Assembly: GCA_965202585.1 (NCBI GenBank) | Contig: OZ241827.1 | Location: 77,810,001 to 77,874,000 of the forward strand | DNA: 64,000 nucleotides | Direction: 5' to 3' | From: Thalia democratica | Taxonomy: Eukaryota | Part shown: piece after piece, positions 1-64,000 of the stretch | How positions within the stretch are numbered: position 1 is the stretch's first letter | Layout of the letters: each line of letters starts with the position of its first letter | Position numbers and translations under genes: made by a program | Notes under the pieces: generated by a model | Told to the model about the DNA's origin: nothing | Database searches by the model: none | The model's input: the letters and a program-made list of their open reading frames with translations, nothing else

Positions 1-23
1 ATTAATTTTTTTTAATTTGTAAG

Positions 24-3000
24 GTAAATATGGAAGATAAAGGAGTACCAAGTTTATCATCTCAAGTTTCAGTGACTATAAACTTTAACCAGAAAAACTT
101 TAATGAAGGTGGACTTTTTATTTGGTCAGATAATAATTTATTGTCGGATATTCGGTTATGGAGAAACGAACAAGATTCACAAGAAATGTCAGTTGTTAAT
201 TTAATTTTGATTTTTTACACGTTTATTTAATTATTAAGCCAAAAAAAAGTTTCCTTTTACGTTTTTGTTTAATTTAAATAAGATGAATTACAATAAAATA
301 GTGTATAATTACAAACAATTATTTTAACCAACTAAAGTATTAGTTTTTTATCTAATTTTTTGAAACTTTACGAAAAAATTTATAGAGTTTTTATTGATCT
401 GTTTTATTAGAAGTTAAAAACCCTTCGATTTTTAAATATTAATGATGATAAATAGGTCTAATGAAACATTTAATACCATTATGTTGTATTTAAACTACAG
501 AATTCGAATAAAAGCATATGGTACTCACCAAGAAGCAGTAAATATTAAATACTCATTGATTGAAACGTATGATTACATAATAGATGAAAATACTGGAGTT
601 ATACACACAAGTAGCAGCAACTACCAACTAAACACAGTGAAAACAATTAGGGTAAATTTTTAGTTAAAAGATTTTCTACTGTAAGTGTTAAAAAAAAATT
701 TTAGCAGAGTACTTTAAATTTAAAAAAAGTTTTATACTTACTCTAAGTCCTTAATTATTACTATAGTGTTAGAAAAGAAGATTTTCTGCTTTTTAATTTC
801 TTTTTAAGTCAAAATTAAATTTAATCGTTAGAATAACTATTTACAGGTAAAAGCAACGGACAAGTATTCTAATGAAGCTTTTGTACAATTAGCCATAACC
901 TGGGTTGAACGACCAAGCTTGCAAAGAAAGTCTAAACTTGCATTTGAAGAGAAAATTCATAGGTACAAACATCAGGAACATACGAGTTTCAAACCTTACA
1001 GTGACAGATTTATAGCAAACATCAAACATGTAAAATCAATAAACAACAAAAACTTGCAGTATATGTTAATTGGTTAGTAAAAAAAAACTATTCTGTGCAA
1101 GTATAACATCAAAAAAAAAACTTCGCGATAAAAAAAAATAAGTTTTTTTTTGATAAATGTTTCAATAAAACATCTCTATTTTTTGCACAACACAACTACA
1201 TGAATAATTACAGTTGAGTTAGCTCAAATCTAAGATATTATGTTTACTAGTTATGCATAAAAATGCACTCTAATTAAACTTCGACACATTATAAGAGACA
1301 AAAATGTTGTAGTTAAGTCACATAATAAAAAAATACTTAAGGTTCTAACTCGAAAAAAGATACTTACTTTGTTTAGAAAAACTTTACTAGCTTTTTTGAT
1401 AGCCTTGAAAGAAATTTTAACATTATATAAACTAATAACATCAGACGAAAACTAACAAAAACATGTTATTATGTATCATAATAAAAGTTAATGTGTAACA
1501 GAAACTTCTAATCCGACAACACATTGACCCGATAATCAGACAAAATAAACCGATAATCCGTCTAATGCGGTTTAACACTGTTAACTAAAATATTTTGATA
1601 GTTCTTAAAGTTGTTTATCAAAAAAGTTATATTTACTAAGTCAAACATAGTTTGATAATTGTTGCTTAAATCTTTTAAGTATTTATTTTTTATTTAAAAG
1701 AAACTTAAATTTATACCTTTTAAAACTGAGCGCAGCTAAACAAATTAATTAACTTTTTATTTTATGTTTTCAAATTGAATAATTATTTTTGACTCTCACT
1801 CGTTAAAATCTTACACATAAGTAAAACAACAATAAATGTTGTAAAGTATAATTGACACAACCCTTAAAAACACATTCATTTTTGAGAAAGCAATTGATCA
1901 ACTCAATCGATTTTTTGTCACCAGAGAATATCAATTTACTGCAGCTTATATCCGCCTCAAATGTAAAATATTTACTTTATATAAAAGATTTTGATTAATT
2001 GCTTTTTTATTTTAGTTTATCTCTTAATTGTATCAGTAAAGGCAATGCATTGCTGTTTTATTGATTTTCATACACAGTTAATAGTTCAGCTTTTATAAAA
2101 ACAAGTTTGAAAAGTATTTTTCTAATTTCAGGCAGAAAAGGATTTAAAATTTAAGAATAGTAAAAATAACCTTTGTGGTTTATAACGAATTATTTTCAAA
2201 AAATTACAGGTAAAATTTTTAAAACCTAAACTTTTTAAGCTGAGAGTAACTAATGTATTTGGTGAGCTTAAACCACAAAAATAAAAATAATAACTTAAAC
2301 CAATATGAATTTAATTCAAATTATCTATTTACTCAGATGGAAATAAAGATTTAATGTTCTTTTTGCATCCAAATAGTGGAAATTTGTATGTATTTGGTGA
2401 ACCTGATGCTGAGAAACTAAATAAGTATCGATTAACCGTGCAAATCTCAAATGGACAAGCTACTAAATCAACACAAGTAATATACTTAGTTTAAATTTTA
2501 ATCAAATACTAAATGCATATTTTTTAGTGTTTAATAAATTAGAATTAAATTAATTATTCTATAAAAGGTGTAGTATTTAATTACTTTTTAATTAAACTAT
2601 ATGTTTACAAAAAAAAGTATGTGAAGAAAGAGAAATTCTAACTCTTAGGTTACAATAGAAGTTGAAGATAAAAATGATAATCAACCACAATTTGATTTTC
2701 CGATAATTCGTATGAACTTAATGGAAGACGTCCCAATAAATAGTTTAGTGACAAAATTATCAGCAAATGATGCCGATAATCAAGCTTCGAACAGAAATTT
2801 CGTTTACAAATTAGTTGGTGCTGCAGACAGAAATAGTTTGGATAAATTTACTGTCACATCAGACGGTTTGTTTTATTTTATTGCTCACATATTTCTACTC
2901 AGTAGTAGTTTTATTTGAACAATTTAAACAGGTCAAGTAAGAACATTAAGTAAATTGAATCGGGAACGTCAAACTAAACATCATTTAGTTGTTCAAGTAT

Positions 3001-6000
3001 CTGATCAAGGATCACCTGATCCATTTAAGGTTAAATATAATTTGCTAATATTCCATTATCTTTAATTATTTTTAATATTAAATAAAATTTATTATAAGTT
3101 CTAGACTGTAGACTTTATACTTTTGTACATTTATATAGTATAAAACCATGTTTATTTAAGTAGAAAGTTAAAACAAATTTGTTACAGAACAACTGTTACG
3201 TCATAATTACTTTGAATGATGTCAACGAACATACCCCTGCTTTTATCAGTCAAAATTACCGAGCCCAGTTTTTAATCGATGGTGAAAACCCTAGTTTGCC
3301 TGAAACCCAACAGGTGTATCGCATGATTGAAGGTAGCAAGTTAGGAGAAATTATTTTACTTGTAGACGCAGTAGATGACGTTTTCGTCGAAATGGTAAAA
3401 TCACTTACACTATTGTTAAAGGTAAATACTTATTACAGTAATTGTAAATATATATTTTTTAGAACATTTTTTAAATTATAAAAACAATTTTACATCAATA
3501 CTTTGCTAACAAAATAAAAACTCTTATAGTAAACTCACATTTTAAAATATCATATTTACTAAACGTTAACTAAAATATTTTAGCTAGAACAGTATATTAT
3601 TGTTTCATAATAAAAAAAAATACTATATAAACTTAAATGTATACTTTTGTTTAAAGAATATTCTTAAAGTTTTACTAATAAACATTATTATGAGCGTTTT
3701 TTCAAAGTTTTTGGTTTTAAATAACAAAAGGCAATAGCACTTTTATAATTTTGTTTTCATAGCAAATATTTCGAATAATTCGAGAAATATAATTTTATAA
3801 TAAGTCAAACCAAACAGAAGTAATAAGATTATTTTGACTTTAATAACGTTTTTTAAAGACCTCACCTCTATAAAATTTTAATTAAAAAAAAAAAAGTTGA
3901 TCTTTTTAGTAAATGAAATCTTAGGTCGCTCTGTTGTATACAATGAGAAAATCAATCTTTTCTTTACGAACTTGCGCTATGAAGTATATTTTATTATATT
4001 TTCGATTTTAAATATTTTTTTTTGCTCACTTCCAAAACACTTTCAATTTATCCTAGACCGTATTTATTTTTATAAACTATTTTTTGTGTTTTCTAAGTGT
4101 TCTAAAATATTATTTTTTTTTTTCTAATGTACTAAATAATTTATAAATTATATAAATGTAAACAATTAGTAAATTAAATTTTTTCAAATTTAAAAAGTAA
4201 ATGATATTGAAAATCTTGACAAAAAAGTTCAAAACTAAACAAATTGGTTTCCTTAGTAGCATTACGTAAAAAAAAAGAATAAATGACAATTTTTGGTTCT
4301 AAGTTTTTTGAAATAAAACTACTAATTTAAAAACAGACAATGAGTTGGAAACGCGTCAGGTTTTAGTATAACTGACAATTATATGTCACATATTACTTTG
4401 CCACTTTGTAATAACTTTAAACTATCAAAAATTTTCAAAAGTTAAATTAAAATTGAACATTTTAGCAATGCAAAATCATTATTAGTTTCAGTTTGTTTAT
4501 TAGCTTTAGTTTTAGGCAAAATTATGAAATTTTATGAAATTAGTTTTAAAATTAGGTTGACCTTAGTAAAGTTATACATTTTATCAGATAGTTTGTTGAA
4601 TTTTTAAATTTTTGCAAAAGTTTAACCTATATAAAGTACAAGATATCCGTAGTTACTATAAAATAGTGGTTTTTAGTCCTAAAACATTTGCAATAAAATA
4701 ATTATCTTACTAGAAACATTTATGATTTGCATCAAAACAATAACAGATGTTTACAAAACTTTTAAAATCTACCTGACACTGATCTTTTTAAACATTGAAA
4801 GTTCTGACACATAATTCAATAATCCAATTGATACCAGTCTGCATCAAGTAACTTATACCGGTTTCAAAATAATTAGTAATGCTAATTGTTTTTAATATTT
4901 AATTACCTGTCAGATTAATCACCAATTCGTTTCCTCTGGTTTGTTAGAGATCAATGAACAAAAATAAAATTTCGTGAGTGTCATTTAGAAAATTAAATTA
5001 GTTATTAAATTTACTTTATTGGAATTCATTATTAATGTTTATTTTAGACAGACACGTGCTATTGAAAATTGTTGCTAACTAAACAGATTGAGATTTTTTA
5101 GTTAATACTTTTATTGTATAGCAGATTTAGGTAGCTATAAATGTATTCAACAATTTAAAGCAAATTTAAAGAAATTAGTTTATGTTACTATCAAAAACAC
5201 TATTAAAATAACAGTATATTACGTTTTAACAATTTAATGAAGCAGTTTGTTAACGATTTGTGCAAATTTTCCTAGTAGACTTTAGCACAAAGTTTTGTAG
5301 AGCTTTCAAGTCCCATTATGACGTACGACTGTTGAAATTTGCTGAAAACAAACAAAAGCACAAACTTTATGTCTGGCTCAAATTTATATTATTAAACAAA
5401 TATTCTGTACTTAGGCGCGTTAAAACATTTAAGAACCTAATATTTACCGTTTAATGTAGTTTTTTGAAAACCAAAGCTTTTCAAGAAATTAGTTCTTAAA
5501 AATCAGTTACTTATAAGTTAGTACTGGTTTGTATTAACCTAAATTATTAATAATCTTTTTTTTACGACATTGATGTATTAAATAAAACATTTAGTTTTTT
5601 TTTTTTGTTCAAGATGTTTGGACGTATATGTGTTTATTGTACAACACTAAAAATTATAAACATAACCTTATTTTTTTAGGCAACAACGCTGGAGTATGGA
5701 GAATTGACGAAACCACCGGTGGTTTGAGCGCTGTCAAGTGGCCAACAATTCAAAATGAAAACAGCGACATTGTGCGGACAGAAATTTTAACAGTAGAAGC
5801 TCGCGATGGCGGTCAAAATTCTCGCGCTTTAAGAATGAACGTTTCAATTGAAATAAGAAACTTTAGAGACAGTTCTCCTCAATTTAATAATGACGTCATT
5901 CATGTTAGCATCGCTGAAAACACAACTGTTGGAAGGTAAGATATTAACATAAACACTATTTAGTTATCAAAAGCAAATTAATAATTGTCAATTTTAATTT

Positions 6001-9000
6001 CAGCTTGGTTGCCAAGGTAACAGCATCCGGTCCTGCCGGTATAATTTATGACGTCACAACAGGTGATTCTGATCACTTCCGGTTGGATTGGTTCACGGGC
6101 AGGGTGACTATTTTGTTGCCGCTCGACTACGAAACTCGTCGCGATTACGTCTTGTGCGTCGAAGCGAGGGGCGGTGACGTAATGATGAAATCATTAATGC
6201 AATTAAATATTCATGTCACTGATGTTAATGATAACAGGTTAAAACTCTAACAATATAAATAACTTAAAATTTTAACAGCGATTGTTTTACAAACAAAAGT
6301 TTTGTTGTAGTAGTATAAAACGCAAAAATACATATTTTAGGCCTGTTCTTGATCAGACAAGATATTCATCCAAAATTTACGCGAATTCATCTGATCAAAG
6401 TGTAACGTCGCAATTATTTGACGAACAAGGTAACGTCTTAAAAGTGGAAGCGCATGATATAGATACTGGATTAGGGGTATCGATTAAGTACCAAATAATT
6501 GCTCTCTCATCTGAAGATCAGGATTTCATTGACGACAGATTTTTAGTGGACGAAAGAAGCGGTGCTATTCTGAAACTTAATGGAAACCTTCTCTTTGACC
6601 ATTCTTACAATAACATCTATCAATTCATGGTAAAACTAGTTTTTTTAGTGTATACGTTAAGAAAATCAGTTAAGTTAAAGATTTACTTTGATCAGTTATA
6701 GTGTTTTTTTTTAATTAAACATTTTTATTAAGGTTCAAGTGACAGACAGAGGAAGTCCTCCTCTTGTAGCAACTGAAAGAGCTTACGTCACTGTACAATC
6801 AATTTCTCATTATTCTTTAAAATTTGCTAAAAATCGCTACACGGTAGAAGTACAGCCACCTTTTGTGCCTGGATTTTTGATTCCAGCAAATTTAGAAGTC
6901 GTTGAAAACGGCTTCAATTCAAAATCAAAGTTAGAATACTTAATAGACCCGGAAAACTCATATTTACAAATAAACAGACACAATGGCGAAATTAAAACAT
7001 TTTCAAATCTAATTCCACATCAAAAAAAACCAAAACTAAATGTAAAAGTATCAACCAAAGAAACTAGTTCTTATACTATTGTCAAAATAGTTCTTCTTGA
7101 ACCTTATAGTGGTGATCTAAAATTAAAAGAGATATATGTCGAAGAAAATTTAAAAAAAGTATGTCAGTATAGTTTCATAACATATTTATTTTTAATTCAA
7201 ATTAAACAAAGATCTAATTCTGACGAATTGTGTATAAGAACTTTACTATTTTTCAACCTTTAATAAGGATTTTAAATTTTCAGGGAAAAGCATTGTATAC
7301 ATTGGCAAGTATTCACAACACAGTAGATGTTGACTGTGTTTACACTTTATTGAATCCAAATCCACATTTCAACGTTGTTGGATCTGCTATTCTTACCACC
7401 AATGTAACACTAGATAGAGAAACAAATTCTTATCATAAAGTACGTTACAAATGAATTAAAAAACTAATGTCAACATAATTAACATAAATCAAATAAATTT
7501 AGATTTATCACTATACTTAAGTTTTATTTAAGTTGTTGTATATTTAAACTATTAACAAACAAAATTAAAACTTTCAGCTGTTAGTTGAAACAAATTATCC
7601 AGCTTCAAGTCGAAGTAGTCGAACTGAAATAAAGGTAAATGTCGTAGATGTGAATGATAATGCACCTGAAATTTTACAACAACCGATTAACATATTTATA
7701 CCTAGAAATGGTAAAATTGGAACAGCTGTCAAACAGGTTAATATTCATTTAGGTGATATAACGTATTTCAAATCAAATTTAATATTTGATTTAAGGCTAA
7801 ATATTTATTTTACTACAATTGTTTATAGAATACTTAACAAACATATCTCCAGATCGAGGCAATTGACAGAAGTTTTGGTCCAAACTCCCAAATTAAATTC
7901 AGTTTGAACGGTCCTGGTACTAAATGCCTGAGAATAAATCCTAAAAGCGGATTGGTCACCACCAGAACTTACAAGTCACGTGAAGTCAGAACGACTAATG
8001 ACGTCACGATAATCGCGGAAGATCAAGGTAAACCCCAATTGCGAAAAGAAGTGAAAGCGACTTTGCACTTCACAAACGGAAACCCGCTTTCAAAAGAGGT
8101 GAAATCCCCTGTTTTTGTAAAAGCGCGGGAAAATTTACGCATAGGAAGTTTAGTGACTGATGAAATTGGATCGCAGTTTACAGATTCTGTTGAGAAAGCA
8201 AATTTTGAAATTGTTGATGGAGATCCTGAAAGTAAATTCCAAATTGATTTTAAAACTGGTAAGTTATTATCTCAAATTTATTTTGAATACAATATAATTT
8301 CTTTAAAAAATGAAATGAACAAGCGATTGTTACTAAACTAATTATTATTTAAAGTAAGCTATAAAAGTATTATAAAAAACTAGTAGTTTTCTTGAATATA
8401 AACCACTTTTTAGGAGCTTTATATACTCGAAAAAGTTTGGATAGAGAAAAACAAGATACTTACCAGTTACAAGTGAGAATATTAGAACAAAACAGAAACT
8501 CAATCGCTTCAGTAACTGTTTTTGTTAATATTCAAGACGAAAACGATAATCCACCTATTTTTCAAAATAGCTTTTATTCAGTAAAAATTAAAGAAAACTT
8601 GCCATCTAAATCGTTTGTTATCAGAGTAAGTTGATGTTAACTAGATATTTTTTTATTAAAAATAAAGTTGTTTTAAGTTTTAATTTATTTATGTTATAAT
8701 AGTTTTTATTTACAGTATAATCTGAGCTATACTCAACAAACTTTTCTTAAAAGATTGATTGTGAATGTGATCATGAATTTTTTACAATTTATTTTATCCT
8801 TTAATTTTGCTGTAACTCAACCTTAAGCTTTACAAATGACATTGTTTTGCCTAAAGTTTGAAGCTTAATTTTTAAAAGTGCGCATGAAATATGCGATTTA
8901 AAAATAATAGTTTTATATTTATTTAGGTACAAGCTACTGATGCAGACATAGAAAGCAACGCAATGATCAAATATACAATTCTATCCGGACACGAAAGTTT

Positions 9001-12000
9001 CGAAGTTGATGAAAATAGCGGAGTCATATCAACATCTGGTAATATTGACAGAGAAGAAGTTTCTCAGTTTATATTTACAGTAAGAGCAAGTGATTGTGGA
9101 AACCCGTCAATGTTTTCAGATGCTGAAGTTGTTGTTTTTGTTGATGATGTTAATGATAATCCTCCATTTTTCTCTAATGTAAGTGTTTTTGTTAAAGTAA
9201 ACATATCAGTGGAACCTTAAAAGCTTATATTTTCGTATAAAGTAACTAAAATTCACGATTTTTTTTCAATGGTTTATTTTTAAGTTTTTATTATTATTAT
9301 TTTTACTAGAAAGTAATGTCTTAAGAAGAACTTAACCTTTAGTAAAATGTTATTAATGCAGAAAAATGAAGTGTTATCTGTAAGCACTCTAATTGAGCCT
9401 GGATCAAAAATAGGTCAAGTAAGAGCTTACGATTTAGATGTTACTGACCAAAATAGTTTGAAATACTTCATTGAAACTGATGGTCCAATAAATATAGATA
9501 AGGAGTCAGGTTTGCTAATTTTATAAAATATTATTTTTATGAGTGTTCATTAAAAAACAATAAAGTTGAAAAAAATTAGTATGCAAAGCTTATAAGTTAT
9601 ATAAAATACTCAAATTTAAAATTTACTTATAAAATTTAATTTCTACAACGTTCCTACTTACAGGTGAAGTATTTTTAAATGATCTAACTGAACCATATGA
9701 AAAACATAACAATATTTATGCAATAACAATTGTTTCTGATGGAGTATATTTCACATCTACTAATCTTCAAATTAATTTTGTTACTAAATCTACACGAGTA
9801 TTAGAGTTTCATGATTGCTCAATAAAAAGCCTAAAGTTTTCCGTATAAAAGAAGATGTCCCAATAAACACTTTTTTCGGAAAAGTAAGTATACGCTAGTT
9901 TTACAAATATAGTTTTAAGGTACTTAGTTTAGTATTCCTATATTTTAACTAATATTTTTCAGCTAAATTTATCATCTGATTCTGTTAATCCAGTAATATT
10001 CACCATTGAAACGACAACTTCTGATTCTTCTCGATTTAGGGTAATTCCCTCAACTGGAGAGTTGTTCACTTCCATCAGAAGAGAGTTTCTCACATCTACA
10101 AATGACATCATAAGATTTGTTGTTACAGCTCAGTCGAGCTCAGGTTTAATAATTGTTTAAAACTTATTATATGTATATAAAAAATTGTGCTAAATTTTGG
10201 TTTTACCTTATAGTTTTAAACAACATACCTGATTATACTAGGTTAATTTCTTTCTAAAACGTCTAATTGGTTTATATATGATACTAATTTGACATAGACT
10301 TATTCAAAGATAACAACAAATTACGCTATTAATTTAAAAAAAAATGTTTTGAACTATTTTGATATATTCTCCTAGTTTATATAACTTGTTTACATATGTT
10401 ATAGAAATTAAGATAACAAAACAATTATTTTATATGTTACAACTTATTGAAAAGTTATTCGTTTACAGATATAGCAAGGTGTGAGACTGTTATTGTTATT
10501 CAAGACGTCAACAATAATAAACCTGAATTTGATAGAAAAAATTATCAGGGAATTGTCGTAATTAATCAAACGATTGCCGGTGAACATTTACTGAAAGTTT
10601 GTATTTTGGTTGTTAATTTTGCAATTTATTATAATAATAAGAAGAATTTATACTTATTTAAAACTAAAAAAACTAATTATGCAATAATTTAAAAGATAAA
10701 AGCATCTGATAATGACATTGGAGTGAATGGAAAAGTATCTTACAACTGGTACGATAAAAATAACAATGCTTTTCAATATTTTGATACTATTACTGATAGT
10801 GGAATAATCTATTTAAAAAAGCCACTTACAGAAAAAGGTAGGAACTTTAAATTGATTTTTTTTAATTCAAGTTTTTATTATAAATATGATTGAATAGTTA
10901 TTTAGCTTATAATAGTGGAAATGAAATGATATGTGCATATTTCAGTTTATTTTATTTGTTTTTCGTAATATAAAGTCAAATATTTGTTGAATGTCTCAGT
11001 CGTGAAACGAACGGAAGTTTTAAATTGAAGCAGACATTAATAAAAAAATAAATTTAACTCCTGTAACAATAACTTTATTGTCTGAAATAGTTTTACACTT
11101 ACTACTCATAACAGCACAGTTGCAAACAATTGATTAATTTGTTGCAGATGAAGAAAGTTTTAGTTTTTTTATTCAAGCAATAGACGGAGGTGGGAAATAT
11201 TCTCTTGTTGGAGTGAATATTAATGTTATTTCAACAACAATTCATTTACCAGTTTTTGAAAAAAGCATTATACACGTTGTTGTACTTGAAGATATAGCTA
11301 TACGATATAAAGTAAGTTTCCAATTTTTTTACAAATTGTCTTTGTATAATTAATCGTTAAATAAACTATGTGTATGCATTGTGACGAAAGAAACTTTCAG
11401 AAATAAGTTGAACAGTAAGTCACAAAATATTATATTTATTTCAAGTGTTATACAAACATTTAACTTATATTTAAAAACATACAATATAAGTTGAAATAGT
11501 AGAGAATAAAAACTGATTAGATTTAATTTATATATTATTCATTATAGATTGCTCAACCACAAGCTTTAGCAAAAAACCGAGAAATTTACTACAAATTTGC
11601 AAATCATCAAAGTAATTACTTTTATATATATATCAATGCTATCATAATAAACCATGATAACTTGGCAATAATTTTTTGTCAAGTACAAAACTGTTAAGTA
11701 ATTTTTGAAGTTTTCGTTGAAAACTATTTAAACCAAGTGAAAATTTTTGCTAAACAATAAATTAGTAAAGTAAAAAGGTATTTAATGAGAAAATAATCGT
11801 CATAACTAAGTTACAAATATGTGATAATAAAACAAACAGATGGTGATGAAACACAAATGAGAAACTTCAAAATAAACAAACTGAATGGAGCAATTACCCT
11901 AACACAAGAGTTAGATTATGAAAATAAAAATTATTTTGAGCTTATTGTTGTTGCATATGTAAGAGAAGAAACTGAACTTATGGCTGAATCTAAAGTAAGA

Positions 12001-15000
12001 AAGACTTTCTTAAAATTTAAAATCTAAGTTTTAAAAAACTGTTTAATTTGAAGTAAAACGTTCAATTTTAAAGTAATTTTACTGTTAGGTTTAATAATAT
12101 ATATTTGTAAACAACACAAAATATATTGCTTATTCAGATAACAATTGAAATTGAAGACATAAACGACAATCCACCTCAGTTTGATAGTCTTTCATATAAA
12201 ACTTTTGTTGTTGAAAATAAATTGCCATATGAACCGCTTGTACAAGTCAAATGTAGTGATAAAGACTCTACAAAATATTCAAGTATCAAGTATAGGTAAC
12301 GATTTGAACTAAAATACCAAATATTTATACTGTCTTTTTTTTTAACTAAAAGAAACTAGATATTACACATAAATTAGAATTAATTTAGCTTAAAGTGTCA
12401 AGCTACTGAAGTTAACTAAAATAAATTTAATGAAATTTTAGTAAATTAGTTTAGTTTAGTTGATAGTACTGCTTAACTCGAATAATACTTGTCAAAACTT
12501 AGTTATGTAAACAGAATTTTTTTTTTTCAGGTTAAATGAAAGTCATCCATCTTTTAATATCAACCCAGTGTCTGGGATGGTTTCCCTGAAAAAATCTCTG
12601 GACAGAGAAAACTACATTGAAGCAAAAGGATCTATTATTCTCAAAGTGTCATGCACAGACGGAAAATATGTTGATAGTTCAAACATAATTGTCACAATTA
12701 AAGATGTTAATGACAAAAAAACTGTATTTAAAAGCGACTCAAACCAGTTTAATATTTCTGAAGGGTAAGTGTTGTATAAAAACTATAGAAGTTTAAATAT
12801 TTATTTGGTCAAACAAAAATTATTTTTTGTTACTTTCAGGGCTAAAGCAGGATACAAAACAGCATCAGTAATGTCAGCGGTAGATCAAGATTCTTCAACA
12901 AATGCTTCACTTGTAACAACAAGTATAATTAAAGGAGATCCTCTTCATTATTTCGATGTGTTTTTTCAATCGAAACACTCTTTAGAAGCTTCAGGAATCT
13001 ACTTAAACATTGGATTTAAAGTAAGGATTTGCTTATGTTTAAACTCAAATGCTTTGTATTACATAGTATTGTATAAATTCTTCTAAGCTTAGGTTGCTAA
13101 TGATATTGATTCAAACATTCCTGATGTAAATGAAGTTACAGTCTCAGTTTTTGACGGAATTCATCATTCTTATGCACAAGCTACTATAAACATTGTAAAC
13201 CGAAAGTACAAACTACCAATTGGAAAACCGCTTTGCAAAAAGGTTGACTTCTTTTATTCCACTTTAGTTATTGCGTTTTATACTTAGAATAGCTTCACAT
13301 TTAAAAAATACATTATTACAAGATATAACAACTATATGCTACGGTCGTTTAATACATTTTATTTTTTTACAGCTTTTTTACAACGTATCTGTCAATGAAA
13401 ACAATAAAGTAAACTCACAAATAGCTACAATCGACATTGCAGACAAATATAGTAAAGCTATTTACACTTTGATTGGAGAATTTAAAAATAGATTTTCATT
13501 CGATGAAAGTACTGGTTAGTAAAACTTTAAAAGTATACCAACAGTTCTATAACTATAATACTATCTAAATATACTTTTTTAGGAATAATTTATGCGACTG
13601 AAAGTTTAGACAGAGAAGAAAACGATAGCTACCACTTAAACCTTCAAGTTAAGTACTCGAACGATTTAAAGTGCCTGATACAGGTAAAAAAAAAAAAACA
13701 ACTCGAATAATTAGCCATTCAAAAAAAAAACGAATAATGTCTTACTCAAACTTATTTTCTAGATCTTTATAAAAGTGTTAGATGTGAATGACAACTGGCC
13801 AACATTTACAAAAAGTCAATTGAGGGTTCGAGTAAAAGAAGATTCGGTTGTGGGAAGCGTTGTTTATCAATTTGCTGCGTTTGATGCTGATATTGGTTTG
13901 TTTTTTAAAAACAGTTACAACTACCTGAATGAAAAAATGAACTTAATTTAAAACAAAATAAAACACATTTTTTTAAGATTATTTTTTGTTTCCAAACAAT
14001 AAATAAGTTTTAATACAAAAACACACATAGTATTTTATTTTAACTCGTTTAACTAACATTTTAGGTGAAAACTCTCAACTGAAATATGCTCTACAACGTC
14101 ACAGTTTAGATTCAGTTCCTTTTGAAATTGATAAAAAACATGGTTATTTGATTTTACAAAGACCCGTTGATCGTGAAATTAGAGACAAATACCTTTTCAA
14201 CATTACTGTTAGTTAAATTTTTTCTTGAACTTTATAAAACTTTAGTTACAATTTTAATAAAGTTTCTTAAGCAGTTAAAGCTACAATAGGTGAAGTTTTA
14301 TTTTGTCGACTAAGCTGAAGAAAATTGGCAAACATGCTTTGATTTTTAAACATAGAAAAATATTGTTAACTCTATACACGAGATACAACTATAGTTTTAC
14401 TATAATTCTTTTTAAAGGTAAAAGACCAAGGGATTCCAATTAAGTCAACATCAGTTCAAGTTAATTTAAGAGTAACAGACGTGAATGACAATGCTCCTGT
14501 ATTCAATCAAACAAGTGTTAGTTTTCAGTATTTAAAATGTTTTATGACTAAAAATCCGTCCACCGTTACTTATTTACCATAAATTTTACTTTACAAAGAG
14601 TGGTGTGCTTTACTCTAACAAAATACAAAATTTAATAAAGAAACCTTTTAATTGTATAATTAATATTAATCGACTCTTTTTTTTCAGTACAAAGCTGAGG
14701 TTAGGGAAAGTGCCAAAATTAGCCATCTAGTGGCAAAAGTTGAAGCATTCAGTTTAGACGATGGAGTAAATGCGGATTTGCAATACCTCATTGTTGGAGG
14801 AAACGAACTTAACAAGTTTCAAATCGACAGTAGATCAGGTATAAGAGAATGACTTAAAAAATAACTACTTAAATCATTTATATAGTGACAACATTCAAAT
14901 ACAACTTTCATTCAAATGCAGGAGAAGTTGTTCTTCTTAATGAAGTGGATTATGAGATGAACAAATATTTTGTTTTGACAGTCCGGGCGTTGGATCTTAC

Positions 15001-16640
15001 AGATGACCCACTTATGAGCGACACTTCTCTCAACATACGTGTCATTGACGTCAATGACAACAAACCTACTTTTAACAACATCAATTTTCCTGTGAGTATA
15101 AACTGTTTGAATAAAAAGGTTTAAATAAAAAGCTAATGTTTTTTGTCTTTCAAATTAAAGATATTCGAAAGTCAACTATTATTTATTATTTTGTAAAAAG
15201 TTCAAATCTGGTCATAGTTCGTGCTTAAATCGTAATTTAGATTCAGTTTTCAAACAAGTTGTTATTTTCAGATATTCGTCAATGAAGATATCATTGATGA
15301 CGTCATAGCAACGATAACCGCTTTCGACAAGGACCAAGGCGCAGGGGGCGAGGTCAAGTACTCGTTGCTAAGCAACGAAGCGGACCAGCTGCCGTTTCAA
15401 TTGGATGAGGACAGCGGTCGGCTGTCAGTGGTCGAACCGGGTCTGGACTTTGAAGCCCGCCGTTCGTATGCCTTTGAAGTAGTTGCCAGGGACAACGGAA
15501 CTCCTTCCCTAGCAACGAGCGTCGACGTCGCTGTCAAAGTGAGAGACGTCAACGACTGTCGACCGCGGGTGGCGCTCAAGAGTTTGCATGACAACGTTGC
15601 GTTGCGTTGTCAAAGTGACGTCACGACAAAGTGCACTGCGAGCGTGTCGGAAGCAGAATGGAGAAACGTTTTTTCGGAGGAGGGCATAGTAACGGTGGGG
15701 GCGACGGATAATGACGTTGCCAAGGGAAACGCGGCCCCTTTTAAATTTAATCTCGACTCACAAATAGCAGGTTAAATAACTTGTTTGTTGTGTGTATACA
15801 TTTTTTTAGCTCAAACTTACTTATATAAGCATTTTAAAAAGCCCATTTCAACTTATTAGTTAATGTACGGTATATCTTTTTATACATGAAACATAATTTT
15901 ATTTTTTTTTATGAAGAAAAAATTAAAATAAAGTCATAGCTTAAACCAAACACTTTTCTTTTAACAGGTGAATTTGTTTTTAATAACAAAAATGTGCTGA
16001 TATCAAACAACCCGTACGAAATAGAAGACATTTCATCAGATAAAGCGGCTAAAACGTTCCATTTCACCATAACTGCTACTGACAGTGGAAATCTCGAATC
16101 TTTGCCTCTTTATTTAGAAGTTGTCATTTTGAAAGAAAGCAAGTATCCACCGGTTTTGATCTCTCAAAAGATTCAAATTATGACTACTGAAGGTTTGTTC
16201 AAATATAAACTAATTTCGAGTATTATAAAAGGATTTTATTATAACAACCAACATGTATACACGAAAAGATATATTAATAATTACCCAAACTTAGCTACCT
16301 TTTATACAACGGTCTTTATTTTACTGAATTGAATATTAATTATTCGTCTTAAACTAGTTTTTATTTTTACTGTTCTGTTTCAGATTACTTCAAAGGAGGA
16401 GTGATATCTTCAAAGCTGTACGCCACCGACAAGGACCCCCACGACTTGCAGCGGCTCACCTTCAAGATCGACTCGCTCGCCGACTTCGAGTCGTTTACGG
16501 TGAACCCCCTCACCGGCAAGCTGTCGGCGACCAATGGCGTGCGAGGTCGCCACAACGTCACGGTTGGCGTCAGCGATGGCAGCAGGTACTCGACGGGCCG
16601 GGTCGCCATCGAAGTGGTGAAAATTTCAAAGGAGTCGATT
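24..16640 (+). CDS. Cadherin-repeat ectodomain exons of copy A (about 22 repeats, exons 1-38)
   Basis: Repeat-end motifs include DKNDNQP (about 2670), DVNDNRP (6225), DVNDNAP (7648), DENDNPP (8538), DVNDNPP (9146), DVNNNKP (10504), DINDNPP (12155), DVNDNWP (13783), DVNDNAP (14478) and DVNDNKP (15047). YKLVGAADRNSLDKF and ITWVERP resemble the FAT1 EC12-14 region as I recall it. Confidence 0.9.
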
Positions 16641-19600
16641 CAGAGTTCGGTCCAGGTCACTTTCGAGGGGATTTCCCCAGAAGCGTACCTTTCGACGGTT
16701 CACGGCAAATTTTTAGCGGCCCTCGGTGACATTCTTCCAAGGGGTTCGAACCCCAGTGAAAATGTGGAAATTTTATCCTTGAAACGCTTGAATGATTTCA
16801 ATGCGCAGCTGGTGTTCAGCGTGAGGTCGCCGAAGCGTGACGGCCAGTACCTGAAAGTCGGCCGCCAGCTGAAGGACTCGCTGCCGCTGCTCACCGAGAA
16901 GGCGGGGGTGAGGGTTACGGACGTCAGGGGGGAGGAGTGCGACCTCGAGTGCGCCCACGAGTGCCGGCACGACGTAGTTGTGACGTCATCAGGGGAAAGT
17001 CCCGTCACCACGAAAAAGTGGAGCTTGCTGACCCCTCATTGGTTCGAACGCGAGCAGAAGTGCGTGTGCCGGAAAGGTCATGCGGGTGTGAATTGCGCTT
17101 CCGTTTGCGCTGGAGTAACGGACGTGTGCGAGGAAGTTGGCGGAAAGTGCGAGCTGGACGCGAACGAGGTGCGAGGCTACCGGTGCGCGCAGAAGAACCG
17201 AAGGAACAGCGCGGTTTCTTTCGGGGGAAATTCCCTGATCGAGTACAAGCTGAACAACCCTGAAGTGTTCAGTTTGTCGCTGAGGTTCAGAACCCGGCAG
17301 CGCGACGCAAAACTGCTGGAGGCCGCGGAAGAGTCGGGAGGCAACTTGGCGCGCGTCAGCGTCGACGAAGGGAAACTGAAGCTGGAGTTCGCGTGCGGGT
17401 TGGACGGCGGAAACATGCAAACCATGGAAATGAGCGAGTCGGAAATGAGCGACGGAAACTGGCATGACGTCACAATCGAACCCATTTCCGACAAAGATTG
17501 CGCTTATAGGTATGAAGTTTTTATTAATATTTACCATTAAAATTTTTATCAAGATTTTAATTGTAAGTTCGTAAAAAACTTATGCTTGTTACTAGTAAGA
17601 TATACTAAGTGATAGTTTTCTGGCTTAGAGTTTTATATTAGCTGCTTACTCTTATTATAACAACTTTTATTAATGCTAAAACATAACTACAAAAGATTGC
17701 GCTTAGATGTATTTAGCTTTAGTTTTCTTTAATAGTTATTTAGTTCTTTATCAGTTAGTTTTATATGCTTTTCTTTGCTAACTGTTAAAAAGCATGCAAT
17801 GGATCTAATTTTACCAATCAAGTTACGACATGTTGTTGTAAATAAACATTTGCATGTACTATATATTGCTATATATTAACTATAACTAATTTTGATTATT
17901 CTAAATAAATTTTTACAGGTTGGTAGTAGACAGTAAATACGAGGCTACAGGAGCATTGGGTGAGAACAAAAAAAGAAAGTTGAAATTTGACAAACTTACA
18001 CTGGGAGGATTAGATAAAAATAATGATGGTATGATTGGATGCATTGAAGAAATTAAAATTAACCAAATTTTAATTCAAGATCTTCTTCATTACAATAAAT
18101 TGAGAATTACTAAGAAACAAGAAGTTCTTGATAGGTTAGTTTCTGTTTCTATACTCTTTATACGTTAGAAGAATATATGGTTATGCTAAATAAAAACTAT
18201 ACAAAATTCCTAATATGTTTTAAAAAAAAGTATAAATCTAACTATTTTGATGCAACATAGACATTTAGTTTTAATAAGATGAATTTCATTGAAGTATCAA
18301 TAAACAATATGTTAAAATCTACCTAATTTTTCAGATGTAGCATGGATATTGGGTCTTGCGTGAATCATTTTTGTTACAATGGCGGTAAATGCGGACTAGA
18401 CATGTCTTTGGAGGGAAATTCCCCAATATGCAAGTGTAGTTCGGGTTATGCAGGGCCTGATTGTCGCAAAACGAAGGTTTGTGAAGACTTGCCGTGTAAA
18501 AATAAAGGAATTTGCCATTCACAAGCTGTTGAAAGTTTTAGGTTGGTGAAATTTAAAATAGTTTTAGTTATTTCCTCAAGTATTCAATACTTTTATTAAT
18601 AAAAAAAAGCTTAATCTTTCTCCTGGAACTTTAAAGTTAGTAACTAACTGTTTTTCAGTTACATTTTACTAGTACAAAATATGTTTAGTAATTTATGTCA
18701 AAATAAAAAGATGGGTGAGCATACTTTTTACAAATATGAACTAAATGTTTTTATGAACTAGTTCTTTGCTCACTTTTAGCAATTAGTAGTACTTTACTAA
18801 TAGGATATAAAAACCATTAGTTTTATCATTATCACAGATGCGAATGTAAAGAAGGTTTTGGAGGAGAATTTTGTGACGTCATATGCAAGGAGGGGTTCAC
18901 CGGAGTGAATTGTGACGTCATAATAAATAAATGTTTCAGTTACGATGAAAATTTTGCTTGCAACTGCTCTTTATCAAATGAAGGTAAGCTTTTTTACTAT
19001 GGATATTTGCTTTGGATGTAGGAATATGTAACTACAAGCAACAAACTAATTTTGACTGCAAACATATTCTAAAATTTTTAATATGTAAAAAATTTGCTGC
19101 GAATAAACGTAAAATTTGAAGTTTTCATGAGAATTGCTTTAAACACTTTTTTTTCATAATATGTAAAGTTTATTCAAATAAAACATTATGTTATCTTTTT
19201 AAGACGTTATTTACTAATATTAAACATATATGCTTTTAAAAGCTTAAGACTTTAAAATTCAACAGCAGTATTATAATCAACTACCATAGTATAATTTGTT
19301 TAATATGGATTCTTAAAGACGACTTTATCACTTGTTTATTAAAACTAATCCTAATGTTTAAATAGGGATGTATTTTTGTCACGCAATATTTCTTTTTTTT
19401 TTATGTCACGCAAAAACTTATTAAATCTACTATTTATTGAAAAGTAATAATAAGAACGTAATAAAATACTATTTATTAACTGTATGTCTAAAAAAAGTAT
19501 AAAAAAGTAGCATAAAAAGTAGGTAGTTGAACTTGAAAAATTTACTAAAAAAAAGTTTAAACAATTGTAATTGTTTAAAATAGCTTATAAGTTCCAAGTT

Positions 19601-22600
19601 TAAAAATTTTAGCTAAAAATTCAAATCAACAAAATAATAATGATGCTAACAGGTTGCAAAACTATCCTAGAAAATCAGACCAACGCGAAGAAATCATCAT
19701 TTCCTTATTTAATCCTCATAATTGTCATTTTAATTGTCATAATCGTTGCCACCATAGCAACTGCAGTCGGCTGCTACGTAAGAAGGAGGCGAGGAAAAAA
19801 GATGCGAACCGGAAGTACTATTTCCACTAAAGAAAAGTTTTATTTGACACAACTGAAACACAGAGAAGGTTTGAATGGCTTACATTAATTAATTTTCAAG
19901 TTTAATTTTATATAAGTCTTTGAAGTTTAATTCATTAAAAGCAAAAATTTTAACGATCTATAAAATGATTTATTTCATAGATCACTCGTCAGATGGAAAC
20001 CAGTCGATTCCAAAGCCACCGATTCCTGCAAGACCGGTTGATTATCAGAGATGTTCAAGAGAAATTATTGACAGCATGGTTGAACAAGTAAATATAATTA
20101 TTGTTATATATTCAGTTCTTAGTTTACAGTTTGCATACTTCTAATTACTACAATTTAACTATTTAATTATCTGCTTTTAAAAAATTTTCAGTTGAAAACC
20201 AAAAATGAAATCAACAATTTATCATTAAAAAAATTAATTACATGTTTTAAAATAATTTTTAAGGAGCTAAAGAACAGGAAACAGTCAAATGACGTATTCG
20301 ACAAAAGTATGACGTCATTCCAGGACAATGAAAAATTGACGTCATACCAGGATAATGGAAAGCTGACGTCATTGGCTTCCGATTCAACTTCGTTTCAGAA
20401 AATTCCCATGTCTTGGACTGACTATGAGCACAATCATGTAAGTAATATAATTGTTAACACCAAAAATATTAGCTCAATTTGAAGTTGTTATTTCTGTTAA
20501 TTAATTATTATAGTTCACACCTGTAAACTGACACAATGGTTATTATATTATTTTAACTATAATTAAAAAAAAATACAATCTTTATATTTATAAGTATGAC
20601 TAAATAAAATTTTAAGTTATTGTAAGCTTTCACTGACTGTTCATTAAAACTATAATTTATTTTTTTAAGTAGATATTTAATTTCGTTTAAACAAAATGCT
20701 TCAACTAATTTTTAAACCATCACAGTTCAGCGGAAGTATATCTGGTTGTTCGTCTTACAGCAAAAGAACTCCGATCCCGTCTGCGAAATCACCGAAACTG
20801 TTCACCAGGATTCCCAGATTCCAGCAGCAGTCAGTTCACAAAGTAGCAAGCAAGCAGTCCATCGCAGAACAGCGTAAGTTTTATAACAGTAGTCGAGTAG
20901 TAGTCAGGCGTAGATTGATTCTTTATTAACTTTTTCAGTGGACTTTCTTGTTTTATATATTATTTTAATACACTTTTCTCTGTATTTTTAGCAGTGTTTT
21001 AGACTCTAATAATAATATGATTTTTTCGGAAAACATTTAAAAAAATCCAATAGTTTTTTTTAAAGCTTTTTTTTATTTGAAAAACATGTTAGTTCTCACT
21101 TTTTTAAATTCTTATAATGTAAAATTATCTTTAAGACTTGATCCCTTATCATGTATAATTGTTAATAAATTAATTCAATCACAGTTCTAAAATATTAACA
21201 GTATGTTAGCTAGACGTAGATATACACTGATTTTGTTTTAATTTTTCAGTAAACCTTTATAATTTTTAGATTTTCAAATTTTTAACATTTATTTTACTTT
21301 ATTGTATCTTTTGAAGAAATTTTTGATTCGTAACGTATTTTTATTACAAGATATACTTACAAGTTTAAAAATATTTAATATCTAATTTCAGTTCTAAACA
21401 AAGTTAAAGAAATATTAATTTTTGATTAGAACATCTTTAAAATGTAAATTTTGTAACTTTGTTTTTTTTTTCTCACTGTTTTCTCAACTAAAATTTGTTT
21501 AACCACAGTTTTGTAATTCTTAACAGTTGGAAGAAAACCAAAAAAATTGAATTTAGCAGAATTCAACCGTAATACAGGTCTATAAATAAAAAGCTTGGTT
21601 ATGGTGATTTTTGTACAAACTTAGTATGTACTTAAAAACGTGGTGTTAATCATTATGATAAAATAACTTCAACTGCCTTTTCTGAAATTATCTGAATTTT
21701 GAAAGTTACTTGTTTATGTTAATTTTTAAAATCTTTAACATGAAAGACTTGTTAAAATTACATAAAACATTGAAAAATAATTTTAATTTCATATAGTTAG
21801 GTATATCCAGTTATAAGCTTTTGCTTTATGTTTCAAAATTTAAGTATAAGTATGTCAACTATTATTATCTATCCTGTTATACTTAGTGGTTTTACATCTG
21901 TTGTACTGTTGTTTGTTTCTAAGTTTCATTTTAAAACTTTTATCTAAATGAAAAATTTCTAAGTTTACCATGGTTATTAAAAAAAAATGTGTTAATTTAT
22001 CTGGCTTCAAAAATTTTAGTTTTTATTCTAAACGTATTTTTTTAAACTCAAATGATAACACTTATTTTAACTGCCTTTTATTTTTAGCATGTAAATTATT
22101 AAGTTGTGATGAATTTCATTTTTCGTTCAAAACAAAAGTTATTAATGGTTTTATTAAGTTGTTATTTTGTAATTCGAAATATAACTTGTTACTTTTGTTA
22201 CGAAATCTCAAAGCATCTTGATAAATCTCATAGCATGTGGTTTTTGCATGTGTATTATCATGTAACTTGCATTTATTTCAGTATGTTATATCAGGTTTTT
22301 CTAAACATGTTTATCTTTTTTACAAGAAGTTGTTTTATTAATTGCATATTTTGAAAAGAAAATTAGTTATCTCAATAATTATTAAAAAGATTCTTAAGAA
22401 CCCATTAACTTTTTAAACTCAATGATAAAATGTTAACTTTTTATGTTTAACTTAAAAAGAAACTTAAAAAAAGTTGTAAAAGTTTCTAAAACTCAATTAT
22501 AAAATTTGACGAATCCTTTTTAATACTTAAATAATCTTATTCACCAGATTACGCATGGGACGTTTCTGATTGGATTAAAAACAACTCGTCGGCGGCCAAT

Positions 22601-23483
22601 CACGTTCCTGAACATGTGACGTCAGTACCAGTGAGGCTGAACAACAGATCCGACGGTGTTACGTCATCAAACAATCGCGTGACGTCACATTACAATTTGG
22701 CTGGGAGAAAACCGAAAAGGAAGGGGAGAAAATGCAGCGACGCTTCCACAACAGATTCAAAACTGGTTTGTATAAATTTATAAACTTAAAAAGTTATATA
22801 AGTCTAAACATATATATCTAGACATAAAATAGACAATTAAATTGGAAAAAAAATTAACATTTGAAGCTTTTATATTATAAGTATATAAATATTTACGTAA
22901 GTTACAAGTCAAGATCATTAAATGACAAAGTAATTATTTATTAGTTTTGATTCGAGTATTTATATTTTCAAACCAGATACGTCATCCGCAAGACGACGAA
23001 AGCTCCCAGTATGACGTCAGTAGCGAGGTTACGACGGCTGCCAGGCAACCCGGGCGCTTATTACGTAGCAACTATGACGTCACCAACCCCCGATTCGAAC
23101 CTTCGAACCTCCTGCCATCCGTTTCCATGGAGCACGAGCGTTTCTCATTGGACGAAAAAATCTCTGAGGCCTCGGAGGATTTCTATGGCGACACGGACGA
23201 GTACGAAATTTCCGCTCCGATGCCCACCGACATTATGACGTCACTTTTGGAGGGCGAGATGGAGGTGGACATGCCGACTCCGGCGAGGGCGCGCAAAAAC
23301 AAGTTTCACCCCGACCAGTACCTGCCCGCCGTCGTCACCATGGCAACCAGTTCCTCGTCGTCGGTCGACGGTGACGTCACTGTCCAGTTGCTTGGCAACC
23401 AGCTGCAGATGTCGTCGCTTTCCGACTTGGAAGAAGATGACGTCAACAATTCGTTGATGTTACGTCATAATGACAACGCTTGA
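24..23483 (+). CDS. FAT1: Fat-type atypical giant cadherin (FAT1/2/3-kugelei group), copy A; 47 exons in window, 5' end outside window, two apparent 1-bp frameshifts (about 3386 and 9827)
   Basis: Manual splicing with GT-AG introns gives phase-compatible exons encoding many cadherin repeats (DxNDNxP, LDRE/LDYE, DxDxG), then a Cys-rich region, LamG, EGFs, TM and tail. The tail has KPPIPARPVDY, YAWDVSDW and FHPDQYLP, which I recall as close to FAT1/3 PPQVPVRPISY, YHWDTSDW and NQYLP. The symbol denotes the FAT1/2/3 group, not proven 1:1 orthology. Confidence 0.9.
16384..17509 (+). CDS. Large GC-rich exon 38: last cadherin repeat, membrane-proximal Cys-rich/EGF-like region and first half of the laminin G domain
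   Basis: tttcag acceptor at 16383, AG|gtatga donor at 17509, 1126 nt open. Contains CVCRKGHAGVNC and SFGGNSLIEY...LSLRFRTRQRDAKLL...SDGNWHDVTI (LamG pattern). Matches ORF 16401..17540. Confidence 0.9.
17919..18134 (+). CDS. Exon 39: C-terminal half of the laminin G domain
   Basis: LVVDSKY...LTLGG...GMIGCIEEIKIN is the typical LamG C-terminal pattern. Phase 2-2 boundaries are compatible with both neighbours. Confidence 0.85.
18335..18983 (+). CDS. EGF-like exons 40 (18335-18541) and 41 (18838-18983)
   Basis: CVNHFCYNGGKC...CKCSSGYAGPDC, CEDLPCKNKGIC...CECKEGFGGEFC; GT-AG boundaries in compatible phases. Confidence 0.9.
18845..18922 (+). repeat. 39-bp coding tandem duplication (CKEGFGGEFCDVI / CKEGFTGVNCDVI)
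   Basis: Two adjacent 39-nt units, each ending in tgtgacgtcata. Confidence 0.85.
19653..19868 (+). CDS. Exon 42: transmembrane helix and basic stop-transfer
   Basis: FPYLILIIVILIVIIVATIATAVGCYV followed by RRRRGKK; aacag acceptor and G|gtttga donor. Confidence 0.92.
19981..23483 (+). CDS. Cytoplasmic-tail exons 43-47 (19981-20087, 20264-20437, 20726-20873, 22548-22765, 22977-23483)
   Basis: All five exons splice in frame to the TGA at 23481-23483. They contain KPPIPARP, YAWDVSDW and FHPDQYLP. Confidence 0.85.
20309..20389 (+). repeat. 27-bp coding tandem repeat, 3 units (MTSFQDNEK / LTSYQDNGK / LTSLASDST)
   Basis: TGACGTCA recurs at 20310, 20337 and 20364, exactly 27 nt apart. Units 1 and 2 are near-identical. 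Confidence 0.8.
21527..21577 (+). CDS. Candidate 51-nt phase 1-1 cassette exon in the cytoplasmic tail (L-GRKPKKLNLAEFNRNT-D)
   Basis: ttcttaacag acceptor and CAG|gtctat donor; 17 codons with no stop, frame-preserving between exons 45 and 46. There is no transcript evidence and the intronic part of the donor is weak. Confidence 0.5.
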
Positions 23484-23555
23484 AAAACTTTACTTTTGAG
23501 AAACATTCCCTCTTTTCTCGTTTTCAGTGTCGAAGTATTTTTTGCTGCTGCTTGA

Positions 23556-23565
23556 AATAAATAAA
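23556..23565 (+). terminator. Overlapping AATAAA polyadenylation signals of copy A (candidate)
   Basis: aataaataaa about 75 nt after the stop codon. AATAAA is common in this AT-rich DNA, so the site actually used is uncertain. Confidence 0.45.
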
Positions 23566-26215
23566 AGTTTTAATGAAAGCAGCTTGACGGAAAGCCTTTT
23601 AATTTTTGCTGTTATTTGAGGCTTCATTTTTTAATTACTTTAAATATAAAGCTTACATTTTGACATACAAAAGATTTACCTTTTCTAAATAATTTTTCAG
23701 TTACCTTTTATAAATAAAATAGCGTTTTTGTTACTAAGTACTTTTTTCTGTTGTTCAGTTTTTTAAATCAGTTTTTTACAGTAAAGTTACTAAGGTACTC
23801 TCTAGTTTTTTCATCATCCTGTTAATTCAAATAAAAGTGCCGGGAAAAAAATTTCAAATATTCAAGAAGTTTGAATATGTGGGTATTTGTTAATCGAACA
23901 TGAGTTTATGTTATATGTGTATTGTGACTGTTTCAAAATTGTGATGTTAAACAAATAAACACAAATCATCTAAATAGTTTTTTATTTATACTGTAAGTCT
24001 TTTGATTTTTTTTAGTTGTTTATATGTTTAACATTTGATAACGAATATTAAGATACCTAACTGGTTTAAGCTTATAGGCATATTTGAAAACTGCATGATT
24101 TAGGTTGAACATTATTATAATTTTATTTCAGTGTTAAATTTATATAAAACAACTATTAAATAAATTGTTTTAATTTACTCTCAATAAATTAAGCTATTTT
24201 ATACTCTTGTTTCAATTTAAATTGAAGTTTAAACCACTTTATGTTGCAAGTTTTCTTTTGAAAGTAATAACTGAACATAAACTTCTAAAATCTGTTCAAA
24301 CTCATTAATATTAAGTCGCTAGAAGACTATAATGAAAAGAAGAATGACTTTTGTTTTTTTAATTTAAAGCACGTTTTGAGACTAAAAAGATTTATTTCAA
24401 GTTTTCTTAACCCTTAATTCAAACACTATTGGCTAACTTTTCAGTTATACTTGGTCGATTTTGAAAGGAATTTATACTGTCAAATTATGTAGTGAGAAAT
24501 AAAACATCGATATTCTTTCGGTTTGCACTTAAACTAGTTTGACCTTTTGGTTAGTTCGTTTGTTATGCTGTAAAGTTGAACCCCTTTTGATCTTAAATAA
24601 AACCTGTCAAGTTATACTTTGATTACTAAAAATAATTTTCGAACTGCAAAATAAATTACTTGAATATTGAAACTAGTAACATCTAGTAATAAAGTGTTTA
24701 AAATCAAGATTTTAAAACAAACTAAAACTTTTATTTGGCTTTGGTATACGTGTAACACAGTTATAATCGTTTTATTTCTGTAAAAAGTTCTTTATATTGA
24801 TTGTCAAGAAATAAAAACCAAAATAACCTTTTTGTTACCTGAAAAAAAAACATCTAAACACCAACTTAATCACATTATTAATTTTTAAATACGTTGATTA
24901 GAAAGTTAGGTTCCATACGCAATTATAACGTTCTAAAGTCTTCTTGGAAGAATTTATTTATAAAAATATCAAGGACTTCGATGGTTTGTCACAAGAAACG
25001 AATATAAACATGTATAAAGAATCGAAATGGTTAGTTTATTTTTGTTACAGTTTGAAATGTATATAGGAAAAAACTAAATAAACATTAAATTTCTACTTTT
25101 TTGTTAAACCCAATTAATTTTTTAAATGGTTGTTAATAATAAAAATTTGTGTTTCATGATATGCTAAATATTACATTTTTTAATTTTTAGTACTATAATT
25201 TATTGATTAAGTTTTTTTATTGCTATTTTGTAATTAAAGTTTATTAAACTTTTTATTCACTCTTTTTTTTTAAATTTTACCTGAAATGTTTTCGTAGTTT
25301 GAACTTTTATTTAACTTTGCATTCAACGTTTTGATTATTATAGTTATTTTTTTTCCCAGAACCAAAATTTCTAAAACTTAACTATAAACAAAATTAAACT
25401 TTACAATCATGACGTAGAACTTAACATGCTTAAAAACTTCTAAAAGTTTGTGGTTTCATTTTTACTTAGTAAATAGACATTTGAACTTGAATAAAGTTTT
25501 GTAGGAGTGTACTTTGTACAATTATCAAATAGTTAAAAAAATGAAAATAAAATTAAGTCAACTTAGTATGTAGATAATTTTAAAGACTTTGAATTTATAG
25601 TAAATAAGAGATAATTTGCAATTATTTAGCAAACAACTTATTTTTCAACAAGTTTAATTTTTAATAAAAATTTAGTAAACATTTTAAACGCTAAAATTAA
25701 CATTTGTTTTTTTTTTGATACTACGCTTAAAATGTAAACTTTTAAAACAGAATGAAATTCTACCCATTCAATTGAAGGCTTATGAAAAATGCGAGAGAAT
25801 TTATTTGAGAGAAATTAAAAAAAATAAACGAAATGAAGCATAACATACTCTGCCGGGAGTTTTATGGTTGTAAACTACAAAGAACAAAATATGTTTCAGT
25901 GTTCACGGTATCTTAAATTAAACATTAATCATTACAAAGTAAACGTTCGAAGTTTGGTTTAATCGACTTAAATATAAAACGTCTCGTTCTTTATAAAAAA
26001 AATATGTTTCTATTTTACAAGTTAAAATTTTTTTTTTTCTCAACATCATAAATTAACAAAACATTGTTTTATAAATAAACATTTTAGACTTTCTCAAAAT
26101 AAGCATGTTACGCCATAAGGCTTAAAACTTCCAACAATCTCCTAAACCTTTTACTAGCACTTTAATATAGTTTTTTAAACAAATGCATTTTTCATCAAAG
26201 ATCTAAACAAAGCAG

Positions 26216-27060
26216 ACAACGTTCTGCATGAGTGAGTGGAGTCGAACCGGTGCAATAATCGGTAAATTAACGGGAGAAAATCCGCAGACATCCAACGTTA
26301 CTTGCCAAATCGTGGATTGTAAATCTAAAAGCTGACTAACTTATTAAACTGTGGGTGGCGTGATCGCTTTAATTTTATTAAATTTGCGCACGAAACAAAT
26401 TTACTTCGTTTTTTAGGATCAGCAGAACATAAAAAGTGCGTAGGTCAAATATGATATTTTAGATGATAGAGACCTGAAATTTTGAAATTGCTTACAAAAG
26501 TTTGTTTAAATACCGAAATAAAATTAACGGTCCTGGAATGAAAGTTTTCACTTATTCTAGTAACTACAACTGTCAAGGATTATAAAGACAACTAGCTAAA
26601 ATTTCATTCAGAAAAGTTTAGTGCTGACGTACTTTAAAATTATTTCCATCGTTTATTGGTTGCATGCAAGCGATCAGACTCTAAACTGACCAATGGGGTA
26701 TTTCTTACAGCGCAGTATCAAAAGGAAGCTTAGATGAAGACACTCTGTTTGTGGTGGACAAAGTTAGTGGGTCAATTAGATTAATGGGTCGTTTAGAGGC
26801 AAGAGTTACAGGCTAAGGATAAGAGCAAGAGATTTTACAGGGAAGAGCACTCAAGCCAGACTGGTTGTCAATGTGTTGCCTAGTAACCTTTGTTCGCGTA
26901 ATGGCAATATGAAAAATAAACTGACCATGATAAATGTAATTGAAATAACTTCCCCTGGACAAGTGGTTGGTACCATAAACACTACTAGATCTGATGTTGT
27001 TTATGACATCATAGATGGTTCGGGAAAGGGAGTTTTTAGAGTTGATCGATATACAGGTCG
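26216..27060 (+). pseudogene. Heavily decayed cadherin exons at the 5' end of copy B (about FAT1 EC7-EC9 equivalent)
   Basis: Reading across stops and frameshifts gives SEWSRTGAIIGKL; VTTTVKDYKDN*LKFHSEKFSADVL*NY; IVYWLHASD; SYSAVSKGSLDEDTLFVVDKVSGSIRLMGRLE; KSYRLRIRARD...VLPSNL; YDIIDGSGKGVFRVDRYTG. These resemble FAT1 VIMWLEAHD, FDVDKLSGAVRI and YSIRDGSGVGVFKI as recalled. Confidence 0.7.
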
Positions 27061-30000
27061 GTAAAAGATTGATTAAAAGAAAATACTAGTCCTAAAATAA
27101 GTACATACTTTAAAATTTTATAAGAAAAAGTTAACTTTTAGTATTTTAACTTTATCAACTGTATTTAATGTGAATAACTTTTAATTTGAACTTTTTAAAT
27201 CTAGTTTTTACTTTTATAGACAAGCTATTTTCAGTTTAAAATGTTTTAGTAGTATCATAACATGGTGTGTATTTTAAATAATAATTAGCCTGATTTTTCT
27301 TGTTTTCATAGTTAATATATCCTCTTTTTATACTTTTAAAACTGTCTAAGGTTCAAAGAAAACATAATATAAATTTTTAGTTTTTATAGAAATTTTGCAC
27401 ATAATTTTAAAGTTAGAACATAACAGATTTAATTAATTTTACATATAAACATAAAAACCGAATTTAATTAATTTTTTAAAGTTATTTTATTTTTATCTGA
27501 CAATCAAAAAACTTTCTAAAAAAGTTTTTAAATTTTAATTTTTTCAAAACCCAAGGTTTAAGTAAACAAGTTCAGTTGAATTTAATGAATTTTTGTTCAA
27601 ACAAAGCTTAAATAATTGTTTTGGAATTTTATATATTTCTTAAACAGTCAAACAATTGTTTGATACGTTTTGTTGAATCGTGACTTGTTCATGTTTGCAT
27701 GTTTTGCTTTTCATACAAATAAGCAGTAATTGCATACCATACATTTAATCTTTAATTGTTTGTAAATGTTTATAAACTATTGTAAAAATTTCCAATTCTC
27801 AGTATGTATAAACGTTTAAACTACCATAACATTTTTATACAATATTTATTTTAACAGTTTATTACTAACAAAACTATGTTTTACTCCTATACTTGCATAT
27901 AGGAGATCCTCAGTTGTTGTAAATAGATCTGAAAAATATTTTTTGAACCAATGAATGGAAGTTCCATACATAGCTAAACAATAAAATTACATAAAAGTTT
28001 TATAAGTTTAAAGACAGTGTAGTTATATTTGTTAAATTTACTTATAAACAGGGAAAGTATTTTTTTGACATACAAAAGCTTTCAATGTATACATATTAAT
28101 AACTTGTTTAAACGATCAAGAAATTCGGCAAAAACAACTACTTATGCCTTCTTATTGAAGATTATCAGTGTAAGTAGCAAAAAGGAAATTTATTTTTCTG
28201 AAACGGATGTGCTCTATAAAGCTTGTTTATCACTAAACCTGGTTATTACGTCACAGTAGTGCCCTTAAGCTGCACTAGTAATTTCTCCAAAAGTTTCAAT
28301 GAAGCTACTTGATGAAGTGAAACAGTTATGATGCTTGATTTTTCTTACTTTAATAAAAAGCTTATACAGACATCCTTAAAAAATATATGTTGTACAAGCA
28401 AGTTAAATGTTATTGTTTGTCTACTGTCTAGTTTTATCTGAAAGCAGTTATGTACTTATAAAACAAGTTTTAAAACTTACTTTAACTATATTTTTATCGT
28501 GTTTCGTTTTTCTAAAAGAAATAAACAAATTAAAACACAAACTTATTTTTGTTCTATGTTTAAATTTTTGGATTTTATTCTTTAAATATCAAAAAACTAC
28601 TTGAGGTTATAGTCGTTCTCTTATCTTAGGAAACAACATAGTTTGAAAAAAATGGTTTCTTACTTATATTTAATGACAAATAAAGTGCAAAATTTCTATC
28701 TATGTTAATCTTTAAAGTTACAGTGGTCTTAAATCAAGACTATCAAGAAAGCACAGTTTTTTGCTATTTTTTCTTTATTAAGTTATATCTTCGAAAAAAG
28801 GTAAAATAAGGAAATTCTTAATCAATTTAAATGACAAATTTCTTTAATATATGATTTTAAACATTTATGAGAGAGTAATTTGAAGTTGAATTAGAATTTT
28901 TTTAGTTAAGCCAAGTACTAAGATATTTGTATTTAAATTAGATGCTTTTGCTTCTGTTGAAGTTTTAGCTGCTTCATGAGCAATTAGTCTTGTGTAATTA
29001 AAAGAAAAAAGAAAAAAAGCATAAGCTGAATAGTAGTAAAAAGATTCAAGAAAGTGCTTTATATTTGCTCAAAGTTTAAATTTCGGTTGAAAAATTTACA
29101 AAGAAGAATTAAACAAGAATAATAACAACAAAAGAAATAAACTTTACCCGCTGTATACACAAATAAGTAGAATGGTAAATAATTGAAGCTTGTTTAAGTT
29201 ACACAAAAGGTTCTCGACAGTTTATAAGTCTTTGTGCCAACAAAAAAATACTTTTTATTTCAAAAAGAGCAAGAAAATAATAATAGGGTCGGGCATGAGT
29301 CATATCTTTTGTTTAGGAAGTTGAGTTTGTACAACGCAGATTCTTAATTTGAAAGTAAAGAATAAATTAACACCTTATTTTCTCCCCCTTTTTATAGTCA
29401 TACTTAGTTGGGTTTTAGCTCGCTTTTGTTGTTTTTGTCTTGGTATAATTTAAATAAAATTTAAAGTCTTAAGTACATATACACAATTATTTTAATTCTA
29501 AACAATATACAACAAAATACAACAAAATCTGTAATACAACAAAAATCTTTAAACAATTTTTGAAAAACCAAGTAGGGAAAGTACTCTATGTTGTTTAAAC
29601 TTTAAATGACAGCAAAATATTAAGTCCCTTGACATTAAAAATCGGTCAAGTACATACAATAAGAAGTATAAAAATACTTGTCAAATTCTACTTTGTCACA
29701 AAACCTATCATGTTGAATTACAGCAGAGAAAATTTCTTCAAAATGACAGCGGGTTTGTATACAAAAGTCTCATTTGTCAGCTGTTTTCTTTTATGCTGCA
29801 CTTGTTTTTAATTTCAGATAACAAGCAAAAACTAGAATTTTAACTTCGGGCGCTTGTCTAAAGAACAATTTTAGTCAAATTTTAAGTTTTTCTTTCATAA
29901 AGTTCTTTCCTAAGTTAATGCATATAACTTATGTCAGATATTTGTTTTCGCAAACTATCTGTTTGAAGTATTTTTATATTTTTGTATATAATCCATCCAT

Positions 30001-30966
30001 TTTTTATTAAAAATCTTAGTATTTCTTCTGTGAGATTTACTTCACAGTTTCAGTATAAAACAAATAGCTGTAAAAACATAATAGTTAAGAACACAATAAT
30101 TATACGGTATTAGTTTCATTCAATATATTTTCCTTGAAAAATGGTTTTTGAAAATAAAAAATCTACTAAAATATACTGATTGTAAAAAATGTGTGAAAAC
30201 ATTTTATCAGTAACATATGCATACCCTTAATTAATTTGATACAGCATATGTTTTAAATGATCCTGTTCTTTTTTTAGTTTTACTGACATTTTAGTAATTT
30301 ATCATTACGCCTGTAAGACTTAATTATGAACAGAAGCATACTGGAAATATGTTTGGACATGCTTTTTTAATTACCTTTTTGTGTTGTCTGGTTTAGGAAT
30401 TACCTCCTACTAAATCATTTTGAAATTAAATTTTCTTCAATAAACATTTTTTAGCTTTATTTGTGTAACTTTTTTTTCAATTTTAAAATGAAATTTTATC
30501 AAGCTAAGTTTTTATTTTAATTTAAAAGCATTTCAGTTTATGTATGTTTTAATATAATTATTTCGATATATTTAGCTAATATAGTACTATGACTGTTCTC
30601 TCTTTTTTTAACATTAATCATGATCTAAATATTAATCGATCACGTATTTTTTGTACTAAATATTAAAAAAAACAATTTTTTCAGTTAAAAAAAATTATAT
30701 ACTTTTTAATAAAATATTTTTTACTACAATTTAGAAAATTTATAGAAAATGACAAAAAAAAACTAAAACTAATGATAAAAATTGTAAACAACTAGAATTA
30801 AACTGTAAAAAATTGATTAAATACCTGTTGTTTTTGTTTATATAAAAAAAAGTTAAAAACTATTTTTTTAAAGTCGTGTTTTCCTAAACAAATTTTTACT
30901 TACTTGAAATAAAAAAAACAAACAAACTTAAAAACATGTAAAAAGTAGACTTTTAATATTTTTCAA

Positions 30967-31144
30967 GACAAGTAGTTAATGCTCGATCATATGACAGAGA
31001 AATGGAGAAATATTATTGGCTGACAATAGCATCACGTGATAAGCAGGGTTCATATCTATCTGAAGACTACATAAAAGTAGCAGTGACAGTTATGGATGTT
31101 AATGACAACTATCCAGTTTCTGACCAGCCAAGCTACAATATCTC
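30967..31144 (+). pseudogene. Cadherin exon of copy B (QVVNARSYDREMEKYYWLTIASRD...VMDVNDNYPVSDQPSYNIS)
   Basis: Open frame with YDRE and DVNDNYP motifs and a TC|gttagt donor. The acceptor is ambiguous: either an AAG at 30965-30967 or a mutated CAG one base earlier. Confidence 0.8.
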
Positions 31145-31419
31145 GTTAGTTAAATAGTACATGTTATGTAATAAATAAACTAAATTACTATTAAAAGCTA
31201 ATTGTTACAAAAGTTTTAAAAAAAGTACAGTAAAATAAAAAAATTAGTGAAACTTGTTTGTAAATATGATGGTCATTAACTTTACGTTTATTACAAAAAC
31301 TTAAAGTATTTTAAAAACTACAAAATCTTGAATGTTTATATATGAAAAGTATAATAAAATTTATTTTAAACGTTAAAGCAAATAGTTGTAAAAAGTAAAT
31401 TAAATATATTTAATTACAG

Positions 31420-31550
31420 TGTGGATTCTGGAACACCTGTTAACACTCCTATATTAAATATACAAGCATCTGACAAAGATGAAGGTTTAAATGGAAAGTT
31501 TACATACACTATCTTGAAAACAGAAATATTTAAAATAAACTCTGAAACAG
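31420..31550 (+). pseudogene. Cadherin exon of copy B (VDSGTPVNTPILNIQASDKDEGLNGKFTYTILKTEIFKINSETG)
   Basis: ttacag acceptor, G|gttaat donor, canonical ASDKDEGLNG motif. Confidence 0.85.
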
Positions 31551-34500
31551 GTTAATTTCAAAAGTATTTATGTGTTTGTTTACTATTTTGGAATTACAGA
31601 AATTTTGTAAAAAAAAAAGTTTATTGAGCTAGTGTTCAGAAACATTAAAGAATTAAAAATTAAATTTTAAACTAAAATGTGTTATGCATTTAGTTGCTAT
31701 AGGTCTATTGGAACATCTTTAATATAACTATTTATAAAAATCTATAAGTTAAAAAAAATAAATAAAAACTGTTCATAGTTTTATATTTTAAGTTCCAAAA
31801 GTTGTTTTGTTTAATATTAGATAACCCCTTAGCTAATATCTGTTTTGTAACGTTTGCATCTAATTTTTTGTACTACTTATAACTTTTATTGTTTATTAGT
31901 ATAAGTTATTTATAGTTACCGTTTAAATAATGAGTTTGTTTGTAAAATTCTATAGATTGTAATAAGTATTAAAAACTGTAAGTTTAAGCGTATGTTAAAA
32001 AAGATCCAAGCGAAACGAATTCACTGGAATATGTAACAATATTGGAAATCGTAGAACATTCTTAAATTTAAAAAATAACTTATATCAAGTAACTTTTTTA
32101 TGTAATTAAACTTCAACTTGTTGTTGTAAATCCAAATTAAAAAAAAGTTATCATTTACATTCAATTAAAGGCTAAATCATTAGCGGTATATAATTAAATA
32201 CATTCTCAAATTTTTTTTTACAGTTACTGCTGATATATTGTTAGGAAATTTACGTAGTAAAATTTAGTACATACGTCATGATGTTCAACTTGACGTCGAA
32301 ATTTTTATATATGGTTTTTTTGTCATTTTAATTGGTTTTTGTCTACTTTTGTATGTACCTAGCTGAAAAATGTAGTCATGAAAAGGTCAAAACGTTTGTC
32401 AAAATGGAAGGTATGCTAACGATAGTAATTAGTATTTAAACTTAAGACATATAATGCACTTGTTAAGTACACTTACAAATAAAACGTTCTGCTAGAGCTA
32501 TAACGAATTCGGTTACATCAAAAAAAAAAGTTTGATTAAAAAGGTACTGAGTTTTACTCACTTAAATCTGTTTTAAATTTATATTTAATTAAACGTTGTT
32601 TCCTTTGTTGTACATGAAATATTAGAATTACTAACAAAAAAAAATATATAGATTGATTCTTTAACAGAATACAATAGTCAAGTTGTAAAATGATAACAAG
32701 ATTTTAATAAAGTCTCAAAGTTGACAAAACAAAACTTATATGACCTGTAAGTCACAATAAAAATTAAATTTACTTACAATACCCTGTGGGTTTATAAAAG
32801 GAAGCCAAATTAAACAATTGAAACCGCTCTCACAGAAAGTGAGCTAATCCCTATTTACTTTTACCGTTTAACTTAGCTAGTCAAAAGCTATTTTGAATGT
32901 CTTTTGTTAATCAGTAGCGCGTAGAAGTAAAAGGATGACATTTTAATTTACGTGCGATTAGACATATTAAAAGTCGCGGTCTCTATAAGAGCTAATTCCA
33001 ACCGGATATTAATAAAGTTTTTAAATTTAGTTTGTCAAATATAATTTAATATGATACTGTTAAATAGCAATAAGTAAAATTTAAAAGATTTTTAATAGTT
33101 ATCTTAAACCAAGCCTATAGTTTGGTGAAACTGTTTACTTTTATTTTGAATAAGGGGTTTGTTTGATAAACTGATGTATGGCTGGTTTATTTTATTTCAA
33201 AAGCTTTAAATTAATATTTTAAAACACATTTAAAGTGTATTATATTATTTTTTAACTTCAAATATCGTTTTTGCTTTAAAAAATTTAAAAATTATCATTT
33301 ACACAAATAAGAATTTTATAGTAAAACTAACTTTGATATAGTTTTGGTTATAGAAATGTTTACCTAAAATGTGTTCCACAATAGTGTAAAAAACTACTTA
33401 TATATATAAAGTAAAAATAATACACATACCTGTTTCAGTAAATGCGCATAGGTTGTGCTTAACACTTATAAAAATTACCTTCAAAACATTAAATTGCCAT
33501 AGAAACAAAAAAACCGAAATAAGTTGTAAAATTGCTCATAATAGCCAAGAGTTTGTTTACATTCACTAGGAAGATCAAACGCAGTTATACTGCTCATTTA
33601 GCAATTATTTGTTTTAAAGCAACAATGCTTTGTGAGTGAACTTGTTTTGATTTGAAAGCATCAATCTAATTAAAAAAGAAAATATAATAAAGTAGTAATT
33701 ATTTCCTGTTCATTTGATCCCTACCAATTATGCATAGCAAAGGTTAATTTTATGAGCAAGCATTCTTAAATGATTAATAACTTAAGTAAAGATATTTGCA
33801 AAAAATATATAGTTCAGCAACTCAAATATAAAAAAAAATCTGATAAAAAATTTATATTAATTTTATCCAAGATAAAACTTATCGAAAAATAGATATACTT
33901 TTTTTTCTAACAGAGACTTTTGTTTAGCATATTGACATTTTTAAAATTTTAGAGAAATATCTGCTTTAAACACTTACAGTCTTTTATTTTGTTTTATTAA
34001 AATGCTACAAAAATGATATTTTTTTTAGTTTTTGAATAAGATAGCAATTGCTTGTGTTACTTAAATTAAATTTAATTTTTAAATGATGTTACATAACAAT
34101 ATTTGTTTAATCTTGCTTTGTGTATTGTCTCAACTATTGTTACGAAATATTGAATGAAGCTTATAAATAAACATAAAACTTTATTTTAAATAATCTTGTT
34201 TGTTCAAGAAATCATTATTCTTCTACAATTTAATAAAATCACATGTTTTTATTATATACGAGTAAGGAATTTTTTTTCAATGAAACACGTCAAAATACTT
34301 GTGTAAACCACAATTACTTCAAAAATCTAAAGTTCATCTGATAAAATAATAAAAATAAAATTAGAATCTTTTACATTTTTTGTTGGTTGAATTAAAACAT
34401 AAAATGGGTAATTTATCAACTAATGTTATTGAAATGCCAGTTATGTAGATAAACAAGTATACTTAACTCCTAAATAACAAAACATGTCTTATGCACTGAA

Positions 34501-36527
34501 TTAACCTCAAACTAAATGCAGCAAAACATATAATGATTGCTCTCAAGTCTAATACTTGCGTTTAGTTCTAATTTTACAAAGTAGATCTTATTATCATTAT
34601 TTTTGTCAAAAATATTTTTTAACACCTTATTTAATACAAGAATAAACTTGTTGTAATTCTAAAGGTAAAAATTAAAACATTTTTATTAAAAATGTTCTGT
34701 CATAAAACCTACATTTTGAAATGAACTTTTATTAAATACGTTGTCAAAAGTTTTATACAGACTTTTGCAATTGATTGTATCCTGTATTTTTATGTTTTTA
34801 GTAATCAATAATACTAAAGTTTATTTGAAAACTCTTATGAACAAAATCTTTCGAACTATTTTACGAATTGTTTGATGTGGTCAGACTTTGAATTTTCATT
34901 TCCTTACAACAATATGCATTTGACAGCAAAAATATACAAATTTGATGTTAGCAGCAAGGTGTTTTATTTTTTAATTTAAAAGATATTATAAAAATAATAC
35001 TTTAACAGCTACTTGTTTGTCTTAATTATTTGAAATATTAAGCTTACTTAACGAAGCAAAGTGTATGTGTTTAACATCAAAATAAGTTTAAACTAGTCTG
35101 AATAACTTGTTTAAAATGTAAACCTAAAAAAAAATAATTATTTTGATTAATTTGTTTTTCTGTGATGTATAATTTATAAAATTGAACAGAAACGTCGTTA
35201 AAAAATCGTTTTTACTAAATTGTTAAAATACTGACTATTACTGTAAAGTTCATAATATATATGTTATTCATTACATTCGTATATACAGTAAAGTAAACGA
35301 CTGTTGAAAGGAAATCTTTTAAAAGCTTCAAGTACTTTATTTTTCTAAATGGAATCAAAAACAAATAATATTAAAAAATAAAAACAATCTAATGAGTAAT
35401 ACACTTGATGTTATAACACAGTTAAAAAAAGTTGTACGACAACAAAAACAAATCAGTTAAGTTTTTGATAAAAATTTCTTGTGTTTAAAATAAAATTACA
35501 GTACGGTACATAGGATAATAAAAAAAAAGAACAAATATAAACGTTCATGCAAAACTGTTACTTCTCAGCAGGAGACTAGTTCACAAAATATATTAAAATT
35601 TAGTCAACTTGGGTGGTTACTTCAAAGGAAACCAAAAGTCTTAAAAAATTAATTTACCTATAAACTTTATAGAATTGTTTATTGTTTATTACCACAAAGA
35701 TAAACAAATAACGTAATCGTAGAAAAGTAATTTATCATAAATTGTTGTCTTATAAACATTAACCAAGTGGTTCTGTTTATTAACAAAAACGCTACCCTAG
35801 CTTATATTAAGATTTAAATAAACATAAGATTTTAAAGTATTAGTTAATTTTTATTACGTTTTTTCCTTTATATTAGCTTATATTACATAATTAAATTTAT
35901 AGCATTTTTAAACGGAATTCTTTTTGTGCTTTTAAAACAGCTTAAAATATTTAAAGTTATGTAAATGAAAAACATCAAAAAAAGTATTTTAATTTTCACA
36001 GCATTCCCACGCTTTGTAGTTCTGTGTGTTTTTACCGCAATTATGACGTAATTAAGAATATATAAATTGAATTTGTTTAAAGCCAAGTTTCTGTACAACT
36101 AAACAAAACTAAATGTAATTATGTATTTGTGTACTAGGATAATTTATAAACTACTTTTACAATAGTTTTAACTCTATTATTTAATAAACTAACACTAATA
36201 AAAATGAACAAAATGTTTTAAGACTAGAGTATACGTTAGGTAAATAATACTTGTATTTTTTATTTATTAATTTTTTTATTATTGACAAAGTTTAATTTTA
36301 TTTACATTTATACGTAGTTTCTCTATAAATTAAAAAAAGACAACGTTTCATAACTAATAGAAGAAATAAGAATGTTAATTAAAAATTAGTTTATTTATTC
36401 AAATGTTTAATTTTTAATGATGTAGTGTATAACTAAATAAAGAAGTAATTCTTAAGTTTAGTATAAAAAGTAAACTAAAAATTTATTTGGTTTTACTATT
36501 TTTTAACCGTTTTAGATTTATTTCTAG

Positions 36528-36595
36528 GTCAAATTTACACTGCAAAAGAGCTGGTACCAAATGTACTTGATGGATTAAAACAAATTTCGTTCGTT
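36528..36595 (+). pseudogene. Short cadherin exon of copy B (GQIYTAKELVPNVLDGLKQISFV)
   Basis: ttctag acceptor and gtaagt donor; phases link the 31420-31550 exon to the 38113 exon. Confidence 0.7.
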
Positions 36596-38112
36596 GTAAG
36601 TTTTAATTCAAATATTCATGAAACTATTAATAAAAATTAGTCTAAACTCAAGATCTTATAATGTAATATGACTCAACTTAAAAGCACAAGTTTTAAATTT
36701 TAATCTTTATTTAGTTTTGTGATGATTTCTGAGGTTTTCAATTTAAAAAAAACTGAACGTAATTTTTTTTATAGCTGTGTTGATAGACATATTTATTTAT
36801 CTTTAAAAGATATATGTGTGGAGTATCTGTTGTATCTTAAAGTAGTTGTTTTGTTTCAAACTTTATTCAAAGTTTTGATTGTGTTTAAAATTGTAAAGAT
36901 TAAACAACATAATTTTAAAAATCACTTAAAAAATAGAGAATTCATTAAACTTATCAAAAAAATTTTTCAAAGTTACGATTTTATGACGTAAAAAAACTTC
37001 CGTCGTGAAATGAACTGTAAATTTTTGACACAATTTATTTTTTGTATTTTTGCATAAATCTATATTATTAAATTCTTGTACAATTTGTAACTTCAGACTG
37101 AATAATAATGAAAACTTATTAAACTTACTTTATTTACTTTAAGTTTAATTGAAGCACCTTTTTTCTTTTAATAATGTTTGTTATACCTAAATATTTGTAC
37201 TAAACTACTAAAAAATGTTTTATTTTTTGATTTACATGTTGTATACATTTTTAATTATAATTAATCTTAATGATAAGTTTAAACTGTACTTAAATAAAAA
37301 GCTAAAATAACTTTTATATTTTGATTACATTTCAAAACTAGAATACAGAAACTGACAAAAAGTATAAAGCTGGCTCTATTTTTTCATGTTTTGTTATAAT
37401 ATTTACAACTTTATCTCAAAGGTTTATGTTGCGACCAGCCAAACTTCTACTTAACAATACATAATATTATCAAACAAATTCTAATTTGACATGATTAAAG
37501 AATATCTTAGCAAATAATCTACACAATATTAGCAGTAAATTTAAATTCGAATTACTCATAAAATTTTGAGTCAAATCCTTAAAAATAAGTTCTTTCTGAT
37601 GACAGTTTTCAGATTTTACACTTTAAGTTCGTAACTTTTTTTATTACTAGATTCTTAAGCTCTGCACTTATGTATTCTTTTTCTATGACCTTGCTGATTA
37701 AATAAATCAAAAACTACTAAAAGAAAGCAGTCAATTTATTTTCTTCGCGTAATTAATTATGACAACAATAAATATTTCAAATTGACCTTGACTTACGATT
37801 GTTTAGAGAAAAGGTTTAATAGTTTAAATAAGAAAGTTTTTATTTTCCCAAGAACAAACACTTGTGTTTTTAATTGACCAAAAAGTTATAAGCAAACAAT
37901 TTTATAATAAATATCATGAAGTTTAATGCTATTTTATTTACGGTTTATTTAGGAAACTATTTTGTATTTTTATCTGCAATGCGTTTTCAAGCTAAGTAAG
38001 TTATCATAATTAACTGATCATAAATTAAGTCGTCTGTATTTTCACATGAAGTTAGCTTTAGTAATGAACGTCTATTGTTTACTATTAATTGTTAAAATTG
38101 AAAAAAATTAAG

Positions 38113-41100
38113 GTAAATATGGAAGATAAAGGAGTACCAAGTTTATCATCTCAAGTCCCAGTGACTATAAACTTTAACCAGGAAAACATTAATGAAGGTG
38201 CACTTTTTATTTGGTGAGATAATAATTTATTGTCGGATATTCGGTTATGGAGAAACGAACAAGATTCACAAAAAATGTCAGTTGTTAATTTAATTGTTTT
38301 TTGTTACACGTTTATTTAATTATTAAGCCAAAAAAAACTTTCTTATACGTTTTTGTTTACACTAAATTAGATAAACTACAATAATATAGTATATTTTGTG
38401 CAAAATTTACAAACAATTAGTTCAACCAACTAAATTATAAGTTTTTTGTCTTGATTTTTTAAAACCTTACGAAATAATTTCTAAAGTTTTAAAAACACTA
38501 AGATTTTAAAATATTATTTATGATAAATAGGTCTAATGGCACGTTTAATACCATTGTGTTGCATTTAAACTACAGAATTCGAATAAAAGCATATGGTACT
38601 CAGCAAGAAGCAGTAAATATTAAATACTCATTGATTGAAACGAATAATTACATAATAAATGAAAATACTGGGGTTATACACACTAGTAGAAGCAACTACA
38701 AACTTAACACAGTGCAAACCATTAGGGTAAATTTTTATTTAAAATAATTTCTACTGAAATTGTTTACTAAAAAATTGTAAGCAGAATACTCTACAGTTTT
38801 AACAAATTTTGTAATTATTCTAGAAGTCCACAGACTGTGGACCACAGTAGTAACAATAGCGTTGAAAAAGAAAATTTTCTTCTCTGTAATCTCTTTTCAA
38901 GTTTAAACTAATTTTAATTGTTAAGATAATTATTTAAAGGTAAAAGCAACATACAAGTATTCTAATAAAGCTTCTGTGTTCTTTAACTATAACCTGGGTT
39001 GAACGACCAAGCTTGAAAAGAAGGTCTAACTAAACTTGCATTTGAAAACAGAATTCATAGATACAAATATAAGAACATACGAACTTCAAACCTTACAGAA
39101 ACAGATTTATTGCAAACATCAAACCTGTAAAATCAATATACAACAAAAACTTGCAGTACATGATAATTGGTGAGTAAGAAAAAAAAACTATTCTGTGCAA
39201 GTATAACGTCAAAAATAAAAATATCGAAATGAAAAAAAAAATATTAGCTTATTTTTATATGTATGTTTTAATAAAACATCTCTATTTCTTGCATAACAAT
39301 ACTACTTGAATAATTACAGTCGAATTAGCTCAAATTCATAAATACTATTTTTATGTTAAAACGAATAATTAAATATTTTTATTTAATTTTACCTATGCAT
39401 AAAAATACATTTTAAGTAAACTTTGACACATTATAAGAGTCAAAATTGTTGTAATTAAGCTTAAAAATGATCAAATACTTAAAGTTGTACCTTTAATAAA
39501 AGAAACTTACTTGGTGAAGAAAAACTTTACTAGCTCTTTTGATAGCCTTAAAAGAATTTTTAACATTCTTTAAACTACTAACTTCAGACGAAAACTAATA
39601 AAAACATGTTATTCTGTATCATGATAAAAGCATATGTGTAACAAAAACTTCTAATCTGACAACACATTTACCCGATAATCAGACAGAGTAAACCGATAAT
39701 CCATCTAAAGCGGTTAAACGCGGCCCACAAAATGTCTTGATGGTTCTTTAAGGTGTTTACAAACAAAAAGTTATATTTACTAAGTCAAACATAGTTTGAT
39801 AATTGTTGCTTAAATCTTTCAAGTATTTATTTTTTATTTAAAAGAAACTTAAACTTATACCTTTTAAAACTGAGCGCAGCTAAACAAATTTATTAACTTT
39901 TTATTTTATGTTTTCAAAATGAATAAATATTTTTGACTCTCACTTGTTAAAATCTTGCACATAAGTAAAACAACAATAAATGTTGTAAAGTATAATTGAA
40001 ACAACCCTTAAAAATACATTCATTTTTGAGAAAGCAATTGATCAACTCAATCAATTTTTTGTCACCAGAGAATATCAATTTACTGCAGCTTATATCCGCC
40101 TCCAATATAAAATATTATACAAAAGATGTTGATTAATTGCTTTTTCATTTTAGTTTATCTCTTAATTGTATCAGTAACGGCAACGCATTGCTGTTTTATT
40201 GATTTTTATATACAGTTAATAGTTCAGCTTTTATAAAAAAAAGTTTTTTTTTTCTAATTTGAAGCAGAAAAGGATTTAAAATTTAAGAATAGTAAAAATA
40301 ACCTTTGTGGTTTGTTTAGGATTATTTTGAAAAAGTTATAGGTAAAATTATTGAAACCTAAACTTTTAAAGCTGAAAGTAACTGATGTGTTTGGTGAGCT
40401 TAAACCACTAAAAAAAAAATAATAACTTAAACTAATATAAATTTAATTCAAATTATCCATTTACTCAGATGGAAATGAAGATTTAAAGTTCTTTTTGCAT
40501 CCAAATAGTGGAAATTTGTATGTATTTGGTGAACCTGATGCTGAGAAAATAAATAAGTATCAATTAACCGTAACAAGTAATATACTTAGTTTAGATTTAC
40601 TCAAATACTAAATGCATGTTTTTTAGTGTTTAATATAATTAGAATTAAATTTATTATTCTATAATAGGTGTAGTATTAAATGACTTTTTGATTAAACTAT
40701 GTGTTTACAAAACAAAGTATGTGAAGAAAGAGAAATTCTAACTCTTAGGTAACAATAGAAATTGAAGATAAAAATGATAATCAACCACGATTTGATTTTC
40801 CGATAATTAGTATGAACTTAATGGAAAACGTCCCAATAAACAGTTTAGTGACAAAATTATCAGCAAATGATGCAGATAGTTAAGCTTCGAACAGAAATTT
40901 CGTTTACAAATTAGTTGGTGCTGCAGACAGAAATAGTTTGGATAAATTTACTGTCACATCAAACGGTTTGTTTTATTTTATTGCTCATATATTTCTACTC
41001 AGCAGTAGTTTTATTTGAACAATTTAAACAGGTCAAGTAAAAACGTTAAGTAAATGGAATCGGGAACGTCAAAATAAACATCATTTAATTGTTCAAGTCT

Positions 41101-44100
41101 TTGATCAAGGATCACCTAATCCATTTAAGGTTAGATATCATCTACTAATACTCCATTATCTTTAATTATTTCTATAATAAACTATAAATTTATTATAAGT
41201 TCTAGACTGTAGACTTTATACTTTTGTACATTTATAAAGTATAAAACAATGTTTATTTAAATAGAAAGTTAAAACAAATTTGTTACAGAACAACTGTTAC
41301 GTCATAATTACTTTGAATGACGTGAACGAAGATACGCCTGCTTTTATCAGTCAAAATTACCGAGCCCAGTTTTTAATCGATGGTGAAAACCCTAGTTTGC
41401 CTGAAACCCAACAGGTGTATCGCATGATTGAAGGTAGCAAGTTAGGCGAAATTATTTTACTTGTAGACGCAGTAGATGACGATATCGGTCGAAATGGTAA
41501 AATCACTTACTCTATTGTTAAAGGTAAATACTTATTACAGTAATTGTAAATATATATTTTTTAGAACTTTTTTTTTAATTATTAAAACAATTTTACATCA
41601 ATAGTTTGCTAACAAAATAAAAACTCTTAGAGTAAAATCACATTTTAAAATATCATATTTACTAAACATTAACTAAAAATTTTTTAGTTAGAACAGTTAA
41701 AACTTTAATGTTTCATAATTAAAAATAATACTAGATAAACTTAATTGTATATTTTTGTTTAAAGAATGTTCTTAAGGTTTTACTAATAAACATTATTATG
41801 AGCATTTTTTCAAAGTTTTTGGTTTTGAATAACAAAACGCAATAGCACTTTTATAATTTTGTTTTCATAGCAAATATTTCGAATAATTCGATAAAAATAG
41901 TTTTATAACAAGCCAAACCAAACAGAAGTAATAACATTATTTTGATTTTAATACCCTTTGTTTAAAGACCTCACCTCTATAATATTCTAATATACAAAAA
42001 ATAAAGTTGGTCTTTTTAGTAAATGAAATCTTTAGTCGCTCCGCTGTATACAATGAGAAAAATCAATCTTTTCTTTACGAACTTGCGCTATGAAGTTTAT
42101 TTTCTTGTATTTTCGATTTTAAATAAAATTTTTTGCTCACTTCCAAAACACTTTCAATTTATCCTAGACCGTATTTATTTTTATAAAATATTTCTTTTTG
42201 TATTCTAAGTGTTCTAAAATTTTTTGAAAAATCTTTTTTTTTTTCTAATGTACTAGATAATTTATTAAATTTATAAAAGTAAACAATTAGTGAAGTATTT
42301 TTTTTTCAAATTTAAAAAGTATTTGATACTAAAAATCTTGACAAAAAAGTTCAGAACTAAACAAATTGGTTTCCCTAGTAGCATTATGTAAAAAAAAAAG
42401 AATAAGTGACAATTTTTTGGGTTCTAAGTTTTTTGAGGTAAAACTACTAATTTAAAAACTGACAATGAGTTGGAAACGCGTCAGGTTTTCGTATAACTGA
42501 CAATTAGATGTCACACATGACTTTGCCACTTTGTAATTACTTTATACTAATAAAAATTTTCAAAAGTTACATTAAAATTGAACATTTTAGCAATGCAAAA
42601 TCAATTATAGTTTCAGTTTGTTTATTAGCTTACTTTTATGAAAAATTATGAAATTTTAAGAAATTAGTTTTAAATTAGGTTGACCTCAGTAAAGTTATAC
42701 ATTTTTTCAAATAGTTTCTCGTATATTTAAATGTTCTGAAAAAATTTTAACCTAGATAAAGAATAAAATATCCGTACTTACTATAAAATAGTGGTTTTTA
42801 GTCCTAAAACATCTGCAATAAAATAATTATCTTACTAGAAGCATTTATGATTTGCATCAAAACAATAACAGATGTTTACAAAACTTTTAAAATCTGTATG
42901 ACACTGATCTTTTTAAAAATTGAAAGTTCTGACACATAATTCAATAATCCAATTGATACCAGTCTGCATCAAGTAACTTATACCGGTTTCAAAATAATCT
43001 AGTAATGCTAATCGTTTTTAATATTTAATTACCTGTCAGATTAATCACCGATTCGTTTCCTCTGGTTTGTTAGAGATCAAAGAACAAAAATAAAATTTCG
43101 TGAGTGTCATTTAGAAAATTAAATTAGTTTTTGAATTTAGTTTATTGCAATTCATTATTAATGTTTATTTTAGACAGACACATGCTATTGAAAATTGTTG
43201 CTAACTAAATAGATTGAGATTTTTTAGTTAATACTTTTATTGTATAGCAGATTTAGGTAGCTTTAAATGTATTTAACAGTTTAAAGCAAAATTACAGAAA
43301 TTAGTTTATGTTACTATCAAAAACACTATTAGAATAACAGTATATTAGGCTTTAGCAATTTAATAAAACAGTTTGTTAACGATTTGTGCAAATTTTCCTA
43401 GTAGACTTTAACACAAAGTTTTGTAGAGCTTTCAAGTCCTATTATGACGTACGACTGTTGAAATTTGCTGAAAACAAACAAAAGCACAAACTTTATGTCT
43501 TGCTCAAATTTGTATTATTAAACAAATATTCTATACTTAGGGGCATTAAAACATTCAAGAACCTAATATTTACCTTTTAATGAAGTTTTTTGAAAACCAA
43601 AGCTTTTCAAGAAATTAGTTCTTAATAATCAGTTACTTATAAATTAGTACTGGTTTGTATTAACCTAAATTATTAATAATCTTTTTATTTACGACATTGA
43701 TGTATTAAATAAAAATTATGGTCTTTAGTTTTTTCTTCAAGATGTTTGGACGTATATGCGTTTATTGTTCAACACTAAAAATTATAAACATAACCTTATT
43801 TTTTTAGGCAACAACGCTGGAGTATGGAGAATTAACGAAACCACCGGTGGTTTGAGCGCTGTCAAGTGGCCAACAATTCAAAATGAAAACAGCGACATTG
43901 TGCGGACAAAAATTTTAACAGTAGAAGCCCGCGATGGCGGTCAAAATTCTCGCGCTTCAAGAATGAACGTTTCAATTGAAATAAGAAACTTTAGAGACAA
44001 TTCTCCTCATTTTAATAATGACGTCATTCATGTTAGCATCGCTGAAGACACAACTGTGGGAAGGTAAGATATTAACATAAACACTATTTAGTTATTAAAA

Positions 44101-47100
44101 GCAAGTTAATAATTGTCAATTTTAATTTCAGCTTGGTTGCCAAGGTAACAGCATCCGGTCCAGCCGGTATATTTTATGACGTCACAACAGGTGATTCTGA
44201 TCATTTCCGGTTGGATTGGTTCACGGGCAGGGTGACTCTTTTGTTGCCGCTCAACTACGAAACTCGTCGCGATTACGTCTTGTGCGTCGAAGCGAGGGTC
44301 GGTGACGTAATGATGACATCATCAATGCAATTAAAAATTCATGTCACTGATGTTAATGATAACAGGTTAAAGCTCTAACTATATAAATAACTTGAAACTT
44401 TAACAGCGATTGTTTTACAAACAAAAGTTTTGGTGTAGTAGTATAAAAAGCAAAAATACATATTTCAGGCCTGTTCTTGATCAGACAAGGCATTCATCTG
44501 ATCAAAGTGTAACGTCGCAATTATTTGACGAACAAGGTAACGTCTTAAAAGTGGAAGCCCATGATATAGATACTGGATTAGGGGGATCGCTTAAGTATCA
44601 AATAATTGCTCTCTCATCTGAAGATCAGGATTTCATTGATGAAAGATTTTTAGTGGACGAAAGAAGCGGTGCTATTCTGAAACTTAATGGAAGCCTTCTC
44701 TTTGACCATTCTTACAATAACATCTATCAATTCATGGTAAAATTAGTTTTTTTAGTGTATACGTTAAGAAAAATAGTTAAGTTAAAGATTTACTTTGATC
44801 AGTTAGAGTTTTTTTTTTTAATTAAACATTTTTATTAAGGTTCAAGTGACAGACAGAGGAAGTCCTCCTCTTGTAGCAACTGAAAGAGCTTACGTCACTG
44901 TACAATCAATTTCTCATTATTCTTTAAAATTCGCTAAAAATCGCTACACGGTAGAAGTACAGCCACCTTTTATACCTGGATTTTTGATTCCAGTAAATTT
45001 AGAAGTTTTTGAAAACGGCTTCAATTCAAAATCAAAGTTAGAATACTCAATAGAGCCACAAAACCCATACTTTGAAATAAACAGACACAATGGCGAAATT
45101 AAAACAGTTTCAAATCTAATTCCACATCAAAAGAAAACAACACTAAATGTAAAAATATCAAACAAAGAAACTAGTTCTTATACTAATGTCAAAATAGTTC
45201 TTCTTGAACCTTATAGTGGTGATCTAAAATTAAAAGAGATATATGTCGAAGAAAATTTAAAAAAAGTATGTCATTATAGTTTCATAACACATTTTTTTTT
45301 TAATTCAAATTAAACAAAGATCTAATTCTGACAAATTGTGTATGAGAACTTTACTATTTTTCAACATTTAATAAAGATTTTAAATTTTCAGGGAAAAGCA
45401 TTGTATACATTGGCAAGTATTCACAACACAGTAGATGTTGACTGTGTTTACACTTTATTGAATCCAAATCCACATTTCAACGTTGTTGGATCTGCTATTC
45501 TTACCACCAATGTAACACTAAATAGAGAAACACATTCTTATCATAAAGTACGTTACAAATGAATTAAAAAACTAATGTCAACATAATTAACATAAATCAA
45601 ATAAATTTATATTCATCACTTTACTTTAGTTTTATTTAAGTTGTTGTATATTTAAACTATTAACAAATAAAATCTAAACTTTCAGCTGTTAGTTGAAACA
45701 AGTTATCCAGCTTCAAGTCAAAGTAGTCGAACTGAAATAAAGATAAATGTCGTAGATGTGAATGATAATGCACCTGAAATTTTACAACAACCGATTAACA
45801 TATTTATACCTAGAAATGGTAAAATTGGAACAGCTGTCAAACAGGTTAATATTCATTTAGGTGATAGAAAGTATTTCAAATTAAATTTAATATTTGATTA
45901 AAGGCTAAATATTTATTTTACTACAATTGTTTATAGAATACTTAACAAACATATTTCCAGATCAAGGCAATTGACAGAGATTTTGGTCCAAACTCCCAAA
46001 TTAAATTCAGTTTGAACGGTCCCGGTACTAAATACCTGAGAATAAATCCTAAAAGCGGATTGGTCACCACCAGAACTTACAAGTCACGTGAAGTCAGAAC
46101 GACTAATGACGTCACGATAATCGCGGAAGATCAAGGTAAACCCCAATTGCGAAAAGAAGGGAAAGCGACTTTGCACTTCACAAACGTAAACCCGCTTTCA
46201 AAAGAGGTGAAATCCCCTGTTTTTGTAAAAGCGCGTGAAAATTTACGCATAGGAAGTTTAGTGACTGATGAAATTGGATCGCAGTTTACAGATTCTGTTG
46301 AGAAAGCAAATTTTGAAATTGTTGATGGAGATCCTGAAAGTAAATTCCAAATTGATTTCAAAACTGGTAAGTTATTATCTCAAATTAATTTTGAATACAA
46401 TATAACTTCTTTAAAAATATGAAATGAACAAGCGATTGTTATTAAACTAATTGTTATTTAAAGTAAGCTATATAAGTATTATAAAAAAATAGTAGTTTTC
46501 TTAAATATAAAACACTTTTTAGGAACTTTTTTTATAACTTTATACTCGAAAAAGTTTGGATAGAGAAAAACAAGATTTTTACCAGTTACAAGTGCGAATG
46601 TTAGAACAAAACAGAAACTCAATCGCTTCAGTAACTGTTTTTGTTAATATTCAAGACGAAAACGATAATCCACCTATTTTTCAAAATAGCTTTTATTCAG
46701 TAAAAATCAAAGAAAACTTGCCATCTAAATCGTTTGTTATCAGAGTAAGTTGATGTTAACTAGATATTTTTTTATTAAAAATAAAGTTGTTTTAAGTTTT
46801 AATTTATTTATTTTATAATAGTTTTTATTTACAGTATAATCTTTGCTATACTCAACAAACTTTTCTTAAAAGATTGATTGTGAATGTAATCATAAATTTT
46901 TTACAATTTATTTTATCCTTTAATTTTGCTGTAACTCAACCTTAAGCTTTACAAATGACATTGTTTTGCCTAAAGTTTGAAGCTTAAGTTTTAAAAGTGC
47001 GCATGAAATATGCAATTTAAAAATGAAAGTTTTATTTTTATTTAGGTACAAGCTACTGATGCAGACATAGAAAGCAACGCAATGATCAAATACAAAATTC

Positions 47101-50100
47101 TATCCGGACACGAAAATTTCGAAGTTGATGAAAATAGCGGAGTCATATCAACATCTGGTAATATTGACAGAGAAGAAGTTTCTCAGTTTATATTTACAGT
47201 AAGAGCAAGTGATTGTGGAAACCCGTCAATGTTTTCAGATGCTGAAGTTGTTGTTGTTGTTGATGATGTTAATGATAATCCTCCATTTTTCTCTAATGTA
47301 AGTGTTTTTGTTAAAGTAAACATATCAGTGGAATCTTAAAAGCTTATACTTTCGTATAAAGTAACTAAAATTCACAATTTTTTTTTTCAACGGTTAAGGT
47401 TTAAGTTTTTATTATTATTATTTTTACTAGAAAGTAATGTCTTAAGAAGAACTAAACCTTTAGTAAAATGTTATTAATGCAGAAAAATGAAGTGTTATCT
47501 GTAAGCACTCTAATTGAGCCTGGATCAAAAATAGGTCAAGTAAGAGCTTACGATTTAGATGTTACTGATCAAAATAGTTTGAAATACTTCATTGAAACTG
47601 ATGGTCCAATAAATATAGATAAGGAGTCAGGTTTGCTAATTTTATAAAATATTATTTTTATGAGTGTTCATTAAAAAACAATAATGTTGAAAAAATTAGT
47701 ATGCAAAACTTATAAGATATATAAAATACTCAAATTTAAAATTGACCTATAAAATTCAATTTCTACAACGTTCCTACTTACAGGTGAATTATTTTTAAAT
47801 GATCTAAATGAACCATATGAAAACCGTAACAATATTTATGCAATAACAATTGTTTCTGATGGAGTATATTCCACATCTACTAATCTTCAAATTATTTTTT
47901 TTACTAAATCTACACGAGTATTAGAGTTTCATGATTGCTCAATAAACAAGCCTAAAGTTTTCCGTATAAAAGAATATGTCCCAATAAACACTTTTGTCGG
48001 AAAAGTAAGTATACGCTAGTTTTACAAATATAGTTTTAAGATACTTGGTTTAGTACTCCTATATTTTAACTAATATTTTTCAGCTAAATTTATCATCTGA
48101 TTCTGTTAATCCAGTAATATTCACCATTGAAACGACAACTTATGATTCTTCTCGATTTAGGGTAATTCCCTCAACTGGAGAGTTGTTCACTCAAGATTCC
48201 ATCAAAAGAGACTTTCTCACATCTACAAATGACATCATAAGATTTGTTGTTACAGCTCAGTCGAGCTCAGGTTTGATAATTGTTTAAAACTAATTAAATG
48301 TATATAAAATATTGTGCTAAATTTTGGTTTTACCTTATAGTTTTAAACAACATACCTGATTATACTAGGTTAATTTCTTACTAAAACGTCTAATTGGTTT
48401 ACATATGATACTAATTTGACATAGACTTATTCAAAGATAACAACAAATTGCGCTATAATTAAAAAAAAATGTTTTGAACAGTTTGATACTTTGTTAATTT
48501 GACATATTCTCCTAGTTTATGTAACTTGTTTACATATGTTACAGAAATTGAGATAACAAAACAATTATTGTATTTGTTACAATTTATTGAAAAGTTATTC
48601 GTTTACAGATATAGCAAGGTGTGAGACTGTTATTGTTATTCAAGACGTCAACAATAATAAACCTGAGTTTGATAGAAAAAATTATCAGGGAATTGTCGTA
48701 ATTAATCAAACGATTGCCGGTGAACATTTACTGAAAGTTTGTATTTTGGTTGTTATTTTTACAATTTATTATAATAATAAAAAGGATATATACATATTTA
48801 AAACTAAAAACTAATTATGCAATAATTTAAAAGATAAAAGCATCAGATAATGACATTGGAGTGAATGGAAAAGTATCTTACAACTGGTACGATAAAAATA
48901 ACAATGCTTTTCAATATTTTGATACTATTACTGATAGTGGAATAATCTATTTGAAAAAGCCACTGACGGAAAAAGGTTTAAATTGATTTTTTTTTTAATT
49001 CAAGTTTTTATTATAAATATGATTGAATAGTTATTTAGCTTATAATAGTGGAATTGAAATAATTTGTGCATATTTCAGTTTATTTTATTTGTTTTTCGTA
49101 ATATAAAGTCAAATATTTGTTGAATGTCTCAGTCGTGAAACGAACTGAAGTTTTAAATTGAAGCAGACATTAATAAATAAGTAAATTTAACACCTGCAAC
49201 AATAAATTTATTGTGTGAAATAATTTTACACTTACTACTTATAAACAGCACAGTTGCAAACAATTGGTTATTTTATTGCAGATGAAGAAAGTTTTAGTTT
49301 TTTTATTCAAGCAATAGACGGAGGTGGAAAATATTCTCTTGTTGGAGTGAATATTAATGTTATTTCAACAACAATTCATTTACCAGTTTTTGAAAAAAGC
49401 ATAATACACGTTGTTGTACTTGAAGATATAGCTATAGGATATAAAGTAAGTTTACCATTTTTTTACAAATTGTCTTTGTACAACTTATCGTAAAATAAAC
49501 TATGTGTATGCATTGTGACGAAAGAAACTTTCAGAAATTGAATGAACAGTAAGTCACAAAATATTATATTTATTTCAAGTGTTATACAAACATTTAACTT
49601 TTTTTAAAAAGCTTACAGTATTAGTTGAAAAAGTAGAGAATAAAAACTGATTAGATTTAATTTATATATTATTCATTATAGATTGCTCAACAACAAGCTT
49701 TAGCAAAAAACCGAGAAATTTACTACAAATTTGCAAATCATCAAGGTAATTACTTTTATACATATCAATGCTATCAATATAAACCATGATTACTTGGCAA
49801 TAATTTTTTGTCAAGTACAAAACTGTTAAGTAATTTTTGAAGCTTTTGTTGAAAGCTATTTTAAACCAAGTGAAAGTCTTTGCTAAACAATAAAGTAATA
49901 AAGTAAAAAGGTATTTAATGAAAAAATAATCGTCATAACTAAGTTACAAATATATGATAACAAAATAAACAGATGGTGATGAAACACAAATGAGAAACTT
50001 CAAAATAAACAAACTGAATGGAGCAATTACCCTAACACAAGAGTTAGATTATGAAAATAAAAATTATTTTGAGCTTATTGTTGTTGCATATGTAAGAGAA

Positions 50101-53100
50101 GAAACTGAACTTATGGCTGAATCTAAAGTAAGAAAAACTTTCTTAAAATTTAAAAACTAAGTTTTAAAAAACTGTTTAATTTGAAGTAAACCATTCAATT
50201 TTAAAGTAATTATACTGTTATGTTTAATAATATATATTTGTAAACAACACTAAATATATTGCTTATTCAGATAACAATTGAAATTGAAGACATAAACGAC
50301 AATCCACCTCAGTTTGATAGTCTTTCATATAAAACTTTTGTTGTTGAAAATAAATTGCCATATGAACCGCTTGTACAAGTCAAATGTAGTGATAAAGACT
50401 CTACAAAATATTCAAGTATCAAGTATAGGTAATGATTAGAACTAAAGTACGAAATATTTGTACTGTCTTTTTTTTTAACTAAAAGAAACTAGATATTACA
50501 CATAAATTAGAATTAATTTAGCTTTTTTTTTGTCAGTAAAGTGTAAAGCTACTGAAGTTAACTAAAATGAATTTAATAAAATTTTAGTAAATAAGTTTAG
50601 TTTAGTTGATAGTACTGCTTAACTCGAATAATATTTAACAAAGCTTAGTTTTGTAAACTGAATTATTTTTCTTCAGGTTCAATGAAAGTCATCCATCTTT
50701 TAATATCAACCCAGTGTCTGGGATGGTTTCCCTGAAAAAGTCTCTGGACAGAGAAAACTACATTGAAACAAAAGGATCAATTATTCTCAAAGTGTCTTGC
50801 ACAGACGGAAAATATGTTGATAGTTCAAACATAATTGTCACAATTAAAGATGTTAATGACAAAAAAGCTGTATTCAAAAGTGACTCAAACCAGTTTAATA
50901 TTTATGAAAGGTAAGTGTTGTATAAAAACTATAGAAGTTTAAATATTTATGTGGTCAAACAAAAATTTTTTTTTTTTGTTCCTTTCAGGGCTAAAGCAGG
51001 ATACAAAACAGCATCAGTAATGTCAGCGGTAGATCAAGATTCTTCAACAAATGCTTCACTTGTAACAACAAGTATTATTAAAGGAGATCCTCTTCATTAT
51101 TTCGATGTGTTTTTTCAATCGAAACACTCTTTAGAAGCTTCAGGAATGTACTTAAACATTGGATTTGAAGTAAGGATTTGCTTATGTTTAAACTTAAATG
51201 CTTTGTATTACAAAGTATTGTAATAATTCTTCCAATGTTAGGTTGCTAATGATATTGATTCAAACATTCCTGATGTAAATGAAGTTACTGTCTCAGTTTT
51301 TGACGGAATTCATCACTCTTATGCACAAGCTACTATAAACATTGTAAACCGGAAGTACAAACAACCAATTGGAAAACCGCTTTGCAAAAAGGTTGACTTC
51401 TTTTATTCCACTTTAGTTATTACGTTTTATACTTAAAATGGCTTCACATTTAAAAAAACATTATTACAAGATATAACAACTATATGCTACGGTCGTTTAA
51501 TACATTTTTATTTTTTCACAGCTTTTTTACAACGTATCTGTCAATGAAAACAACAAAGTAAACTCACAAATAGCTACAATCGACATTGCAGACAAATATA
51601 GTAAAGCTATTTACACTTTGATTGGAGAATATAAAAATAGATTTTCATTCGATGAAAGTACTGGTTAGTAAAACTTTAAAAGTAAACCAACAGTTCTATA
51701 ACTATAATACTATCTAAATATACTTTTTTTAGGAATAATTTATGCAACTGAAAGTTTAGACAGAGAAGAAAAAGATAGCTACCACTTAAACCTTCAAGTT
51801 AAATACTCGAACGATTTAAAGTGCCTGATACAGGTAAAAAAAAATTAAAAACAGCTAGATTAATTAACCATTCAAAAAAAAAACGAACTATGTCTTACTC
51901 AAACTTATTTTCTAGATCTTTATAAAAGTGTTAGATGTGAATGACAACTGGCCAACATTTACAAAAAGTCAATTGAGGGTTCGAGTAAAAGAAGATTCGG
52001 TTGTGGGAAGCGTTGTTTATCAATTTGCTGCATTTGATGCTGATATTGGTTTGTTTTTTGAAATCAGTTACAACTACCTGAATGAAAAAATAAACTTAGT
52101 TTAAAACAAAATAAAAAACATTTTTTTAAGATTATTTTTTGTTTCCAAACAATAAATAAGTTTTAAAACAAAAACTAACATAGTATTTTATTTTAACTCA
52201 TTTAACTAACATTTAAGGTGAAAATTCCCAACTGAAATATGCTCTACAACGCCACAGTTTAGATTCAGTTCCTTTTGAAATTGATGAAAAACATGGTTAT
52301 TTGACATTACAAAGACCCGTTGATCGTGAAATTAGAGACAAATACCTTTTCAACATTACTGTTAGTTAAATTTTTTCTTGAACTTCATAAAACTTTAGTT
52401 ACAATTTAAATAAAGTTTCTTAAGCAGTTAAAGTTACAATAGGTGAAGTTTTATTTTGTCGAATAAGCTGAAGAAAATTGGCAAACATGCTTTCATTTTC
52501 AAACATAGAAAAATATTGTTAACTCTATACACGAGATACAACTATAGTTTTACTATAATTTTTTTTTAAAGGTAAAAGACCAAGGTATTCCAGCTAAGTC
52601 AACATCAGTTCAAGTTAATTTAAGAGTAACAGACGTGAATGACAATGCTCCTGTATTCAATCAAACAAGTGTTAGTTTTCAGTATCTAAAATGTTTTATG
52701 ACTAAAAATCCGTTGACCGTTACTTATTTACTATAAATTTTACTTTACAAAGAGTGGTGTGCTTTACTCTAACAAAATACAAAATTTAGTAAATAAACCT
52801 TTTTATTGTATAATTAATATTAATCAATTTTTTTTTTTTTTCAGTACAAAGCTGAGGTTAAGGAAAGTGCCAAAATTAGCCATCTAGTGGCAAAAGTTGA
52901 AGCATTCAGTTTAGACGATGGAGTAAATGCGGATTTGCAATACCTCATTGTTGGAGGAAATGAGCTTAACAAGTTTCAAATCGACAGTAGATCAGGTATA
53001 AGAGAATGACTTTAAAAAATGACTACTTGAATCATTTATATAGTAACAACATTCAAATACAACTTTCATTCAAATACAGGAGAAGTTGTTCTTCTTGATG

Positions 53101-54998
53101 AAGTGGATTATGAGGTGAACAAATATTTTGTGTTGACAGTCCGGGCGCAGGATCTTACAAATGATCCAATTATGAGCGACACTTCTCTCAACATACGTGT
53201 CATTGACGTCAATGACAACAAACCTACTTTTAACATCATCAACTTTCCTGTGAGTATAAACTGTTTGAATAAAAAGGTTTAAATTAAAAGCTAATGTTTT
53301 TTGTCTTTCAAATTAAAGATATTCGAAAGTCGACCATTATTTATTATTTTGTTAAAAAGTTCAAATCTGGTCATAGTTCGTGCTAAAATCGTAATTTAGA
53401 TTCAGTTTTCAAACAAGTTGTTAATTTCAGATATTTGTCAACGAAGATGTCATTGATGACGTCATAGCAACAATAACCGCTTTCGACAAGGACCAAGGCG
53501 CAGGGGGCGAGGTCAAGTACTCGTTGCTAAGCAACGAAGCGGACCAGTTGCCGTTTCAATTGGATGAGGACAGCGGTCGGCTGTCAGTGGTCGAACCGGG
53601 TCTCGACTTTGAAGCCCGCCGTTCGTACGCCTTTGAAGTAGTTGCCAGGGACAACGGAACTCCTTCCCTAGCAACGAGCGTCGACGTCGCTGTCAAAGTG
53701 AGAGACGTCAACGACTGTCGACCGCGGGTGGCGCTCAAGAGTTTGCATGACCACGTTGCGTTGCGTTGTCAAAGTGACGTCACGACAAAGTGCACTGCGA
53801 GCGTGTCGGAAGCAGAATGGAGAAACGTTTTTTCGGAGGAGGGCATAGTAACGGTAGGGGCGACGGATGATGACGTTGCCAAGGGAAACGCGGCCCCTTT
53901 TAAATTTAATCTCGACTCACAAATAGCAGGTTAAATAACTTGTTTGTTGTGTGTATACATTTATTTAGCTCAAACTTATTTATATAAGCATTTTAAAAGC
54001 GCATTTCAACTTATTTGTTAATGTAAGGTATCTCTTTTTATACATGAAACAAAATTTCTTAATAAATAAATTTAAAAAATATTAAATAAATTCATAGCTT
54101 AAACCAAGCCATCTTCTTTTAACAGGTGAATTTGTTTTTAATGGCAAAAATGTGCTGATATCAAATAACCCGTACGAAATAGAAGACATTTCATCAGATA
54201 AAGCGGCTAAAACGTTCCATTTCACCATAACTGCTACTGACAGTGGAAATCTCGAATCTTTGCCTCTTTATTTAGAAGTTGTCATTTTGAAAGAAAGCAA
54301 GTATCCACCGGTTTTGATCTCTCAAAAGATTCAAATTATGACTACTGAAGGTTTGTTCAAATATAAACTAATTTCGAATATAATAAAAGGATTTTGTTAT
54401 AACAACCAACTTGTATACACGAAAAGATATATTAATAATTTACCCAAACTTAGCTACCTTTTATAATTATTTTACTTACTTGAATATTAATTATTCGTCT
54501 TAAACTAGTTTTAGTTTTACTGTTCTGTTTCAGATTACTTCAAAGGAGGAGTGATATCTTCAAAGCTGTACGCCACCGACAAGGACCCCCACGACTTGCA
54601 GCGGCTCACCTTCAAGATCGACTCGCTCGCCGATTTCGAGTCGTTCACGGTGAACCCCCTCACCGGCAAGCTGTCGGCGACCAATGGCGTGCGAGGTCGC
54701 CACAACGTCACGGTTGGCGTCAGCGACGGCAGCAGGTACTCGACGGGCCGGGTCGCCATCGAAGTGGTGAAAATTTCAAAAGAGTCGATTCAGAGTTCGG
54801 TCCAGGTCACTTTCGAGGGGATTTCCCCAGAAGCGTACCTTTCGACGGTTCACGGAAAATTTTTGGCGGCCCTCGGCGACATTCTTCCAAGGGGTTCGAA
54901 CCCCGGTGAAAATGTGGAAGTTTTGTCCTTGAAACGCTTGAATGATTTCAATGCGCAGCTGGTGTTCAGCGTGAGGTCGCCGAAGCGTGACGGTCAGT
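38113..54998 (+). repeat. Segmental tandem duplicate of 24-16848 (offset about 38.1 kb)
   Basis: Colinear exon and intron similarity throughout. Paired ORFs have offsets of about 38.1 kb (442/38520, 5628/43756, 16401/54551). Confidence 0.95.
38826..38848. repeat. Overlapping double palindrome GTCCACAG-A-CTGTGGAC / ACTGTGG-A-CCACAGT, specific to copy B
   Basis: Perfect inverted repeats read directly. The homologous copy A intron (about 748-760) has aagtccttaattatt instead. Confidence 0.8.
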
Positions 54999-55613
54999 GT
55001 TAAATTTATATAAAACAACTATTAAATAAATTGTTTTAATTTACTCTCAATAAATTAAGCTATTTTATACTCTTGTTTCAATTTAAATTGAAGTTTAAAC
55101 CACTTTATGTTGCAAGTTTTCTTTTGAAAGTAATAACTGAACATAAACTTCTAAAATCTGTTCAAACTCATTAATATTAAGTCGCTAGAAGACTCTAAGG
55201 AAAAGAAGAATGACTTTTGTTTTTTTAATTTAAAGCACGTTTTGAGACTAAAAATATTTATTTCAAGTTTTCTGAACCCTTAATTCAAACACTATTGGCT
55301 AATTTTTCAGTTATACTTGGTCGATTTCAAAATACATTTATACTGTCAAACTATGTAGTGAGAAATAAAACATTGATATTCTTTCGGTTTGCACTTAAAC
55401 TAGTTTGACCTTTTGGTTAGTTCGTTTGTTATGCTGTAAAGTTGAACCCCTTTTGATCTTAAATAAAAACTGTCAAATTATACTTTGATTACTAAAAATA
55501 ATTTTCGAACTGCAAAATAAATTACTTGAATATTGAAACTAGTAACATCTAGTACCAAAGTGTTTAAAATCAAGATTTTAAAACAAACTAAAACTTTTAT
55601 TTGGCTTTGATAT
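54999..55613 (+). repeat. 3'-flank tail of a mostly deleted module unit (equivalent to 24133-24747 and 61319-61933)
   Basis: Near-identical to 61319-61933 at offset 6320 and ends in the same ggctttgatat|ctacctaa junction. Confidence 0.9.
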
Positions 55614-55629
55614 CTACCTAATTTTTCAG

Positions 55630-58600
55630 ATGTAGCATGGATATTGGGTCTTGCGTGAATCATTTTTGTTACAACGGCGGTAAATGCGGACTAGACATGT
55701 CTTTAGAGGGAAATTCCCCAATATGCAAGTGTAGTTCGGGTTATGCAGGGACTGATTGTCGCAAAAGGAAGGTTTGTGAAGACTTGCCGTGCAAAAATAA
55801 AGGAATTTGCCATTCACAAGCTGTTGAAAGTTTTAGGTTGTTGAAATTTAAAGTTGTTTTAGTTATTTCCTCGAATATTCAATACTTATATTAATAAAAA
55901 AAGCTTAATCTGTTTTACAGATATGAATTTAATGTTTTTATGAACTAGTTCTTTGCTCACTTTTAGCAATTAGTAGTACTTTACTTATGGGATATAAAAA
56001 CCATTAGTTTTATCATTATCACAGATGCGAATGTAAAGAAGGTTTTGGAGGAGAATTTTGTGACGTCATATGCAAGGAGGGGTTCACCGGAGTGAATTGT
56101 GACGTCATAATAAATAAATGTTTCAGTTACGATGAAAATTTTGCTTGCAACTGCTCTTTATCAAATGAAGGTAAGCTTTTTTACTATGGATATTTGCTTT
56201 GGATGTAGTAATATGTAACTACAAGCAACAAACTAATTTTGACTGCAAACATATTCTAAAATTTTTAATATGTAAAAAATTTGCTGCGAATAAACGTAAA
56301 ATTTGAAGTTTTCATGAGAAATGCTTTAGACACTTTTTTTTCATAATATGTAAAGTTTATTCAAAAAAAACTCTATGTTATCTTTTTAAGACGTTATTTA
56401 CTAATATTAAACATATATGCTTTTAAAAGCTTAAGACTTTAAAATTCAACAGCAGTATTATAATCAACTACCATAGTATAATTTGTTTAATATGGATTCT
56501 TAAAGACGACTTTATCACTTGTTTATTAAAACTAATCCTAATGTTTAAATAGGGATGTATTTTTGTCACGCAATATTTCTTTTTTTTTTATGTCACGCAA
56601 AAACTTATTAAATCTACTATTTATTTAAAAGTGATAATAACAACGTAATAAAATACTATTTATTAACTGTATGTGTAAAAAAATTATAAAAAAGTAGCAT
56701 AAAAAGTACGTAGTTGAACTTGGAAAATTCATAGAAAAAAAAGCTTAAACAATTGTAATAGTACAAAATAGCTTATAAGTTCCAAGTTTAAAAATTTTAG
56801 CTGAAAATTCAAATCAACAAAATAATAATGATGCTAACAGGTTGCAAAACTATCCTAGAAAATCAGACCAACGCGAAGAAATCATCATTTCCTTATTTAA
56901 TCCTCATAATTGTCATTTTAATTGTCATAATCGTTGCCACCATAGCAACTGCAGTCGGCTGCTACGTAAGAAGAAGGCGAGGAAAAAAGATGCGAACCGG
57001 AAGTACTATTTCCACTAAAGAAAAGTTTTATTTGACACAACTGAAACACAGAGAAGGTTTGAATGGCTTACATTAATTAATTTTCAAATTTAATTTTATA
57101 TAAGTCTTTGAAGTTTAATTCATTAAAAGCAAAATATTAACGATCTATAAAATGACTTATTTCATAGATCACTCGTCAGATGGAAACCAGTCGATTCCAA
57201 AGCCACCGATTCCTGCAAGACCGGTTGATTATCAGAGATGTTCAAGAGAAATTATTGACAGCATGGTTGAACAAGTAAATATAATTATTGTTATATATTC
57301 AGTTCTTAGTTTACAGTTTGCATACTTCTAATTACTACAATTTAACTATTTAATTATCTGCTTTTAAAAAATTTTCAGTTGAAAACCAAAAATGAAATCA
57401 ACAATTTATCATTAAAAAAATTAACTACATGTTTTAAAATAATTTTCCAGGAGCTAAAGAACAGGAAACAGTCAAATGACGTATTCGACAAAAGTATGAC
57501 GTCATTCCAGGACAATGAAAAATTGACGTCATACCAGGATAATGGAAAGCTGACGTCATTGGCTTCCGATTCAACTTCGTTTCAGAAAATTCCCATGTCT
57601 TGGACTGACTATGAGCACAATCATGTAAGTAGTATAATAAATAACACCAAAAATATTAGCTCAATTTGAAGTTGTTATTTCTGTTAATTAATTATTATAG
57701 TTCACACCTGTAAACTGACACAATGGTTATTATATTATTTTAACTAGAATAAAAAAAAAATACAATGTTTATATTTATAAGTATGATTAAATAAAATTTT
57801 AAGTTATTGTAAGCTTTCACTGACTGTTCATTAAAACTATAATAACTTTTTTAAGTAGATATTTAATTTCGTTTAAACAAAATGCTTCAACTAATTTTTA
57901 AACCATCACAGTTCAGCGGAAGTATATCTGGTTGTTCGTCTTACAGCAAAAGAACTCCGATCCCATCTGCGAAATCACCGAAACTGTTCACCAGGATTCC
58001 CAGACTCCAGCAGCAGTCAGTTCACAAAGTAGCAAGCAAGCAGTCCATTGCAGAACAGCGTAAGTTTTATAACAGTAATCGAGTGGTAGTCAGGCTTAGA
58101 CTGATTCTTTATTAACTTTTTCAGTGGACTTTCTTGTTTTATATATTATTTTAATACACTTTTCTCTGTATTTTTAGCAGTGTTTTAGACTCTAATAATA
58201 ATAATATGATTTTTTCGGAAAACATTTTAAAAAATCCAATAGTTTTTTTTAAAGCTTTTTTTAATTTGAAAAACATGTCAGTTCTCACTTTTTAAAATTC
58301 TTATAATGTAAAATTTTGTTTAAGACTTGATCTCTTATCATGTATAATCGTTAATAAATTAATTCAATCACAGTTCTAAAATATTAACAGTATGTTAGCT
58401 AGACGTAGATATACACTGATTTTGTTTTAATTTTTCAGTAAACCTTTATAATTTTTAGTTTTTCAAATTTTTAACATTTATTTTACTTTATTGTATCTTT
58501 TGAAGAAATTTTTGATTCGTAACGTATTTTTATTACAAGATATACTCACAAGTTTAAAAATATTTAACATCTAATTTCATTTCTAAACAAAGTTAAACAA

Positions 58601-60669
58601 ATATTAAATCTTGATTAGAACATCTTTAAAATGTAAGTTTTGTAACTTTGTTTTTTTTTTCTCACTGTTTTCTTAACTAAAATTTGTTTAACCACAGTTT
58701 TGTAATTCTAAACAGTTGGAAGAAAACCAAAAAAATTGAATTTAGCAGAATTCAACCGTAATACAGGTCTATAAATAAAAAGCTTGGTTATGGTGATTTT
58801 TGTACAAACTTAGCATGTACTCAAAAACGTGGTGTTAATCATTATAATAAAATAACTTCAACTGCTTTTTCTGAAATTATCTGAATTTTGAAAGTTACTT
58901 GTTTATGTTAACTTTCAAAATCTTTAACATGAAAGACCTGTTAAAATTACATAAAACATTGAAAAATAATTTTGATTTCATATAGTTAGGTATATCTAGT
59001 TATAAGCTTTTGCTTTATGTTTCAAAATTTAAGTATAAGTATGTCAACCATTATTATCTATCCTGTTATACTTAGTGGTTTTACATCTGTTGTACTGTTG
59101 TTTGTTTCTAAGTTTTATTTTAAAACTTTCATCTAAATAAAAAATTTCTAAGTTTACCATGGTTATTAAAAAAAAATGTGTTAATTTATCTGGCTTCAAA
59201 AATTTTAGTTTTTATTCTAAACGTATTTTTTTAAACTCAAATGATAACACTTATTTTAACTGCCTTTTATTTTTAGCATGTAAATTATTAAGTTGTGATG
59301 AATTTCATTTTTCGTTCAAAACAAAAGTTATTAATGGTTTTATTAGATTGTTATTTTGTAATTCGAAATATAACTTGTTACTTTTGTTACGAAATCTCAA
59401 AGCATGTTGATAAATCTCATAGCATGTGGTTTTTGCATGTGTATTATCATGTAACTTGCATTTATTTCAGTATGTTATATTAGGTTTTTCTATACATGTT
59501 TATTTTTTTTACAAGAAGTTGTTTTATTAATTGCATATTTTGAAAAGAAAATTAGTTTAAATAATTATTAAAAAGATTCTTAAGAACCCATTAACTTTTT
59601 AAACTCAATGATAAAATGTTAACATTTTATGTTTAACTTAAAAAGAAACTTTAAAAAAGTTGTAAAAGTTTCTAAAACTCAATTATAAAATTTGACGAAT
59701 CCTTTTAAATACTTAAATAATTTTGTTCACCAGATTACGCATGGGACGTTTCTGATTGGATTAAAAACAACTCGTCGGCGGCCAATCACGTTCCTGAACA
59801 CGTGACGTCAGTACCAGTGAGGCTGAACAACAGATCCGACGGTGTTACGTCATCAAACAATCGCGTGACGTCACATTACAACTTGGCTGGGAGAAAACCG
59901 AAAAGGAAGGGGAGAAAATGCAGCGACGCTTCCACAACAGATTCAAAACTGGTTTGTATAAATTTATAAACTTAAAAAGTTTTATAAGTATAAATATATA
60001 TATCTAGACACAAAATAGACAAGTTATTGTTGATAAAACTAAACATTTGAAGCTTTTATATAATAAGTATATAAATATTTACGTAAGTTACAAGTCAAGA
60101 TCATTAAATGACAAAGTAATTATTTATTAGTTTTGATTCGAGTATTTATTTTTTCAAACCAGATACGTCATCCGCAAGACGACGAAAGCTCCCAGTATGA
60201 CGTCAGTAGCGAGGTTACGACGGCTGCCAGGCAACCCGGGAGCTTATTACGTAGCAGCTATGACGTCACCAACCCCCGATTCGAACCTTCGAACTTCCCG
60301 CCATCCGTTTCCATGGAGCACGAGCGTTTCTCATTGGACGAAAAAATCTCTGAGGCCTCGGAGGATTTCTATGACGACACGGACGAGTACGAAATTTCCG
60401 CTCCGATGCCCACCGACATTATGACGTCACTTTTGGAGGGCGAGATGGAGGTGGACATGCCGACTCCGGCGAGGGCGCGCAAAAACAAGTTTCACCCCGA
60501 CCAGTACCTGCCCGCCGTCGTCACCATGGCAACCAGTTCCTCGTCGTCGGTCGACGGTGACGTCACTGTCCAGTTGCTTGGCAACCAGCTGCAGATGTCG
60601 TCGCTTTCCGACTTGGAAGAAGATGACGTCAACAATTCGTTGATGTTACGTCATAATGACAACGCTTGA
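55630..60669 (+). CDS. Orphan Fat EGF-TM-cytoplasmic-tail exon set; intact spliced ORF of 571 aa from ATG 55637 (expression unknown)
   Basis: Exons 55630-55836, 56025-56170, 56841-57056, 57168-57274, 57451-57624, 57912-58059, 59734-59951 and 60163-60669 are all phase-compatible. They total 1716 nt from the ATG to the TGA with no internal stop. Confidence 0.7.
58716..58766 (+). CDS. Copy of the candidate 51-nt cassette exon in module 1
   Basis: Identical to 21527-21577 with the same aacag and G|gtctat boundaries. Confidence 0.45.
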
Positions 60670-60740
60670 AAAACTTTACTTTTGAGAAACATTCCCTCTT
60701 TTCTCGTTTTCAGTGTCGAAGTATTTTTGCTGCTGCTTGA

Positions 60741-60750
60741 AATAAATAAA
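60741..60750 (+). terminator. Candidate AATAAA polyadenylation signals of module 1
   Basis: Homologous to 23556-23565. Confidence 0.45.
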
Positions 60751-61933
60751 AGTTTTAATGAAAGCAGCTTGACGGAAAGCCTTTTAATTTTTGCTGTGAT
60801 TTGAGGCTTCATTTTTTAATTACTTTATATTTAAAGCTTACATTTTGACATACAATAAATTTACCTTTTCTAAATAATTTCTCAGTTACCTTTTATAAAT
60901 AAAATAGCGTTTTTGTTACTAAGTACTTTTTTCTGTTGTTCAGTTTTTTTAATTAGTTTTTTACAGTAAAGTTACTAAGGTACTCTCTAGTTTTTTTATC
61001 ATCCTGTTAATTCAAATAAAAGTGCCTGGAAAAAAATTTCAAATATTCAAGAAGTTTGAATATGTGGGTATTTGTTAATCGAACATGAGTTTATGTTATA
61101 TGTGTATTGTGACTGTTTCAAAATTGTGATGTTAAACAAATAAACATAAATCATCTAAATAGTTTTTTATTTATACTGTAAGTCTTTTGATTTTTTTTTA
61201 GTTGTTTATATGTTTAACACTTGATAACGAATATTAAAATACCTAACTGGTTTAAGCTTATAGGCATATTTGAAAACTGCATGATTTAGGTTGAACATTA
61301 TTATAATTTTATTTCAGTGTTAAATTTTTATAAAACAACAATTAAATAAATTGTTTTAATTTACTCTCAATAAATTAAGCTATTTTATACTCTTGTTTCA
61401 ATTTAAATTGAAGTTTAAACCACTTTATGTTGCAAGTTTTCTTTTGAAAGTAATAACTGAACATAAACTTCTAAAATCTGTTCAAACTCATTAATATTAA
61501 GTCGCTAGAAGACTCTAAGGAAAAGAAGAATGACTTTTGTTTTTTTAATTTAAAGCACGTTTTGAGACTAAAAATATTTATTTCAAGTTTTCTGAACCCT
61601 TAATTCAAACACTATTGGCTAATTTTTCAGTTATACTTGGTCGATTTCAAAATACATTTATACTGTCAAACTATGTAGTGAGAAATAAAACATTGATATT
61701 CTTTCGGTTTGCACTTAAACTAGTTTGACCTTTTGGTTAGTTCGTTTGTTATGCTGTAAAGTTGAACCCCTTTTGATCTTAAATAAAAACTGTCAAATTA
61801 TACTTTGATTACTAAAAATAATTTTCGAACTGCAAAATAAATTACTTGAATATTGAAACTAGTAACATCTAGTACCAAAGTGTTTAAAATCAAGATTTTA
61901 AAACAAACTAAAACTTTTATTTGGCTTTGATAT

Positions 61934-64000
61934 CTACCTAATTTTTCAGATGTAGCATGGATATTGGGTCTTGCGTGAATCATTTTTGTTACAACGGCGG
62001 TAAATGCGGACTAGACATGTCTTTAGAGGGAAATTCCCCAATATGCAAGTGTAGTTCGGGTTATGCAGGGACTGATTGTCGCAAAAGGAAGGTTTGTGAA
62101 GACTTGCCGTGCAAAAATAAAGGAATTTGCCATTCACAAGCTGTTGAAAGTTTTAGGTTGTTGAAATTTAAAGTTGTTTTAGTTATTTCCTCGAATATTC
62201 AATACTTATATTAATAAAAAAAGCTTAATCTGTTTTACAGATATGAATTTAATGTTTTTATGAACTAGTTCTTTGCTCACTTTTAGCAATTAGTAGTACT
62301 TTACTTATGGGATATAAAAACCATTAGTTTTATCATTATCACAGATGCGAATGTAAAGAAGGTTTTGGAGGAGAATTTTGTGACGTCATATGCAAGGAGG
62401 GGTTCACCGGAGTGAATTGTGACGTCATAATAAATAAATGTTTCAGTTACGATGAAAATTTTGCTTGCAACTGCTCTTTATCAAATGAAGGTAAGCTTTT
62501 TTACTATGGATATTTGCTTTGGATGTAGTAATATGTAACTACAAGCAACAAACTAATTTTGACTGCAAACATATTCTAAAATTTTTAATATGTAAAAAAT
62601 TTGCTGCGAATAAACGTAAAATTTGAAGTTTTCATGAGAAATGCTTTAGACACTTTTTTTTCATAATATGTAAAGTTTATTCAAAAAAAACTCTATGTTA
62701 TCTTTTTAAGACGTTATTTACTAATATTAAACATATATGCTTTTAAAAGCTTAAGACTTTAAAATTCAACAGCAGTATTATAATCAACTACCATAGTATA
62801 ATTTGTTTAATATGGATTCTTAAAGACGACTTTATCACTTGTTTATTAAAACTAATCCTAATGTTTAAATAGGGATGTATTTTTGTCACGCAATATTTCT
62901 TTTTTTTTTATGTCACGCAAAAACTTATTAAATCTACTATTTATTTAAAAGTGATAATAACAACGTAATAAAATACTATTTATTAACTGTATGTGTAAAA
63001 AAATTATAAAAAAGTAGCATAAAAAGTACGTAGTTGAACTTGGAAAATTCATAGAAAAAAAAGCTTAAACAATTGTAATAGTACAAAATAGCTTATAAGT
63101 TCCAAGTTTAAAAATTTTAGCTGAAAATTCAAATCAACAAAATAATAATGATGCTAACAGGTTGCAAAACTATCCTAGAAAATCAGACCAACGCGAAGAA
63201 ATCATCATTTCCTTATTTAATCCTCATAATTGTCATTTTAATTGTCATAATCGTTGCCACCATAGCAACTGCAGTCGGCTGCTACGTAAGAAGAAGGCGA
63301 GGAAAAAAGATGCGAACCGGAAGTACTATTTCCACTAAAGAAAAGTTTTATTTGACACAACTGAAACACAGAGAAGGTTTGAATGGCTTACATTAATTAA
63401 TTTTCAAATTTAATTTTATATAAGTCTTTGAAGTTTAATTCATTAAAAGCAAAATATTAACGATCTATAAAATGACTTATTTCATAGATCACTCGTCAGA
63501 TGGAAACCAGTCGATTCCAAAGCCACCGATTCCTGCAAGACCGGTTGATTATCAGAGATGTTCAAGAGAAATTATTGACAGCATGGTTGAACAAGTAAAT
63601 ATAATTATTGTTATATATTCAGTTCTTAGTTTACAGTTTGCATACTTCTAATTACTACAATTTAACTATTTAATTATCTGCTTTTAAAAAATTTTCAGTT
63701 GAAAACCAAAAATGAAATCAACAATTTATCATTAAAAAAATTAACTACATGTTTTAAAATAATTTTCCAGGAGCTAAAGAACAGGAAACAGTCAAATGAC
63801 GTATTCGACAAAAGTATGACGTCATTCCAGGACAATGAAAAATTGACGTCATACCAGGATAATGGAAAGCTGACGTCATTGGCTTCCGATTCAACTTCGT
63901 TTCAGAAAATTCCCATGTCTTGGTCTGACTATGAGCACAATCATGTAAGTAGTATAATAAATAACACCAAAAATATTAGCTCAATTTGAAGTTGTTATTT
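61934..64000 (+). repeat. 6320-bp tandem module unit 2 (runs off window end)
   Basis: Near-identical to 55614-57680. One coding difference seen: WTD to WSD at about 63924. Confidence 0.95.
61950..63944 (+). CDS. EGF, TM and first cytoplasmic exons of module 2 (incomplete in window)
   Basis: Same exons as module 1 shifted by 6320 and all open. Confidence 0.7.

What the first reader, a model, noticed from the sequence alone, without database searches (positions are those of the whole stretch)
5891..23445. TGACGTCA (CRE palindrome) is strongly enriched, only in exons and in both stop-free frames
Seen: 20 exact copies in copy A, at 5891, 6049, 7999, 15046, 15298, 15616, 16981, 17465, 18874, 18913, 20310, 20337, 20364, 22617, 22680, 23012, 23075, 23236, 23372 and 23438. 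All are exonic, and I found none in the introns or in 23.5-38 kb. A simple composition model predicts about 0.1-0.2 in 10 kb of exon. They are read both as DV(T/I/N/S) and as (M/L/V)TS, and TTACGTCA/TGACGTAA variants add several more. The duplicates retain them. Known: TGACGTCA is the CREB/ATF bZIP site and contains a CpG whose methylation blocks binding. Inference: a DNA-level code overlaid on the protein, such as exonic bZIP sites, methylation protection, or a motif-biased mutation or repair process, that is shaping amino-acid content.
Basis: partly seen in the sequence, partly recalled or inferred. Interest (0 to 1): 0.8.

Follow-up and report, generated by a model that had tools for sequence, protein, structure and literature searches.

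The report
CRE palindrome written into coding exons
One eight-letter DNA word, the classic binding site of CREB-type gene regulators, is packed about 60 to 100 times more often than expected into the protein-coding pieces of this animal's Fat cadherin gene, strongly enough to bend the protein's own sequence, which points to a second, unexplained code laid over the genetic code.

Summary
Confirmed. TGACGTCA occurs 43 times in the window (0.33 expected). Twenty are in copy A at exactly the listed coordinates, all inside exons of a tandemly duplicated Fat-type protocadherin gene of an AT-rich, probably tunicate genome. There are none in 42.8 kb of intron and intergenic DNA.

Amino-acid-preserving codon shuffles give 1.3-6.4 copies (maximum 13 in 5000) against 20 observed, and 0.3 when the motif codons are frozen. 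It is the only outlier 8-mer.

Peptides able to encode the motif (xDV[IMTNKSR], [LMV]TS) are about 3.5-fold over-represented. Reversed dipeptides and Ciona or vertebrate Fat orthologues show no such excess, so protein sequence is bent. In GC3-rich exons 20 of 26 permissive sites are realised; in AT-rich exons 0 of 7.

The full palindrome is needed and the flanks are symmetric (RTGACGTCAY). A metagenomic homologue (L004) has 12 copies in 4 kb, two of them intronic.

Best reading (0.4): selected sites for a two-fold symmetric reader, most simply a CREB/ATF-type bZIP dimer, marking exons. Main rival (0.3): an RNA-level exon or splicing element. The mechanism is unproven.

First readers noted this motif in about 30 other windows of this genome. 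No paper was found.

The parts
5680..23483 (+). Copy A of a Fat-type protocadherin gene (3' about two thirds): 43 predicted exons, 9048 nt of CDS, with cadherin repeats, laminin-G, EGF, a TM helix and a cytoplasmic tail ending at stop codon 23481-23483
   Evidence: Gene model. Pfam Cadherin, Laminin_G_2 and EGF on exon translations. Best named homologue is Ciona intestinalis protocadherin Fat 1.
5891..5898 (.). TGACGTCA, DV frame (N-D-V-I), ends 37 nt before the donor
6049..6056 (.). TGACGTCA, DV frame (Y-D-V-T), 45 nt after the acceptor
7999..8006 (.). TGACGTCA, DV frame (N-D-V-T)
15046..15053 (.). TGACGTCA, DV frame, at the cadherin consensus I-D-V-N-D-N; same site carries the motif in L004 (540); ends 38 nt before the donor
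15298..15305 (.). TGACGTCA, DV frame (D-D-V-I), 26 nt after the acceptor
15616..15623 (.). TGACGTCA, DV frame (S-D-V-T)
16981..16988 (.). TGACGTCA, TS frame (V-T-S) in the 1126-nt laminin-G exon; aligned V-T-S of L004 (2098) also carries it
17465..17472 (.). TGACGTCA, DV frame (W-H-D-V-T); same site carries the motif in L004 (2540) and L012 (269); ends 37 nt before the donor
18874..18881 (.). TGACGTCA, DV frame (C-D-V-I) in an EGF exon; first copy of a 39-bp duplication
18913..18920 (.). TGACGTCA, DV frame (C-D-V-I); second copy of the 39-bp duplication
20310..20371 (.). Three TGACGTCA (20310, 20337, 20364), TS frame (M/L/L-T-S), one per unit of a 27-bp tandem repeat in the cytoplasmic tail
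22617..22624 (.). TGACGTCA, TS frame (V-T-S), tail exon
22680..22687 (.). TGACGTCA, TS frame (V-T-S), tail exon; a one-off variant GTTACGTCA (V-T-S) lies between at 22659
23012..23019 (.). TGACGTCA, DV frame (Y-D-V-S), last exon
23075..23082 (.). TGACGTCA, DV frame (Y-D-V-T), last exon
23236..23243 (.). TGACGTCA, TS frame (M-T-S), last exon
23372..23379 (.). TGACGTCA, DV frame (G-D-V-T), last exon
23438..23445 (.). TGACGTCA, DV frame (D-D-V-N), last exon, 38 nt before the end of the stop codon
44019..60631 (.). 18 TGACGTCA of copy B (38109-61933), each at the position homologous to a copy-A site. The two copy-A sites 16981 and 17465 fall in the stretch that copy B lacks (A 16848-18317).
62381..63878 (.). 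5 TGACGTCA in a further 99.9%-identical tandem copy of the EGF-TM-tail module (61314-64000, about equal to 54994-57680)

Best explanation
TGACGTCA here is a real signal superimposed on the coding sequence, not a by-product of codon or amino-acid usage. I hold that part at about 0.95.

It is read as a two-fold symmetric site of about 10 bp, RTGACGTCAY, in which both halves are required. The simplest reader is a dimeric basic-leucine-zipper protein of the CREB/ATF class bound to the double-stranded DNA of exons. Natural selection keeps a high density of such sites in and next to exons. In the better-kept exons about 3 of 4 places where the protein sequence permits the word actually spell it. In weakly constrained parts of the protein (the cytoplasmic tail) the amino acids themselves have drifted to D-V and T-S strings that can spell it.

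What the bound factor does is inferred, not shown. The most likely role is to mark exon chromatin in a genome whose introns are very AT-rich: keeping it open or unmethylated, or slowing the polymerase so that exons are recognised.

Shown: the enrichment, its independence from codon usage, the distortion of the protein, the symmetry of the site, and its presence in a second lineage.

For: - Enrichment beyond coding constraints. There are 20 copies against 1.29 (gene-wide synonymous shuffle), 2.47 (dinucleotide-preserving), and 3.17 and 6.36 (the same two shuffles confined to each exon). No shuffle out of 5000 exceeds 13. With motif codons frozen, 0.3 new copies arise per shuffle.
- It is the only outlier 8-mer (z = 11), and no other 6-mer stands out.
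- Both halves are needed. Half-sites TGACG/CGTCA (24 against 18.3) and the total CpG count (386 against 386) are not enriched. One-off variants show only a weak halo (11 against 4.9).
- The symmetry extends beyond the 8-mer. There is a purine at -1 in 27 of 32 sites and a pyrimidine at +1 in 26 of 32 (P = 4e-4 and 3e-5), in both the window and L004.
- The word is exactly the canonical CRE, one of 256 possible 8-bp palindromes (established knowledge: CREB/ATF bZIP dimers bind TGACGTCA).
- The protein is bent. xDV[IMTNKSR] occurs 23 times against 6.4 expected and [LMV]TS 10 against 2.9 (tail: 7 against 0.6). VD and ST are not enriched, and Ciona, hagfish, turtle and platypus Fat proteins are not enriched.
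- It is not tied to translation or mature mRNA. L004 has two copies in a 49-nt intron.
- A second lineage shares it. L004 has 12 copies in 4094 bp (0.11 expected) at 40% protein identity, with three sites shared and the rest at different places. L012 keeps the W-H-D-V site.
- Unchecked first-reader notes from this genome place CRE-like sites at fixed distances upstream of tRNA and small-RNA genes, which would mean a DNA-binding reader exists.
Against: - A DNA-bound factor gives no obvious reason for the word to avoid introns. There are 0 copies in 42.8 kb of non-exon DNA, where a 100-fold enrichment would give about 12-14, although introns are free to evolve.
- The density, one per about 260 bp in GC3-rich exons of an adhesion-protein gene, is far above normal transcription-factor site use.
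- Nine of 20 copies lie 26-46 nt from an exon end and none lie closer (post hoc). L004's intronic copies sit next to the two splice sites. Both observations fit a splicing role at least as well.
- No binding, chromatin or methylation data exist.
- The A-versus-B comparison has no power to show present-day selection: 0 of 144 motif positions changed against 2-3 expected.
- The flank preference of CREB/ATF proteins is recalled from memory, not tested.
Confidence: 0.4

Rival explanations
1. RNA-level exon signal. UGACGUCA in the pre-mRNA is bound by a splicing or exon-identity factor, or copies pair with each other (a palindrome is self-complementary) to fold the transcript. This helps the spliceosome find GC-richer exons among very AU-rich introns.
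For: - Strict exon restriction in this window.
- Nine of 20 copies lie 26-46 nt from an exon end and none lie closer than 26. Three independent copies end 37-38 nt before a donor.
- L004's two intronic copies lie 12 nt after the donor and end 16 nt before the acceptor. They form an 8-bp hairpin across the 49-nt intron.
- Neighbouring exonic copies pair in predicted folds. In 3 of 6 close pairs the helix extends 3 bp beyond the motif, against 9 of 184 for non-neighbour pairs.
- R/Y flanks would also give A-U, G-C or G-U pairs.
- An unchecked first-reader note reports the motif at three splice acceptors of another gene.
Against: - No RNA-binding protein or splicing enhancer with this motif was found (and my own knowledge).
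- A single-strand binder gives no reason for a perfect, symmetric palindrome.
- The density is highest in L004, whose ~50-nt introns should need exon definition least.
- The helix extension is absent in all 4 close pairs of L004.
- The positional tests are post hoc and based on 20 sites. One of the '38 nt' cases is measured to the stop codon, not to a splice site.
Confidence: 0.3
2. Molecular drive without function. A motif-biased repair, gene-conversion or transmission bias creates or preserves TGACGTCA, as DNA-uptake sequences or very-short-patch repair skew word frequencies and peptides in bacteria.
For: - The near-perfect sharpness of the word: 20 perfect copies against 11 one-off variants.
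- Its ability to override protein sequence in weakly constrained regions.
- Several copies were multiplied by local duplication.
Against: - A repair or conversion bias should act on introns too, yet non-exon DNA shows no excess of the word or of its one-off variants.
- Intron GC is flat (0.17-0.25) right beside exons with GC3 of 0.7, so there is no spill-over of a biased conversion tract.
- No such eukaryotic mechanism is known to me.
Confidence: 0.1
3. Relic. The motif was selected in a compact, GC-richer ancestor in which gene bodies were nearly all exon (like L004). In this expanded, AT-drifting genome it merely survives where amino-acid constraint shields 5 of its 8 positions, and it is no longer used.
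For: - L004 has the higher density and shows no exon restriction.
- AT-rich exons (GC3 < 0.3) have 0 of 7 permissive sites realised.
- The commonest variants are G:C-to-T:A changes (TTACGTCA, TGACGTAA).
- Third positions of GC3-rich exons diverge between copies A and B as fast as those of AT-rich exons.
Against: - 20 of 26 permissive sites are still perfect in GC3-rich exons, although each holds 2-3 synonymous positions.
- AT-rich exons show no leftover excess of permissive peptides: 1.8 per kb against 5.0 per kb, and mostly the structural DVNDN.
- Most sites are not shared with L004, which implies turnover rather than inheritance.
- Young local duplications carry the motif.
Confidence: 0.08
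4. By-product of composition: D-V and T-S dipeptide use plus codon bias, a repeat family, or an assembly artefact.
For: - GAC, GTC, ACG and TCA are reasonably common codons here.
- DVNDN is a structural cadherin consensus, and it explains most of the few copies seen in other relatives.
Against: - All four amino-acid-preserving shuffles fall far short of the observed count.
- Flanks are unrelated apart from two local duplications: median identity 27.5%.
- Only 1 of 7 DVND sites in the window carries the motif.
- The motif is in frame at conserved residues in independent metagenome assemblies.
Confidence: 0.02

Closest known systems
cAMP response element (CRE), the binding site of CREB/ATF basic-leucine-zipper dimers
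   Same: Identical 8-bp palindrome with a central CpG. Both half-sites are required. Symmetric purine/pyrimidine flanks, as expected for a homodimer on double-stranded DNA.
   Different: Known CREs sit singly or in pairs in promoters and enhancers. Here the word is confined to coding exons at up to one per 120-260 bp, and the scan's notes suggest this holds genome-wide. Binding by a bZIP protein is untested.
Dual-use codons ('duons'): transcription-factor sites inside human coding exons, proposed to bias codon choice (Stergachis et al. 2013; the concept as cited in papers listed)
   Same: A transcription-factor-type motif overlaps coding sequence, and synonymous codon choice is skewed towards the motif.
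   Different: Duons are a weak, disputed, many-motif statistical effect. Here there is one word, 60-100-fold enriched. 77% of permissive sites in GC3-rich exons are realised, and the amino-acid sequence is visibly changed.
Exonic splicing enhancers
   Same: Exon-restricted short words overlaid on codons. There is a hint of preferred distance from splice sites.
   Different: Known enhancers are degenerate, mostly purine-rich, strand-specific RNA motifs. This one is a sharp, perfect palindrome. It also occurs in a tiny intron of a relative and is densest in a gene with ~50-nt introns.
Over-represented genomic words of bacteria: DNA uptake sequences of Neisseria and Haemophilus, and Chi (see PMC1939737 and PMC1626085 listed; otherwise my own knowledge)
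   Same: A single 8-10-bp word hundreds of times above expectation, lying largely in coding regions and skewing the encoded peptides.
   Different: Those arise from uptake or recombination bias in prokaryotes and are not limited to coding DNA. This is an animal nuclear gene, and no corresponding drive mechanism is known.
M26/CRE meiotic recombination hotspot of fission yeast (ATGACGT bound by Atf1-Pcr1; my own knowledge)
   Same: A CRE-type word acting inside a coding sequence, through a bZIP dimer, on a chromosomal process other than promoter activation.
   Different: Hotspot motifs tend to be lost by conversion, not accumulated. No recombination data exist here, and flat intron GC argues against conversion tracts.

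Membership tests
CRE / CREB-ATF bZIP binding site | Sequence is the full palindrome TGACGTCA with both half-sites | tested here: met
   43 exact copies. Half-sites alone are not enriched (24 against 18.3).
CRE / CREB-ATF bZIP binding site | Two-fold symmetric flank preference, as for a homodimer on duplex DNA | tested here: met
   R at -1 in 27 of 32 sites and Y at +1 in 26 of 32. That CREB/ATF proteins prefer these flanks is recalled, not tested.
CRE / CREB-ATF bZIP binding site | Located in promoters or enhancers, typically near transcription starts | tested here: not met
   All copies lie inside coding exons spread over 18 kb of gene body.
CRE / CREB-ATF bZIP binding site | Occupied by a bZIP protein; binding blocked by methylation of the central CpG | not testable with these tools
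   No chromatin, binding or methylation data. The only indirect contrast is CpG o/e of 1.22 against 0.65 between motif-bearing and motif-free exons.
Dual-use codons (duons) | Transcription-factor motif overlaps coding sequence, and synonymous codon choice is biased towards it | tested here: met
   20 observed against 1.3-6.4 in four kinds of amino-acid-preserving shuffle. 20 of 33 permissive sites are realised.
Dual-use codons (duons) | In vivo footprint of a factor on the exon | not testable with these tools
   Needs DNase or ATAC footprinting.
Exonic splicing enhancer | Enriched in exons relative to introns | tested here: inconclusive
   Met in the window: 20 in 9 kb of exon against 0 in 42.8 kb of non-exon. 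In L004, however, 2 of 12 copies lie in one 49-nt intron.
Exonic splicing enhancer | Concentrated near splice sites | tested here: inconclusive
   Nine of 20 lie 25-50 nt from an exon end against 3.8 expected (P about 0.006, window chosen after seeing the data). None lie within 25 nt.
Exonic splicing enhancer | Strand-specific RNA motif that changes splicing when mutated | not testable with these tools
   A palindrome reads the same on both strands. The functional assay was not possible.
Codon-usage / dipeptide by-product | Count reproduced when synonymous codons are shuffled with the protein kept | tested here: not met
   Maximum of 5000 shuffles is 6, 9, 10 and 13 for the four schemes, against 20 observed.
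Dispersed repeat or transposon-derived word | Copies share extended flanking similarity | tested here: not met
   Median identity over +/-20 nt flanks is 27.5%. Only the 27-bp and 39-bp local duplications reach about 50%.
Regional GC-biased conversion or mutation bias | Neighbouring non-coding DNA shares the compositional shift | tested here: not met
   Flanking-intron GC is 0.17-0.25 whatever the exon GC3 (rho = 0.09).

The most novel reading that the evidence does not exclude
A tunicate lineage uses one transcription-factor-type palindrome, RTGACGTCAY, as a genome-wide mark of exons. A dimeric reader on DNA, or copy-to-copy pairing in the pre-mRNA, distinguishes exons from extremely AT-rich introns. 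Selection for this mark is strong enough to rewrite synonymous sites and, in loosely constrained regions, the amino-acid sequence of many proteins. This would be a second, readable code laid over the genetic code in an animal.
Probability: 0.35. Interest if true: 0.92.

Novelty: new variant of a known kind. Interest (0 to 1): 0.8.

Why it matters
Overlapping codes in coding DNA, such as splicing enhancers and exonic transcription-factor sites, are usually weak, degenerate and statistically disputed.

Here a single sharp word is 60-100 times over-represented in exons. It fills three quarters of the places where the protein allows it in the GC3-rich exons, and it measurably changes which amino acids the protein uses. 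That would make the long-argued question of how much non-protein information constrains coding sequence directly testable in one organism: by mutating a defined 8-mer, by footprinting, and by population genetics.

It would also bear on how exons are recognised or protected in very AT-rich genomes, and on why exons of one gene can differ from 4% to 74% GC at third codon positions.

Because a distant homologue from a compact genome shows the same trait, the system is probably old in its lineage and can be dated by comparison.

Tried and rejected
- **Composition or codon artefact.** Rejected by four shuffle schemes and by freezing the motif codons.
- **Repeat family.** Rejected by flank comparison. 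Only a 27-bp tandem repeat and a 39-bp duplication multiply copies.
- **Conservation between copies A and B as a test of selection.** 0 of 144 motif positions differ, but only 2-3 changes are expected at the exon rate, so the test has no power.
- **Stronger synonymous constraint in GC3-rich exons.** Not seen: 4.2% against 3.4% third-position divergence.
- **Regional GC bias or biased conversion.** Rejected, because intron GC is flat.
- **Moderate enrichment in other homologous loci.** L001, L007, L008, L009 and L013 have 1-4 copies per 21 kb against about 0.3 expected. Most of these copies sit at the structural cadherin DVNDN consensus, so I do not count them as evidence for the trait.
- **More relatives from metagenomes.** The 9-sequence alignment was too divergent to search with. 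The 3-sequence alignment returned only two short loci with one copy each. One Logan contig had no DNA available.
- **Other enriched words.** None beyond overlaps and one-off variants of the motif.
- **3' UTR as a test of an mRNA-level role.** The first AATAAA lies 73 nt after the stop, so the UTR is too short to be informative.
- **Literature.** Ten full-text searches were run: TGACGTCA with exons, tunicate, Oikopleura, coding sequences and palindrome; larvacean motifs; UGACGUCA; duons; appendicularian and salp genomes. None found a description of this enrichment (papers checked).

Full report
**Observation**

An exact search finds TGACGTCA 43 times in the 64-kb window. Dinucleotide-preserving shuffles of the window give 0.33 (largest 2). 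The other 23 lie in 44019-63878, and there are none between 23445 and 44019. The word makes up 43 of all 206 NNACGTNN octamers; the next most frequent, TTACGTCA, has 9.

A self-comparison shows why there are two sets:
- Copy A (20-24747) is repeated as copy B (38109-61933) at 83-97% identity.
- B lacks A's 16848-18317.
- A 6.3-kb 3' module of B is repeated once more at 99.9% identity (54994-57680 is about equal to 61314-64000).

**What the locus is**

Long open frames on the + strand encode cadherin repeats, a laminin-G domain, EGF domains, a transmembrane helix and a tail. Pfam confirms Cadherin, Laminin_G_2 and EGF on exon translations.

An exhaustive profile search with the 379-residue laminin-G exon gives metagenomic fragments as best hits (30-41% identity; one short fragment at 71%). 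The best named protein is Ciona intestinalis protocadherin Fat 1, followed by vertebrate FAT1/FAT3. The gene is therefore a Fat-type protocadherin of a chordate, most likely a tunicate with a very AT-rich genome: window GC is 28%, introns 21%. The species was not identified.

**Exon map**

I wrote a small splice-aware dynamic-programming gene finder. It uses codon log-odds trained on tblastn-supported segments, GT-AG introns and frame consistency, and I retrained it once. It does not use the motif as such.
- Models made independently for A and B agree exon by exon from 5680/43808 onwards.
- Donors read AAG|GTAAGT, and acceptors are T-rich followed by CAG.
- Copy A from 5680 to the stop at 23483 has 43 exons and 9048 nt of CDS.
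- All 43 motif copies fall inside predicted exons.
- In copy A, 13 copies are read xxT-GAC-GTC-Axx (D-V) and 7 are read xTG-ACG-TCA (T-S). The third frame would be a TGA stop.

**Is it more than chance and more than coding?**

Expected copies in the 9050 nt of copy-A exons are 0.11-0.34 for Markov orders 0-2.

| Shuffle scheme | Mean | Maximum |
|---|---|---|
| Synonymous codons permuted gene-wide | 1.29 | 6 |
| Gene-wide, dinucleotides also preserved | 2.47 | 9 |
| Synonymous codons permuted within each exon | 3.17 | 10 |
| Within each exon, dinucleotides also preserved | 6.36 | 13 |

The observed count is 20. These controls are conservative, because they recycle the motif's own codons. With those codons frozen and everything else shuffled, only 0.3 new copies arise per shuffle.

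Further specificity checks:
- TGACGTCA is the only outlier 8-mer (z = 11). Every other high scorer overlaps it.
- Outside the motif, no 6-mer stands out except the one-off remnant ACGTCA.
- Half-sites (24 against 18.3) and total CpG (386 against 386) are not enriched.
- One-mismatch variants show a weak halo (11 against 4.9, P = 0.004).

So the codon-usage explanation is refuted. The signal is the whole palindrome.

**Exons against the rest**

Non-exon DNA of the window (42.8 kb, 22% GC) has no copy against 0.12-0.14 expected. A 100-fold enrichment would give 12-14. One-off variants there are at expectation (7 against about 5). In this genome the enrichment is therefore specific to exons. The first AATAAA lies 73 nt after the stop, so the 3' UTR is too short to say anything.

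**Does it shape the protein?**

Peptides that can encode the word are over-represented against shuffles of the protein's own residues:
- x-D-V-[IMTNKSR] occurs 23 times against 6.4 expected (z = 7).
- [LMV]-T-S occurs 10 times against 2.9 (z = 4.2).
- In the 457-residue tail, [LMV]-T-S occurs 7 times against 0.6 (z = 8).
- The reversed dipeptides VD and ST are at expectation.
- The same statistics on Fat proteins of Ciona, hagfish, turtle and platypus show no excess beyond the small baseline from the cadherin consensus DVNDN.

Of the 33 permissive sites, 20 spell the motif. Four of the 13 others are one letter off.

**Two kinds of exon**

- Third-position GC ranges from 0.04 to 0.74 among exons of this one gene.
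- Exons with GC3 >= 0.3 (5.2 kb) hold 26 permissive sites, of which 20 are realised.
- Exons with GC3 < 0.3 (3.8 kb, mainly 6733-7736 and 8414-14516) hold 7, of which none is realised. Five of those 7 are the structural DVND.
- Flanking-intron GC is flat (0.17-0.25) and uncorrelated with exon GC3 (rho = 0.09). This excludes a regional mutation or conversion bias.
- GC3 rises with exon length (rho = 0.40, P = 0.008).
- CpG o/e is 1.22 in GC3-rich exons, 0.65 in AT-rich exons (with TpG/CpA excess) and 0.74 in introns.
- Third positions diverge between A and B equally fast in both exon classes.

I cannot explain this split.

**Shape of the site**

Pooling the 20 copy-A sites and the 12 of L004, position -1 is a purine in 27 of 32 and position +1 is a pyrimidine in 26 of 32 (P = 4e-4 and 3e-5 against exon composition). 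Further out no preference is seen. The unit is thus a two-fold symmetric RTGACGTCAY. Flanks are otherwise unrelated (median identity 27.5%), except within a 27-bp tandem repeat (three copies, 20310-20373) and a 39-bp duplication (18874/18913).

**Relatives**

- **L004.** This is a 4094-bp metagenome contig encoding a homologue at 40% identity. It has 40% GC, introns of about 50 nt, and 12 copies of the word (0.11 expected): ten in exons, in both frames, and two inside one 49-nt intron.
  - Three window sites are shared with L004: I/N-D-V-N-D-N, V-T-S and W-H-D-V. The others are at different places in the two genes.
  - The intron with two copies precedes the EGF exon. The window homologue of that exon has two copies within the exon itself.
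- **L012.** This is 71% identical in protein, with an AT-rich intron like the window's. It keeps the W-H-D-V copy, and the last 100 nt of that exon are 96% identical.
- **Other homologous loci.** They carry 0-4 copies per 21 kb. Most of these sit at DVNDN, so I do not use them.

The trait is therefore shared by at least two quite different genomes, and it is not tied to translation or mature mRNA.

**Position and pairing (suggestive only)**

- Nine of 20 copies lie 26-46 nt from an exon end (3.8 expected, P about 0.006, bin chosen after seeing the data), and none lie nearer. Three independent copies end 37-38 nt before a donor.
- Because the word is self-complementary, neighbouring copies pair in predicted RNA folds.
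- In 3 of 6 close pairs in the window, the helix extends 3 bp beyond the word, against 9 of 184 for distant pairs. It does so in none of the 4 close pairs of L004.

**Test of present selection**

None of the 144 motif positions differs between A and B. At the exon rate (2.2% overall; by block 2.6% and 0.95%), only 2-3 changes are expected, so the test has no power.

**Interpretation**

Firmly established: a sharp, symmetric 8-10-bp signal is superimposed on the coding sequence. It is independent of codon usage, it is strong enough to alter the protein, it is restricted to exons in this genome, and it is present in a second lineage.

Most likely reader: a dimer on double-stranded DNA. The word is exactly the canonical CRE (one of 256 possible 8-bp palindromes), both halves are needed, and the flanks are symmetric. 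That points to a CREB/ATF-type bZIP protein. I give this 0.4.

Its weakness is that a DNA-bound factor does not explain why large, freely evolving introns have none.

The main rival (0.3) is an RNA-level exon or splicing signal, possibly acting through copy-to-copy pairing. It explains the exon restriction, the distance from exon ends and the splice-site-adjacent intronic copies of L004. It does not explain the exact CRE identity or the highest density in a gene with tiny introns.

The remaining readings are less likely:
- A functionless drive (0.1) is disfavoured by the clean introns and flat intron GC.
- A relic of a compact ancestor (0.08) is disfavoured by the 77% realisation in GC3-rich exons and by site turnover.
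- A composition artefact (0.02) is refuted.

**Context from the scan and the literature**

First-stage notes on about 30 other windows of this genome report the same word in the exons of unrelated genes. Others report CRE-like sites at fixed positions upstream of tRNA and small-RNA genes, and the word at splice acceptors. These notes are unchecked, and I could not test them because only this window is readable. No follow-up verdict was shown for them.

Ten full-text searches found no description of such an enrichment. Two tunicate genome papers that I opened do not mention it.

The nearest known ideas are dual-use codons, exonic splicing enhancers and the over-represented uptake or Chi words of bacteria. 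None matches in sharpness, in scale, or in being exon-restricted in an animal.

Noticed in passing
window 5680-23483: Exons of one gene fall into two classes. One has GC3 0.33-0.74 with CpG o/e 1.22. The other has GC3 0.04-0.29 with CpG o/e 0.65 and TpG/CpA excess. Flanking introns are uniformly 17-25% GC. GC3 rises with exon length.
   Followed up: partly
window 20-24747, 38109-61933 and 54994-64000: Tandem duplication of the Fat gene at 83-97% identity. Copy B lacks A's 16848-18317 (most of the laminin-G exon and the next exon). In its place B carries a piece matching A's 3' flank (24128-24747). A 6.3-kb EGF-TM-tail module is repeated again at 99.9%. Divergence at codon positions 1, 2 and 3 and in introns is 2.0, 1.5, 3.1 and 4.6%, so both copies have been under purifying selection.
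   Followed up: partly
L004:2993-3041: A 49-nt intron of a compact homologue holds two TGACGTCA copies 22 nt apart. One is 12 nt after the donor and the other ends 16 nt before the acceptor AG. They pair into an 8-bp hairpin in the predicted fold. All L004 introns are about 50 nt.
   Followed up: partly
window 20310-20373 and 18866-18928: A 27-bp in-frame tandem repeat (2.4 units) in the cytoplasmic tail and a 39-bp duplication in an EGF exon each begin with the motif. Local duplication thus multiplies copies.
   Followed up: yes
window 17410-17509 versus L012:190-296: The last ~100 nt of the laminin-G exon, including the motif and the donor, are 96% identical to a metagenome fragment whose upstream part is only about 70% identical. 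The introns that follow are both AT-rich but unalignable.
   Followed up: no
window 24747-38109: The spacer between the two gene copies contains weak cadherin-like open frames (for example 30968-31144 and 31420-31550) without any TGACGTCA. These are probably decayed or AT-rich 5' exons of copy B.
   Followed up: no
L008:19042-20310 and L013:19129-20909: Transposase-like open frames lie next to the Fat homologues on two long metagenome contigs: FAM200/ZBED5-type on L008, and HTH_psq plus DDE_1 (pogo-type) on L013.
   Followed up: no

Follow-up and report, generated by a model that had tools for sequence, protein, structure and literature searches.

A 51-nt optional exon in the predicted tail of a tunicate Fat-like cadherin

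Introduction

Does an optional exon interrupt the tail that a tunicate Fat-like cadherin extends into the cytoplasm at the junction where the tails of vertebrate Fat1 and Fat3 receive inserts, and how old might such an arrangement be? The question was raised by one intron in a window of 64,000 nucleotides (AT-rich animal DNA, 28% G+C, no N), for which the earlier note, made from the letters of the window alone, had proposed a hidden symmetric cassette exon. The segment was followed here in RNA contigs, in ten tandem copies of the tail region and against the published splicing of the vertebrate genes. We put a probability of roughly 80% on the reading that it is a genuine, frame-preserving cassette exon of 51 nt in the tail of a tunicate Fat-like cadherin which, by analogy, would switch the partners and localisation of that tail.

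Position and reading frame of the segment

Positions are those of the window throughout, and all features lie on the + strand. The intron that hosts the segment measures 1674 nt between exon ends at 20873 and 22548. The constitutive tail exon upstream (20726–20873) ends FQQQSVHKVASKQSIAEQ in phase 1 (GAA CAG C|) with the donor agc|GTAAGT, and was defined by its translation and by the RNA joint 20437>20726. The constitutive exon downstream (22548–22765) opens with |AT TAC GCA TGG GAC, reads (H/D)YAWDVSDW at its start, contains the basic cluster LAGRKPKRKGRK and is delimited by the RNA joints 20873>22548, 21577>22548 and 22765>22977. Recomputation of coordinates and frame reproduced the segment that had been pointed out in this 1.67-kb intron before the YAWDVSDW exon: 51 nt at 21527–21577, with AG at 21525–21526 before it and GT at 21578–21579 after it, phase 1-1 and stop-free. 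With a length divisible by three and no stop in the frame used, it preserves the reading frame and adds 17 residues. Skipping yields AEQ-H-YAWDVSDW and inclusion yields AEQ-LGRKPKKLNLAEFNRNT-DYAWDVSDW, the junction residue changing from H to D.

The acceptor region (21486–21526) reads TTGTAATTCTTAACAG, with three variable columns among ten copies of the tail and AG in all of them. The donor, CAG|GTCTAT, is weak relative to GTAAGT; other confirmed donors of the gene are also non-consensus.

Two properties of the segment were considered as evidence for an exon and set aside. AG/GT boundaries, a stop-free frame and phase 1-1 are at chance level, the intron containing 36 such segments of 18–300 nt (21 of them at least 51 nt long) vs 31 ± 10 in shuffled introns. 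An identical copy does lie in a second module of the window (58716–58766), as comparison of the two sequences confirmed; the two modules are 97–98% identical throughout, and an identical 51-mer is therefore uninformative by itself.

Splicing in environmental RNA

The sequencing-run search returned four RNA runs, all of them marine metatranscriptomes (one study, two samples), and DNA runs of two organisms. Assembled RNA contigs were placed on positions 17800–23600 of the window. Five other introns of the tail were spliced out of these contigs with GT..AG ends and depth over introns was near 0, so the contigs were taken to represent mRNA. The joint that skips the cassette (20873>22548, GT..AG) was found in runs X1 (depth 17.8), X2 (127.2) and X3 (485.9). 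The two joints that include it (20873>21527 and 21577>22548, both GT..AG) were found in X2 (depth 78.5) and X3 (245.2), a joint reported as 21574>22545 being the same as 21577>22548 after a stated shift of +3. Both junctions by which the earlier note had proposed to check its cassette were thus recovered from metatranscriptome contigs, together with the skip junction.

Depths of inclusion and skipping summed to 205.7 in X2 and 731.1 in X3, in line with 188.6/173.6 and 688.5/683.5, respectively, for contigs of the flanking exons. Inclusion amounted to ~38% in X2 and ~34% in X3, which are runs of one sample; the shallower sample showed skipping only. Junction sides were 28–31 nt at a 90% likeness threshold, and short-sided joints in metagenomes can be spurious; sides of this length are what is expected from a k=31 assembly bubble at a splice site. 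None of the other 32 independent look-alike segments of the intron was present in the RNA. The cassette exon at 21527–21577 is real and is optionally used.

RNA of the sample with inclusion differed from the window by 2–8% in some exons and carried letters absent from all ten copies. Judged by these differences, it appears to come from a diverged strain or a sister species, which argues that use of the exon is conserved. At 22615 and 22696 all RNA matched other copies and not the window copy, and assignment of the RNA to one copy gave a negative result, none of the ten explaining all of its letters. On this comparison, the RNA evidence for exon use holds at the level of the gene family, and not demonstrably for the window copy.

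Three further features of the RNA were recorded. RNA of sample S2 was without one 27-nt repeat unit (window 20310) in the tail exon 20264–20437 and showed in-frame length differences of 3 nt and 6 nt in the last exon (23018 and 23196–23198). The repeats of the tail differ in copy number between lineages. A joint at 18132–18336 had non-canonical AG..GA ends and three extra letters (CAG) in contigs 7% diverged from the window; the probable cause is a splice site that has shifted, or an offset alignment, in a lineage that has diverged.

Invariance across the tandem array

Searching the 802-Mb genome located ten copies of the tail region (L001–L010) in a tandem array on one chromosome (C2:77.58–77.99 Mb), of which the window is part. 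The copies lie ~38 kb apart, with one extra repeat of 6.3 kb, and are 93–97% identical. Conservation was measured among these ten paralogous copies of one genome. Variable columns made up 16–19% of introns and 6% of flanking exons; the cassette had 0. Absence of conservation above intronic background, which had been named as grounds for rejecting the cassette, was therefore not what the paralogous copies showed. The invariant run extends over 82 columns (21525–21606), taking in the AG, the exon, the donor GTCTAT and 29 nt of intron (weak donor and invariant downstream stretch, 21578–21606), and is the longest invariant run of the 5.1-kb alignment, constitutive exons included. It belongs to a conserved island of ~120 nt. 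Among the 36 look-alike segments of the intron, those that are invariant are all nested in the cassette exon, and invariant non-coding windows of 55 columns make up 1.3% overall and 0.5% away from the cassette.

The two exons that flank the cassette intron gave pN/pS of 0.13 at pS of 0.039 across the ten copies, and on that ratio the exons do not look like products of free drift. Because of this value, the comparison of paralogs is read as reflecting constraint. An open frame was kept in nine of the ten tails. Deletions were noted in two copies: L005 has lost 4 nt (20845–20848); in L008, 9 nt are missing in frame from the transmembrane exon, and the last exon carries a large deletion. An origin of the cassette from a dispersed repeat or transposon was considered and rejected, the 121-nt block being found only in the ten tandem copies. 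The genome search found no older paralog carrying the same exon.

It is the spliced RNA junctions together with complete invariance across ten paralogous copies that place the cassette above chance. The weak donor, the usable acceptor and the conserved island fit regulated rather than constitutive use.

Downstream of the cassette, the intron contains GCATG at 22087, 22233 and 22245 (one of them a full TGCATG), all kept in the ten copies. The RBFOX-type words GCATG and TGCATG at 22233–22250, 13 nt apart, are inside a 52-nt invariant intronic run, and TGCATG is expected 0.15 times per intron from base composition. The pair is a possible splicing regulatory element. An RNA hairpin sequestering the donor was also sought; the predicted stem spans the donor and the conserved downstream block and was not significant (z = −1.5; 17 of 200 shuffles did equally well).

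Identity of the gene and of its host

Exons at 14.9–18.5 kb, just upstream of the tail, gave Cadherin, Laminin_G_2 and EGF matches, and the exon at 19653–19868 encodes a hydrophobic, transmembrane segment. From this predicted architecture (cadherin repeats, laminin-G, EGF, transmembrane segment and a long tail), the gene is identified as a tunicate Fat-like cadherin. According to the earlier note, the vertebrate tail motif continues as WDTSDW. The tunicate tail has Y-A-W-D vs Y-H-W-D, and HWD is reported to be a signature of Fat-like tails that is absent from Fat/Ds/CELSR (PMC7430989).

Database searches were run exon by exon, and joined exons served solely for translations, counts of stops and pN/pS. 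Those that could have linked the tail to named Fat proteins gave no match, Pfam assigned no family to the tail exons, and a word search with the YAWD exon for relatives in other species was likewise without a match. Five to seven relatives of the tail were obtained by last-exon and full profile searches, all of them last-exon ORFs or fragments from marine metagenomes. The contigs that carry them do not extend as far as the cassette, and one of the ORFs ends NTEV. Scanning JGI metagenomes for tail relatives returned nothing, and the Atlas search for them returned no usable match. By these sequence comparisons the tail appears to be fast-evolving. One marine metagenome contig (L012; 2260 nt) has a last exon 96% identical to that of the window and was called with a 40-residue extension beyond the position of the window's stop codon, which points to a changed stop or an artefact of the caller.

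The 14,120-bp contig C1833 (L017, L018) is the mitochondrial genome. Almost all of its predicted tRNA genes are on one strand, and they include tRNA-Met(UAU) and both UCU and GCU tRNAs. AGA/AGG codons of its COX1 fall at glycines of mammalian COX1 that are universally conserved, those of GGGDP and of the G-F-G motif among them. AGR read as Gly is the ascidian mitochondrial code, and the host was identified as a tunicate because of this usage. Broken copies of COX1 with many stops, nuclear mitochondrial inserts, occur at C4:56.84–56.94 Mb and C757:31.3–32.1 kb. A whole-genome, six-frame, exon-wise search for cellulose synthase (PF03552) and GH6 (PF01341) gave no matches; this was taken as a limit of searching exon by exon or as ill-fitting Pfam models, yet it counts against a tunicate host. 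A search for the arthropod cuticle domain, another marker family for the host, was negative too. Tunicates are the sister group of vertebrates.

Comparison with vertebrate Fat1 and Fat3

In mouse Fat1 and Fat3, alternative splicing takes place at a junction that splits a conserved DNxYH motif (PMC5082931). The Fat3 insert of 32 residues is encoded by exons 24.1 (56 bp) and 24.2 (40 bp) and isolates an essential Tyr from the rest of the Kif5-interaction domain; this +32 insert abolishes Kif5B binding and alters delivery in MDCK cells and neurons (PMC5082931). A guide RNA ending GAT GAC AA (DDN) was described as 'adjacent to the splice donor' of Fat3 exon 24, and Fat3 isoforms switch during neuron maturation (PMC8865054). 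The Fat1 event consists of a 36-nt penultimate exon (+12) that is co-activated by RBPMS, MBNL, RBFOX2 and QK (PMC12721327). Inserts of both genes disrupt the Kif5-interaction or 'PTB-like' motif and change localisation (PMC5082931, PMC8865054, PMC12721327).

The tunicate junction falls in the codon before the Y of HYAWDVSDW. The claim of the earlier note that the cassette occupies the site of the FAT1(+12) exon held with that resolution: the position agrees with the published Fat1/Fat3 junction, the vertebrate DDN|xYH site, to within one codon. The vertebrate FAT1 +12 exon is, according to the earlier note, of phase 1.

Like Fat1(+12), the cassette is a frame-preserving optional exon in a Fat-like cytoplasmic tail, directly preceding the Tyr that is conserved in (DN)xY(H)WD, and both isoforms are co-expressed. 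Unlike Fat1(+12), which has 36 nt and 12 residues and is a penultimate exon, it has 51 nt and 17 residues, and one more intron follows the YAWD exon; the vertebrate DDN is replaced by AEQ, and effects on localisation are known from vertebrates only. With the Fat3 +32 insert it shares the junction and the parting of the essential Tyr from the motif upstream. Two obligate small exons (56 + 40 nt) form the Fat3 insert, in contrast to the one tunicate exon, and developmentally regulated use is a property of Fat3. In the tunicate, the upstream exon end QQQSVHKVASKQSIAEQ has no DDN and only a loose, S/Q-rich resemblance to the Kif5-ID consensus Q(S/T)xxSxQxxxxD(D/G)xxY, which is not recognisable there. 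The functional analogy is weak, since the tunicate tail, with AEQ, has not kept the N-terminal half of the Kif5 motif (DDN, Q-S/T-x-x-S-x-Q).

Origin of the exon and alternative readings

How the exon came to lie at this junction can be read in two ways, both of which concern origin. We give close to even odds to independent exonisation: in this reading the intron before the Tyr is ancestral, and tunicates acquired their optional exon on their own, perhaps by partial copying of the stretch that encodes GRKPK in the exon that follows. The tunicate gene and vertebrate Fat1/Fat3 would in that case have converged on a junction that is tolerant and functionally sensitive, which is compatible with the proposed mechanism. 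Consistent with exonisation, a sequence relation to the vertebrate inserts is not established, lengths differ (51 nt vs 36 in Fat1 and 56 + 40 in Fat3), and the tail is fast-evolving, with few relatives, all of the last exon. The cassette (21529–21545) and the downstream exon (22706–22722) also have an in-frame GRKPK in common, with 15 of 17 nt matching and the differences synonymous; its score of 24 exceeds the maximum of 23 in 300 shuffles. Partial duplication may have left this match, or it may be due to chance, being short and A-rich. Against exonisation, the same type of event occurs at the same junction before the same Tyr in sister groups, for which common descent is at least as economical.

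Common descent would make an optional interruption before the Tyr of Y-x-WD-x-SDW an ancestral regulatory switch of Fat-like cadherins that tunicates and vertebrates have both retained and that may be older still. This is held tentatively, as the less expected outcome; an ancient shared site, as the earlier note had suggested, is plausible. As the host is a tunicate, of the sister group of vertebrates, 'ancient' at present means the tunicate-vertebrate ancestor and no deeper. If the switch is ancestral, the sequence of the inserted peptide could vary freely.

The two spliced forms might instead come from different genes, some copies always including the cassette and others always skipping it. 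The ten copies leave room for this, several of them seeming to supply RNA since no single copy explains all letters, and the acceptor tract varies slightly, reading TTCTTAACAG in the window copy, TCCTAAAAAG in a single copy and TTCTAAACAG in the other eight. Contigs do not tie the junctions to letters of a particular copy. However, no copy differs from the others in the exon, the AG, the donor or the 29 nt downstream, the differences in the pyrimidine tract are single bases, and we consider paralog-specific splicing improbable.

Little credence is likewise given to the suggestion, made in the earlier note, that the insert is NLS-like and would supply a nuclear localisation signal to a cleaved Fat tail. 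The insert does contain RKPKK, which gives the long form a second basic patch besides GRKPKRKGRK, a constitutive cluster 60 residues further on. However, LGRKPKKLNLAEFNRNT is without K-K/R-x-K/R, both RKPK and KPKK failing this strict consensus; the stronger basic cluster, in the next exon, is constitutive and present in both isoforms; the patches are much too far apart to form a bipartite signal, and there is no evidence of tail cleavage. That part of the note is not supported.

Functionless splicing noise is very improbable: the cassette resembles the chance pseudo-exons of long AT-rich introns in being AG/GT-bounded and stop-free with a poor donor (GTCTAT), one of 36 segments equivalent by sequence criteria, but unlike the 35 others it is included in about one third of transcripts at high depth and invariant across ten paralogs, in the most conserved stretch of the 5.1-kb region, above constitutive exons.

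Proposed mechanism and significance

A genuine cassette exon in the Fat-like tail, our preferred reading, suggests the following mechanism. An exon with a usable acceptor and a weak donor would be open to regulated use, and in one natural sample roughly one transcript in three includes it. Inclusion is predicted to put 17 residues and the H-to-D change directly in front of the Tyr conserved in Y-x-W-D-x-S-D-W, and the site corresponds, to within one codon, to the junction where the vertebrate inserts separate this Tyr from the Kif5-interaction or PTB-like motif upstream. By analogy, inclusion would switch the binding of motors or adaptors and the subcellular distribution of the tail; it is by this analogy that we infer a switch of partner binding and localisation by the tunicate cassette. 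The logic may be inverted in the tunicate, the N-x-x-Y and acidic NRNTDY of the insert being nearer to the uninterrupted vertebrate DDNxY than is AEQHY of the short form. The conserved intronic (U)GCAUG pair could tie the cassette to the RBFOX control reported for rat Fat1.

In Fat1 and Fat3, splicing of the tail at one junction decides kinesin-1 binding and the position of the protein in migrating cells and neurons, and in the literature searched it has been described in vertebrates only. The tunicate exon, optional and at this same junction, adds a second, distant data point. It also illustrates that unannotated micro-exons can be recovered from sequence and environmental RNA. Either the switch was already present in the tunicate-vertebrate ancestor, if not earlier, or inserts have arisen at this junction repeatedly.
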